Part shown: piece by piece, positions 1-64,000 of the stretch
Layout of the letters: each line of letters begins with the position of its first letter
How positions within the stretch are numbered: position 1 is the first letter of the stretch
NCBI GenBank assembly: GCA_051294905.1
Contig: CM119372.1
Span: 15,316,001-15,380,000, forward strand
Direction: 5' to 3'
DNA length: 64,000 nucleotides
DNA from: Botryllus schlosseri
Lineage: Eukaryota
Made by a program: the position numbers and the translations under genes
Notes under the pieces: generated by a model
Database searches by the model: none
What the model was told of the DNA's origin: nothing
Seen by the model: the letters and a program-made list of their open reading frames with translations, nothing else

Positions 1-904
1 CTTCGATATATATACAATAATATACATAAATGTTGAATTGTACATGGGTGGCTAAATGGCTGGCACCGAATGTTCCTGTCCTGGCGATCTGAACCCCACA
101 GGACAAATGCCATCACACAGGGAAAAATTATTTGCCAGTAAAGCAATACCAATTTGAAATCGTATGTGCCTTTTAGTTTTGGAGATTTGCATATCTTTTG
201 GCATAGCAGATATAGGAGGTCACAAAATAGCATAATGTAACGAAGTCAATATACCAACGGGTCCGCCCGAAGATGTTTAATTATTATTTAAGTGTTCTAT
301 CTTTTCCAACACACCTCACTCAGCTCCACCGGTAAATCTGATTACGTGAGCAGAGAGAGGATAAATAATTGATAGCAAAATATATGCAATTCCCGATCAT
401 ATTGACAGATTCAAACATTAGTTATATAAATTTTTCGTGCTTCGCGCGTTTAGTCGAAATAAAGGCGACGCACTAAACAGTAGACCCAATGTAGTTGATA
501 AGTAACGGGGGAAAGCGTACAGGCTCAGGGGGGCTGAGGGGGTTATGGGGTGCAAACCCCCCCGGAAAAACGGTTTATCACCCTGTGGGGGCCCAAGACC
601 AACGTTATTTTTATGGGGGCTGACGAAGTGCTGTTACGGTCCAGGTGGGGAATGAAGTCTCGGAATGAATCTGAAGTGGGGAATGAAGACAAAAAGGTTG
701 GGAACCACTGGCATAGATAGAGTAAACTGCGTTCTAGTGCAACTATGATGTTGTCGACAATTGACAAGTATTCAGTATGACGTCACAAGCTGGCACGGCG
801 GCACCTATATGTCTTCGTTGCTACATCGGATGTTACTGACGGCTGACAGACTCTAGATTACTATAGATAACTAACCTGTGGGTAGATTAGTAATCTATAT
901 AGAC

Positions 905-1589
905 CAGGAATGGCCAACCTTTTCGGCTAAAGGGGCACATGCAATTGAAGAACGAGTGTGCGGTCCACTAGCCGCGCCAAGCGGATAAACTTTTCTAAGT
1001 TTATAAATAAACGAGGTCAATAATATTATTACTTGAGTATTGCGGGTCTATTGTATACCGCCCGCTAGGCTCAGTTTGCAAGGACACGACTATTCGGCGT
1101 CTATGGCCACATCGATATCGAAGGTCTCCGTTAATATGCGACAATAATGTTGTGCCTACATTTCACTGTCGACGATCTTTATGCGAGCGCAAACACGAAA
1201 AGACTTTCACGCGTAATTGCGAGTACAGTTAGACTAAATCGGGTAAATTGGGCGTTTTTTCATTGTCAGTAGGGGGTAGGCTACCAAGCAAGAAATCGTG
1301 TGACAGTTAAACACGCGAGGCGCGAAGAAAAATGTCGCTACTATTTTAGTTTATTGTAATGTACGACGATTTACTGAAAATGTGACTGAACCCTGGATCT
1401 GCCAATGCGTCGGAACTGATATTTTAGTCATCAATATCCCAAGTGTCGCAGCCAGAATTGTAATTTTTGGTTGGCATTGCAAGTTCACAATCTGAGCAAT
1501 TCATTTTCGATAATATAATAGGAGATTACCTCACGGGCCACGCAAAACCTCTCGCGGGCCACATTTGGCCCGCGGGTTGGCCACTCCTG
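905..1589. mobile_element. hAT-type MITE
   Basis: TIRs CAGGAATGGCCAACC / GGTTGGCCACTCCTG, GGCCCGCG subterminal motifs, 8-bp TSD ATATAGAC/ATATAGAT (7/8). Confidence 0.8.
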
Positions 1590-1616
1590 ATATAGATAGG
1601 CCAATTCGATAATTTC

Positions 1617-1747
1617 AGAGCCGGAGCTGGAGCCGGAGCAGTAGTAATAATGCGGCTCCGGAGCTGGAGCCGGAGCTAATGTATGATAGAAGAGAGCTCC
1701 GGAGCCGGAGCCGGAGCAGTTTAAATTTACGGCTGCTCCAAAGCCCA
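1617..1747. repeat. (GGAGCC/GGAGCT)n subterminal repeat cluster, probable DNA-transposon end fragment
   Basis: Three clusters of GGAGCC-like hexamers ending GCTCCAAAGCCC; no partner end found. Confidence 0.5.
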
Positions 1748-2832
1748 GGACGCAACAGCTGGCTTGCGAGCTAGAAGTTCAACAACCCCAGCGGCCCAGC
1801 CTAACACGACAGTGGCCGAACTAAATTAGAAGTGGAAATATGACTTGGCTTTGGGCCAAGCCCGCGCAACCGGCAACAGGTTGTGTCTAGTATTTCGAGG
1901 TCAAGTTTTGATATAGATCGCTTGATTAATTCACTACCGCTTAGATTTGAGGTCATTTCCCATTTTACGGACGCCCGGGCAAGACCGCCAAAAATACATT
2001 TAAAACTGGGTCCACCTTTTCAGGCCATTGAATTTGTTAAAGTCGCCAATACGGAGTTTTGCTGCAATGCCATGGATCAAGTCTGCAGACCTAGAGGGTT
2101 TTGGGTGCGGTATTTGACTTGTTTAGAGGGGAGGGGAGGGTGGATTAGCGCTTGTTTGTTTTTTTTGCGGAAAATTATTTCCGCATTGCGTTATTTTTTT
2201 GCTGCGTACCGGCAAATTATGTATTTTTTTGCGGTGGAAGAAAGGAAAAGAGAAAGAATTATAGGAGCAAGGTCTGAGAGCAATCACTTTGTCGCAATCA
2301 ATATCGCGGTATAGCTTTCGATTGATACCCGTTTTTTTTTTAAATTTAATGGTTGGCAAGCCGGTCAAAAATTACCGTCAAATTACATTTGACCGAATGG
2401 AAAGTGTGACGTATACCAATTTCGCTGAGCCGTGAGATTTGCTTGTATCCACACCATATAGGACACTATGGTAGCCTATAACCATGTCAATAGAAATCCG
2501 CTTTTTGCCAAATGCGCAACTTGTTGAAATTTTATATTGGTGCGCTCTGTCACTAGTCTGTCCGGCGGCGATCAACTTCATTGTTATATCGAAGGTTATC
2601 GTTCAAACTAATCGCAGAAAATCAGAATATTCAACGCCGTTAATGAGTACTGAGTAATGTGAATTGAACTACGCACCATCAAGTGACTTTGCGTAACAAT
2701 TCGGGAATACGAGTGTATCAAGCACATAATAATAAATAATCGCCGAAACACCTGACGCGAAGCGCGCCTCCAACCAGTAATTCGTCTCAAGCATCCAACA
2801 TAATGGGGTTCTGCGCTGCCATCGCAGTTAGC

Positions 2833-3225
2833 TAGGGCTGCCATATTTTTGAATTTCTGAAAAGAGTACACTTTTTCAAATTCTTCAGACTTGCAATAGG
2901 CTACCGGAGGTAAATCCTGAAAAAATGGTGAATTTTTCCCACTTCGTGGTCGGTTGACTAAAGAAAAAAAGGTCAACTTTCCGGCTCATCTCCCGAAACA
3001 TAGTTTTTCTTCAACGTTATCCGTTGGTTGACTAAAAAAAGTCAACTTTCCGGCCCAGCTCTAGAAATAGCCGCCGGAGCGTTACTTTAGTGTAGATTTA
3101 TTGTATCTCAGTCGAATTTTGCCCAATATTCAACCAAAATTCTCAAAAAGAGGACAAAATCCCCAAAAAGAGGACATTTGGGCGTCCTCCGAGGACACTT
3201 TCAAAAAAGTCAAAAAGAGAACAAA
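2833..3225 (+). mobile_element. Truncated copy of the GAGGACA-repeat MITE family (full copy at 27122-27528)
   Basis: Starts TAGGGCTGCCATA; aligns by eye along its length with 27122-27500. Confidence 0.7.
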
Positions 3226-3442
3226 TCCTGCATTTTGCGATTAACGTTCGCGAATGCTCAGGAATGCGTTGCAATTCACAGGCATACTGAATAACACAAT
3301 GTGTGTGCGGGGTGTCAGTGCCTCATACTGCCTCGCCAGCCATGAACCTCACCGCACGTATAGCGTACTTCTTGTCGAGTACCAAAATGAACTACTTTGA
3401 CCTCTTCTACTGGCCTTCTTTGAAAGCGAGTCGATCCGCTTG

Positions 3443-5470
3443 CAGGGTTGTAATGACTCGAGTCATGACTCGACTCGAGTCAGACTCGAGTCACGATTTT
3501 TTTGTGACTCGACTTGACTCGAGTCATTTTCTTGTAATGGAAAAATGACTCGACTCGACTCAAGTCAATATTTGGATTGACTCGACTTGTACTCGAGTCA
3601 TTACGCATGACTCGACCCAAGTCATTGACTCGGCTTATTTTATATGACTTGAAGATGAAGAAATTTGCAAATCGTAATGGCTAGATCAACGCATCTGACG
3701 AATTCTGCCGCGATCGCTATTCGTCACCACTGCTTCCGATGCACTCGTCTGATATCAGATATGCCGCCGTAAAAACAACAGACAATGGTACATATTAGCA
3801 ATGCATTGCACAAAATGATCCAGTAATGAAGGTGTAATAGATCCTCCGCAAGCAAAGTACCCAAGACTTTTCAATTATACAAGCAAACAATCGAAGCAAA
3901 GTTCACTTAGAACCAATGCAATGACTCATATGGTCAGAAGAGCTATAGATTGATAAGCTCTTGTGTGGATTTGAAGGCGATGATTCTTTGCATTTTTCGG
4001 CGACTAGAAAGAATGAGTATTCAATGCTCTTCAGTGTGGTTCAAAAATGCTTGTCCATTCCTGCATTTAGTGCACCATTGGAACGTGTATTTAGTAGAGG
4101 TGGGTTTATTCTAAGGTAGGAATTTCCCGGACATGTCCGAAATTTCACTGTTGGAACTGCGTCCGGGAGGAATGTCGAAATATGCCGAAATGTCTGGAAT
4201 TCATAATTTTTTCCTGAATCAACATGAACAATATTATATTTGGGTAGATTTATGCTACATGAAATTTTTGTTCGCGCTACGCGCGATTTAGTATCACGTA
4301 TGTCGCCTTTAATATGGAGACTACCACCCTCAAGATAAATAAAAATAACAATCATTTACAGAAATAAGTCTAATTGTAATCGCAATTACAATTACAAGAT
4401 AACGGTATATTCGCAGAGTCGGTTTACGCCGTCTCGATGCTTTATTCAAAGATAGAGGTTCTAAACCTGGGGGTGGTTTGCCTTTATTTTGGGGTTCGCG
4501 AAGATGTTGAATGCAATCAAATCAGTTTCCAAATAGGCCGTGGATAAGTCGGGGCAAATGTGCCGACCTTTAATTAGTAATCAGCTTATCAAATTTTGAG
4601 GTGGGCCACGGAACATTTTCATATTGGAAATGGAGTCGCAACCATAAACGGTTGGAAACCACCAGGTGTGCGGTGTTTATATAGCTCAGTGGTGCATTGC
4701 GCACAGGCATTAGGCAGATTAATAATCTTATCGATGTGACATGAGCATGACTTTACTATGTACAATTACTATGTACAATTCTAAAAAGTAGTCGGAAAAT
4801 TTGAAAAAATGATTATGAACAGCTCCGTTGTACATTTTACAATTATTTCTCCAATGCTGTAACTGCGATGAAGTCTGTAATGCAATTGGGAAAACCTTTA
4901 GTAATATCAAAGTGTATCTGTTCTTTTGTCACTGCACAGTGCACATATAGTCGCATGCACGCTTTTACAGTATGCTGGCCTGGTGAAAATACCTCTCCAG
5001 ACACAAACATGAATTTGTTGATTCTATATCAGCTGGTATCTAGACGCGAATTCGTTGGTTCTCTATCAGATAGCATGTAGACGTGAATTCGTTGGTTCTC
5101 TATCAGCTATTTGTGAGCTGTCGTCGATGCTTGTATTTATGATGCATATCAGAATGACAAGACAGATATTTGATTTTAAGTTCTAAGATTAGAGTTATCA
5201 TATTGGAGGCCTGTCTCGTCTATCTGTAGCATCGAAATTCGATATCACCCAAGCAGGATTGAAAACATGAGTTGAACATGACTTCAATACTGTGACTTGG
5301 ACTCGGACTCGATTCATAACGCTATGACTCGGACTTGACCCTTTAAACGGTGACTTGGACTCGGACTCGACTCGGTGATGAACTGAAAATAACTCGACTT
5401 GACTCGAGTCAAAACCACAAAAGTAAGATTGACTCGTGACTCGGAACCATGTGACTTGGTTACAACCCTG
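3443..5470 (+). mobile_element. Non-autonomous hAT transposon with GACTC subterminal repeats and transposase remnant
   Basis: TIR CAGGGTTGTAA...TTACAACCCTG; perfect 8-bp TSD TCCGCTTG (3435-3442, 5471-5478); dense GACTC/GAGTC arrays at both ends. Confidence 0.92.
3982..4119 (+). pseudogene. hAT transposase C-terminal dimerisation-domain remnant
   Basis: Translates DSLHFSATRKNEYSMLFSVVQKCLSIPAFSAPLERVFSRGGFILR*, matching the hAT LS.PA.SA..ERVFS motif. Confidence 0.85.
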
Positions 5471-5532
5471 TCCGCTTGTAAGACTCTCAACTTATATGTT
5501 TTATAATTTATTATGTTTAAAAAACAAAATCT

Positions 5533-6399
5533 CATCTTATGTTCAATAATATATAGACGACGCCAAAGCTGCAGATGTTGGCGGATGCTGAAAAGAAAGA
5601 AGAAACATCAAACCGTTTTAATTAACATCACAGTGTAATTAAACAACGCAACTGCATTGCAGACCCATCGTTAACTTACTCAGTGATAATCAGTCGATTT
5701 GACTTACCGAAAACCAAACTTCGTTTGCTCGATCCAGCGATTCCATCATTTTACCTGCAGTGCGAACCGCATATTCTTCAATAGACAAATTCATATTCGC
5801 TAATGCCAGCTTTATGTCTATCCTCGGTACACGCTTGCCTGAAATGACAATGAAACAGCAAATAAAATTTATATGATGAGTTTGCTATGTGTTGTATTGC
5901 GGTAACAATATGACCCTTCAAATAAATGTATGGGTTACGCAAGATAGGCCCGGTTGACATACAGGCAGTTATTTCGACAAACCTCTTACGATTCCGTCGT
6001 GCAAATGGAAAACCGAAATCTATAAATTTGAAAATTCCAATAATATCGACAAGCTAATTAACGAACACTAAGGAAAACCAATAGAAGTGTCGCCTAAATG
6101 GACAAATTGCAATCTTACAGGCAGCACCGGGCATGCAAGGGTGAAAGCACAGTGTGTAATCCCATAATACGTTCAGCCCTTTCAAATCTCGGACATTTCG
6201 GCCCGCTGCTTTCAAAAAGCGGTGGAGCTTGACTTTTTCCGAGGGCTTTAATACTTCAAGTGGAATGGGAACGTTCACACCTGTGAGACAAAAAGTGGCG
6301 GTAGTTGTGTTACATCCATTCAAATCCTGTTTGCACGACATCGTAACACTTGCATTTCTGGGAATATTCATCAGGATAGTACCCTGGTTTCTTCGGGAT
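5533..6399 (-). CDS. Possible exons of an unidentified spliced gene
   Basis: Several AG...GT-bounded open segments (about 6118-6399, 5939-6019, 5755-5838) and a hydrophobic last segment ASANICSFGVVYILLNIR*; phases not fully resolved, no family recognised. Confidence 0.3.
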
Positions 6400-6694
6400 C
6401 TAAAAAGAAATAGACACTAGTTTAAGTTTGGGTGATGATAACCGTCCGTTTGCAAATGGAAATCGAGATGCATCGATGGTTTCCAAACATTAACTGCCAC
6501 ACAGGTGAAGTCATATAGGAAACACTGAAAAATCTGTGTTGGTTTCTATTCTGCTGGCAGACATGGTTTGTAATCCAGGTCGGGTCAAATCATAGCCTTG
6601 CTATATGCCACCAAGAGCTTTTCGCAAAAGCCGCCGTGGTGTGTAATTAAGGTCACACAATATATAGTTTAACAAACATTTGTACTTTCTAATG

Positions 6695-7322
6695 CAGTGG
6701 TTCCTAACTTAGAGTCCGTGAGAAGGCATTTGGGGGTCCGTGATTACCTTGTTGATTTTTTTGGGAAAAACGAGAAGCGATCTTTTTACTTTCATTTTCT
6801 CTTTAAATGCACATGTGTCAAACTCAAACATGCGACCATAAACTGTGTCGGAATGCAATAAGATAAATAGATGCTGTTGCCAACAGTGTGTAATGTACAT
6901 TGACCTTACATTACAGTACAATTCTACCACTATCATAACGCATGTCGATTAGAGTCAAATCAGGATTACCTCGTCTATTACGTAATAGAAAACATGCAGT
7001 TTAGTTCTGGAAAGGTAACAACAGCCTTTATATAAGTCAGGGCGAGGAGCAACTCCCACTAAAAACCTCTGGCCCACTTCCCCTGGTGTGGAGATGTTTC
7101 TGTATCTTAGTATTATGTAAATTGTTGATTCAATTTTATTCCAATGGTATATGCAACTCTTGTTCTTTTGTTTGGTCGAATGACAATTTGACACAGTAAA
7201 TAGTATAGTTGACTACCATAATTTTTATAAAAGCCAATAGTATAAATGTTAATCGATTTTCAGGCAAAATTTAGGCAGGGGTTCGCAGAATTACTATTTT
7301 GTTCAAAGGTTAGGAGCCACTA
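6695..7322. mobile_element. Degenerate hAT-type MITE
   Basis: CAGTGGTTCCTAAC ... GTTAGGAGCCACTA ends; TSD unclear. Confidence 0.6.
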
Positions 7323-7488
7323 CTGACTAGTCTAATAAATGAAGAATCGAATGCGCAAGAATTTCACATATACGAAAAACGTCCTCGAATTTGTACTGCG
7401 ACAATGATTGGGTCCATGAGTTAAATGCGCTTGAGGTGTTATATTAATCCGTAAGCTGTCTACTTTCTCTTCATCTCCGGTTCCGCTA

Positions 7489-8759
7489 CAGGCGCGTATC
7501 CCGAGCGCGAAAAATGGGGGGGGGTTGCGTTACGAAATTGGCTTTTATGACGTCATTACTACGATCACTCGTCTCCACGCAATGGCGAATATTTACGATA
7601 TATTATACTTTAATAATAAAAATAGATTTGCGGTGAGTGGGAGATGTACGAATACGATACAGTCAATGCCTGAAAATCGCGTTTTTATACGGTATGATTG
7701 AAAGAAATTCGTAAATGCTCACATTTAGTCATGAGCCGGCAAACGCCGCCCGTGTTCTGTTCAAGCGCCTACTTCCGGCCAGAGATGCGCGATTTTGTTG
7801 GGTTTTGACGATATTATGCGTACGGCCGGTAGTATCGCAGCGGACGAACAAGCGCGGAAGCATAAACGAGGGCGATCGCGATCGCCAGAGAGAGGAGTGG
7901 TGTGAACAGCGTACGTCGTACACGAATATGTGCTTTTCGATGGCTTTACTAGCCGTACGGCTGAGCGTGTAGTACGCGCGAATTAATACAGAGTACACAC
8001 TGGGCTGGGATAATAACTTGATCGACTGAGAAACTTGTCAGCCGATATAATTAGGTTAACTTAACTACTAGGCCTACTCAATTCTCCCGTTCAGCGACAA
8101 TATAGGCCTGTATTTGGACGACAGCAAGCCACCTAACAATCGGGAACGTGGATTGCTAGGCTTGTATTTTGAAATGTGAATGTCTATCGTAGGCCACTTC
8201 TCGCCAATAACCGCGAAGACAATGTGGATTTGAGAACAGCATTGTCGTACTGGTGTCGCCGTGTCTGCGTCTTGCTGATCAATCAACACGCCGTGCAATT
8301 ATTAATTAGGATTTAAAAGCGAGCAGGTGCAGCGAATTCGCGGGCGATGTTGATTGCCGACAACTTCGTCTTTGCAATTACGTATCGCGACGGCCAATTA
8401 GATTAGATTTTCCTAAAATGCGTCTCTCGTTTTAGCAAGGCGAGGGAAGAAGGTTGAGAACGTCAGCAACTGCCACAGCTGAAATGTAGATGAACAAGCG
8501 CAGAATTCGTATGGAATTAGCGAAATATAATGACTTATTTTATCCTTTCAACTAATTCGGCGCATAATTTCCATATTTTGTAGGGGTTTTAGTCCCCTTA
8601 AATAATATTAAGACGCCACATTCGCCTTCTCATACGTAAAAACGAATATGTTAAACTAATAAATTAGCAATTATTAGAGGCTATATTTGACATCAATTTT
8701 TAGTATTTTGAAAAGGAGGGGTTCCGACCCCCTAACCCCCCGCCCTGGATACGCCACTG
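7489..8759. mobile_element. Non-autonomous DNA transposon, 8-bp TSD (hAT-like)
   Basis: Imperfect TIR CAGGCGCGTATCC / GGATACGCCACTG; perfect TSD TTCCGCTA (7481-7488, 8760-8767). Confidence 0.85.
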
Positions 8760-8893
8760 TTCCGCTAGTAATTATTTCGTCCGTTTGTCTATCAGTTAGT
8801 TCAGCATTCTGGTGTAGGGAGTTCTGTGAGTAGCATGTGTTTCCTGATTTACGTATGTTTTAACGTTTATATTCTTTGTATCATAGTCTACAA

Positions 8894-9607
8894 CAGGGGT
8901 GTAAAACATACGGCCCGCGGGCCGCATCCGGCCCACCAGGCGATTTCATCCGGCCTGTGAAGCAATTCTGAGTAGGTTGAAAAATTGTTTCAGTATCCAT
9001 CACATTTGTAACAAACATTGAGATTTTCTGCAGCAAATACTTTTTTAAAGTAATCCCTCAAGACAGCAAATGTCGAGCATGTTCATTGTTCATAGGTCAC
9101 ATAACCACCCGACTATGGCGTTGTGATTTCACTCTCTCTTATTCGAGAGAGCAAAAAGTACACACTGAGTTCAGAGTTTTATTGAAAATAGACCCAAAGT
9201 AGTTCTTCAAAGAAGCGAAAACACCAACGCCGAACAGGTTTATGCAGTTTACATTGAAGATATATTAGCTACACAAAAATCCAATTCATATATTTATAAT
9301 CGCACTGCTTTGTCGCTTCCCACCCTATCGGTCCCCGGACTCGAGATTAGGTTGGTAATCTATAATTCAACCGGACCACCATCGTATTTTTGCCAATTCG
9401 ATTGCTTGCGAATAAAGGTATTGTGACGAGCTATAATAAAACCCCTATGAAGTGTGTATTATTTATCCATATAAGCTTATTAATGAAGAATTCAAGTAAA
9501 AATCAAGGGCACGGGGTAACATTTTGGAATGAGTTGACTGGTCCGATTTGCGGCCGATTAGAAGGCTTGAATCCGGCCGGCGACGCAATTTGAGTTTGAC
9601 ACCCATG
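8894..9607. mobile_element. hAT (Charlie-like) MITE
   Basis: CAGGGGTGTAAAAC-ATACGGCCCGCGGGCC ... GAGTTTGACACCCATG; TSD degenerate. Confidence 0.7.
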
Positions 9608-9684
9608 CTACACTTTTAGTGAATAAAAGCTTAGAAAGCCGTATGCTTATTGGTGGGTTTTCCACGAAAGGTCACGACAACGCT

Positions 9685-12600
9685 AGTAGTATAGTCGATC
9701 GCTCGCATGCGGCTATGGGGTTCTTATGGGCCCGCTGGTGAGGTGCCGCGAAACTCGTATTGGTGATGGCACCCTTTTGACCCCCCCTTCCGCTGGTGAG
9801 GTGCCATGTATTCTTATGGGATCTCTGGTGATGGTACCCTTTCGGGTATAGGCTTCGTCGGTGATGTGTCGTGAAAACTCGTGTTGGTGAGTCGTACTTT
9901 CAGACCCCTATCGCTCGTGATGTGCCATTGTTTCTTACGAGATCTCTGGTGAGGTGCCATGTGTTCTTATGGGATCTCTGGTGAGGTGCCATGTGTTCTT
10001 ATGGGTGCGGTCGTGATTCGTAGTTTTGGGTATAGGCATCTCTCGCATGGTGTGGAATATGTATCAGGTATGGTAAATAGTCATGTGATTGGATCTTAGT
10101 TAATGTGTATATTCCAAATTACGGCGAGTACGACAATGATATATCGTTATTCTTATGGACGCGGTGATGATTCGTACTTTCAGGCATCTCTCGACCGGTG
10201 TTGAATATGTATCAAGTAAATAGTCATGTGAATGAATCTTTGTTAATGTGTATATCGTGAAAACTCGTGGTCGTGACTCGCCTTTTTTGCTATAGGCGGT
10301 GGCGGTGATTCGCCTGTCGTGTATTCTCACGGGATCTGTGGTGACTCGCCATGTGTTCTTATGTGTGCGGTCGCATGCGGCTATTGCGTCTTATGGCGGG
10401 GGTGGCGAGCGGCTATTGATGCTAACACGAAACCCGGGGTGGCGAGCGGCACTTATTTCTTATGGCGGGGGTGGCGAGCGGCTATTGATGCTAACACGAA
10501 ACCCGGGGTGGCGAGCGGCACTTATTTCTTATGGCGGGGGTCGCAAGCGGCTCTTATTTCTTATGGCGGGGATCGCAAGCGGCTCTTATGTCTTATGGCG
10601 GGGCGGCATGCGGCTATTGCGTCTTATGGATGCGGCGATGATTCGTACTTTCGGGTATAGGCGGCGTGCTAACGTGAAAACCGGGAGGTGGCATGCTAAT
10701 GTTTTTAGGTACACGCGCGGCGACATGCTAACGATGATAATGTGTCTGTCATGTATTCTTACGGGATCTCTGGTGATGTGCCATTGTTTCTTATGGGTGC
10801 GACGGCATATCGTACTTTCGGATATAGGAATCTCTCACACGGTGTTGAATATGTATCAAGTAAATAGTCACGAGTATCGCTAAACAGGAAATTCACTAAA
10901 CCGCAGTGCAATGTGCGACTTTGGAAAACAGATGTTCGCGACCGCGTTTTGATATTTCTGACCCACTAAATACATCCGTTTTGGAAACGCGTCCTGTTGT
11001 GAAGATTTCGAGCGCGCACTATCGTATCGATTATTACACTAATCCAGTCAGTACTATTACATGCAGGAGTATTCAGTATTCAGCAACGACACGAAAAGCG
11101 ACCAACAAATAACCGCACTCGTAAATTAACACCTTAAAAAGTGTAAAATAGATTGCAAATCCCGCGATCGCTAACAAGATAATGGCTCTGGCATAACCAT
11201 TTTTAGTGACTTGGTGTTAAAGACATACCGATCGCTCACAAGGTAATATTTCGGTAATTAGTTTGTCACAGAACCGTCACAGTCGGTGATTCGAAAACCA
11301 ACAATTTGACACTTTCTGGTGGTCGCTATATGTTTTGACACTTCGGAACGCGGTTGACTTTAGTTGCGTGATACAAATCATGAGAATATTCAATCAATGT
11401 GTCAATTTGTCAACTTGAAATGTAACTCACTACACAAATCAAGTTGAATCGTATTTGAATGTATTGATTCGACCCGACTCAAATCCTTTGACAAATCCTA
11501 TTAACGCGATCTGTTGAATCGAACGTAACCTGAATATTACTGACGCCAACATTCACCCGCATCGGATCATTCACACATTCCACGCCGCTGTTTTAACACT
11601 TATAGAATCAATACCAACTATCTCTAACCCGATAATATTCAATCATTTTGGTAATTTGCCAACTTTAAATCCATTCGCGGGATGTACTAAAGGTAAATCC
11701 AAATAATCCAGAATGAAATATTTGGACTTTGACATTGCGTGAATTGAAATAGGTTTGACAAACATGACTACCAACTTTCACCCAGTCACATTTCAAGATT
11801 ATACTTTGAAACAATCCTTGAAACTGACAACTCTATTCACGACTCCGTTTCCGTTTGTAAAATAGAGTTTCAGAAATACTATCACTATGACAACTCAACA
11901 TTTTAACATCTCGCCATGCACAAACGAGTAAAATACAAAAACCTTGGTAAGTCAATCCGTTTGTAGTAACTCACCAAACCAAAACAAAAAGTGTCCGTAT
12001 GAAAAGTAGACAAGACTACGCGAGTAATCACTACAACCCACACAGTTGTATCCATATCCCATATTTTTTATTCAACTGTAAGATGAAGTAATTACTACTT
12101 GGCGCGCGACTTGAGATTAACACATTACATTTGAGTATACGAGATTTGAATGTCTGACCAACGTAGTTGAGAATTCTTACAATCGAACGCAGGTGTTATA
12201 TTGAAAATTTTCACGAATTGACACATTGATTTTGACATATGAGATTTTGTAATAGTCGATCATGACTTGATTATTAAATTATGATATTATTAGACCAGGT
12301 TGTGTTGAAGGTTATTACTATACCAACAAACTTTTCAGAAACATTGTTATTAACATATCGATTTGTAAAACTAGATTAACATGTCTGAAATGTTTTGATT
12401 GGGAAGATTAAGCCGTGTTCGTAAAAACCACGCAGCGTATTGTGGAAATCAGGAAATAATTTACAAATGTAATTGTCTCCAGTAACCAAGACTAAAGATG
12501 AAACAACAATTTTCTTTGTTGAACAATAACCGGTACAATACTTTATCGTCGTAATCTGCGGTGGGAATTGAAACACTTTCGCACATTTCCCGGTGTCAAG

Positions 12601-14400
12601 ATATCACACTAGGTGAATTGACATATCGCCGCTTGATTAATGCTTAATCCGTTCGCGCCATTTCACACACTTTGATCATTACAAAAGAAAAATTGGAATA
12701 TGTTTGCTAGATGCATTCAATTCAGTTAGAAATGTCTGGTACACAACAATCGTAATATCAATGAAGTACTTGCTACACTGTAATTCACTTAACGTGTTTT
12801 GCATTGTTGTTCATTTGTAGTATTGATTGTTTTTGAACCCCCAAATAATAATTCCCCGACATGAAACCAAACCGCTGAAAGTCGTTACCATCACAACGAA
12901 ACAATTTGTACGATGTTTGCCAAATGTATCCTATAGTTAGGTGTACTAGAATTATTTGTCTAACACATACACCGACAATGCAATCGAAAATTTTTCCGTT
13001 GTCATTCGCTAGAGTAAATGTCATCACAATACTCTGTCACTAAAAGACGTTACTTGTATGTGATTGAATCCCTAACAATTATCTCACTAAACCGAACTCC
13101 AAAGAAATTTTACTCACTCGACGGATATGAAACAGCGTCGCTTAATCGGTCTATATCGTTTTTCTAAAGGTAAATCATATCCATCCAATAGAAAACAATT
13201 TTCACTAGCTTGGTAATGAAACCGAAGTCTTCATTCGATATTTTGTTTGTGTCAAATACTTTGTAATAAACACATTTGAGTGGTTGAGCTTTACATCATC
13301 AAGCTGTTATTTGTAAATCAAGATTTCGGTAAACTTGTAAATGTATCGTTTAACTAACCGACATTTAGTGATTGGCGAACATACCAAACGATACACACCC
13401 ATCTCCGAAATACTGCATTGATCTTAATTTCCACCATCGTGATAATCGAAGTACATTTCTTTCGAATTCGTAACAACCGACTACGACACGATAAATTTTT
13501 TACAAGTTACGCTTAGAAGATTGGTTGCATATCGCGAAAAAAATAATATACCACTCATATTGGTACTGTTACTCCATTGATCGATATTTTCAAACGAGTA
13601 AAATTTATTACTTGAGTTTCTCCGCTTAATGTAAATGAAAACTCAGCCGTCTTTTAACATCACAAAGACATTGATAAAAAGTAGGCAATCAAACACAACA
13701 CTTTGTACGACACTAATTATTGTTCCACACATCTCATTTCATACTAAGTGTACACGAAAGATATTCATGACACATGAAAATATTCGCTCATGCTACGAAC
13801 ATACGCAATGATTGGTGGTGCTTCCAAACTGTTTCGATATCACAAGACCTTTATTGTCTGAATGGGTGTTCATGTATCTTAATAATCAAATAGTTCAACA
13901 CAGAACTAGAACTAGTACTAACAGAAACATCACAGAGTTGTTTACACAAAAGTTTGTATATGTGCACAGTATGCGAATACCATGTGTAAGTCCAGCACAA
14001 TTGCGATATCCATCCGAGTTTAGTTAACACAAATTTATTACAACGGAGCCACGTAAACTTTCGTGAAAGAAAAGCATACTCACTCCCAGAGGGTTATGTC
14101 AATGCCATAGCAGTACCCCAACAACAAAGTACATATGTTTCTAGTCACGGTCCTTACATCTTTCACTTAGATCAGGGGTGGGCAAACTACGGCCCGCGGG
14201 CCGCATGCGGCCCGCCACACCGTTCTGTGCGGCCCGCGAGAGTCTAAAGAAACTTTTTAAAAATATTGATAAAATCCGTACTAAAAATCGAATAAATGCA
14301 GGGACTTCAATAAACTTTTTCTTAGTTTATTTCACCATGATAATTTGAAGACAGTGGCTCTAAAACTGGGGTGCGCCCCCTCGACTGAAAAATTTTTTCG
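9685..14400 (+). repeat. E1 left arm of 4.7-kb inverted repeat
   Basis: Reverse complement of 17648-22375 except a 12-bp deletion near 12042 and a handful of substitutions. Confidence 0.97.
9700..10870 (+). repeat. E1 subterminal patchwork of short repeats (mirrored at about 21190-22360)
   Basis: Recurrent motifs TTCTTATGGG, GGTGAGGTGCC, CGTACTTTCGGGTATAGG, GTGAAAACTCGT; a 69-bp unit duplicated at about 10390-10540. Confidence 0.9.
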
Positions 14401-15268
14401 CGCTTCGCGCGATTCTCGTTCACGTCATGATTGTTGCTGTGTATTTAGTCTAAATTTCATATTGAAAAATTCCTGATCCACATTCGTAACCTTCCGTGCC
14501 ATCTAACTATCTGTTAGGTTTGCTAGCACCCAATAGTTGCGTTTTGTGATATGACGATAAGGGTGGCGCGAAATTTTTCACCATCATAAGGGGGGCGTGT
14601 CTCAAAAAGTTTGAGAGCCACTATTTTAAGGTAAATACTTCCTTACTTTATGTTTAATTTCTGGCGCGACAGCCCGATCTCAAGGCCCACGCAGTTTGAA
14701 AGGTTTCAACTATATATACTAAACATCACAGAAATCCTAAACGAGATTGATGTAACTCGGATAACTCGGATAACTTCAGTTTTAATTATTTCAGTGATGT
14801 GCTTATACAAACGATTTACGCGTGTCTTAGGTAGATTCGTTCTCTGTATGTGTAGAATTGGGGTATTTATATTTTATCCACACATCGTAGATGGGTGTTT
14901 GAAGCTAACATGGTTATGATGCTGTGAGTATTGTGTGTCCTGGAACTGAACCAAAAGTGGAATTAGTAAATCTATGAACAGATCGCTGCTCATAGATTTA
15001 AATTCCAATCCTGTTCTAAGAATCGGGACAACCGATTTTCATCTATATAGTTTTGACAAATTGGTTATTGAAGTCGACCAGCCAATGAAATCTCGCCATG
15101 TTTCTGACGTGTGTACGATATCATCAAAGCAATGTTTGTTTTGTTTTAAATAGGAACATATATAATCTCCATGTCCTCACTATATAATCTCAATTTTATA
15201 CAATGTGGCCCGCGAATGAATTTAGATGTTGAATGCGGCCCGCGAGCTCAAAAGTTTGCCCACCCCTG
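14173..15268. mobile_element. hAT MITE inserted in E1
   Basis: TIR CAGGGGTGGGCAAACT / AGTTTGCCCACCCCTG; perfect TSD ACTTAGAT (14165-14172, 15269-15276); the homologous E2 site (about 36443-36470) is empty. Confidence 0.95.
14352..14623 (-). mobile_element. Small hAT MITE nested in the 14173-15268 MITE; same family as 47515-47834
   Basis: CAGTGGCTCT...AGAGCCACTA ends; reverse complement aligns with 47515-47660; degenerate TSD TTTGAAGA/TTTTAAGG. Confidence 0.8.
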
Positions 15269-16029
15269 ACTTAGATCAATCTACTTTGCTAACGAAAAGT
15301 GCTGAGTCATCACATGATCGCTCTCACAACAAAACAGCTAGTAGATATTATCATTCAAAATATTCCTAACCCTTTACACACCAGTAACAAATCATACAAC
15401 GAATATGTTTTGTGGGTCGAATTGTTGTTCAGTGTCAAGTCTACCTGTTGAAACGTACATTAAAACAACACAGTCACAATCAAATTAAAACCACGAATCT
15501 ATTTTCATTTCCTCGCAAACTGTCACATACAGAAAAATAAATTTAATTTCCCAAAACATACTTGTAACCAATCGCTTTCATTAAACACACAACACCATAA
15601 TAGTATTTACTTTCTACAACATAGACATTCCGGTGTAGTCAAGAAATATTTTTAATAGTCAAAATCATCGACATCTGTTTACGGTGCTAGTGTGTGCATG
15701 TCATACATGTGGGCCCGTATTAAAATGGACACGACACGACTGACTGTAAGGAGATAGAAGTCTATCGCATAGATTTACATGTGGTCTTCGCTACGGTTTC
15801 AAAAAACGAATCATCTCTTTTGCATTGATCTAGACCGAGCAAGTTAGTTAATGACCATGATTGTGTTTGTCATATGTGAATGATAGGGTTACTGTCAAAT
15901 CTACATACAACAATCTTCTGACGATCATAATAGCAATTTCATTTTCCGCCCCTTCATAATTGTACAACTCGGTAACTACGTTTAACAAGACCAATCACAC
16001 TACCAGCGTTGAACACAAGATACCTACCC

Positions 16030-16430
16030 AAGTAAAATTATCATTTTCACCTAGAGGTCCACCGTCACCTAACTAAAATACCATTGTCCTTTGGAGATTT
16101 ATCGTTTACCCAGTGTAACAATCCCCTTTTCACTTGGAAATCTATTTTTGTCCTGGATAACAAACCTTTTTCACTTGGAAATATATTTTTTCTCTTGGTA
16201 ACAAACCTTTTTCACTTGGAAATATATTTTTTCTCTTGGTAACAAACCTTTTTCACTTGGAAATATATTTTTTTTCCCTGAGCAACAAACCATTTTCACT
16301 TGGCGGGTCGTCGTTTACCTTAATAAAAATATCATTTTCCTTTGGAGATCCGGCGTTTACCTAGTGTAACAATAAATTTTCTCTTGGTCATCTAGCTTTT
16401 CCTAGAGTAACAAAACCATTTTCATTTTGA
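16030..16430 (+). repeat. Degenerate 41-bp tandem array in E1
   Basis: Units like AACAAACCTTTTTCACTTGGAAATATATTTTTTCTCTTGGT, about 10 copies. Confidence 0.9.
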
Positions 16431-17647
16431 AATCTGACAAACACACCTGACAATTTGGTATTTGTTGTATTGACGATAGTTTGAAATAGATTACAACGAA
16501 CAGTGACGGAAATATACACGGACTACCGGTTACAGAGTATATACCTCCATCAGTCGTATCACATCAATATCATCGGTTAACCACATACAATATACTCTTG
16601 TACACAGAAATGTATGTTTCGGAAAATTGGACAATAGGCTTCGATAGTTCTGTGATGTCCGGGTTCGTGCTTTGGATTTTCCAGAGTCAAAATGTCTGAA
16701 TAAAACACCTCCTCGACGATGGTTGGTATGTGGATAACGGTGTTCGGAAAACGGTTGGATTTATGTTACCCATCGTGATAACAACTCCAGGTCGAGTTTT
16801 CCCCCCTGCATGTTTACTATATTGTGTCTTTATTGGTCAGTGTATGTCTCGACATTCAGTTTGAAATCGGAAACCCTGATAAAGTACGTAACCGGATCCG
16901 GATATCAACTCTGAATCGATAAACCAATGAACAATATTCAAAGTAAACATGTTACACCCTGTGTTTCCACGAAAAAAAAAAACCATCCACACATACGTCG
17001 CGCTTGTTTGCCCACAACAGTATACGCGTAAATGGAGGTGTGTGACATTGCATGCAATGTGTTGGTATACAAACATCGGGGAGTAAGCCTTCGATCCACA
17101 GACATTATCATAGCCGGTAGTTTTGATGTAGATCGAATGTCATCACACCCGATAACAATGTCATACCAATAAGCCACATTGCAATGACTCTGAGTCAATC
17201 TGAAGCAGGACATACAGACACCGTTCACTGATTTACTCGATTGTTTTATCGCGTTGTAACATTACAAGATAGTCATGACCCTAGCTCCGGACAGACGTCC
17301 CAGATCAATTGGATACATGGGTCAATATCCATCGTGTTGTCGAGACCGAAGTTTTCTGCTGAGACTGCAGCGTTTCACCAATGTGAACTATCGAAGTACG
17401 GTGCTTGAAATGATTGTGATCAGTCTTTCAGTCACGATGCAAGGATGTCGCTACTCCCACATAACGACTCCAGATAAATATCGTGAACAGTGATTCTGAA
17501 AATCTCGGACTGATACTGTGATCCAATAAGGTATGTTTCTGTGGAATGAAGACTGCAATCGTACACCACAATAGAACACTACCTCGCGATTTCACACACA
17601 ATCATAAAACACATCATCGTAAGGGTCCAGTTCGTCCGGCAACATTT

Positions 17648-17875
17648 CGAAAAAATTTTTCAGTGGAGGGGGCGCACCCCAGTTTTAGAACCACTGTCTT
17701 CAAATTATCATGGTGAAATAAACTAAGAAAAAGTTTATTGAAGTCCCTGCATTTATTCGATTTTTAGTACGGATTTTATCAATATTTTTAAAAAGTTTCT
17801 TTAGACTCTCGCGGGCCGCACAGAACGGTGTGGCGGGCCGCATGCGGCCCGCGGGCCGTAGTTTGCCCACCCCTG
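17648..17875 (-). mobile_element. Truncated mirror copy of the nested hAT MITE (one TIR plus one TSD copy)
   Basis: Reverse complement of 14173-14400, followed by ATCTAAGT (reverse complement of the TSD). Confidence 0.95.
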
Positions 17876-20800
17876 ATCTAAGTGAAAGATGTAAGGACCG
17901 TGACTAGAAACATATGTACTTTGTTGTTGGGGTACTGCTATGGCATTGACATAACCCTCTGGGAGTGAGTATGCTTTTCTTTCACGAAAGTTTACGTGGC
18001 TCCGTTGTAATAAATTTGTGTTAACTAAACTCGGATGGATACCGCAATTGTGCTGGACTTACACATGGTATTCGCATACTGTGCACATATACAAACTTTT
18101 GTGTAAACAACTCTGTGATGTTTCTGTTAGTACTAGTTCTAGTTCTGTGTTGAACTATTTGATTATTAAGATACATGAACACCCATTCAGACAATAAAGG
18201 TCTTGTGATATCGAAACAGTTTGGAAGCACCACCAATCATTGCGTATGTTCGTAGCATGAGCGAATATTTTCATGTGTCATGAATATCTTTCGTGTACAC
18301 TTAGTATGAAATGAGATGTGTGGAACAATAATTAGTGTCGTACAAAGTGTTGTGTTTGATTGCCTACTTTTTATCAATGTCTTTGTGATGTTAAAAGACG
18401 GCTGAGTTTTCATTTACATTAAGCGGAGAAACTCAAGTAATAAATTTTACTCGTTTGAAAATATCGATCAATGGAGTAACAGTACCAATATGAGTGGTAT
18501 ATTATTTTTTTCGCGATATGCAACCAATCTTCTAAGCGTAACTTGTAAAAAATTTATCGTGTCGTAGTCGGTTGTTACGAATTCGAAAGAAATGTACTTC
18601 GATTATCACGATGGTGGAAATTAAGATCAATGCAGTATTTCGGAGATGGGTGTGTATCGTTTGGTATGTTCGCCAATCACTAAATGTCGGTTAGTTAAAC
18701 GATACATTTACAAGTTTACCGAAATCTTGATTTACAAATAACAGCTTGATGATGTAAAGCTCAACCACTCAAATGTGTTTATTACAAAGTATTTGACACA
18801 AACAAAATATCGAATGAAGACTTCGGTTTCATTACCAAGCTAGTGAAAATTGTTTTCTATTGGATGGATATGATTTACCTTTAGAAAAACGATATAGACC
18901 GATTAAGCGACGCTGTTTCATATCCGTCGAGTGAGTAAAATTTCTTTGGAGTTCGGTTTAGTGAGATAATTGTTAGGGATTCAATCACATACAAGTAACG
19001 TCTTTTAGTGACAGAGTATTGTGATGACATTTACTCTAGCGAATGACAACGGAAAAATTTTCGATTGCATTGTCGGTGTATGTGTTAGACAAATAATTCT
19101 AGTACACCTAACTATAGGATACATTTGGCAAACATCGTACAAATTGTTTCGTTGTGATGGTAACGACTTTCAGCGGTTTGGTTTCATGTCGGGGAATTAT
19201 TATTTGGGGGTTCAAAAACAATCAATACCACAAATGAACAACAATGCAAAACACGTTAAGTGAATTACAGTGTAGCAAGTACTTCATTGATATTACGATT
19301 GTTGTGTACCAGACATTTCTAACTGAATTGAATGCATCTAGCAAACATATTCCAATTTTTCTTTTGTAATGATCAAAGTGTGTGAAATGGCGCGAACGGA
19401 TTAAGCATTAATCAAGCGGCGATATGTCAATTCACCTAGTGTGATATCTTGACACCGGGAAATGTGCGAAAGTGTTTCAATTCCCACCGCAGATTACGAC
19501 GATAAAGTATTGTACCGGTTATTGTTCAACAAAGAAAATTGTTGTTTCATCTTTAGTCTTGGTTACTGGAGACAATTACATTTGTAAATTATTTCCTGAT
19601 TTCCACAATACGCTGCGTGGTTTTTACGAACACGGCTTAATCTTCCCAATCAAAACATTTCAGACATGTTAATCTAGTTTTACAAATCGATATGTTAATA
19701 ACAATGTTTCTGAAAAGTTTGTTGGTATCGTAATAACCTTCAACACAACCTGGTGTAATAATATCATAATTTAATAATCAAGTCATGATCGACTATTACA
19801 AAATCTCATATGTCAAAATCAATGTGTCAATTCGTGAAAATTTTCAATATAACACCTGCGTTCGATTGTAAGAATTCTCAACTACGTTGGTCAGACATTC
19901 AAATCTCGTATACTCAAATGTAATGTGTTAATCTCAAGTCGCGCGCCAAGTAGTAATTACTTCATCTTACAGTTGAATAAAAAATATGGGATATGGATAC
20001 AACTGAGTTGGTATGTTTGTGGGTTGTAGTGATTACTCGCGTAGTCTTGTCTACTTTTCATACGGACACTTTTTGTTTTGGTTTGGTGAGTTACTACAAA
20101 CGGATTGACTTACCAAGGTTTTTGTATTTTACTCGTTTGTGCATGGCGAGATGTTAAAATGTTGAGTTGTCATAGTGATAGTATTTCTGAAACTCTATTT
20201 TACAAACGGAAACGGAGTCGTGAATAGAGTTGTCAGTTTCAAGGATTGTTTCAAAGTATAATCTTGAAATGTGACTGGGTGAAAGTTGGTAGTCATGTTT
20301 GTCAAACCTATTTCAATTCACGCAATGTCAAAGTCCAAATATTTCATTCTGGATTATTTGGATTTACCTTTAGTACATCCCGCGAATGGATTTAAAGTTG
20401 GCAAATTACCAAAATGATTGAATATTATCGGGTTAGAGATAGTTGGTATTGATTCTATAAGTGTTAAAACAGCGGCGTGGAATGTGTGAATGATCCGATG
20501 CGGGTGAATGTTGGCGTCAGTAATATTCAGGTTACGTTCGATTCAACAGATCGCGTTAATAGGATTTGTCAAAGGATTTGAGTCGGGTCGAATCAATACA
20601 TTCAAATACGATTCAACTTGATTTGTGTAGTGAGTTACATTTCAAGTTGACAAATTGACACATTGATTGAATATTCTCATGATTTGTATCACGCAACTAA
20701 AGTCAACCGCGTTCCGAAGTGTCAAAACATATAGCGACCACCAGAAAGTGTCAAATTGTTGGTTTTCGAATCACCGACTGTGACGGTTCTGTGACAAACT

Positions 20801-22375
20801 AATTACCGAAATATTACCTTGTGAGCGATCGGTATGTCTTTAACACCAAGTCACTAAAAATGGTTATGCCAGAGCCATTATCTTGTTAGCGATCGCGGGA
20901 TTTGCAATCTATTTTACACTTTTTAAGGTGTTAATTTACGAGTGCGGTTATTTGTTGGTCGCTTTTCGTGTCGTTGCTGAATACTGAATACTCCTGCATG
21001 TAATAGTACTGACTGGATTAGTGTAATAATCGATACGATAGTGCGCGCTCGAAATCTTCACAACAGGACGCGTTTCCAAAACGGATGTATTTAGTGGGTC
21101 AGAAATATCAAAACGCGGTCGCGAACATCTGTTTTCCAAAGTCGCACATTGCACTGCGGTTTAGTGAATTTCCTGTTTAGCGATACTCGTGACTATTTAC
21201 TTGATACATATTCAACACCGTGTGAGAGATTCCTATATCCGAAAGTACGATATGCCGTCGCACCCATAAGAAACAATGGCACATCACCAGAGATCCCGTA
21301 AGAATACATGACAGACACATTATCATCGTTAGCATGTCGCCGCGCGTGTACCTAAAAACATTAGCATGCCACCTCCCGGTTTTCACGTTAGCACGCCGCC
21401 TATACCCGAAAGTACGAATCATCGCCGCATCCATAAGACGCAATAGCCGCATGCCGCCCCGCCATAAGACATAAGAGCCGCTTGCGATCCCCGCCATAAG
21501 AAATAAGAGCCGCTTGCGACCCCCGCCATAAGAAATAAGTGCCGCTCGCCACCCCGGGTTTCGTGTTAGCATCAATAGCCGCTCGCCACCCCCGCCATAA
21601 GAAATAAGTGCCGCTCGCCACCCCGGGTTTCGTGTTAGCATCAATAGCCGCTCGCCACCCCCGCCATAAGACGCAATAGCCGCATGCGACCGCACACATA
21701 AGAACACATGGCGAGTCACCACAGATCCCGTGAGAATACACGACAGGCGAATCACCGCCACCGCCTATAGCAAAAAAGGCGAGTCACGACCACGAGTTTT
21801 CACGATATACACATTAACAAAGATTCATTCACATGACTATTTACTTGATACATATTCAACACCGGTCGAGAGATGCCTGAAAGTACGAATCATCACCGCG
21901 TCCATAAGAATAACGATATATCATTGTCGTACTCGCCGTAATTTGGAATATACACATTAACTAAGATCCAATCACATGACTATTTACCATACCTGATACA
22001 TATTCCACACCATGCGAGAGATGCCTATACCCAAAACTACGAATCACGACCGCACCCATAAGAACACATGGCACCTCACCAGAGATCCCATAAGAACACA
22101 TGGCACCTCACCAGAGATCTCGTAAGAAACAATGGCACATCACGAGCGATAGGGGTCTGAAAGTACGACTCACCAACACGAGTTTTCACGACACATCACC
22201 GACGAAGCCTATACCCGAAAGGGTACCATCACCAGAGATCCCATAAGAATACATGGCACCTCACCAGCGGAAGGGGGGGTCAAAAGGGTGCCATCACCAA
22301 TACGAGTTTCGCGGCACCTCACCAGCGGGCCCATAAGAACCCCATAGCCGCATGCGAGCGATCGACTATACTACT
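17648..22375 (-). repeat. E1 right arm of 4.7-kb inverted repeat
   Basis: Mirror coordinate sums are 32060 (outer) and 32048 (inner); the match breaks at 14400/17648. Confidence 0.97.
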
Positions 22376-23352
22376 AACGCTCAAACACCAACATTCAATC
22401 AGAATAGAAAAGAATGATCTCACCGGTTCGCCAAATGAAAAGAACTCTTTGAACCTTTTCTTTTCGTCCTGGTTGCCCTTCGATTGGCCTAATCAAAGAA
22501 TATTACGCGTCAGACGTCATGACATACAAGTAGTGTTGAGAGCACCGCTGGCGACCGATAAAAAAACTTCAGGGATTCGTTGTCAATTTTGGAAGGCCCA
22601 GAATCGAGTCAATTTAACAATGCGGTCAAAATCATAAAAGGTATATATTTGACAAAGCGGTAATCAAAGTAAAGGATGGTTTGCTAGGAGTCGATGATAA
22701 TGATATCGCAGACATGGGCGATGAACTAATTAAGTCGAATCGACTTTAGCTGCTAATAGATTCTATTTTCATGCAAGTTCGGATTCAACATTATTTCGAT
22801 TTCGAATGCTGTAAACATTTGAAAGTCACCTAGAAGCCTCTGCTTTTCGATGATAACGCGAACTCCGGTCTCAATCGATGAAGCCAGTCGTTCTTCAAAT
22901 CCCGTGTGCTCAAACACCTTCAGAGGTTCCACCAGCGTGAGCGTCACATCACTATTCGAAGGCGTTTCTGGAACGTGAATATCAGGCGTTGAAACATTGA
23001 TTTTCAATGCTCAAAATGCAGGGTGAATTCGATCCTCAGTCATGGACGATCGGAAATTCACAGTGTTTGAATAAGGATTGCGTCAAAAGCAGATGCATGA
23101 CAAAGGAAAACTTTACCGACTATTGTGTCCATTGAAATAAACCCGAATATTACGTTTTACGGGTCAGAAATATAATCAATCCGCTCATAAATCTACCAAA
23201 CGAATCCCGCTCACCGGGATAGTAATTCCCTTCCCAAGCTCTGCGGATGCATGGCTGGAAATACTCGTCAGTCGTATTCTCTTTTCGCGGGTATCGAATG
23301 CGAGAATCTGAAAATCGGCATGTAATACCGGCCTAAACGCGTAAAGAGCCTA

Positions 23353-25025
23353 TCAGAAAGACTCACTGAGTCTCTGTGACAGCGACTGCCCCCTCAGAAA
23401 CTTGTAATATCTCCCGTGTGACCTCCTGTCGACTTCTTTCAGCGACAAAGTAATCGATCTTAGGTCTTGCTCCAACTTCTCTCCCTTTCTCTTTTCCTCT
23501 CGCTCTCTCTTTTTCTGCTCCTTTCTCTCTTTTCGACGCTGCTTCTCTACTCTGTCGAAGTCGTCCTCCAATTTCAATTTCACGGGCAACCATTTCTGAG
23601 GCGCCCTAAACACTCTGCTCACAGACAATCCGCTGCTATTGCCAGCCTCTTTTCTTTCTTGTCTCTCCTTCTCCCGCTCCAATTTCAATTGCAATCTGTC
23701 CTCTTTGTCCTGGTTGCGGAGAAACTCCTTAACTATCCTGCTATGTTCTTTACTTTCTTTCTCCTTCATTTTTTCGACGAGCTTCCTTTCTTTCCTTTCC
23801 TTTCTTTTCTGCTTCTTCCTTAGAGCTTTCTCCTCCTTCCGTTCTTTGTATTCCTTCTTTTTGTTTTCTTTATGAATATTTTTCAAGGCTTTCTTGGATT
23901 TCTTTCCGTTCAACTCCAAGTTGAAAGATTGTATTTCCTCGTCACCGTGTTTTTCGTGTAGTTTTGCAGGATACGCTTCATTGTCTGATGATGATGAGCT
24001 TTCTGACGTCTAAAAATAATAGTGAGCACTGACCAACGTCACCTTATCAATAACGCCTGTATAGCAGAGCTAGACAACTAGAAACCTAGACACCTGGTTT
24101 CTCGTCCTGTGGATAGTCGTTTAAAGTATTTATCAGATTGCGGATGATCAAATTACAAGCCCACCAATATTTTCTTATAATTCAAAATGCCCATCATCGT
24201 CGAGTCGCCTTTCTGAATTTCCTTTTCTGGTTTCTCCGGATTGCTGGCAGAACGATTGAACTTTTTGTCGGCTGTTTCGTGAGATATAAGATGTAATTTA
24301 TGTAACTTCTCTTCCAACTTCAAATCGACAGCGTTGTCTGTACTAGAGTGGTTCTGAATATGCAACAAGAGTATTGAATACAGAGTCATATTATAAAGTA
24401 AACGACATAAATTCAATACGAAAAGAAATTACAAAGCATTCCAGTTTTCGCGGGTCCTTCCCAGAGCCTTCCGATTTGAGAATGTCGGAAATATTGACTG
24501 ACTCCGAATCGGAATGTTGCTATTTAAATTGAAACAATTGTGAGATTACTGCCGACAAGAGAAACTTGATGTGGTTCAAAAAGCATACCTGTTCCGGGAT
24601 CGCGATGTTTTTCGCGGATCCCTCCGATTTGAGGATGTCGGAGACATTCAACGACTCCGAATCAGAATGTTGCTATGTAAAATTGAAACCACTGTGAGAT
24701 TACTGAAAAAAAGAGAAACTTGATGAGAATAAGAAAGCACACCTTCTCGGGGATATTCTTTGTCGAATCTTCTGATTTGAGGATATCGGAGATATTTAAC
24801 GACTCCGAATCGGAATTTTGCTATGTAAAATTGAAACCATGTGAGATTACCGCCGAAAAGACAACTTGATGTAAATAAAAAAACATACCTGCTCCAGGGT
24901 GTTCTTTGGTGATTCCTCAGACTTTAGAATATCCGATATCTCAGAGTCGCAGCGCTCAGTGCCATTCTGCAAGAAGACATAAAGCCATGAACTCTACCTA
25001 ACTCATTACCCATATATCATACCAT
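23353..25025 (-). CDS. Uncharacterised spliced gene: four tandem-duplicated acidic exons plus a Lys/Glu/Arg-rich last exon
   Basis: ATG|GT at 25025-25023; phase-0 AG/GT exons 24966-24889, 24820-24743, 24672-24589, 24519-24433; exon starting 24353; terminal exon 24009-23353 (219 codons, contains the 188-aa track ORF). Confidence 0.7.
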
Positions 25026-25074
25026 GTTTAACGTTGCGACCCACCACCAGAAGTGGTCACTGGTAATACAATAC

Positions 25075-25832
25075 CGAGGTAATTCTACTTTTTTAAAATA
25101 CTCATGTAGTTTTCCACCAATTGCAGTATTTAATCAAGCACATCGAATTTCTGCTACTTCTATTTCATAATCTTTTGTGATTTACCTACTTACTTTTCGC
25201 TATTTTCAGTTTGTCAAGTAGAAGTATTATATTCCTTTTCGGACCTGTTTTCACAGAGTATCATCAATAATTTAATTTTCACAAAAGTTGAGTAAAGCCC
25301 AGAATTTTCGTCGCGTTTCGCGCAAAGTAGATATGGAGTGACAGATATGTTTTCGTGGAAGTTTCGGCGAAGATAATTTAGGTGGCGGGTCGCGTGGTTC
25401 TGCACACGCCGCATTGTCGCCCATATGATATGTTTCATCACAGTAAATATGGCTCATAAAAACGCTTGGAACTACCGTTTATCCATCTAGCATCTATACC
25501 TATCGTATCGTAATGCAGCAGCACATGGCGTGTCCTAATCTGGAAAAATGGTCTCTAGCTATAAACCTGTTTTAGTGCACCAGCGTTGAAGCTTTCTCGA
25601 CAAAAGACTTGAAATAATATTTCGCTTCTTAGTAGCATTTGTATTTCTATTTTAATTCACAAGTCTTGTAATTCATTTCATTTTTTTTTATCTGGCGATC
25701 ATATATGACGATTGTTGGCGGTTGAAACCAAATGTAGTATTGCCTTTAGTTTCTGGAAATAGAATTACAGTATGGCGTTTTTACGATCCAATATATCTTA
25801 CTTACTTGAGTAGCTTTCTTGACTACTTTGAC
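25075..25832 (+). mobile_element. Degenerate copy of the CTACTT-rich hAT family (full copy 55460-57252)
   Basis: Shares long blocks with it (TTTTCGCTATTTTCAGTTTGTCAAGTAGAAGT; AAAGTTGAGTAAAGCCCAGAATTTTCGTCGCG; GGCGTGTCCTAATCTGGAAAA). Confidence 0.75.
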
Positions 25833-27121
25833 TTAATATGTCGGCTGATGCAGAGTAGATAAATTGGCTGCATTGAGATATATTGACGTACAGCACGGTC
25901 AGGGGGCTCATTGACTCTACATATAGTGATCAACTCCACCCCCTTTTTATACCGGTCACTGCATCACTAAACTATCAGTTGTGATTGTGATTAGCAAACA
26001 CACACAGCCGTTTCATACTTAACTATAACTCCAGTATTGATCGATTCACAGAAAGCCGCGACAGCTATCAGGGAGCTGCGCACCAAAATAGTGAGTATTC
26101 ATGTTATGAAAAATCAGTGTACATATTTCGTAATTGCTTGGAGCGTGAGAAACTTTTGAAGTTAATAATGTATTCTGTTAATAATGTTGATGCTTGCCTA
26201 TATTGCGATCAATTCCTGATCTTCACTCAGCAAAAGTGATCAGATTACACATTATACGAATCCAAGTTGTAATTTTCTGCGACGTATACCTGAATTAATA
26301 ATGTAGGACAAATAATGTGATAAACCCCTGTCTGAAGAAATCCCGCTACGCGTATCTTCAAAGCAATGTCTCAGATGTATTATTATTCTCGGATCATTTA
26401 CGCAATTGTTACACGGAAATAACTGATGATCCTAAATGAATAATTACAACGAGACCATAAACACTGTTATAGAGAAATTGCTATGACCAGACAAGCATTG
26501 AATAACTATTGAAAAAATTCGATTGAACCATTATATGTAGGGTGAGGTTTTGTCCTATGTAGCCTACTCAGGAAATCGAAAATGTCGTCCGAGGACGCCT
26601 AAATGCACTCCTTTCTGAGAATTCGTCATCCTTTACAGATTTTACGGCTAGGCTAATGGACAGGCACAACCAAAAACACGCCCTAAATTACGCGCAATCT
26701 GCAATGGGGATGTTCGAGCGGGTCTTTCTGGACTGAAAAAAAACTTTTTTGTTTTTTAGTCAACACCACAGCAGCATTATTATAAAGTGTGTCATTCGGG
26801 AGACGAGCCGGAAAGAGAACCTTTTTTCAGTCAACACAACAGGATTTCCTGAAAAAATGTTGTAGAATCAGCAGTTTCGGAGTCCGGTCTCAAGGTCTCT
26901 CACTCAAGGATATCGCGAATTTTCACCGAAAATTTTTCTTACCTGAGCATCCATATTGCCAGACAACATTATCGATCGAATAGAAGACAATTGTATTGAT
27001 AGAGAGTTACGCGAAGCCATTTCACAAGGATACGCACATGATGTAGAATATTACAAAAATCCGCTAGGTGAACTATTTTCATATTATTATGACGTCACAT
27101 GAGCATATAGTTCTCATAAGA

Positions 27122-27528
27122 TGGGGTTACCATATTTTGGAAATCTGAAAAGAGGGCACTTTTTCAAAATTTTCAGACTTGCAATACCGGAAGAAACCCC
27201 TGAAAAAATGGTAAATTTTTTGCACTTCGTGGCCGGTTGACTAAAAAAAGGTCAAATTTCCTGCTCAGGTCCCAAAATACAGTCTTTCCTTGCCCATTAT
27301 CAGTTGGTTGACTCAAAAAAGTCAACTTTCCGGCTCAGCTCCCGAAATAGCCGCCGGTGCGTTACTTAAGTGCTGGTTTACTCTATCTCAGTCGAATTTT
27401 GCCCTATATTTAACCAAAATTCTCAAAAAAGAGGACGTCCTCCGACGACAGGCGTCCTCCGAGGACACTTTCAAAAAAGTAAAAATAGAGGACAAATCCC
27501 CTTTAAAAGAGGACGTATGGTAACCCTA
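27122..27528 (+). mobile_element. MITE with GAGGAC repeats, 8-bp TSD
   Basis: TGGGGTTACCATA ... TATGGTAACCCTA; TSD TCATAAGA/TTATAAGA (7/8); an inverted partial relative lies at about 26570-26900. Confidence 0.8.
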
Positions 27529-27849
27529 TTATAAGATGATTGACCTTTGACAATACAGCGATGACTACTATAGGTCAGTGGTTCTCAATTTTTCTGTCTT
27601 TGCGGACCCCCTTTGGGCCGTCACGCCCCCCCATACACATACACTAAATTATATTTTAAATATAGCTCAGTCATCATGCAACAGTCACCTGTCTTGTGCA
27701 AATAGTAACTGTAGTATAAACAGCAACAAAATGACTTTTGTCGAAAATAACATGATAGGCCTACTATTTATGTAGAACTTGGGAAGACTTTTATTATTTC
27801 AAAGTGAATTCTGTATCTGCATTTCTTGAAATACGTGGTTGTGTGCTGA

Positions 27850-27990
27850 AAATTCGCGTCGTCGATTTGATATGAACTAGTGCCGAAAATCCAATTCCAC
27901 AAAGATATAAGGTGGCGAATGTAATAATAACGCGTAACGCTTCCGTCGACATCGTTGGGTATGATGGTCGCAACATATATGGCACCAAAA
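27850..27990 (-). pseudogene. hAT-Charlie/Buster-type transposase C-terminal remnant (element end CAGTGGTTCTCAA at 27576)
   Basis: SYPTMSTEALRVIITFATLYLCGIGFSALVHIKS matches the YP.LS..AL..L.PF.TTYLCE.GFS...IK motif. Confidence 0.8.
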
Positions 27991-28385
27991 TTGAGAAATA
28001 CAATTGCTAATAAACATAGAACTTCCAGCCTAGTCTTTTCTATTTATACCAGCTCATCTTGAAGAGATTTTGGAATAGCGATTATACCATTCATAAGAGA
28101 AAATGGATTTTTTTCCAAATCCCCACCAACATTATCTTTAAATTCATATTTTCAGAATCGGTGCGACAGTAGCTTTCGATCAGGGATATATAGAACTCTA
28201 GGTCTATATCCCTGCTTTCGATGACCAAATTCAGTAAATTCAGCGCTCTGGGTGATAGCTTTTGGATTGCCAGAAATCCTACAGTCGCAGCCGCGAATCA
28301 ATCCAGATTCCAGCCTCCGCTTATCAGATCGAAACAGAAAAATTTGTCGTTGCCATTCCATGTTTACATTCGATAGTACAGCAGT

Positions 28386-28772
28386 TAGAGATGTACAGGA
28401 TCAGGATTTTTGATTCTAACCGGATAGGAATCCGTCATGTTTTTCTCAAACAAGATTGGATCCGGATTCACATTTTACACAACTGCCGGATCTGGATCAC
28501 GACAGGATTTTAAATATACGGAATTCGCTTTCTGATTGTTTACTTCGATGTTTTGAATGATCTTGGAATCAGCTGACTTCAGCGTTGCACCAGTATTTTG
28601 AAAAATCCCTGATACAGAGTCAAATAGCTGTTCAACCTTGTTCAGAATATTTTTGGATCCAGATTTTAACATTTGAGACAGAAACGGGATCCGGATTGAA
28701 TGAGGATTCCATTTTATCGAACGGGATCGGATCCTTATCCCGAAAACCATGATCGGTACACATCTAACTATA
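28386..28772. mobile_element. MITE with GGATC/CCGGAT subterminal repeats
   Basis: TAGAGATGTAC ... GTACACATCTA; flanks ACAGCAGT/ACAGTAGT. Confidence 0.65.
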
Positions 28773-29926
28773 ACAGTAGTTGCAATACTACTAGCGTAAC
28801 AATTTACAACGTAGCTACGTTGTAAATTGCTATGCTACTAGACATTGATTCCGTTGATTTAGTACAGTGGTTCCCAACCTTTTTCGACCTTTTCAAGCTC
28901 CAAAACGACCATCGCCCCCAAATATTGGGAACCAAAAAATGGGCATACAAACTGTAATCACCGGCGAGTTGACTAAAAATGGTCAACTTTTTGACTCGAC
29001 CTCGCAATTACACTTTACAGCTAAATTTTCGTGAGTTGACTAAAAAAGGCTCCAATATAGATGTTCGCGCCATCGCCTCCCTATCGCCCCCTTCGTTATT
29101 TTCGCCCTCCCCGAGACCGCCAAATCACCCCCCTTTTTGTTTTTTGCTTCGTGCTTGAAATGATCTTTGCCCAATATCATAAATGGGGAAATCCCTAGAG
29201 TTAACTTCCATCACGGCATCACCGAAGTCAATGAGTGACTTTGAGTTTCAAGTTCCACTACAGATACCAGTCATCGTTATCCTTTGATTTATAAGTATTT
29301 TCATCAATTCAAGTCACGATAACACGAAAAGATAGGATGGTGTTGAAATGACTAAGACAGTTAGTTACATTAGATATATATTCCCATCAATGGAATATTG
29401 CAATGGAACTAATCGAGCTAAAATGAAACTGTAAAAGTGAAACTGAATCACGGCATGTAAAGGAGAGAATTAAGTATTTGATGAATAAGGTTATTGAATA
29501 CGATATAGATTAGATGTTTGTAGAAATGGACATCGGTCTATTACTGTGGACTGTGGAGTACTTAATGTGGGTAAAGGTCAAGCAATCTACGGCCGTAACA
29601 CCAATTTTTTATGGGCTACGGGGTAGACTCTAGGAGGGTCCTGGATTGTGTGTCTTGAGTACTTCGAACACCTCTGCTCATATCACACTCAAATTTGAAT
29701 TTCACCATGGTGAGGTCACAATTGATGAAAGTACGGTAACAGAGAAAGCAAATGCCTCATTTTGTTTATCTTTCCTCACATGTGCAACTACACGTTCGAA
29801 AAATGGTATTTGGAATCAACAATTTGACGACATAAGTTTTCCCTGTGCTCGCAACGAGCTTCATCCAAGAAGTGAACATGAGTTGTGTTGCAAAAAATTC
29901 GACCCAAACCGCTGATACCTACTCAC

Positions 29927-30180
29927 CCCCGTTGACAAGAAAGGGATCGCCGAATACGCTTCCCGTGTAAATCCCAGTTGCGGATTCTAGTAGGTGCCGG
30001 ATCCAGGTATTACCCGACCCGGGAAAACTGATCAGGCCGACTTTCCGATCCAATTCCCCTACTTTCAAAAATCGTTTATGCTCACACCGCTTGTCTTCAC
30101 TATTCGTGCGATATACAATAACGTAATTCCGATCGCTCCCTGAACATCGAGTCATATTCACAGGTCGAGACAAGTCGAAC
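29927..30180 (-). CDS. WSCD-like exon: end of second WSC domain plus sulfotransferase 5'-PAPS-binding loop
   Basis: [19 protein letters not shown]...[26 protein letters not shown] resembles WSCD1/2 (LASFPGAGNTW.RHL.E.ATG.YTGS); AG/GT boundaries, phase 2 to 1. Confidence 0.9.
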
Positions 30181-30248
30181 CTGCAACGCAAATGTTGATA
30201 ACAGGTCAGATAAAGATTAACTTAGGTTGCAGATCAGACTGTGCTTAC

Positions 30249-30453
30249 TTTGCGGTAGTCAAGCCGCAGTAACAAACATTCGTGTTTGTCGGAATAGCCA
30301 ATACCAGGCCAACATACTCGCATTGAAGCAGGCATCGCGCTACGACCATGTCCCCAATGACGGAGTACTCGTCCATGAATGCGCGGAGATTATTAGGCTT
30401 GCGATAGCATCCAATCACCGACTTTTCGTTCACAATATTGGCAAGCGGACCAG
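30249..30453 (-). CDS. WSCD-like exon: second WSC domain
   Basis: IGCY...CLLQC...LA...CYCG cysteine pattern; splice phases (1 to 2) join both neighbouring exons in frame. Confidence 0.88.
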
Positions 30454-30986
30454 CTGGAACGATTCGAGTAAGCAGCGATTCATCAGAAGTGTAGCCAGGG
30501 TGAAAATGTTAGAGGGCCAGTTGAAAATTTAGGCGAAATTTATCGAACAAAAACATTGTGGCATTTAGTTATTCAAACGTGACGTTAATATGTCAAAGTG
30601 TTTGGGCACACAGGACCCCGCTCCTTCTTTCTGTAAATGCCAGTGGTGATGCTGCTATGTGGGATAACAATAACTATACCAACTATATGATTATAGCGTC
30701 ACCATAGTAGCACAACACGTACATATATTAAATTACGTCTATCAACATAATGCTCGAAAAACAATGAATTCTTCTCATAATCGTATCTGCTAAAGTTGAT
30801 TCTTGATGCTAATAAATTCAGTTTGGTCGGTAATAATGGTATGCTTGTTCAATATTGAGTACCAAATTTAATGAGTTTTTTTTAAATAAAGTAACAATTT
30901 TATAACTACCTTTTTCAAATACTTCGTTAAAAGACTCATTCATGCCAAGGCCTTATTGAACAGACAAAGAATACATATTGGGTTAC

Positions 30987-31186
30987 CTGGTTTACACTGT
31001 GATTTCACTAGGTATACCATCGTTAGGTCTCTGTAGCCACCACACATTCTTGATTCATCACCAACGCAAGGTAATTTGCATTTATTTCCACCTTCTTCTA
31101 TGGCGATGAATGCACGGGGATAGTAGCTACAAATACATTCATTTCCGTTTCTTATTCCAGCAAAGACAAATTTCTTCTGCTTCACC
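30987..31186 (-). CDS. WSCD-like exon: C-terminal half of first WSC domain
   Basis: FVFAGIRNGNECICS...CKLPCVGDESRMCGG...MVY is a classic WSC signature; AG/GT, phase 2 to 1. Confidence 0.9.
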
Positions 31187-33020
31187 CTGGACAAGACATA
31201 CATAAGTTTAACAGGGCTGAAGTAACCAATGGAAAGGATCGCTATCACATCTAATTCGAGCATCTCTTATATCAGTGTTTCTCAAATTCTTTCCCAACGT
31301 GTACCAGCGGTGCCAGCACTAATTCGATTTTTAACACATGGCGTACCTCCAAGTTGTTTTTCACTACACGGCTACCACCTAAATCAGTGGTTCTCAACCG
31401 CCGGTCCGCGACGACATTCCTGCCGGTCCGCCAAGCATATTAGAATTTTATACTTTAATTTCAAGATGCAATGTTGAAGGCTTGTTCATTGATAAAATAA
31501 ATAAAACATCAAATTTTAAACTGATTGATAACTTCCTGAGGTAACATTAGGGCTGGAAACATGTTCGATTTGACTTGAAGTTCAAGACGTGTCATTTGAC
31601 GATATGCGAGCGGCAAGTACACAGAACAGATACGAGCCGACTCCTCGCTAAACAGCGCAGTTTGATCATTGGTTTTCGATTCATTCATTTTGTGCAGGAC
31701 CGTAACTGGGGCACCACAAACCGCCCAATTGGAGAGGGGCCGAGCTTGAATAGGGCTCAAAATTATTTCGCAAATGAACATAAATCATAGCGTATTTATT
31801 TGAAACTTTTTCTAACATTTTTCAATTTCTTTTCGCGCTTTTCACGATTTAGTATCCCTAAATGTCTTGCTTATTAGGTGCCCTTTTCTGAGAAATACGT
31901 AATGATTTATTGGTATTTTGGCATCAGCCATTACCACGCCACGACGCACCAACACATAATCAAGCTTGGGCCAAAAATTTGGCCGCGAGAAAACTGCTTC
32001 ACTCGTGAATGATCGAAAATTTTCTCTATTGGCGCGATTAAGCTACGTAAACTCTCTGCTTACGCTGAGTAGAATGGATGTGCTCACAAGAGTAGTATAG
32101 TCGATCGGTCGTGACGGGCTATAGGGTTCTTATGGGCGGGGTGGTGAGGTGCCTGAAAACCGGGGGTGGTGAGGTGACCCTTATCTCTTATGGCGGGGGT
32201 GGTGAGGTGCCATTGTGTCTTATGGCGGGGGTGGTGAGGTGCCATGTGTTCTTATGGGTGCGTCGGCATATCGTACTTTCGGGTGTAGGCATCTCTCGCA
32301 CATCGTACTTTCGCATGTCGTACTTTCGCGTATAGGCTGTGTTGGTGATTCGGTATGTGTTCTTATGGGTGCGGTCGTGATTCGCCTTTTCGGGTATAGG
32401 CCGCGGTCGTGATTCGCCGTGAAAACTCGTGGTCGTGACTCGCCTTTTTTGCTATAGGCGGTTGCGGCGATTCGCCTGTCGTGTATTCTTACGGGATCTG
32501 TGGTGATTCACCATGTGTTCTTATGGGTGCGGTCGTGATTCGCACTTTCAGGCATCTCTCGCGCGGTGTTGAATATGTACGAGTCACCAACAATAACCGC
32601 GCAAACGGAAACGTGGTTTGTCGTGAGGATTAAGCAGTGCGTGCGACCTATATTTCGAATGACCTGTGCGCTGAATTATTTCTCGTCCAGCCGCTACTAT
32701 CGATTATTACACTATTCCATTCAGTGCGAAATAGTTTGATCGTAAATTATGATATATGATGTCGTAGTTTAGTCGTATCAAATGACCGATCGTGTTCTCT
32801 CTTTCCTCGCTATTGATTGCTACCTGAATAATATTTTCGGCTTATTCACTGTTTCGCGCCTACAAAATAGTCTGCTGTTCATAGTCACAGATTCATCGCG
32901 ATAGCACAATTTTCACACCTCGATCAGTAGAACAACACCGCGCTAACCCAGTTGTCGAATCACATAGGTCATACATTTACGTGAAATGAAATATTGTATT
33001 GCGATATACAAATATGCAAA

Positions 33021-33635
33021 CTATTCTTTCAATTCGACAAGTCTAGTTAACTGATCGATTTTCAATCTGCCGACACAGTTTTTAACACGAGTGAGTTGAT
33101 ATTTCTTCCCGGGTACGAGCGAGGCTTTGTTCCATTGATCCAAAACCACCTCACCAGTATCATCCTTCAATGTAAAACTGTGTAATTTCAACTCCTTTCC
33201 GGCACCAGAATTGACCATCTTCTCCTCTCGAGAAACACAAGTAGCGGCGATCGAGACGTATTCATCTTTATTTCCGTATACCGATTCACAGGTCAATAAT
33301 GGGTATTCTTCAGTCGTATGTCTCGATTTTCCATGTATGGTTACTGACGAAGCCCGTCCCAGTAATACAGCAGGTTTTCCAGTAAATTTGTCAATTTGGA
33401 TCCAACCGGATTTGACCATGAGTTTTTTTCGTCTGGAGAATGCTTTCTCAACGACCCCGAACAATTCACGATTGAAACACGTGAAAGATATCTCTTCGTT
33501 ATTACCGTCGATGAATATACCTTTGATATATTGGCTAACGCCACCTCTTTTGGGTGATGAGACGAATTTGACGCCGACGTGAAAATTTGAAGCGGCTCCG
33601 ACTTGCATAGTGTTAATGATGCTGTTCGATGCCAT
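33021..33635 (-). CDS. Putative tandem OB-fold (RPA-like) ssDNA-binding protein, 204 aa, intronless, copy 1
   Basis: ATG-to-stop ORF; FIDGNNEEISFTCFN and FTLKDDTGEVVLDQWN..LVPGKKYQL resemble RPA OB-fold D.SG.I..T.F/W motifs; recognised by eye. Confidence 0.68.
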   Translation of the reverse strand: MASNSIINTMQVGAASNFHVGVKFVSSPKRGGVSQYIKGIFIDGNNEEISFTCFNRELFGVVEKAFSRRKKLMVKSGWIQIDKFTGKPAVLLGRASSVTIHGKSRHTTEEYPLLTCESVYGNKDEYVSIAATCVSREEKMVNSGAGKELKLHSFTLKDDTGEVVLDQWNKASLVPGKKYQLTRVKNCVGRLKIDQLTRLVELKE

Positions 33636-36600
33636 ATCGTTTGGTAAAGTGTCAACTTGAAATGTAACTCACTACACAAATCGAGTTGAATCGTATTTGA
33701 ATGTATTGATTCGACCCAACTCAAATCCTTTGACAAATCCTATTAACGCGATCTGTTGAATCGAACGTAACCTGAATATTACTGACGCCAACATTCACCC
33801 GCATCGGATCATTCACACATTCCACGCCGCTGTTTTAACACTTATAGAATCAATACCAACTATCTCTAACCCGATAATATTCAATCATTTTGGTAATTTG
33901 CCAACTTTAAATCCATTCGCGGGATGTACTAAAGGTAAATCCAAATAATCCAGAATGAAATATTTGGACTTTGACATTGCGTGAATTGAAATATATTGAC
34001 AAACATGACTACCAACTTTGATCCAGTCCCATTTCAAGATCATACTTTGAAACAATCCTTGAAACTGACAACTCTATTCACGACTCCGTTTCCGTTTGTA
34101 AAATAGAGTTTTAGAAATACTATCACTATGACAACTCAACATTTTAACATCTCGCCATGCACAAACGAGTAAAATACAAAAACCTTGGTAAGTCAATCCG
34201 TTTGTAGTAACTCACCAAACCAAAACAAAAAGTGTCCGTATGAAAAGTAGACAAGACTACGCGAGTAATCACTACAACCTACAAACATACCAACTCAGTT
34301 GTATCCATATCCCATATTTTTTATTCAACTGTAAGATGAAGTAATTACTACTTGGCGCGCGGTTTGAGATTAACACATTACATTTGAGTATACGAGATTT
34401 GAATGTCTGACCAACGTAGTTGAGAATTCTTACAATCGAACGATGGTGTTATATTCAAAGTTATCATGCTGTGGACAAAAGGATTGACGCATTGATTTGA
34501 CATATGAGATTTGTAATAGTCGATCATTACTTGATTATTAAATTATGACATTATTAGACCAGGGTTGTGTTGAAGGTTATTACGATACCAACAAACTTTT
34601 CAGAAACATTGTTATTAACATATCGATTTGTAAAACTAGATTAACATGTCTGAAATGTTTTGGTTGGGAAGATTAAGCCGTGTTCGTAAAAACCACGCAG
34701 CGTATTGTGGAAATCAGGAAATAATTTACAAATATAATTGTCTCCAGTAACCAAGACTAAAGATGAAACAACAATTTTCTTTGTTGAACAATAACCGGTA
34801 CAATACTTTATCGTCGTAATATGCGGTGGGAATTGAAACACTTTCGCACATTTCCCGGTGTCAAGATATCACACTAGGTGAATTGACATATCGCCGCTTG
34901 ATTAATGCTTAATCCGTTCACGCCATTTCACACACTTTGATCATTACAAAAAACAAATTGGAATATGTTTGCTAGATGCATTCAATTCGGTTAGAAATGT
35001 CTGGTACACAACAATCGTAATATCAATGAAGTACTTGCTACACTGTAATTCACTTAACGTGTTTTGCATTGTTGTTCATTTGTAGTATTGATTGTTTTTG
35101 AACCCCCAAATAATAATTCCCCGACATGAAACCAAACCGTTGAAAGTCGTTACCATCACAACGAACCAATTTGTACGATGTTTGCTAAATGCATCCTATA
35201 GTTAGGTGTACTAGAATTATTTGTCTAACACATACACCGACAATGCAATCGAAAATTTTTCCGTTGTCATTGCTAGAGTAAATGTCATCACAATACTCTG
35301 TCACTAAAAGACGTTACTTGTATGTGATTGAATCCCTAACAATTATCTCACTAAACCGAACTCCAAAGAAATTTTACTCACTCGACGGATATGAAACAGC
35401 GTCGCTTAATCGGTCTATATCGTTTTTCTAAAGGTAAATCATATCCATCCAATAGAAAACAATTTTCACTAGCTTGGTAATGAAACCGAAGTCTTCAGTC
35501 GATATTTTGTTTGCGTCAAATACTTTGTAATAAACACATTTGAGTGGTTGAGCTTTACATCATCAAGCTGTCATCTGTAAATCGAGATTACATCCGACTT
35601 GTAACTCTATCGTTTAACTAACCGAGTTGTATGCACAGTTTGATATTTTGGTCATTTAGTGATTGCTGAACATACCAAACGATGCACACCCACCGCCGAA
35701 ATACTGCGTTGATCTTAATTTCCATCATCGTGATAATCGAAGTACATTTCTTTCGAATTCGTAACAACCGACTACGACATGATAAATTTTTGACAAGTTT
35801 ACTTAGAAGGTTTGTTGCATATCGCGAAAAATAATATACCACTCATATTGATACTGTTACTTCATTGATCGATATTTTCAAACGAGTAAAATTTATTACT
35901 TGAGTTTCTCCGCTTAATGTAAATGTAAAGTCAGTCGTCTTTTAACATCCCAAATACATTGATAAAAAGTAGGCAATCAAACACAACACTTTGTACGACA
36001 CTAATTATTGTTCCACACATCTCATTTCATACTAAGTGTATACGAAAGATATTCACGACACATGAAAATATTCGCTCATGCTACGAACATACGCAATGAT
36101 TGGTGGTGCTTTCAAACTCTTTCGATATCACAAGAATTTTATTGTCTGAATGGGTGTTCATGTATCTTAATAATCAAATAGTTCAACACAGAACTAGTAC
36201 TAACAGAAACATCAGAGAGTTGTTTACACAAAAGTTTGTATGTGTACAGTATGCGAATACCATGTGTAAGTCCAGCACAATTGCAGTATCCATCCGAGTA
36301 TAGTCAACACAAATTTATTACAACGGAGCCACGTAAACTTTCGTGAAAGAAAAGCATACTCACTTCCAGAGGGTTATGTCAACACCATAGCAGTAAATCA
36401 GCTACTCCAACAACAGAGTACATATGTTTTCTAGTTACGGTGCTTACATCTTACACACAAATCAATCTAGTTTGCTAACGAAAAGTGCTGAGTCATCAAG
36501 TGATTGGCCTAGCAACAAAACAACTAGTAGATATTATCATTCAAAATATTCCTAACCCTTTACACACCAGTGACAAATCATACAACGAATATGTTTTGTG

Positions 36601-37221
36601 GGTCGAATTGTTGTTCAGTGTCAAGTCTACCTGTTGAAACGTACATTAAAACAGCGCAATTCAATTAAAACCACGAATCTATTTTCATTTCCTCACAAAC
36701 TGTCACATACAGAAAAATAAATTTTATTCCGCCAAAACATACTTGTAACCAATCGCTTTCATTAAACACACAACACCATAAAAGTATTTACTTTCTACAA
36801 CATAGACATTCCGACGTAGTCAAGAAATATTTTTATTAATCAAAATCATCGACTTCTGTTTACGGCGTTAGTGTGTGCATGTCATACATGTGGGATCCGT
36901 ATTAAAATGGACACGACACGACTGAATGTAAGGAGATAGAAGTCTATCGCATAGATTTACATGTGGTCTTCGCTACGGTTTCAAAAAACGAATCATCTCT
37001 TTTGCATTGATCGAGACCGAGCAAGTTAGTTAATGGCCATGATTGTGTTTGTCATATGCGAATGATAGGGTTACTGTCAAATCTACATACAACAACCTTC
37101 TGGCACTCATAATAGCAATTTCATTCTCTCCCTTCGTAATTGTAGACTCACGACAAGTATATTGTACAACTCGACAGCTACGTTTAACAACACCAACGAC
37201 ACTAAACATACGATACCTACC

Positions 37222-37750
37222 CAAGTAAAATTACCATTTTCACTTGGAGGTCAGTCGTTACCTGAGTAAAAATACCGATATTCTTTGAAGATTTATCGTT
37301 TAATCAGAGTAACAAAACATTTTCACTTGGGGGTCTATCGTTTCCAAGAGTAACAAGCCGCCTTTCCTTTGGAAATCTATTTTTTCTCTGGATAACAAAC
37401 CTTTATCACTTGGAAATATATTTTTTTCCCTGAGCAACAAACCTTTTTCACTTGGGAATATATTTTTTCTCTGGATAACAAACCTTTTTTACTTGGAAAT
37501 ATATTTTTTCTCTGGGTAACAAACCTTTTTCACTTGGAAATATATTTTTATCCTACAGCAACAAACCATTTTCACATGGAAAACTACTTTTACCTAGAGT
37601 AACTAATAATTTTCTTTTGGAAATATATTTTCTCCCTGGGTAACAAACCCGTTTCGTTTGGAAAACTATCATTTACCTGAGTACCAATACCGTTTGCACT
37701 TGGAAATCTATCTTTTCTCTAGGTAACAATACCATTTTCGTTTTTGAAAA
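37222..37750 (+). repeat. Degenerate 41-bp tandem array, E2 left arm
   Basis: AACAAACCTTTTTCACTTGGAAATATATTTTTTCTCTGG(A/G)T-like units, about 13 copies. Confidence 0.9.
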
Positions 37751-38581
37751 CTGACAACCACACCCGACAATTCGATATTTTTGTATATTGTTACAACGGG
37801 CAGTGACAAAATATACACCAACAACGACTCCGATACATTTGTGCAATCGCATATTTACTTGTGTTGGTGCATCCCATCAAAATCATCGGTTACCCACATG
37901 CAATGTGCTCTTGTATATCGAAATGTATGTTTGGGAAATTGGACAATAGGTTTCGATAGGTCTGTGATGTCCGGGTTCGTGCTTTGGATTTTCCAGAGTC
38001 AAAATGTCTGAATAAAACACCTCCTCGACGATGGTTGGTATGTGGATAACGGTGTTCGGAAAACGGTTGGATTTATGTCACCCATCGCGATAACAATTCC
38101 AGGTCGAGTTTTCCCCGCATGTTTACTATATTGTGTCTTTATTGGTCATGTATGTCTCAACATTCAGTTTGAAATCGGAAACTCTGATAAAGTACGTAAC
38201 TGGATCCGGATATCAACTCTGAATCGATAAACCAATGAACAATATTCAAAGTAAACATGTTACACCCTGTGTTTCCACGAAAAAATACCATCCAGACATA
38301 CGTCGCGCTTGTTTGCCCACACCAGTATATGCGTAAATGGAGGTGTGTGACATTGCATGCAATGTGTTGGTATACAAACATCGATCCACAGACATTATCA
38401 TAGCCGGTAGTTTTGATGTAGATCGAATGTCATCACACCCGATAACAATACCAATAAGCCACATTGCAATGACTCTGAGTCAATCTGAAGCATGACATAC
38501 AGACACACAAACATGGAACCGTAACATGGGTTATTCGCACGACGGTGAAAGTGAACTATACAGCATATACCAATAGAGCGT

Positions 38582-38863
38582 TCACAGTCGAATATGCGAA
38601 CCACGCACAATCACATACCCTGTTTTTAGTTGGATATGTACGAAACCAATAAATCGATACATTTCTGTTCCTTCTACGTCAATAATACAAGCGTCATTCC
38701 AATGCATCGCTCGAATGTAAGGTTCGTCGGGTGTAAAATCCATGTCAAATAACACCAAAGTGTGCTTTCCGTGTTTTATTATTTCCACCGACGCTTCTTG
38801 TCTGTGTCGTAACACTATGGTGCGGGGAGTTGAAAAACGGTGGATTGTGAAACGGATTGACAT
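38582..38863 (-). CDS. Hypothetical 93-aa protein in the E2 spacer
   Basis: ATG-started MSIRFTIHRFSTPRTIVL...GSHIRL*, protein-like composition, no family recognised. Confidence 0.35.
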   Translation of the reverse strand: MSIRFTIHRFSTPRTIVLRHRQEASVEIIKHGKHTLVLFDMDFTPDEPYIRAMHWNDACIIDVEGTEMYRFIGFVHIQLKTGYVIVRGSHIRL

Positions 38864-40131
38864 GACCAACAGAATCGACGTCAATAACCTTGTGGTGATG
38901 ACAGTTTCAAAATGCTCCGATATGACGAGACCAACCTCGATCTCCTGTGGCGATGACCGTTTCGAAATGTCGCCGGACGAACTGGACCCTTACGAAAGTG
39001 TGTAATATGCTTGCGTGTGAAATCACGAGGTAGTGTTCTATTGTGGTGTACGATTGCAGTCTTCATTCCACAGAAACACACCTTATTGGATCACAGTATC
39101 AGTCCGAGATTTGCACGATATTTATTTGGAGTCGTTATGTGGGAGTAGCGATATCCATGCATCGTGAATGAAAGACTGATCGCAATCATTTCGAGCACCC
39201 GTACTTCGATAGTTCACATTGGTCAAACGCTGCAGCAGAAAACTTCGGTGTCGACAACACGACGGATATTGACCGATGTATCCAATTAATCTGGGTGGTC
39301 TGTCCGGAGATAGGGTCATGACTATCTTGTAATGTTACAACGCGATAACACCATCGAATAAATCAGTGAACGGTGTCGAGATATCGATGTCATAGCGCGG
39401 ACTCAGAGTCATTGCAATGTGGCTTATTGGTATTGTTATCGGGTGTGATGACATTCGATCTACATCAAAACTACCGGCTATGATAATGTCTGTGGATCGA
39501 TGTTTGTATACCAACACATTGCATGCAATGTCACACACCTCCATTTACGCATATACTGGTGTGGGCAAACAAGCGCGACGTATGTCTGGATGGTATTTTT
39601 TCGTGGAAACACAGGGTGTAACATGTTTACTTTGAATATTGTTCATTGGTTTATCGATTCAGAGTTGATATCCGGATCCAGTTACGTACTTTATCAGAGT
39701 TTCCGATTTCAAACTGAATGTTGAGACATACATGACCAATAAAGACACAATATAGTAAACATGCGGGGAAAACTCGACCTGGAATTGTTATCGCGATGGG
39801 TGACATAAATCCAACCGTTTTCCGAACACCGTTATCCACATACCAACCATCGTCGAGGAGGTGTTTTATTCAGACATTTTGACTCTGGAAAATCCAAAGC
39901 ACGAACCCGGACATCACAGACCTATCGAAACCTATTGTCCAATTTCCCAAACATACATTTCGATATACAAGAGCACATTGCATGTGGGTAACCGATGATT
40001 TTGATGGGATGCACCAACACAAGTAAATATGCGATTGCACAAATGTATCGGAGTCGTTGTTGGTGTATATTTTGTCACTGCCCGTTGTAACAATATACAA
40101 AAATATCGAATTGTCGGGTGTGGTTGTCAGT

Positions 40132-40700
40132 TTTCAAAAACGAAAATGGTATTGTTACCTAGAGAAAAGATAGATTTCCAAGTGCAAACGGTATTGGTAC
40201 TCAGGTAAATGATAGTTTTCCAAACGAAACGGGTTTGTTACCCAGGGAGAAAATATATTTCCAAAAGAAAATTATTAGTTACTCTAGGTAAAAGTAGTTT
40301 TCCATGTGAAAATGGTTTGTTGCTGTAGGATAAAAATATATTTCCAAGTGAAAAAGGTTTGTTACCCAGAGAAAAAATATATTTCCAAGTAAAAAAGGTT
40401 TGTTATCCAGAGAAAAAATATATTCCCAAGTGAAAAAGGTTTGTTGCTCAGGGAAAAAAATATATTTCCAAGTGATAAAGGTTTGTTATCCAGAGAAAAA
40501 ATATATTTCCAAGTGAAAAAGGTTTGTTACCCAGGGAAAAAATAGATTTCCAAAGGAAAGGCGGCTTGTTACTCTTGGAAACGATAGACCCCCAAGTGAA
40601 AATGTTTTGTTACTCTGATTAAACGATAAATCTTCAAAGAATAACGGTATTTTTACTCAGGTAACGACTGACCTCCAAGTGAAAATGGTAATTTTACTTG
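40132..40700 (-). repeat. 41-bp tandem array, E2 right arm (one extra unit)
   Basis: Accounts for the 41-bp shift in mirror coordinates. Confidence 0.9.
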
Positions 40701-43700
40701 GGTAGGTATCGTATGTTTAGTGTCGTTGGTGTTGTTAAACGTAGCTGTCGAGTTGTACAATATACTTGTCGTGAGTCTACAATTACGAAGGGAGAGAATG
40801 AAATTGCTATTATGAGTGCCAGAAGGTTGTTGTATGTAGATTTGACAGTAACCCTATCATTCGCATATGACAAACACAATCATGGCCATTAACTAACTTG
40901 CTCGGTCTCGATCAATGCAAAAGAGATGATTCGTTTTTTGAAACCGTAGCGAAGACCACATGTAAATCTATGCGATAGACTTCTATCTCCTTACATTCAG
41001 TCGTGTCGTGTCCATTTTAATACGGATCCCACATGTATGACATGCACACACTAACGCCGTAAACAGAAGTCGATGATTTTGATTAATAAAAATATTTCTT
41101 GACTACGTCGGAATGTCTATGTTGTAGAAAGTAAATACTTTTATGGTGTTGTGTGTTTAATGAAAGCGATTGGTTACAAGTATGTTTTGGCGGAATAAAA
41201 TTTATTTTTCTGTATGTGACAGTTTGTGAGGAAATGAAAATAGATTCGTGGTTTTAATTGAATTGCGCTGTTTTAATGTACGTTTCAACAGGTAGACTTG
41301 ACACTGAACAACAATTCGACCCACAAAACATATTCGTTGTATGATTTGTCACTGGTGTGTAAAGGGTTAGGAATATTTTGAATGATAATATCTACTAGTT
41401 GTTTTGTTGCTAGGCCAATCACTTGATGACTCAGCACTTTTCGTTAGCAAACTAGATTGATTTGTGTGTAAGATGTAAGCACCGTAACTAGAAAACATAT
41501 GTACTCTGTTGTTGGAGTAGCTGATTTACTGCTATGGTGTTGACATAACCCTCTGGAAGTGAGTATGCTTTTCTTTCACGAAAGTTTACGTGGCTCCGTT
41601 GTAATAAATTTGTGTTGACTATACTCGGATGGATACTGCAATTGTGCTGGACTTACACATGGTATTCGCATACTGTACACATACAAACTTTTGTGTAAAC
41701 AACTCTCTGATGTTTCTGTTAGTACTAGTTCTGTGTTGAACTATTTGATTATTAAGATACATGAACACCCATTCAGACAATAAAATTCTTGTGATATCGA
41801 AAGAGTTTGAAAGCACCACCAATCATTGCGTATGTTCGTAGCATGAGCGAATATTTTCATGTGTCGTGAATATCTTTCGTATACACTTAGTATGAAATGA
41901 GATGTGTGGAACAATAATTAGTGTCGTACAAAGTGTTGTGTTTGATTGCCTACTTTTTATCAATGTATTTGGGATGTTAAAAGACGACTGACTTTACATT
42001 TACATTAAGCGGAGAAACTCAAGTAATAAATTTTACTCGTTTGAAAATATCGATCAATGAAGTAACAGTATCAATATGAGTGGTATATTATTTTTCGCGA
42101 TATGCAACAAACCTTCTAAGTAAACTTGTCAAAAATTTATCATGTCGTAGTCGGTTGTTACGAATTCGAAAGAAATGTACTTCGATTATCACGATGATGG
42201 AAATTAAGATCAACGCAGTATTTCGGCGGTGGGTGTGCATCGTTTGGTATGTTCAGCAATCACTAAATGACCAAAATATCAAACTGTGCATACAACTCGG
42301 TTAGTTAAACGATAGAGTTACAAGTCGGATGTAATCTCGATTTACAGATGACAGCTTGATGATGTAAAGCTCAACCACTCAAATGTGTTTATTACAAAGT
42401 ATTTGACGCAAACAAAATATCGACTGAAGACTTCGGTTTCATTACCAAGCTAGTGAAAATTGTTTTCTATTGGATGGATATGATTTACCTTTAGAAAAAC
42501 GATATAGACCGATTAAGCGACGCTGTTTCATATCCGTCGAGTGAGTAAAATTTCTTTGGAGTTCGGTTTAGTGAGATAATTGTTAGGGATTCAATCACAT
42601 ACAAGTAACGTCTTTTAGTGACAGAGTATTGTGATGACATTTACTCTAGCAATGACAACGGAAAAATTTTCGATTGCATTGTCGGTGTATGTGTTAGACA
42701 AATAATTCTAGTACACCTAACTATAGGATGCATTTAGCAAACATCGTACAAATTGGTTCGTTGTGATGGTAACGACTTTCAACGGTTTGGTTTCATGTCG
42801 GGGAATTATTATTTGGGGGTTCAAAAACAATCAATACTACAAATGAACAACAATGCAAAACACGTTAAGTGAATTACAGTGTAGCAAGTACTTCATTGAT
42901 ATTACGATTGTTGTGTACCAGACATTTCTAACCGAATTGAATGCATCTAGCAAACATATTCCAATTTGTTTTTTGTAATGATCAAAGTGTGTGAAATGGC
43001 GTGAACGGATTAAGCATTAATCAAGCGGCGATATGTCAATTCACCTAGTGTGATATCTTGACACCGGGAAATGTGCGAAAGTGTTTCAATTCCCACCGCA
43101 TATTACGACGATAAAGTATTGTACCGGTTATTGTTCAACAAAGAAAATTGTTGTTTCATCTTTAGTCTTGGTTACTGGAGACAATTATATTTGTAAATTA
43201 TTTCCTGATTTCCACAATACGCTGCGTGGTTTTTACGAACACGGCTTAATCTTCCCAACCAAAACATTTCAGACATGTTAATCTAGTTTTACAAATCGAT
43301 ATGTTAATAACAATGTTTCTGAAAAGTTTGTTGGTATCGTAATAACCTTCAACACAACCCTGGTCTAATAATGTCATAATTTAATAATCAAGTAATGATC
43401 GACTATTACAAATCTCATATGTCAAATCAATGCGTCAATCCTTTTGTCCACAGCATGATAACTTTGAATATAACACCATCGTTCGATTGTAAGAATTCTC
43501 AACTACGTTGGTCAGACATTCAAATCTCGTATACTCAAATGTAATGTGTTAATCTCAAACCGCGCGCCAAGTAGTAATTACTTCATCTTACAGTTGAATA
43601 AAAAATATGGGATATGGATACAACTGAGTTGGTATGTTTGTAGGTTGTAGTGATTACTCGCGTAGTCTTGTCTACTTTTCATACGGACACTTTTTGTTTT

Positions 43701-44286
43701 GGTTTGGTGAGTTACTACAAACGGATTGACTTACCAAGGTTTTTGTATTTTACTCGTTTGTGCATGGCGAGATGTTAAAATGTTGAGTTGTCATAGTGAT
43801 AGTATTTCTAAAACTCTATTTTACAAACGGAAACGGAGTCGTGAATAGAGTTGTCAGTTTCAAGGATTGTTTCAAAGTATGATCTTGAAATGTGACTGGA
43901 TCAAAGTTGGTAGTCATGTTTGTCAATATATTTCAATTCACGCAATGTCAAAGTCCAAATATTTCATTCTGGATTATTTGGATTTACCTTTAGTACATCC
44001 CGCGAATGGATTTAAAGTTGGCAAATTACCAAAATGATTGAATATTATCGGGTTAGAGATAGTTGGTATTGATTCTATAAGTGTTAAAACAGCGGCGTGG
44101 AATGTGTGAATGATCCGATGCGGGTGAATGTTGGCGTCAGTAATATTCAGGTTACGTTCGATTCAACAGATCGCGTTAATAGGATTTGTCAAAGGATTTG
44201 AGTTGGGTCGAATCAATACATTCAAATACGATTCAACTCGATTTGTGTAGTGAGTTACATTTCAAGTTGACACTTTACCAAACGAT

Positions 44287-44901
44287 ATGGCATCGAACAG
44301 CATCATTAACACTATGCAAGTCGGAGCCGCTTCAAATTTTCACGTCGGCGTCAAATTCGTCTCATCACCCAAAAGAGGTGGCGTTAGCCAATATATCAAA
44401 GGTATATTCATCGACGGTAATAACGAAGAGATATCTTTCACGTGTTTCAATCGTGAATTGTTCGGGGTCGTTGAGAAAGCATTCTCCAGACGAAAAAAAC
44501 TCATGGTCAAATCCGGTTGGATCCAAATTGACAAATTTACTGGAAAACCTGCTGTATTACTGGGACGGGCTTCGTCAGTAACCATACATGGAAAATCGAG
44601 ACATACGACTGAAGAATACCCATTATTGACCTGTGAATCGGTATACGGAAATAAAGATGAATACGTCTCGATCGCCGCTACTTGTGTTTCTCGAGAGGAG
44701 AAGATGGTCAATTCTGGTGCCGGAAAGGAGTTGAAATTACACAGTTTTACATTGAAGGATGATACTGGTGAGGTGGTTTTGGATCAATGGAACAAAGCCT
44801 CGCTCGTACCCGGGAAGAAATATCAACTCACTCGTGTTAAAAACTGTGTCGGCAGATTGAAAATCGATCAGTTAACTAGACTTGTCGAATTGAAAGAATA
44901 G
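44287..44901 (+). CDS. Putative tandem OB-fold (RPA-like) ssDNA-binding protein, 204 aa, copy 2
   Basis: Identical translation to 33021-33635. Confidence 0.68.
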   Translation: MASNSIINTMQVGAASNFHVGVKFVSSPKRGGVSQYIKGIFIDGNNEEISFTCFNRELFGVVEKAFSRRKKLMVKSGWIQIDKFTGKPAVLLGRASSVTIHGKSRHTTEEYPLLTCESVYGNKDEYVSIAATCVSREEKMVNSGAGKELKLHSFTLKDDTGEVVLDQWNKASLVPGKKYQLTRVKNCVGRLKIDQLTRLVELKE

Positions 44902-47514
44902 TTTGCATATTTGTATATCGCAATACAATATTTCATTTCACGTAAATGTATGACCTATGTGATTCGACAACTGGGTTAGCGCGGTGTTGTTCTACTGATC
45001 GAGGTGTGAAAATTGTGCTATCGCGATGAATCTGTGACTATGAACAGCAGACTATTTTGTAGGCGCGAAACAGTGAATAAGCCGAAAATATTATTCAGGT
45101 AGCAATCAATAGCGAGGAAAGAGAGAACACGATCGGTCATTTGATACGACTAAACTACGACATCATATATCATAATTTACGATCAAACTATTTCGCACTG
45201 AATGGAATAGTGTAATAATCGATAGTAGCGGCTGGACGAGAAATAATTCAGCGCACAGGTCATTCGAAATATAGGTCGCACGCACTGCTTAATCCTCACG
45301 ACAAACCACGTTTCCGTTTGCGCGGTTATTGTTGGTGACTCGTACATATTCAACACCGCGCGAGAGATGCCTGAAAGTGCGAATCACGACCGCACCCATA
45401 AGAACACATGGTGAATCACCACAGATCCCGTAAGAATACACGACAGGCGAATCGCCGCAACCGCCTATAGCAAAAAAGGCGAGTCACGACCACGAGTTTT
45501 CACGGCGAATCACGACCGCGGCCTATACCCGAAAAGGCGAATCACGACCGCACCCATAAGAACACATACCGAATCACCAACACAGCCTATACGCGAAAGT
45601 ACGACATGCGAAAGTACGATGTGCGAGAGATGCCTACACCCGAAAGTACGATATGCCGACGCACCCATAAGAACACATGGCACCTCACCACCCCCGCCAT
45701 AAGACACAATGGCACCTCACCACCCCCGCCATAAGAGATAAGGGTCACCTCACCACCCCCGGTTTTCAGGCACCTCACCACCCCGCCCATAAGAACCCTA
45801 TAGCCCGTCACGACCGATCGACTATACTACTCACAAGTACAGGTGAAAACATCCACCCAATGGTAGGGACTGGGGGTGAAGCCCCCGGAAGTTTGACTTA
45901 TCGCCCTGTGGGGATCCCAAGACCAGCGTCTTTGGGGATGGGCTGACGAAGTGCTTTTTCGGCTCGGATTTGCGGATGGGCGGTATAGCTGCTGTAATGT
46001 GTTTTCTTGCAGCACGCATTGTATTCGTATAGGTAGTTGCCAGAGTAGCCTGCGTCTGGTGGCAGTGGGCAATGAGCAATGTAGCACGACAAGGTGCTTG
46101 GTTCGACTCCGATACCCTTCATCGCTCGATATTGTCAAAGAGAAGACTATTATTAGAGTTGGCGTGGTCGGTTAAACCGACGGCCTTCGGCGCGAAAGAC
46201 TGTAAAGGACTCTCGGCGGTAGCACGTTTATCTGGACAAGGCAATTTTACCTCGACTCGGCAGACTCACTACCATAAAATCACGTGGATGCCATCATGAA
46301 TATAATTAAATACGATCAAAACCCTCTAAATATCGCTCTCTAGCACCATATAATTGCAAAAAACGGTTGCATACTTTACATTTTGGCTTCATTTCAATTT
46401 TGAAAGTTCACCGGTCCGCCAGACATTTTTTGAATTTTTACCGGTCCGCGAGGTGAAAAAGGTTGAGAACCACTGACCTAAATTACTTATGTTACTTGAA
46501 TGTACCTGTGTTTATTGGTTATTCCTGTTAGTGCTATACCGCAACGCCACTAAATACTATCGGAGTTGATGAGACATTTGACTTTGTGCACTAACTCGGC
46601 TCATTAGTGCTCAAACTCACATATGAGAATTGAACAATTGGCAGCTTTGCGTGCTAATAGCGAGCTCCTGGAGAATCAGCAGTGTGTTATCCTCTACAAA
46701 TGTACTTCAAAGTTTGTTAAAAAACGAAATCAGTCAGATATTAAACAACCGCTCGAGTTTAAACCTGTTAATGCATTGCAGTTGCACCAATGACGTAAAA
46801 AAGATTTATATTAGACAAACTTACATTGATTCACACTGCACCTATTATTTTTGCTATTCATACCTTCCGAGAACTCCGTATCTACTTTTCACACTACATG
46901 AGCATTGTCCAAGCCTACTCTTTTCTATTTCTACTTGAAGTAGTTTGGACAAGTTTTGGGGATTGCTGTTCATACTTTAACTTGATTTAGTCACAATAAC
47001 TACAGGTTCAATACTTGTGGTAATATTGACATGATCTAAAATTTAATTCTGTCGATCATGAATGATGACACTCGTCACGTATGGCTGTCGACCCGGCATG
47101 AGCAATTGAACATGAAGTGTCAAATATGTTCCAGCGCAGTGGTCCCCAAAGTGGTTGCCAACGCCCCTGTATGTGTTAGCGACCTGGAATATGGCGCTCG
47201 CTACAAACAGAGCGATGAAGGATGGCGTTCTGCGCTATAGAAATATGTTTGGGAAATCCGTCAATCAATAGTTCCGTTTGTGCGCTGTGAACATGTATAT
47301 GTATTGTATATGTATATATATGAATATGATTTTGGTCACGTCTTTCGCGACGTACAAAGCGTATCCAATCGGACATGGTCATTAGTCAGCATCGTACTGC
47401 ACGGATGTTAATTGTTATGCAACAATCAGTTTTCTAACCAATAAATTAATAAATAAATAAATCAAATACCGAACAGAATTATATTAGCCAGCGAGGTCTT
47501 TCGAGCGGCTAGAG

Positions 47515-47834
47515 CAGTGGTTCTCAACCTTTTTTAAGACACGCCCCCCTTTATGATAGTGAACAATTTCGCGCCCCCCCCCCCCCCTTATCGTCATCTC
47601 ACAAAATCCAACCGGGATGCTAGCAACCCCAACAGATTGTTTGATGGCATGGAAGGTTATGACTGTTGATAAGATACTTTTAAAAAAATATGAAATTCGG
47701 TCTAATTATAGAGAAACACGCGTGAATTGGAGGTAAATCGCGCAGAGAGCAAAATATTTTTCTAGTTGACCGCTTCTTCGCGCCCCCCCCCCCCTTCAGA
47801 TGCTTTTACGCGCCCTCCTGGTTGAGAACCACTG
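47515..47834 (+). mobile_element. hAT MITE
   Basis: TIR CAGTGGTTCTCAACC / GGTTGAGAACCACTG; perfect TSD GGCTAGAG. Confidence 0.93.
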
Positions 47835-48206
47835 GGCTAGAGCGTAGATCCTGAACACCCAGCGGTCTACTTTTTAACATCGAGGATGGAGTTTTTAATG
47901 CTTACGTGCCACAACGAGACACGATGTGGTGTTAGTAGGGAAGTTGCCTTTTATTTAATTCCGACCTCCCTGTCCTTACTAAAGAGTTGTGACGGACAAA
48001 ATGCATACCTTGATGACTATGAATTAGATCAACCTACAATGGTCATAATAAGCGTCAACGTAGTTTGTATATGCAATAAGCATAACATGTTTTTGAGGGA
48101 TCAGGAGAGTATGGTACCTGAAATGTTGTCCAAAGTGAAATGTTATGTAAAAAGATTTGGTGAATACTGTTCTGGCGTATCTAATAATTCTCGCTTGTTA
48201 AAATAT

Positions 48207-48880
48207 GATACTGTCTTTGTTATGTCAGAATATACAAGAGACCAAAAATAAATTACAGTTTGGGTCGACAGTTGCAGTGAAGAACACAATTTTTCTACGA
48301 ATATTACGGGAACATGGGCTATATGGCAGGAGCGCCTTGACCATGGGTGTTAAACACAACTTGATTTATGTTTGGTGTACTGTATGATATCCGGAGCTAC
48401 TGAGCACATCTAAACATAGATGTGTGCCATGGGTAATTCCAGGTGTATTATTACGTGTCTGGTTATAATGTGGGTTTCACCATATTGTCACGGAAACAAG
48501 ACACGAATCATATTCTCACCGTGTTCTGGGACTAGGCGTTCCATGCATTAAATAATCCCAACGTGAGCTGGAATCCCTGAGTGCTTAGTGGATCTGTCAC
48601 AGAACCAGATTTCTATACATACCTTTTTGAGCATTGTAATATGCAATTTGAATCCGTCATTTGCGGAGATTGGTACCGCTTCAAAATTGAAGAAGATGTG
48701 CGGTTTTTTAGAGCAGGATAAAAACATCCGATTGTTTGCACTGCAAAGATAATTTCTCAATTTAGTACAAAAAATAGGCTTATAGATGCTGCATTCCGGA
48801 CACGATTCTAAAATTCTCGACTTCGATTGGGCTTCATAGGATTGGAGGAGGGGTATTCGGCTAATTTTGCCTGACACGAT
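48207..48880 (-). repeat. Dispersed repeat, probable LINE 3' fragment; uninterrupted paralogue of 55207-57676
   Basis: Aligns with 55207-55459 joined to 57261-57676. Confidence 0.65.
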
Positions 48881-48929
48881 ACCCGTGGTAGCAAAGAAAA
48901 GCCAAGAACATTTTGAGTACTAGGCCTAC

Positions 48930-49099
48930 CTGGTTATGGGCAATCGTGCTAGGCATGTTGGACTCAGTGCCAACTTACGATTGTCATGAAACCTTTCAGA
49001 GTATTGGTAGGGAGCGAATGACGAAACGCAGTTTATTGTCATATCACCAGTATCAGCATCGTTACCACCGATGTGCCTATGGAGATGATGTGGCGTCAT
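48930..49099 (-). CDS. Candidate degenerate WSCD-like exon (N-half of first WSC domain)
   Basis: AG/GT-bounded open frame ...INCV...FHDNRKLALSPTCL...; ends in phase 2, matching the 31186 exon, but its start phase conflicts with the 51162 donor. Confidence 0.35.
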
Positions 49100-49293
49100 C
49101 TGCACGTGGAACAACATTTGAATGATTACGTTATTGCCAGATTCAGACGTGATGATGCGGAATGAATTTCAGTGTTGGATTATGACTTGGCTTCGAAACC
49201 TAAACCCAGAAAAGGAATTGACATTTCCAAGATAAATCGGCACCCTGTGCACAACAGCCATGAATCGTGCTTCGTTTATATATTGGTCTATGG

Positions 49294-50176
49294 CAGGGGC
49301 GGGCAACATACGTCCCGCGGGCCTGATCCGGCCCGTGAAGGGATTTTGTCTGGCCCGCGGACAGTTTTCCGTCTTACAAGATAAAGGGGCCCGCGGCCCC
49401 AGTCTTCCGAGATTCCCCACTACTTGCTTACATACGTCAAATTTTAGTGCCTGTATGTCATTACTCATTATACACATGTATGCGCAGCGAGCGAGGGTGG
49501 AGCTTATACGCGTAAGTTCGTCGAATCGAGAAGACTTATCGCCTTATCGGCATTTACGATGTACTCAACCCAAATGGCATTTGTGGTAATCATGGTTTTT
49601 GTCGACTAATGGTCATTTACACCAGGCCGATATTTCTTATTTTTGATTCCGCAACCGTCGACCTGTAGCACGGCACACTTCTATAGGCTTCTGTAAGACA
49701 TCGCTTATGCCAGGGGTCGCCAACTCAACACGGGTCTGGGCCACTTTCAAATTTCGTAGAGGCCGCGACCGCATGAATTCAATATCGAGATAAAAATAGG
49801 CCTCACAGTTGAACAACCTCGCTATCTCGTCACCTACTAAACCCTAATGAATTGATATCTTGGTAAATTTGGGGTACCGGGCTTATCGAATGCCTTGAAA
49901 TCTTAATTAAGGATTTCACCGTGTGTTGATTGATCAGAGAGAAGCAGACATGGTGGTGCCTGTATGACAATGCTGTTCTCAAATCCACATTGTCTTCGTC
50001 ATTATTGGCGAGAAATGGCTTTGAAGTTACATTGCTGTCGTTGAAATTCAGTCATTAAATACGATTTATTCCTTGTATATATGGATAAATGGGCGAATAA
50101 TGTTCAGCAATCCGACCCGCCAAGTTCCTAATTTTCCTATGTCCGGCCCGCCGACTGGAGAAGTTGCCCGCCCCTG
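49294..50176. mobile_element. hAT MITE (composite)
   Basis: TIR CAGGGGCGGGCAAC / GTTGCCCGCCCCTG; TSD GTCTATGG. Confidence 0.9.
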
Positions 50177-50337
50177 GTCTATGGTCTATGGTCTATGGTC
50201 AATTTGCCACTATGGGAAGCTTCCACTCGGAACGTTGGCGCAACGATAATTGAATCGATGGTGGTATTTTTATCTCCTTAACACCCGAATATTGAGTATG
50301 TACAAAAAGTCCGAATTGTCCTCGCCTGCCGCAGAAC

Positions 50338-50764
50338 TAGGGTTGCATTTAAAACAAAAATCAATTTTAAAAAGACATGTTTAAAACAAGGCCCTAATTT
50401 AAAACAAGTTTTTATTGTTTTTCATGGTTTTTTTAAAGAAATACGTCACAAATATTCAATTGTGACGTCATAGTTGATTGGCATTGACAATTGAAAATAA
50501 AGGGTAAAAATAGCTCCTTTGACGAAATATATGTACTATTGCTGTTGAACCGACTATTTTGAGGGCTCCAATCATCCTATATCGATATACGTCGGCTACA
50601 TCGGGTGGTAATTGTCCGTAGGCTCATACAACATGCATTTTTAAAGTATTGACATAATTATGGCATAATTTTACAGCTTGAAAAATACGTCTTTTTTTAA
50701 AACACTGTTTAAAACGCCTTAAAGAAAGTGTTTTAAAACACCGTTTGTTTTAAATGCAACCCTA
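50338..50764. mobile_element. hAT-like MITE
   Basis: TIR TAGGGTTGCATTTAAAACAAA / TTTGTTTTAAATGCAACCCTA; TSD CGCAGAAC/CACAGAAC. Confidence 0.88.
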
Positions 50765-51161
50765 CACAGAACAGTCGCTCGTGGGACACATTTTGCTCGT
50801 TTGTTTGTTTTTGGTATTCATGGTGTTTGTCGAATACAATGGTCATTTACACCGAGGCCGATATTTGTTATTTTTTGATTCCGTTGCTGCTGGCTTGTAG
50901 CACGGCCCACTTTTAGGCTTTTTAAAGACACCGATTTAACGGATGAGATGGCGAGGAGGAGCGTGTAGATAAACCTCTACAGTTTGCCCACCTCTGACAA
51001 AACGTGTAATCCATACATAATAACCCTTCGTGCACGCGCCCGTTGCCATAATTTTATTTTTGAATTGTGCCGGAAGGTAAATTCAGTGATGATTATTTTT
51101 ATTCCGATTTTCGAAGTCTCTGGAATGACCCGTGGTCAACTGTTCATAAACGGTAGCGTAC

Positions 51162-51391
51162 CTCTGCATCGATATTGACCGTCCCCTTTGTAACTCCAAC
51201 CTCTTTTATCGGCGCTAAACTTTTTCTGCCTACTTGAAGATTTGGAAAACGGTGGACTTCGCTGAAGATTTCCGCTGTTCCGAGGATATTCCACAGTGGT
51301 TGTTTTCTTTTTATCGTAGCAACATGACTGCTGAAGTACGAATGGTAAATGTTCCTTATTGTCTTGAACTAATTCGCTCCGTCGAATCGTC
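51162..51391 (-). CDS. Probable WSCD-like stem-region exon
   Basis: AG/GT-bounded open frame joining exon 51644-51556 in phase 2. Confidence 0.55.
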
Positions 51392-51555
51392 CTAAATGCG
51401 TATATTTTTGTTACATTCATAGATATTGACTCTTAATATAGGCTAATTACACAGTACCCTTTCAACTTATTTTACATCCATCGTAAAAAGGATATCCATT
51501 ATCCAGGAGTTATCATAAATATATTTAATGAGCGCAATAACTTCAATGATCTCAC

Positions 51556-51644
51556 CTTCTGGAAGAATGATTGTATATCAACGCTGTACACACTGCTACG
51601 CCCAGTATTCCCACAGCAAGAGATTTTCGATTTCTTGTGATCAT
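51556..51644 (-). CDS. Probable first coding exon of the WSCD-like gene (type II signal anchor)
   Basis: MITRNRKSLAVGILGVAVCTALIYNHSSR|GTGAG: short basic tail plus hydrophobic helix, typical of Golgi sulfotransferases. Confidence 0.6.
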
Positions 51645-53401
51645 GCCTTCGAATTGCAATGTAAGGTCCGGCAAGGAGAGCGAAATCCGTTAAATGAATA
51701 TCGTGTATTTTTCTCGCTTAGCGAAGTACGATCTTCATCCCTAGTTCCCCATTCGTGACGATGGTAAACACCTACTTATAACTAGAGGGCAACAAGTTAC
51801 CAAACGTAAAATAAATGCGATGAAGTATGACCGGTGACAGCCATATAGGCATATTGATAAGTATGAGGCAATAGTGGATTGAACTGTTCCCTAGAAGCCG
51901 AATAGAAATATCCAGCAGATACAGAAGATCGCCTCTACTTGCACGCCACCGCAGTATAATTTCTAAATTTTCTCACAAGTTCTGCTACAATCGTTCGCAA
52001 GCGCTAGTTACTGAACGAATATAAATTCGACATTCATGGGATTCAACAACTCAACAATAATAGGATCTGCTTGCCGATTCATATCCGTCTCGTATATCAA
52101 CAATCACTGTCTTTCGTACATTGCAGTTAGGACTATGGGTAACCATCGGAGTACTCAAATCCGAATTGAGCATCAGATGTTTTCGACTACAGGGATTTAA
52201 TCACCCAAAATTCTTTTATGCAGTATAATTGTAATCGGCATTATTACAGGAAAGGAAAGGACGTAGTTTATGTTTGTCCTTGATGTTTCTGCGGCATATA
52301 TACACCGACTCATGATACACAATACACACGATATGCGTGTATTGTAAGGTACATATTTGAACACTTCACGTCTGTCTTACTGATCGTGATATGACATCAT
52401 AACAAGTGGTACTTGTATGCTCGACTCGAAGCTCAATACTCTCTCTACTGTCTACTCCGAATCGAATCACTCATCAGGTAGTCGATTTTACCCAGCCCTA
52501 GTTATAACATGGTAACAGGACGCTGGCGACATGAAATGGTCAGTAATATTACTGGGTTACTGTCAGATCTAGGTGTCTCTGGTTATTACGGGTATAGGAA
52601 TGAGCGTTTAGCTTTAGATATATTAATTCAATGCTATCCTTATACTGTTTCCACTTGAATCGATGTGTCGGAGCTACACGAACCCGCTCTATAATATGTT
52701 GGAATTATATCTAACTGCCCTATAGAACTTGAAGACCAATCTTCGCCGAAAGCGGTCCCGACCCAATGTAACACAAATGATTGCTGAGAACAGTGCAGTA
52801 ATAACAGGCCACTACACGGAGAATAATCTGGATACTCCAGTTATATTCCGCCAATTATATCCAGCCAAGGGGCGGGATCTCGCATGACAAATCGGCTTAG
52901 AAGTATATAATACATAGGATATATTTGGTAAATTGTCGAACATTAGGTGAAATCGCTCAAATTGCTAATGCTTACACTTCAGTCGTTGATAACTTTGCTC
53001 GTAACTACGTGTATATATAGGCCTACTATATGTTACCTAAATTCCGTAACTCATTACAATTGCCTGTTCTAGAACGGTATATGAACCCTGGTAGGCTATA
53101 TTTTGTCGACGTAAAAATCCTGACGAGAAAATGACGCAGACTTTACTAGTATACTGTCTATTAATTGCCTCGGGCAATTTCTACACAATTGACGTAGCTA
53201 ACTGTCATTCAAATTAGGATCATATACGGCATATACCATATGTAGCCTATATGCCGGTATTTTGGTAAGTCGCTTCACTGAACATTTGGCCAAACCTGAG
53301 AAAACACGCGCTCAAATATCATCTCATGAAGCCAATACCGGTGACTGCTGAGCAACTGGTGCATAATGTCATTTATAGAGAATTCATTAATTGGTCACCA
53401 G

Positions 53402-53916
53402 TAGGGCTGGGCAAAATCGAGTACCTGAGTGATTCGATTCTGAATCACGTAAAATGCTTCGAGTCGAGTCGAGTATTCGAGTATCACTCATTATGACGTC
53501 ACAACAGAATGTACTATGTAAAAGTTTAAATATGTACCTTTTATGCCACCACGAAGAACATAATGCCTGTTACCCGTCACATTAATGATACTTCGGTATG
53601 TTTTCGACCATACCGACTTCATTGCACTTCTTGACAATGTTGTGGAACGATCATGACTTCGGAAATGTGTTATTTCCAGTAACGTTCGTAGATTTGTACT
53701 ATGTCTATCATGCTGCGACACGGTCAATCAAGGTTTCAAGGCTTCCTCAGTGGAAAATATTATCAAAACTATAATTCTCGTTAGTTCATTAACTTTCAGT
53801 TGCGAGGAGCGTACAATTTCAGTACTCGAAAAAATCGTCTTTTACTACTCGACTCGAATCATTAAATTTAATACTCGATTCAGATTCGAGTACTCGAATC
53901 ATTGTGTCCAGCCCTA
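53402..53916. mobile_element. hAT MITE with ACTCGA repeats
   Basis: TAGGGCTGG ... CCAGCCCTA; perfect TSD GTCACCAG; an inverted fragment of the same family ends at 52500. Confidence 0.9.
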
Positions 53917-55187
53917 GTCACCAGTGAATTCTACATGTTGGATTCGGCACTTGGTAAATTAGAAATGTAATTATAACTATTATTATTGTAATAGCGATGC
54001 ATCAATTTTGTACTGCACAATATTGAATTGTGATATTCGGTACTTGGTATCAGTGACGTGCGGTCACGGGAGGCAAGTGAGGCTGTGCCTCATCTGTCGT
54101 GAGGATGAGTAAGAGAAAATTGTGAAAACTTTCATTGATTTTGATATTTTCTGTCGCCGTTCATGAATGACTAATTTTGAAAGTTTTACACTAGTATAAT
54201 CACGCAATTTTCCTATTTATTCTCCGAAAATACAGAGCGAAAGGAGAGACGAGACGCGGACGAGCCTGCCTCATTTGTGATAGCGAAATTCATCATAAAC
54301 AGCTCATAATGCCTACTATCAATATTGTCAGAGCACCAGAATCTCCTCAAAATGGCCAAGGATTTTTATATTGCGCGTTCTTATGTATAAGGTCGCTACA
54401 GAGAAACAATAGCCAGATAAGGCACAGAAGAATTAGCCTCACTGACGATCGTAGCGCAATGAAGCAATGCGCTCTCGACTTCACGAACTGTCGGCGTGGT
54501 ATGAATCGTGGAGTTGTGACGGCGACCAGGAAGTGCAGTGCAGATACATTCCCTTTCTGATGTAGCTGTTATATATTTTTAATCCATATACCGTCTACTT
54601 CACATGATTCGGACACTTTGGCCGAAATAAGTGGAAAATCAATTGGTCATTACATAGTCATGCGTAAAGGCAGACAGCGCATTGAAGATACTGTTATGTT
54701 GCGTATTTCGTAAATTGCAGATGCGCTATTACGGTTGTGTTTAAAACAAAAATCAATTTAAAACAAACATGTTTAGAACAAGGCCCTTGTTTAAAACATG
54801 TTTTTTATTGTTTTTTGTTTTTAAAGCAATGACGTCACGAATATTCAATTGTGACGTCATATGGGATTGACATTGATAATTGAAAATATAGGGTAAATAT
54901 AGCTTCTTTAACGAAATTAACCATCTATTTTACCGCACCACGACCTGACATATCGATCTCGCCTTCCGACATATGCCACCTTTTTACTGTCCTTTTATAT
55001 TATCTTCCTTTATTTTTCATTCAGTGTGCACTGTGCAGTGTGCATGCCTACTTTTTATATCGCCTAGGTCAGGGGGGTGTCTGATATCGAAGACTACTTC
55101 AAGTCGTTTCGACACCTTCTTATCTTTCATTGTATCGCAGAGTCGCAGTCTTGTGGTGTATTGAAATGATGAAATTATTAGCAATAA

Positions 55188-57676
55188 ATTGAATTGAATT
55201 GAATTGATACTGTCTTTGTTATGTCAAAATATATAAAAGATCTAAAATAAGTTACAGTTTGGGTCGACAGTTGCAGTGAAAAACACAATTTTTCCACGAA
55301 GATTACGGGAACTGGGCTATATGGCAGGAGCTCCTTGACCAAGAGGTGTCAAACCCAACTTGATTTAAGTTTGGTGTATAATATCCTGAGTTACTGACCA
55401 CATCTAAACATAGCTTTGCGCCATGGATAATCCAGGTGTATTATTACGTGCCTGGTAATCAGAGGTGGTCAGTAACGAAGTACTTTCACTTTTTTGAAGT
55501 ACTCAAGTAGTTTTCCGCTACTTTGGTACTTACTCAAGTAGATCTAATGTACCGCTACTTCTACTTCGTAATATTTTGTGGTCTACTTATTTACTTTTCG
55601 CTATTTTCAGTTTGTCAAGTAGAAGTGGTTTAATCCTCCATTCAAGAAGATAGCCTGAGAAATTTCGAGGGTGCTTTGACGGAGCATCAACATTTAATTT
55701 TCATAAAAGTTGAGTAAAGCCCAGAATTTTCGTCGCGCACAGTGGATATGGAGTGACCATATGATTTCACGAAAGTAATGGTGAATATATATATATATTC
55801 ACCATTACTTTATATATAATAAATTGTCCAGTACAAAACATATGCCTAGTTGATCGGCGGCTCCTTTAAGCGAAGTTCGATGTTCGTCGTATCTGCTGCA
55901 CTGGACCAAGAAGTGTTCGATTGATTCCTCCGAGTAACAGGTTCCGTTCACACCGCATTGTCGCCCATATGAAATATTTCATCACAGGATATATGGCCCA
56001 TCACAACGTTTGAAACTGATGTTTCGCAATCTAGAATTCACTTATCATATCGTAAACTAGCAGTCCACGGCGTGTCCTAATCTGGAAAAGAGGACTCTGA
56101 CTTTTTCAGCTTTAGACCTGATTTAGCATACCACTTTTGAAACTTTCTGGACTAAAGACATGAAGTAACTTTTCCGCTTTTAGAAGTGGTATTGGGATGT
56201 TGGATAATCCGATTTGTGCGAATAATTATCGAGACGACCGATTTCGAATCGTAGGTCGAGGCCGTTCACAATTCCATTTGTGTGCCTTGGAATCAACTTT
56301 TATCAAAATACACCAACCAAAACTCTGTCAACAAAAGGAGTTCGTGTATCACCTAAAAATAGTACATTGAACGCTCTCTCATTCGAAATTTCATGCTGGT
56401 GACGTCATATTTTGTGATACGATTGTTGATATACAATGTTCTTTCCAATTCTCTACTAGTTGCTGACGATTACCCCTGACGAGTGTCAGCCGAAAATATT
56501 CGGGTTCATTTCAATATGAATATACTATTTAATTGTATATTGAAGTTCTGTACCTCCAAGAAGCTCTTCAGAAGTGGTATTTATATTTTTCTTTCAATTC
56601 CCATCATAATACTTTGGGTTCTAATTAGTTTCAGTTCTTTTGTCTGGAGAGCATATATGTTGAAGTATTTAAGCAACTGTAGTAATGCCTTTAATTTCAG
56701 GAGATAAAGCTACACAATATGGCATTTCTACGATCCACCATATCTTTTATTAACCTTTACTAATCGCGCAAAGTGTTTACACCGTATCCGATACAACTTC
56801 TCCGGATTGCTCTTCAACTAAACTTCAGGCCTTATAATATGGGGGAGGGCGCCAATACCATGATATTTTGTAAAACGGGCTGTTCGAGTAAACAGAGGAC
56901 TAGTATCGCATTTCCGTATCAATCAATACTATCATTTTCATTCCATGATGCGGACGAATGCTTATGCTGTTGAAAATTGGATACATCCCGGTATTCATCA
57001 ATATGAATCAAGCTCTGCACTTTTCGCATAGCTCAATTTGCAGCTTTTGACAATCCATGCGAACTAACTACAGCCGTTGTTACAACTACTTACTTACTTG
57101 AGTAGATTTAAAGTTAGTCAATTCTACTTTTACTTCAAGTAGTTTTAGATTGCTTATGGAAGAAGTACTTCTACTTGTACTCGAGAAGATTTTTTTCGAC
57201 GCTACTTCTACTTCTACTTCAGTAGCTTTCTTGATCACTTTGACCACCTCTGCTGGTAATAATATGGATTTCACCATATTGTCACGTAAACAAGACACGG
57301 ATTATATTCTCACCGTGTTCTGGGACTAGGCGTTCCATAAAATAAGCCCAAAGTGAGCTGGAATCCCTGGGTGCTTGATGAATCTGTCGCAGAACGAAAA
57401 TTCTATACATATACCTTTTTGAGCATTATAATAAGCAATTTGAATCCGTCATGTGCAGAGATTGGTATCGCTTCAAAATCAAAGTGATGTTGTTATAGCA
57501 TGATAAAAACATCCGATGGTTTGCACTGCAAAGATAATTTCTAAATTTAGTATAAAAGATAGCCGTTTCAGGCTACAGAGATGTTGCATTCTGGACACGA
57601 TTCTAAAATACTCGACTTCGATTGAAATCATATAGGATTGGAGAAGGAGTATTCGGCTAATTTTGCCTGACACGAT
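55188..57676 (-). mobile_element. Probable LINE 3' fragment with (TTCAA)n tail, interrupted by a hAT element
   Basis: (ATTGA)n at 55188-55207 at the boundary of homology with 48207-48880. Confidence 0.5.
55460..57252. mobile_element. Non-autonomous hAT element with CTACTT subterminal repeats
   Basis: TIR CAGAGGTGGTCA / TGACCACCTCTG; perfect TSD CTGGTAAT; empty site in the paralogue at about 48459; another left-end fragment at about 57805-57970. Confidence 0.93.
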
Positions 57677-59216
57677 TTTCGCGTAAAGGCCTTTGTTTAA
57701 AACACTGTTCAAAATACCATTTGTTTTAAATGCAACCCTATGCCCGATACTGCAATGATCGCATAAAGCAGAGAAGAATATATACCTTCACGTTGTGTTA
57801 TATACAGAGGTTGTCAGTTACGAAGTACTACTTTTTCAAAGTACTCAAGTAATTTTCGTCTACTTCTAGTATTTACTCAAGTAAATCTAATTTTTTCTCT
57901 ACTTCTACTTAGTAATATTTTGTGATTTACTTTCTTTTCGCTATTTGCAGTTTGTAAAGTAGAAGTAGAAGGCAATTTCAGACCAGCAGTTAATCACAAC
58001 ATATTGTTACAGAGGTCCCCGAATCGGGCCATCGAGTGTCTCATCCTTTCCATCGTTTTTATGTCAACTAGTGCACCAGCTAAACAAGTTGTGTGGGATT
58101 TTGTACAGGAGCTTATAAGGCAGGGGCGTCCAACATTTTTGGTAAAGGAGCCACGTTGTGGTGTAGCCTACCAACGATTGCGCGTTGATGTGCGTCGTGT
58201 TGATGAGCTTATTTCCAAGGGAACTCTACCCTTACCCAGAAGTCAAATAAATCTGTCTAAAATATTAAAATAATATAGGTCTACTTTATGTTAATTTATG
58301 GAAAATTTGGCAAAAACTTGGCTCACGAGTCAAGGGTTACTGTATCCGCAGCCAATATTATCGAATTCCCATGATTGAATAATGTGCACTAGTCCAAACA
58401 TCGTCGCATATTTGCCAAACTCTTGTTAGTTGAGTTGTTGAAATGTGGACTCTTGATAATCTCGAGACTCAATATGACGTAACAATAAAATATTCTTCAT
58501 AAATCAGCTGCTGTCACGGTACTCGCTTCCGAAGTACATACCGTATCTTTCTCTGTGGAAAGGTTTTTTTTATTTCGAATCCGTTTTAAATTTTGGATGA
58601 TAATCTACAATCTGTATTAATTTATTGGTCATTTATAGTCAGATTCTTCATGATATAGAAAATTTCACTCAAAGAAGAGAATTGAAGCTGGCAACTTAAA
58701 TTGTGATTTTGGCTCCCTGGCAACTCAGTCAGCTGATAGATCACGTGACAAATTGTGATGTCATAATAGCTATTGAAATAAAACGGAAAATAATTTTACA
58801 GTATTTCATTGTCGAGTAGTTTTATCCTTGTGAAGAGCCTCTAATAATTTGATAGCGATGTCGTCTTATCGAATGCGCAATTCTTGCCCTCGTAGCAGGT
58901 AAATTTTTTTTAATCCTTCTCTTATATGCATGAGCTGTGGTGGTGTTGCGGCCAATCATTAGGTGACAGTCGGCATTTAGCTCTGCGATTGCTGCAGAAA
59001 TACAAGTAATGTCATGTTCATTGTTCATTCATTGTGACTTACATTCGTACTGAGCTAACGGACGGCAGATCGGGTGGCAGATCTACACTATTATGTTCAT
59101 GCCTTACAGTCACATCCAGTGAACCATAAGATATAGTCTGTTTGGAAAATAGATTACATTCAAAATATACATTGATTGTTTCTAAGTTTCAAGATTTGTG
59201 CATCATGCTGTTTCAG

Positions 59217-62200
59217 TGCTACAATCCGTCGTGCTAAAGATGCCTTTCCGTCATCTTCGATCGGTTTCCATTTTCCTCTCGTGGAACAGGATAACTATGT
59301 GAGTTGAATAAAATGTCATACTGCATCTCATGTATCCCTACTAGGCATCACAAATTTTTTCTAGATTTCCTCACACGGAAAATATGTGAATCCTGCTAGT
59401 TTCCAAAACTTCCAGCCCATTGACAGAGATAACAACGTAAGTTTGTATTGCTGTTTGCCAATATGCAAATGGTCACCAAGTAATATTGTTTTTAGCGTCT
59501 AAAGAAAGCTTGGAATAGTTTGGTATCCTGCATGAGACCATTGTCCTGTATGCCTTGCGCAGTAAGCAGTGTTAATCTCCATTGAATATAATTATCACAT
59601 GCATTTACACAAATCTATTCAATTTTTAGCGAGAACAACCTGTGCCAAAAAATTATCTTGAGGTGGGATTTCATACCATTCCTAATCATTATGGAGTTTA
59701 CTACTCTCACTTTAATAGGAAAAGGAAGAGGTGGACAGCGAATATGACTCTCGGAATTTGCCGTTCTTGACATTAGTTAAAGAGTATCTTGCAATCGAAG
59801 AAGTAAGTTATTTTAGGATATAATTTAGAATCATTCCACTTTTTTACACTTAGGCCTACGCCAGATATCAATAGCATAGTGAAACCACGGGATGACATAC
59901 CGGTAGGCTCTCTATGGTAGTTGCTAGGCATGCCATATTATGAATTGGCAACGATGATGATGAGACATCAATAAAAATATATAGAATAAATAAAATTTAG
60001 TAGTAGTTCAGTAGTTTAGTATAGTTGATGGGAACCCATTTTGCGGACCCCACTTAACGGCACTTCTTTGCTGGTCCCATTTCACTCAAGGCAGCACGTC
60101 ACTCACTCATGGATCCATGCTATAACAGATATTAACATTATTTTTTTGACACCTTCCAGAATAAGATTGCTAACGAGATGAAGGATGTGCAGCGGAACCA
60201 TAGAAATTCATTCAAAAATGGTCATGACCGAATGCTGGTAAGAGGATTATTTAAGTTAAAGTCCATTATTGAAAAAATTGAGCATGTATATCAATCTTGC
60301 GGGATTTGACCTTGTCGATTAGAGGCAAACAGGACGAGTTGTCCGTAAATTCCAGTGGCACAAGTTCAGGAAAGAGTATTCGAGTAAGGATTCAATCAAT
60401 TCACGTATATCTGTTTACCGACCGTGTAGATTTGGGTGCATTCAAAACTAACTAGAAATACTGCATTTGTAAGTGGTGGATGAAGATATCCGCAGAACAA
60501 CAATGTTGATAACAAATTTGATTTGGTATCATCATGGACTGTTTATAGTTATATCTTTGCAGTCTTCAGCCTGTCTAATGTCACTTTTCATCAATATTGC
60601 TGATTCAACTCCATCATTTTGCAGAAACAAAAATCCAAGTTTTCAAATTCGAAACAAAGGCTCCGCTATGAAGTAGATCTGTGCGATAACAATCCTCATG
60701 TTTCGCGTAGAAATGTCATTGAAATATCCGAGGTGTCACTTTGAGTATTTCCATAGAAATTATGGCCCATGGCATCCAAACAACACTCCGTAGAAGTGTA
60801 ATTGAGCACAACTAGTGGCTGACACACGAGAGCAAGAACATTGATAACGAAAAGAGCCATTTTACCACTTGGGTAAATTTTGAAACATTCTATTTAATGC
60901 GAGGATTTGGAGGAACGGAATCTGAAACGAGATAATTCGTTGAGGGCATCTGACTCACCTCAAAGTCAGATTGTGAAATCTCGTGTAAGCTCCGTGTAGT
61001 GTCATTTCCTATTTCATTAAATTGATTGATTGATAACTATTAGCTTTCTTCATAGCACATCAATACTCTTCTGCAGATACCTATGTTGTTAATGTATAGA
61101 ACATACTTTTGTTATCAATTCTGTTTATCTCAGACGATTCAACGAGATGCGCTACCCAACTCCATATCGTATAGGTTTCTAAAGTCATTGGGGTAGATAT
61201 CTGTGTACACATAGGGCCATACATGTACCGAGACATACATATACTTTAAAATGTATTAAATGGAATAGATATATACCTTGCAGAAACGAACGGGGGAGAG
61301 AAGATCAAAGCCTAGATCAATCCCGACGGAAGAAACTAGTCAGAGAAAAGTGAGTTAACTATCAAGTGTATCTGAAAGACTCAAATTATTATATTATTAT
61401 TTTGCCTCTTTTCAAGACTGGTCGTAAACCCGGTAAAATGATATCTGAAGATATTGCTTTCACCGAATCTCCATTGGATAACATGAGACAGGAATCCTTG
61501 GTATGAATTGAATTCAGCTCATTATGTTTTCAATGTAATGAGCCTGTTGATAACAGGCGTTGGGGAAACAACATTTGAAAGTCAGGGACCAAGGTGATCC
61601 GAACCAGATGTCGCATCCCACCAACTCTGCTCTGAGATCTCGAGTAAGTTTACTTTTTGTAATATTGGAAACCCTATTGATTAGTGATGTATCAGACTTT
61701 AATGATATTGTATTTGCGATGGTATGTTCGATCAGCAATATTGTCATACACAGTTAAGCTACCTAACAACCTTCATACTTTAATTCTCACGCCGTGAAAG
61801 TGATGTTATCTATATTGTTTAGAAGTCAAAACCAAGAAAGAATGCTAATCCCGAGTTGATTCTGCACGAGGGCAATGCTTGTCTTCAGGTACCCATTAAT
61901 TTTGAGTATTGAGGACTTGAGGTGAGCTATGTAATTATTTTGAAGAGGGAAAGAAAATGTGGTAAATGGGTGCTAGAGAATGATAACGTCAATCAGTCAC
62001 CGAGATCTATCACCAGAAAAAAATCTGTGGTATGCATTTGTTACAATAGTTACTGGAACATTTCTAACACATGATTTCTGGTAGCAGGTATTGGTGGTGC
62101 ATAATGAGGAAGATTTGAGACGCATTCCATGTCGACTTGAACCTATGCCTAAGCAACGGGTATTTGACCTATTTTGAATATTTGTGATGTAATAGGCCTG

Positions 62201-63900
62201 TTGGATACACAAGATTTCATTGCAAGTTGATCTACATTTCCGATTCCATACATGCATCTTGAAATTTAAGTCAGTGAATTTCCTAATTGTGATTGCATTC
62301 AGCTAAGTTTTGAATCAGATATATAGCAGTACAGTTCATTATTAGTAATGGTTAAGTGAATAAGTGTGCTTGATAAATATTTAGGTACAGTTGTTTGTTG
62401 TTTTATGTGCGCTTCCAGTAGCCTTCAATACTTTCTTTGCTTGAAAAATTCCACAGAAGTCAAGATCTGAAAAGAAGCGTCGACCAGCGTCTGAAAAATG
62501 CCGTTCGAAGAAGAAAACCCTGCAACAGGTATTTCGACTTTCAAACACGCTGCAAAGTCTTGACAATGATGCTATCTATTCATTTGCAGGAGATATCGAA
62601 TTCAGCAGACGTAGCAGGAAGGCAGAATCCAGTGAAGAAATCCCAGTCGGATATTTCTGCAAGCGTGGCTTTGGTCAGAAAATGCGCAAATTCCATTTGA
62701 GCTTCCTTTGTAAATATATTTGATTAACGATTCGTTCAGATTCCAAAAATAGAGCAATTGGGGAGCTGCGAGTATACCAGATATCCGTCTCCACCTCGAC
62801 ATAAACCAAATAACGAACCCAGGGTAAGTGAATTTGTATTATCGATTGCCTCTTTTTATATATGCTGATCCAGATGGTTTGCAGCTCCTTTGAGGCTAGC
62901 AAGCAAGTACAGCGGGTCTATCCTTTACTGAGTTGCAAATTTCTAAGTAATTGTAAATAACTTTACAGAGGAATGTGAAATACAGAACATTGGGTCATGG
63001 GGACAATGCTTGTTTGCAACAGGTATCATTTTCCTGATAGATAATTGAATATGGATTGATTCTCTATCGTTTTCTTATCAATTTAGAATGGTGGAAGGAA
63101 CGTTTCGATTGAAGGAATCAAGTATAGGAGTCGATCCGTGTCGAAGGTGATTGTTTATTTTCATCCGATTATATGCGCCTGTACTCACACCTTATCACAT
63201 TTCAGGATGCACACTTGTCTCGCGGTGATCTCCTCAAACAAAGTTCATCGCCACAACAGGTATAAACTGTCATGCTTATCACTTGGGTTGGAATCAAATA
63301 AAAAAAACTACGATGTGACTATAGGCTGAAAGTATATTTGCATACACCCCTGTTTCTCTGTGATAAAATGTAACTTTCGAAGCTTATCACACATTTGATA
63401 AAGTTGCAAACTATATAACAAATTTGATAGATCATTGCATTTCATAACTCTCTCACTTCACAGGTTGAACCTGTTGCAGTGCGTAGTCTTGGAAGTGACA
63501 TGGGGGATATGCAAGCAAAAAAGGAGATGAGAAGAGAAAAGATGCTCAAAACAAGCAAAGCTCCAAAACAGGTTGGATATTGTGTTGTTAAGAATTTATG
63601 TTGTTTTGCTGACTTTACTGATCAACTCCTGAATGGTATATAATCAGCAATTCTGCGGTGCAGAATGATTATTATTCACGCAAAATTTCAAGACACTTTT
63701 CAAGCTTATTTGGAGCTAGGCTGTTCAAAATCGATACACTACTCCCGATCTATTTCCTTCTTTTCCTCCAGGATCAACATCAATTTTGGTTCGATGAAAA
63801 TAAAGACTCTCTCTCTCTCTCTCAAGTTGAAACTGTGGAGCAACTTGAATTGAAAGATGTCTCGCTGAATCCATCTGCCAACTCGCAACAAGATATGCAT
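59217..63900 (+). CDS. Uncharacterised gene made of many short phase-0 exons (probably continues beyond window)
   Basis: AG/GT-bounded stop-free exons, all multiples of 3: 59365-59436, 59496-59561, 59630-59662, 59719-59802, 60160-60237, 61284-61349, 61417-61500, 61557-61643, 61823-61888, 62590-62664, 62740-62823, 62969-63022, 63087-63146, 63206-63259, 63464-63571, 63772-63900; start codon uncertain. Confidence 0.75.
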
Positions 63901-64000
63901 GTAAGCTTTTCTAACTATCTCAAGTTTTTCTTTACAAGTCAATGAAGTGTGTTAATGCTTCCTGTGTCTTTGCATGGTATCAATTGTGGTCGCCTGTATT

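Follow-up and report, generated by a model that had tools for sequence, protein, structure and literature searches.

The locus analysed here raises the question of how two insertions of approximately 13 kb, each built largely as a giant inverted repeat, were formed, spread and kept their arms identical. The window (the whole stretch of 64,000 nucleotides of Botryllus schlosseri DNA under analysis, from contig CM119372.1) contains both of them, referred to below as elements A and B. Taking together the evidence from the window, from related copies elsewhere in the genome and from structural models, we consider it probable that A and B are members of an active non-autonomous Polinton/Maverick family whose terminal inverted repeats (TIRs) have grown over nearly the whole element; we call such elements "foldback Polintons".

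Structure and target sites of elements A and B

The 17-base terminus AGTAGTATAGTCGATCG occurs in the window exactly four times, at 9685 (+), 22375 (-), 32091 (+) and 45831 (-), where the chance expectation is 0. The two insertions bounded by these termini, and their target-site duplications (TSDs), comprise the following features.

9679-9684: left TSD of A, AACGCT, read directly from the sequence and identical to 22376-22381
9685-22375: element A, an insertion of ~13 kb
9685-14400: left arm of A, 4.7 kb, starting with AGTAGTATAGTCGATCG and carrying the subterminal motif arrays GGTGAKGKRCC / TCTTAYGG
10377-10629: tandem arrays of 32/69-bp units within the left arm of A
14401-17647: unpaired centre of A, 3247 bp, between the two arms
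17648-22375: right arm of A, reverse complement of the left arm, 100% complementary with a single 12-bp indel
22376-22381: right TSD of A, AACGCT, read directly
32085-32090: left TSD of B, CACAAG, read directly
32091-45831: element B, an insertion of ~13 kb
32091-38481: left arm of B, 6.4 kb, with the terminus, the subterminal motif arrays, the predicted OB-fold gene and ~4.8 kb of AT-rich sequence in which no ORF is conserved
33021-33635, minus strand: predicted OB-fold ORF of 204 aa, copy 1, in the left arm of B; the autonomous Polinton described below carries it too, at its right end
37307-37739: tandem array of 41-bp units in the left arm of B
38482-39399: unique loop of B, 918 bp, class 1, non-coding
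39400-45831: right arm of B, the left arm reverse-complemented at 100%, the two differing by one 41-bp unit
44287-44901, plus strand: predicted OB-fold ORF, copy 2, in the right arm of B
45832-45837: right TSD of B, CACAAG, read directly

An earlier reading made from the sequence alone (the sequence-only reading) had recognised two insertions sharing a terminus, each with its own perfect 6-bp TSD, and direct inspection of the sequence bears this out. The inverted blocks of A are 9681-12042/20018-22379 and 12036-14400/17648-20012, with the 12-bp indel separating them; those of B are 32090-37426/40496-45832 and 37363-38481/39400-40518. Each block is 100% complementary to its partner, so that not one substitution distinguishes the left from the right arm in either element (4.7 and 6.4 kb). 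With TIRs of 4.7-6.4 kb here, and of up to 7.2 kb in relatives, the repeats make up 75-97% of an element. The two insertions do not, as had been proposed, duplicate the same single end: their first 92 bp are just 77% identical, and their outer ~1.6 kb are unlike, with tandem arrays in A and the OB-fold gene in B. Further inside, they have in common a block of 2.8 kb at 94% identity, and the centre of A shows 81-85% homology to B-type elements, over their inner arm and some of their loop. Judging by the order of the HSPs, a deletion of the inner right arm may have left this centre behind, and the short arms of A look like the product of an asymmetric deletion in a B-type palindrome.

In contigs from another sample, position 32090 runs directly into the sequence of 45838-45857, which constitutes a precise empty site of B with a single copy of the TSD. 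Because this empty site exists, B must have entered in one piece, as a complete palindrome, and its insertion is polymorphic; the earlier suggestion that an already two-ended molecule had integrated is thereby confirmed for B, whereas the accompanying suggestion of fixation in the germline is wrong for this element. The loop of B has 41 full-length matches at ≥90% identity genome-wide, and B-like loops ~100% identical occur at three other genome positions. Since B is polymorphic and has these near-identical loops elsewhere, it is young, and current activity of the palindromic family forms part of the explanation that we regard as probable.

A resident autonomous Polinton with the same ends

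Neither A nor B encodes a protein-primed DNA polymerase B (pPolB) or an integrase of its own, and both are thus non-autonomous derivatives. An autonomous relative that shares these ends and encodes pPolB, an rve integrase and a capsid protein, the kind of copy that the sequence-only reading had recommended looking for, lies at C15:1180015-1195741. This copy (hereafter the helper) is 15.7 kb long and has the same ends as A and B, TIRs of 853 bp and a 6-bp TSD, CCTGTG. Its integrase matches rve (PF00665) with an E value of 2.2e-16 and 60.4 bits (cut-off 32.6), followed by a C-terminal Chromo match (E 2.2e-9). The polymerase can be identified as a protein-primed PolB: it matches proteins of 1000-1600 aa, many of them carrying PF03175 or named DNA-directed DNA polymerase, with E values of 2e-145 to 1e-63, and the motifs KLAGNSSYG and MMDTDS are visible in its translation. 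Its direct Pfam score is 19.1 bits, under the curated cut-off of 25.8; a PDB sequence search with its C-terminal part gave no meaningful match, and a six-frame search with PF03175 was uninformative, as it found nothing in this genome and nothing in the control genomes either. An ORF of 432 aa is predicted to be a double-jelly-roll (DJR) major capsid protein, its model (pLDDT 88.5) being matched by Foldseek to the major capsid proteins of SGIV (an iridovirus), PBCV-1, Sputnik and mavirus with E values of 3e-16 to 1e-11 and TM scores of 0.51-0.65. The ATPase-like ORF has weak Pfam matches to AAA_14 (3e-5) and Pox_A32 (0.0035), both under their cut-offs, and the ORF considered for an adenain-like protease had no Pfam match at E values up to 0.01 and no meaningful match in a PDB sequence search. 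Scoring of PolB loci gave at least 83, many with open frames of ~1300 aa, and helpers are 14.9-16.5 kb long, with one at 20.9 kb.

The same ends, the 6-bp TSD, the integrase, the pPolB and the DJR capsid protein of this copy substantiate the assignment to Polinton/Maverick made from the sequence alone. It had also been held that Polinton TIRs are normally far shorter than the arms seen here, and this is true locally: autonomous TIRs measure 0.56 to at least 1 kb, and none of six sampled autonomous copies is palindromic at 3 kb.

Palindromes and helper share little apart from their ends. The first 352 bp of A match the helper at 89% identity, in a region lying inside the helper's own TIR, and ~1.56 kb of the 6.4-kb arm of B finds a match, including 1.3 kb at 92% identity that contains the OB gene. 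The rest of each arm (3-5 kb) is non-coding, non-helper DNA. What the palindromes retain is the 17-base terminus, in which single bases vary from copy to copy, and ~350-500 bp of subterminal motif arrays, the latter shared by helper and palindromes at matching offsets (background 0 per kb); some, B among them, also keep the OB gene of the helper's right end. The TIRs start with AG, and a perfect 6-bp TSD flanks all 12 elements read, A, B and the helper included. Two long candidates for an autonomous variant with arm sequence at one end turned out to encode no Polinton proteins and to belong to the palindromic family, with their centres displaced.

When ten non-autonomous elements, nine of them palindromic with arms >4 kb, were searched by tblastn with 16 helper ORFs, the OB gene alone was found, in two of the ten, in agreement with the earlier statement that the palindromes lack core genes. 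Its 204-aa product, for which a tandem OB fold resembling RPA70-AB is predicted, is a candidate single-strand DNA-binding protein: the structure model (pLDDT 60) has Foldseek matches to RPA70, Teb1, HIN-200 and LEF-3 at E ~1e-7, and protein-atlas leads fall in OB-fold/RPA families; a PDB sequence search gave no meaningful match. Between B and the helper copy dN/dS is 0.29. No further ATG ORF of ≥100 aa is present in B. A 154-aa ATG ORF in A sits in tandem repeats and was judged spurious, and a 135-aa frame in the B loop, which stops or frameshifts break in many copies, was not accepted as a gene. Rfam and tRNA scans of 9000-46500 returned no matches. One bulk RNA-seq run yielded 164 reads, most of them matching partly and mostly derived from other copies, whose variants they carry over the OB gene; none of these reads showed a spliced joint.

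A few origins of the palindromic layout, followed by inheritance

Genome-wide, termini with at most one mismatch number 594 (290+304), against 3+1 for a control pattern. The palindromic fraction was estimated from 42 of ~297 terminus pairs, classed by 600-bp samples, and 31 of these 42 belong to the palindromic family. In 27 of 40 sampled pairs, the stretches 3.0-3.6 kb in from the two ends are palindromic at 98.9-100% (19 of them at 100%), and two more pairs are off-centre family members. The family amounts to roughly 200 gene-poor palindromic copies and ~0.5% of the genome's DNA. The fold-back points of the copies examined, a count of which had been advised, define at least three loop classes, discussed below.

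Within one copy the arms are 98.9-100% identical, where assembly polishing may slightly inflate an exact 100% but could not turn 90% into 99%; some copies show local arm divergence of 1-4%. Copies of one loop class diverge from each other by 5-12% in their loops and by 6-20% in their arms, and among nine fully read copies 23-96% of the arm aligns pairwise, at 78-93% identity. The two arms of a copy therefore agree with each other even though separate copies diverge by 5-20%, which implies a life cycle in which one end is copied onto the other over 4-7 kb; the arms act like giant terminal repeats undergoing re-homogenisation. Insertion youth accounts for part of this identity, as the TIRs of autonomous copies are also 96.9-100% identical. 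The most serious competitor, which we nevertheless judge improbable, is gene conversion between the arms once they lie in the host chromosome, as in sex-chromosome palindromes, with element replication playing no role. Mismatches are indeed fewer in palindromic arms (median 0 per 600 bp sampled; 0 to ~11 per kb over whole arms) than in autonomous TIRs (0-27 per kb, median ~3), as such conversion would have it. However, B is young and its arms match already, the TIRs of autonomous copies lie 14 kb apart and are near-identical within a copy yet differ between copies, and the locally diverged arms of some copies do not fit either.

The sequence-only reading had interpreted the palindromes as defective copy-back (snap-back) genomes, each produced by a strand switch of the polymerase on a helper genome and then integrated. 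Part of this agrees with the data: the core genes are lost, the layout is the one predicted for such products, and both ends of B may descend from one helper end, because both its arms hold the OB gene, which in the helper lies at the right end only. A copy of 21.5 kb (C2:28391982-28413504), nested as arm-loop-arm-arm-loop-arm with 100% identity, further suggests that new strand switches occur. Against an independent event for each copy, the arms match the helper over 0.35-1.56 kb alone, and the fold-back points are not scattered as such events would have them. Six copies with a 339-bp loop have base-identical arm/loop junctions although their loops differ by 1-10%, and 16 more copies fall in two other classes, with loops of ~820-990 bp (11 copies) and ~970-984 bp (5 copies). 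Base-identical junctions common to many diverged copies mean that the palindromic form was inherited and is not a series of independent accidents: it arose a few times and was passed on in at least three loop classes. Independent copy-back as the origin of each copy is already largely refuted, and we give it little credence.

It is very unlikely that these are Foldback-type (MULE- or P-related) transposons driven by another transposase, with ends that merely resemble those of Polintons. A short unique centre between long inverted repeats that are themselves repetitive does recall FB and Galileo of Drosophila. FB has a TSD of 9 bp; the TSD here measures 6 bp, and the termini belong to the Polinton type rather than the FB/MULE type. 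The 17-base terminus, subterminal arrays and TSD length are those of the autonomous Polinton, B has 1.3 kb including a gene in common with it, and no transposase remnant was found in A or B (ORFs; tblastn with the 16 helper ORFs). Assembly artefacts, be they chimeric long reads or collapsed or duplicated haplotypes, are less credible still: long-read libraries are known to yield inverted chimeras and, among the contigs listed, none spans the stretch compared with them, but copies lie in the interior of at least 16 large contigs, have unique flanks and perfect TSDs (12 of 12 read), belong to loop classes conserved across copies and, for B, have a precise empty site in an independent sample.

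Proposed mobilisation in trans, possible length limits and known systems

The reading that we favour, a foldback Polinton family, supposes that co-resident autonomous Polintons with matching ends replicate and integrate the palindromes in trans; helpers carry the same ends and make the same 6-bp duplications. The arms would be kept identical by whatever process keeps Polinton TIRs identical. During protein-primed replication, either a displaced or excised single strand may pair with itself, or the nascent strand may copy back; by either route, every new insertion would begin with matching arms. Total length would be held just below that of the helper, as if the DNA had to fit the helper capsid. 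Mobilisation, packaging and the homogenising step are each deduced from genome sequence.

Lengths cluster at 12.7-14.9 kb, just below helper size. Among 93 listed pairs, 54 are 12.5-15 kb long, and 33 of the 36 palindromic copies sized measure 12.7-14.7 kb, despite arms of 4.1-7.2 kb and measured loops of 182-5133 bp. A sharp mode at 14,037-14,120 bp is common to copies of different loop classes. This narrow band suggests a physical size constraint, and its position under helper size hints at packaging. Three copies are exactly 14,120 bp long.

A bolder extension, which is possible although we would not bet on it, is that the palindromes are satellite genomes of a polintovirus, akin to natural defective-interfering DNAs, in which a near-fully self-paired hairpin rewrites one arm in each cycle and the capsid limits length. 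If so, the length band would for the first time reveal from genome sequence the packaging limit of a Polinton virion, and the family would be evidence for a single-strand "racket" intermediate. Polinton replication and virion formation in animals have so far been inferred chiefly from gene content, and ~200 gene-less copies, conserved solely in their cis-acting ends, fold-back geometry and length, offer natural test material. They also indicate that long perfect palindromes can be tolerated, and be polymorphic, in an animal genome. Palindromic copies are easily taken for assembly errors or overlooked by gene-based Polinton searches; no earlier description of palindromic non-autonomous Polintons was found in the open-access literature searched.

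Among known systems, A and B resemble Polintons/Mavericks in their AG...CT termini, 6-bp TSD and TIRs, and their helpers, 15-16 kb long, do so in encoding a pPolB, an rve integrase and a DJR capsid protein, along with a putative ATPase. A and B differ in the absence of any core gene and in TIRs of several kb, as against 0.56 to at least 1 kb in the local helpers. Butterfly polintons have TIRs of ~2 kb, and these TIRs carry genes (2026 preprint, 10.1101/2025.02.07.637071). With FB and Galileo the family has in common very long inverted repeats with internal repetition, a short centre and many non-autonomous copies; it differs in its Polinton integrase ends and TSD length, and in arms that are mostly unique sequence and not tandem repeats throughout.

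A further analogy is with SYREC and copy-back genomes of protein-primed viruses, in which a viral terminus and non-viral or non-coding DNA form an inverted duplication of near-genome size; for SYREC, a 1981 paper names the symmetric structure in its title. Here too, a Polinton-type terminus is joined to non-coding DNA and duplicated in inverted orientation at near helper size. Ad12 SYREC is an Ad12-host recombinant and helper-dependent (PMC2396429). By contrast, the elements described here are integrated in a germline in roughly 200 copies and have diversified into lineages that retain unique loops. Finally, the "racket" model of Kapitonov and Jurka, as summarised in 10.64898/2026.07.28.741278, has the TIRs of a single strand anneal before copying by pPolB. 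In palindromic elements this annealing stage would pair the entire arms. The model was devised with short TIRs in mind; elements such as these would be folded along nearly their full length, and its predictions thereby become testable.

Elements A and B and their probable autonomous helper

On the combined evidence, A and B are non-autonomous, helper-matched and recently active elements, and our verdict is that the palindromic elements form an inherited, diversified foldback-type lineage with concertedly evolving arms. The terminus AGTAGTATAGTCGATCG was found four times in the window (0 expected by chance), bounding both elements, and each has its own perfect 6-bp flanking direct repeat, AACGCT for A and CACAAG for B.

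Features of the window
9685-22375: element A, terminus AGTAGTATAGTCGATCG at both ends
23353-24009 (-): 218-aa lysine/glutamate-rich open frame between A and B, presumably host or other repeat sequence
24467-24917: 148-bp tandem repeat, 3 units, between A and B, presumably host or other repeat sequence
31324-32090: left flank of B, highly repeated (with a contig word depth thousands of times higher than in the unique flank), so that B inserted into or beside another repeat
32091-45831: element B, terminus AGTAGTATAGTCGATCG at both ends

The 4.7-kb arms of A, spaced by 3247 bp, show no substitutions and one 12-bp indel; those of B (6.4 kb, also without substitutions) differ by one 41-bp repeat unit and enclose a loop of 918 bp. 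Arm interiors are AT-rich (34-36% GC vs ~40% in the surroundings). The shared terminus, separate target-site duplications (TSDs) and long inverted arms described in the sequence-only reading are real and can be read directly from the DNA.

In the 495-Mb assembly containing the window, the terminus occurs 290+304 times with at most one mismatch (reversed control pattern, 3+1). The same ends bound a complete Polinton at C15:1180015-1195741 (15.7 kb, terminal inverted repeat (TIR) 853 bp, TSD CCTGTG), the helper. It encodes an rve-chromodomain integrase and has a P-loop ATPase-like ORF with weak Pfam matches only. Its PolB is at least 886 aa long; searches with the C-terminal part gave 1000-1600-aa relatives (E down to 2e-145) from echinoderms, molluscs, cnidarians and others, many carrying PF03175. 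A 432-aa protein belongs to the 'F54H12.2-like' family and is confidently modelled (pLDDT 88.5) with the double-jelly-roll fold seen in the capsid proteins of iridovirus, PBCV-1, Sputnik and mavirus. Three ORFs in succession (141, 225 and 301 aa; L016:3288-5253, - strand, on the helper) have a common C-terminal pattern (…LLRV[IV]… P[YF][YF]F[PA]…); these resemble tandem paralogues and may be penton or minor capsid proteins. Of 284 candidate PolB loci, at least 83 were scored, many with open frames of ~1300 aa, and the helper thus exists in many copies. With its integrase, PolB and capsid protein, it confirms the earlier Polinton assignment and is the same-ended element which that reading had sought. 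Since the TIRs of autonomous-like copies measure 557, 749, 782, 790 and 853 bp and, in two cases, at least 1000 bp, an autonomous element does not naturally carry multi-kb arms, contrary to a possibility considered earlier.

The match of B to the helper is limited to positions 265-1560 (92% identity), spanning the helper TIR and the OB-fold gene just inside the helper's right end; in A, only 352 bp match. When all 16 helper ORFs were compared by tblastn with the window and nine other elements, this OB gene was the sole one found, in B and one other copy. The rest of the B arm has no frame above 135 aa and no Rfam or tRNA match, and the frame in B's loop was rejected as a gene, being broken in many relatives. 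A and B have in common a 2.8-kb block (94% identity); they differ over the first 1.6 kb, the initial 92 bp being 77% identical. Common to all copies and the helper are the terminus and an array of GGTGAKGKRCC/TCTTAYGG motifs whose offsets are fixed within the initial ~500 bp, both motifs being absent from background sequence.

Codon comparison of the 204-aa OB gene between B and the helper (14.5 non-synonymous and 13.5 synonymous differences, dN/dS 0.29) shows purifying selection. Database relatives are nearly absent (1 match in one search, 3 in another). In a model of modest confidence (pLDDT 60), the protein forms two OB barrels similar to RPA70 domains A-B, Teb1, HIN-200 and baculovirus LEF-3; as protein-atlas leads agree with this fold, a candidate single-strand DNA-binding role is a reasonable lead.

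Abundance, inheritance and mobility of the palindromic form

Among ten elements chosen by best end match to A, seven have arms of 4.1-7.2 kb, 98.9-100% identical; the others are a 21.5-kb nested version, the helper and a 3.3-kb short derivative. A second, less biased sample was drawn from the first 100 exact termini in genome order: all 40 +/- pairs not yet included were compared over 600 bp at 3.0-3.6 kb from each end. Here 27 of the 40 are reverse-complementary at 98.9-100% identity (19 at 100%). Six of the 13 pairs that are not match helper genes, one has a PolB of a 73%-identity subfamily, two belong to the palindromic family, their loop lying off-centre and the part read encoding no Polinton protein, and the last four were assigned to none of these groups. 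Including A and B, the palindromic family thus accounts for 31/42 pairs; by extrapolation from this fraction, we estimate roughly 200 palindromic copies among ~297 pairs, or ~0.5% of the genome. The 3.3-kb derivative (C1:19317205-19320506, TSD TTCGTA) has the same ends and lacks inverted repeats of at least 400 bp; the family thus also includes short, non-palindromic derivatives, as rare members.

Compared over their central 1.8 kb, the 27 palindromic copies sort into discrete loop classes.

Loop classes among the 27 palindromic copies of the second sample
11 loops, 820-987 bp: full-length homology to B's loop, 85-94% identity
5 loops, 969-984 bp: only partly similar, ~75%
6 loops: exactly 339 bp
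5 others: 182, 265 and 375 bp, one unclear, one without an inverted repeat in range

The arm/loop junctions of the six 339-bp loops are identical to the base, and the loops themselves diverge by 1-10%. Together with the discrete classes, this shows that fold-back points are inherited and that the palindromes are lineages, not accidents; the earlier proposal that the copies are fresh copy-back products of the helper does not hold. From the order in which A matches B, A would appear to be a B-type palindrome that has lost part of the loop and the inner right arm, leaving the left inner arm unpaired. The nested copy (C2:28391982-28413504, TSD GACATA) is a double fold-back, arranged arm-loop-partial arm-partial arm-loop-arm with all repeats 99.9-100% identical, which suggests that strand switches or arm-arm rearrangements still arise anew.

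Among public contigs compared over 30400-37300, three from run X5 (a different sample) read through 32090 and then into TACAGGTGAAAACATCCACC, which occurs once in the window (45838-45857), directly after the right TSD copy. This allele is therefore an empty site with a single CACAAG, and the palindrome entered as one two-ended unit, as had been proposed for both elements and is established here for B. B's loop has at least 41 full-length matches at 90% identity or more (40 scored of 1004 candidates), three of them ~100% identical; with the empty site, these near-identical loops indicate a family active now or very recently.

Family members cluster: A and B (9685-45831) lie 9.7 kb apart and two C11 copies 54 bp apart (C11:11776013-11799285), with a further cluster at C4:12062501-12083844; the expected mean spacing for ~300 copies in 495 Mb is 1.6 Mb. 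The chromodomain of the helper integrase could bias insertion sites. The TSDs of 8/12 elements contain CG (AACGCT, TACGGA, GACGCA, TTCGTA, CACGCG, GTCGTA, AACGTA, GGCGAG), which may be a weak target preference.

Concerted evolution of the arms

For same-class copies, median divergence of the loop is 5-12% and that of the inner arm 6-8%; at 3 kb it is 7-21% where the copies can be aligned at all. Between any two of nine fully read copies, 23-96% of the arm aligns, at 78-93% identity. Had arms evolved independently since their class arose, they would differ within a copy about as much as between copies; within-copy identity is 98.9-100% over 4-7 kb, so one arm has repeatedly been rewritten from the other. 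Autonomous TIRs follow the same pattern at smaller scale (~90-93% between copies, 96.9-100% within). The arms are most simply read as giant TIRs that undergo the same equalising process, whatever it is, as other Polinton TIRs. For protein-primed replicons, this process may take one of two forms. The nascent strand might copy back, as in adenovirus ITR repair and phi29 inverted chimeras. Alternatively, a displaced or excised single strand might pair its own inverted ends, as in the model summarised in 10.64898/2026.07.28.741278. Chromosomal gene conversion is a credible rival, and palindromic arms are indeed somewhat cleaner than autonomous TIRs; yet B, though young, already has perfect arms.

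Element length and comparison with known systems

Arms of 4.1-7.2 kb and measured loops of 182-5133 bp notwithstanding, 33/36 sized palindromic copies measure 12.7-14.7 kb (median of the 27 sampled, 14,043 bp). Among 93 pairs listed for three terminus variants, 54 lie at 12.5-15 kb and only seven are short derivatives (3.3, 8-9.6, 11.9 kb); helper-like copies measure 14.9-16.5 kb, plus one of 20.9 kb. The mode is sharp, with 13 copies from different loop classes within 14,037-14,120 bp. Exact lengths recur (14,120 three times, in copies that are not sisters; 13,093, 13,741 and 14,043 twice each), giving six coincident pairs; of 5000 jittered simulations, 3 reached this number.

Non-autonomous DNA transposons tend to become shorter. 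Retention of 80-95% of the helper length with stuffer DNA would be the expected product of a capsid-size constraint. As test material for models of how Polintons replicate and are packaged, the family is of real value. Our literature search, whose coverage lay outside Repbase and subscription journals, returned no description of such palindromic non-autonomous Polintons. The near-helper length with stuffer DNA resembles that of adenovirus-host recombinants, which reportedly have a comparable structure. Recombinants of this kind depend on a helper (PMC2396429).

What the first reader, a model, noticed from the sequence alone, without database searches (positions are those of the whole stretch)
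14173..17875. A half-copied MITE dates the E1 palindrome: the right arm was templated from the left arm after the MITE inserted
Seen: the left side has a complete hAT MITE with TSD ACTTAGAT (14173-15268). The right arm has only its first 228 bp in mirror image (17648-17875), and the arm boundary lies inside the MITE. E2 has the empty site. Inference: a copy picked up a host MITE, presumably while integrated, and then formed a new fold-back (or had its arms homogenised and then partly deleted). The palindromes therefore keep being regenerated and can carry host transposons.
Basis: partly seen in the sequence, partly recalled or inferred. Interest (0 to 1): 0.72.

Follow-up and report, generated by a model that had tools for sequence, protein, structure and literature searches.

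The report
Transposon mirrored in Maverick palindrome arms
A small jumping element landed once in a 12.7-kb mirror-image element with Maverick (virus-like transposon) ends and is now partly present in both halves, which shows that one half was copied from the other after it landed; the half-copy was likely left by a later deletion, and the sequence does not show that such palindromes spread it.

Summary
Observation confirmed. E1 (9685-22375) and E2 (32091-45831) are gene-poor palindromes with Maverick/Polinton ends and 6-bp TSDs. A complete 1,096-bp hAT-type MITE sits in E1's left arm, its first 228 bp are mirrored in the right arm, and E2 has the empty site. One insertion was copied arm to arm: same site, same TSD, same minority letters. 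But the MITE dates only the last copying. The palindrome is older, and 81 of 86 variable columns are mirrored in both arms of each element. The new junction has a 5-bp microhomology (chance 0.5%) and removes 3.27 kb, including the loop ORF. Three routes give this product: both arms filled, then a one-sided deletion (0.50); a whole-arm fold-back during replication (0.25); a local template switch in place (0.18). Left-to-right direction is therefore unproven. Spread after the junction formed is not shown: no listed contig bridges it, and some E1 letters are absent from three other samples (weak). Galileo transposons show the same copying of a passenger into both arms. The scan noted this palindrome family before, on other DNA of this genome.

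The parts
9685..22375 (.). E1: 12,691-bp palindromic element with AGTAGT...ACTACT ends, flanked by 6-bp TSD AACGCT (9679-9684, 22376-22381)
9685..14400 (+). E1 left arm (4,716 bp)
17648..22375 (-). E1 right arm, mirror of the left; 6 substitutions and one 12-bp indel
14173..15268 (+). Complete hAT-type MITE, 16/16 TIR, 8-bp TSD ACTTAGAT (14165-14172, 15269-15276)
   Evidence: many other flanks at its 3' end in run X16
14352..14623 (+). Older element nested in the MITE (TIR 13/15, TSD 6/8); the arm boundary falls 49 bp inside it; a 75%-identical relative lies at 47516-47762
17648..17875 (-). Mirror copy of the first 228 bp of the MITE; mismatches at 17665 and 17690
17648..17652 (+). Junction microhomology CGAAA, shared by the ancestral-type loop (E2 38960 region) and the mirrored MITE (left-arm 14396-14400)
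14398..14412 (.). Predicted 6-bp-stem, 3-nt-loop DNA hairpin at the breakpoint inside the nested element
   Evidence: 30-nt window -7.4 kcal/mol, lowest 3.5% of MITE windows; noticed after the fact
15277..17221 (+). Former inner arm, now single in E1 (paired in E2); includes a 41-bp tandem array at about 16063-16434
17222..17652 (+). Retained part of the ancestral-type loop (colinear with E2 39374 to 38960)
32091..45831 (.). E2: 13,741-bp sister palindrome, same ends, TSD CACAAG; arms to 38481 and from 39400; no MITE
36455..36462 (+). Empty MITE site in E2 left arm (mirror at 41460-41467)
38582..38863 (-). 93-aa loop ORF of E2, lying wholly in the part that E1 lacks; one 98%-identical full-length relative (P0002)
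33021..33635 (-). 204-aa ORF with predicted OB-fold, single-stranded-DNA-binding features, in both E2 arms (mirror 44287-44901 +), absent from both E1 arms

Best explanation
One MITE insertion is present in both arms of an older Maverick-ended palindrome because one arm was copied from the other after it landed, and a later one-sided deletion between two 5-base matches likely removed most of the right-hand copy. Shown: single insertion, mirror copy, older palindromic architecture, mirrored lineage differences, microhomology junction, and 3.27 kb missing relative to the E2-type layout (2,821 bp of inner arm including 868 bp of MITE, plus 453 bp of loop with its ORF). Inferred: (1) a host hAT transposase inserted the composite MITE into one arm of an integrated parent; (2) the step that routinely makes the arms equal, most likely hairpin-templated copying while the element is replicated with a helper Maverick's enzymes, put the whole MITE in both arms (a precursor of about 15.9 kb); (3) a break or slip in the loop joined to the mirrored MITE at CGAAA; (4) the arms have drifted evenly since.
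For: Single insertion: same site, mirrored orientation and same TSD; both arms share letters at 17740, 17754 and 17772 where most laid contig depth has another letter (E1-type at most 0.7-1.9% at 17754 and 0.6-3.7% at 17772 in the runs that show it). Arm copying is routine, so step 2 costs little: 81 of 86 variable columns in 2,745 are mirrored within each element, E1's terminal 2,358 bp are letter-identical in both arms, and the OB-fold ORF is missing from both E1 arms. E1 equals the E2 layout minus one continuous block. Microhomology of 5 bp has a chance of 0.55%. At least two rare letters lie in the single MITE part (15201, 15206) against 0.48 expected if the MITE were no older than the arm split (P=0.085, weak). 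Asymmetric central deletion is the usual fate of a long palindrome in mouse cells: 93% of 118 rearrangements (PMC8701086, section 5 read).
Against: No copy with the full MITE in both arms was seen; no genome is held for this window. A one-step fold-back needs one event instead of two and has the same signature: 2-8 bp inverted microhomology and spacers of median 3,428 bp in human fold-back duplications, against 3,247 bp here (PMC3907307, passages). Two of the 6 arm substitutions lie within 43 bp of the junction (P about 0.001, window chosen after the fact), which suits error-prone synthesis at a template switch at least as well. The mouse palindrome had no spacer, and the same review says short spacers stabilise palindromes; the E2-type loop is about 0.9 kb. 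The helper Maverick and copying outside the chromosome were not tested here.
Confidence: 0.5

Rival explanations
1. Whole-arm fold-back: a parent with the MITE in the left arm only was being replicated; the growing strand stopped in the loop at CGAAA, folded back onto TTTCG inside the MITE and copied the whole left arm outward; the product then integrated here.
For: One event gives E1 exactly; inverted 5-bp microhomology; a predicted hairpin at the landing point; asymmetric snap-back genomes with a loop are common in helper-dependent AAV (PMC8235507, passages); fold-back signature in human DNA (PMC3907307).
Against: The palindrome already existed (E2), so no new fold-back is needed to explain mirroring. 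The junction loses the loop ORF that E2 and P0002 keep intact. E1-type letters at 15201, 19755, 19763 and 21057 have zero depth in all 3 other samples laid, weak evidence against an amplified E1 subfamily. The AAV authors themselves favour end-joining for such genomes.
Confidence: 0.25
2. Local template switch in place: the MITE landed in the left arm at this locus; a break or stalled fork in the loop primed on the MITE by microhomology, copied 228 bp plus a little outer arm, and rejoined the right arm by homology. Only a short tract was copied and the MITE never travelled.
For: One event, no remobilisation. It matches the two-switch scheme at human inverted repeats (one homologous, one microhomologous junction with extra point mutations nearby; PMC4352052, passages) and the repair model proposed for Galileo TIR extension (PMC3573991, passages). 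It explains 2 mismatches within 43 bp of the junction against 4 in the other 4,488 bp outside the MITE, and the apparent rarity of E1 letters in other samples.
Against: The MITE would be younger than the arm split, yet its single part holds at least 2 rare letters against 0.48 expected (P=0.085; one is a CpG change). E1's time since the arm split (0.13%) is short against its lineage history (3-7%), which leaves little time for insertion and rearrangement. Such switches are rarer than deletions (general knowledge, recalled).
Confidence: 0.18
3. No real copying: two independent MITE insertions, or an assembly artefact.
For: The junction was not seen bridged in the listed contigs, and the best run holds 0.86 of the stretch's words; E1's letter at 17284 has zero depth in all 4 runs.
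Against: Identical site, orientation, TSD, nested element and minority letters in both arms; arms differ at 7 places with changes on both sides; intact TSDs at both ends; arm-private and mirrored E1 letters (19755, 21057) have low but real depth in X1.
Confidence: 0.05

Closest known systems
Galileo (P superfamily, Drosophila): TIR extension by an inserted transposon (PMC4168063, passages and section 6 read; PMC3573991, passages)
   Same: A foreign element enters one inverted repeat and becomes part of both; copy 112 is 9,021 bp with 4.2/4.7-kb TIRs and no transposase; two copies with different TSDs share 1360 fragments in their TIRs, so the cargo moved.
   Different: Galileo is a cut-and-paste element with 7-bp TSDs. 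E1 has Maverick-type ends and a 6-bp TSD, its arms are 99.9% identical, and movement of the cargo is not shown here.
Mavericks/Polintons (PMC8097293, passages; PMC6431247, passages)
   Same: (AGT)2//(ACT)2 end motif, 6-bp TSD, terminal inverted repeats, length near the lower end of intact vertebrate elements (12,723-24,620 bp).
   Different: No polymerase, integrase or capsid ORF (longest stop-to-stop ORF 215 aa); arms of 4.7 and 6.4 kb against 46-1,447 bp.
Insect polintons with TE cargo (bioRxiv 10.1101/2025.02.07.637071, passages)
   Same: polB-less polinton-related elements that carry an inserted transposon; about 2-kb TIRs that duplicate their content.
   Different: There the cargo is a LINE or LTR element, the elements keep other polinton genes, and amplification after insertion is shown; here the cargo is a MITE inside the arm and amplification is open.
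Fold-back inverted duplications and snap-back defective genomes (PMC3907307; PMC8235507; passages)
   Same: Inverted arms, a single-copy spacer of a few kb and a short inverted microhomology at the spacer boundary.
   Different: Those arise from non-palindromic precursors; here the precursor was already a palindrome, so a deletion gives the same junction.

Membership tests
Maverick/Polinton | 6-bp target site duplication | tested here: met
   AACGCT at E1, CACAAG at E2; feature from PMC8097293
Maverick/Polinton | (AGT)2//(ACT)2 end motif | tested here: met
   All 4 ends of E1 and E2
Maverick/Polinton | Terminal inverted repeats of tens to about 1,500 bp | tested here: not met
   Inverted repeats present but 4,716 and about 6,390 bp, outside the 46-1,447 bp of intact vertebrate elements
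Maverick/Polinton | Protein-primed polymerase B, integrase and capsid genes | tested here: not met
   0 of 8 distinct ORFs of 100 aa or more inside E1/E2 reach a Pfam cut-off; 0 of 4 of them tested hit PHROGs; longest is 215 aa. So not an autonomous member; a non-autonomous dependant at most
Maverick/Polinton (non-autonomous dependant) | A gene-carrying helper with the same ends in the same genome | not testable with these tools
   No genome held; end motif not found in viral contigs; earlier scan notes report such helpers, not checked by me
hAT-type MITE | 8-bp TSD and short TIRs | tested here: met
   TSD 8/8, TIR 16/16; that these mark hAT elements is recalled
hAT-type MITE | No transposase; many dispersed copies | tested here: met
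   Longest ATG ORF in the MITE 89 aa; 29 contigs of run X16 leave the 3' end into unlike flanks (agreement 0.44)
hAT-type MITE | Autonomous hAT partner with matching TIRs | not tested
   No genome held
Fold-back / snap-back product | Short inverted microhomology at the spacer-arm boundary | tested here: met
   5 bp, chance 0.55%; but equally the mark of a deletion from a both-arm precursor
Fold-back / snap-back product | Precursor with the copied segment on one side only | not testable with these tools
   Needs the other genomic copies or alleles

The most novel reading that the evidence does not exclude
Giant Maverick-ended palindromes are snap-back satellite genomes that rebuild one arm from the other each time they are replicated and reinserted. 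E1's new junction survived at least one further round (the innermost 25-45 bp of the arms stay unequal in both E1 and E2), so refolded variants stay mobile and ferry host MITEs, doubled, to new sites and possibly, in helper capsids, to new hosts.
Probability: 0.15. Interest if true: 0.72.

Novelty: new variant of a known kind. Interest (0 to 1): 0.42.

Why it matters
The insertion is a clean order-of-events marker: it proves that arm-to-arm copying in these Maverick-ended palindromes can carry a large insertion, not only point changes, and that it happened after the MITE arrived. Scored across the several hundred copies that earlier scan notes report (not checked by me), such markers would tell copying at mobilisation from conversion in place, an open question for Polinton replication, whose single-strand panhandle model is so far a proposal (PMC4046053, passages). 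On its own the locus is one junction with three possible histories, and the principle (passenger copied into both arms) is in print for Galileo.

Tried and rejected
Whole-genome comparison: no genome held. Higher E1-E2 divergence in E1's unpaired centre (6.0-6.8% against 3.0%) looked like a dating signal but vanishes against the adjacent paired block (118/1,867 against 42/800, P=0.33). Direction of copying from polarised arm differences: 3 left, 2 right, no signal; the 2 mismatches inside the MITE have no outgroup. Summed contig depth as copy number: rejected, because overlapping contigs are added up and X1 was not fully counted; used only as presence, absence and upper bound. Only 4 of 24 listed runs were laid on the stretch. 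End motif in viral contigs: 0 matches. Earlier scan findings near this place, by sequence and in relatives: none. OB-fold ORF: 1 close relative among 98 candidates, no Pfam, PHROGs or PDB sequence hit; only the language-model look-alikes point to OB folds. Loop ORF: 1 relative, recognition score low. Paper searches that found no description of such palindromic Maverick dependants or of a MITE mirrored in them: (listings only); some searches served for mechanisms. I recall non-autonomous Polintons with long inverted repeats in Kapitonov and Jurka 2006 but did not see that paper; PMC3573991 mentions expansion of Polinton inverted repeats in one sentence. No supplements were read.
Full report
What is there. 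The window holds two related giant palindromes 9.7 kb apart. E1 runs 9685-22375 and E2 32091-45831. All four ends read AGTAGT...ACTACT and each element sits between a 6-bp duplication, AACGCT and CACAAG. This end motif with a 6-bp TSD is the commonest signature of vertebrate Mavericks, whose intact copies have TIRs of 46-1,447 bp (PMC8097293, passages). Neither element has a polymerase, integrase or capsid ORF: the longest stop-to-stop ORF is 215 aa and 0 of 8 distinct ORFs of 100 aa or more reach a Pfam cut-off. I read them as non-autonomous dependants of a Maverick. The helper is inferred: no genome is held for this window. Contigs of 4 runs of the same coded organism show that both the element body and the MITE are high-copy families. 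Earlier notes of this scan describe several hundred such palindromes on other DNA of this genome, some 'centre-deleted'; I could not check those counts, but the notes on centre-deleted copies raised my odds for a deletion.

The observation. It holds at the stated coordinates. The MITE (14173-15268) has a 16/16 TIR and an 8/8 TSD; the right arm carries the mirror of its first 228 bp (17648-17875) and then the mirrored TSD; E2 has the empty site in both arms. The empty form is abundant in run X17 and the MITE's 3' end leads into many unlike flanks in run X16, so it is a dispersed host element. The MITE is a composite: an older element with decayed ends (TIR 13/15, TSD 6/8) is nested at 14352-14623, and the arm boundary falls 49 bp inside it. 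Because the nested ends are decayed and the outer ends are perfect, the composite likely jumped as one unit; near-identical nested sequence at raised depth in X17 (one 126-bp contig at 965 against 61-363 for most others listed) is therefore no evidence of carriage by palindromes.

One insertion, copied. Site, orientation and TSD are the same in both arms. At 17740, 17754 and 17772 most laid contig depth has another letter than E1, yet both arms share E1's letter. Two independent insertions are not credible. Copying between arms after the MITE arrived is thus shown for this segment.

What the MITE dates. E1's arms differ by 6 substitutions and one 12-bp indel in 4,716 bp (0.13%); E2's by 2 substitutions, one 41-bp repeat unit and a replaced tract of about 22 bp at the arm-loop boundary. 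E1 and E2 differ by 3.0-6.8% per block. In 2,745 columns present in all four arms, 81 of 86 variable columns are mirrored within each element. E1's terminal 2,358 bp are identical in both arms although largely unlike E2's, and E2's OB-fold-like ORF is missing from both E1 arms. The palindromic layout is therefore far older than E1's last arm copying, and repeated equalising of arms is shown more strongly by these columns than by the MITE. The MITE adds that the process copies a large insertion, and bounds the last event.

The junction. E1's centre is colinear with E2's inner arm and the first 430 bp or so of E2's loop, then jumps into the mirrored MITE. Relative to the E2 layout, E1 lacks 2,821 bp of inner right arm (868 bp of it MITE) and 453 bp of loop. 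The lost loop part holds a 93-aa ORF that is intact in E2 and in one public relative at 98% identity. The join has 5 bp of microhomology, CGAAA; 0.55% of all possible loop-to-MITE joins reach 5 bp. A 6-bp-stem hairpin is predicted at the MITE side of the join (lowest 3.5% of 30-nt windows, noticed after the fact; its reverse strand has the GCGAAGC core that I recall as an unusually stable mini-hairpin). Two of the 6 arm substitutions lie within 43 bp of the join (P about 0.001, window chosen after the fact; 0.03 for the whole 228 bp).

Three routes, one product. Because the precursor was already a palindrome, the letters cannot separate: (B) MITE in both arms, then a one-sided deletion between direct CGAAA matches; (A) MITE in one arm, then a fold-back that rebuilds the whole right arm during replication; (C) MITE in one arm at this locus, then a local template switch that copies 228 bp and rejoins the right arm by homology. 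For B: equalising is routine in this family, asymmetric deletion is the common fate of long palindromes (93% of 118 rearrangements in a mouse line; PMC8701086, section 5), and the MITE looks slightly older than the arm split (at least 2 rare letters against 0.48 expected, P=0.085). Against B: no both-arm relative was seen, that mouse palindrome had no spacer, and A and C need a single event. For A: human fold-back duplications show 2-8 bp inverted microhomology and spacers of median 3,428 bp (PMC3907307, passages); AAV makes asymmetric snap-back genomes (PMC8235507, passages). For C: the two-switch scheme at human inverted repeats leaves extra point mutations by the microhomology junction (PMC4352052, passages), and a like repair was proposed for Galileo (PMC3573991, passages). 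I put B at 0.50, A at 0.25, C at 0.18 and artefact or double insertion at 0.05. These are judgements, not computed values. Only A and C make the right-hand MITE piece a copy of the left; under B the direction is unknown, and the polarised arm differences (3 left, 2 right) give none.

Did the MITE travel? Under A, and under B if arms are equalised during mobilisation, it moved at least once with the element; under C it never did. Spread after the junction formed has no support yet. No listed contig bridges the junction (32 pieces shown of more than 132,000). E1-type letters at 15201, 19755, 19763 and 21057 have low depth in X1 and zero in X16, X17 and X18, and two more (20584, 20781) are nearly so (12 of the 40 listed rows examined, chosen for being informative). 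This leans against an amplified E1 subfamily but is weak: contigs drop rare variants, the tables are cut, and mirrored E1 letters in X1 stand at 2 to 15 times the depth of an arm-private letter, which leaves room for a few sister copies. E1's letter at 17284 has no depth in any run, so even X1 may not hold E1 fully.

Comparison and verdict. A passenger element copied into both inverted repeats, and then moved, is in print for Galileo (PMC4168063, section 6 and passages); polintons that stay mobile with transposon cargo are reported in insects (bioRxiv 10.1101/2025.02.07.637071, passages). I found no paper on near-wholly palindromic Maverick dependants or on a MITE mirrored in them (open library only; Kapitonov and Jurka 2006 not seen). 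The finding is real and useful as a marker in an unusual family, but the headline claims (dating the palindrome, direction, cargo) go beyond one locus. New variant of a known kind; interest 0.42.

Noticed in passing
window 39375-39399 against 38482-38506: At E2's arm-loop boundary about 22 bp of the right arm are replaced by other letters while the left arm matches E1; as in E1, the innermost tens of bases of the arms are the least equal.
   Followed up: partly
window 11408-13359: E1 and E2 differ by only 2.1% here (41/1,945) against 5.3% in 13360-14172 and 6.3% in the centre; no long ORF explains it, so constraint or exchange between copies.
   Followed up: partly
window 33021-33635 (-) and 44287-44901 (+): 204-aa ORF with OB-fold, single-stranded-DNA-binding look-alikes at score 0.95, one 91%-identical public relative; E1 has unrelated sequence at this place in both arms.
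   Followed up: partly
window 9794-10883, 21177-22266, 32161-32592, 45330-45761: Degenerate 32-bp tandem repeats just inside all four ends, rearranged between E1 and E2; possible protein-binding sites near the replication origin (inference).
   Followed up: no
window 16063-16434, 37298-37739, 40138-40613: 41-bp tandem array in the inner arm; E2's arms differ by exactly one unit.
   Followed up: no
window 29919-31266 (-): Host exons between E1 and E2: a WSC domain (Pfam PF01822, E 2.3e-08) and a neighbouring ORF that looks like a sulfotransferase motif (recalled, no Pfam hit); E2 may lie in an intron of this gene.
   Followed up: partly
window 8894-8938, 49294-49335, 47516-47762: Other hAT-like MITE ends related to the outer MITE (83-84%) and a 75% relative of the nested element.
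   Followed up: no
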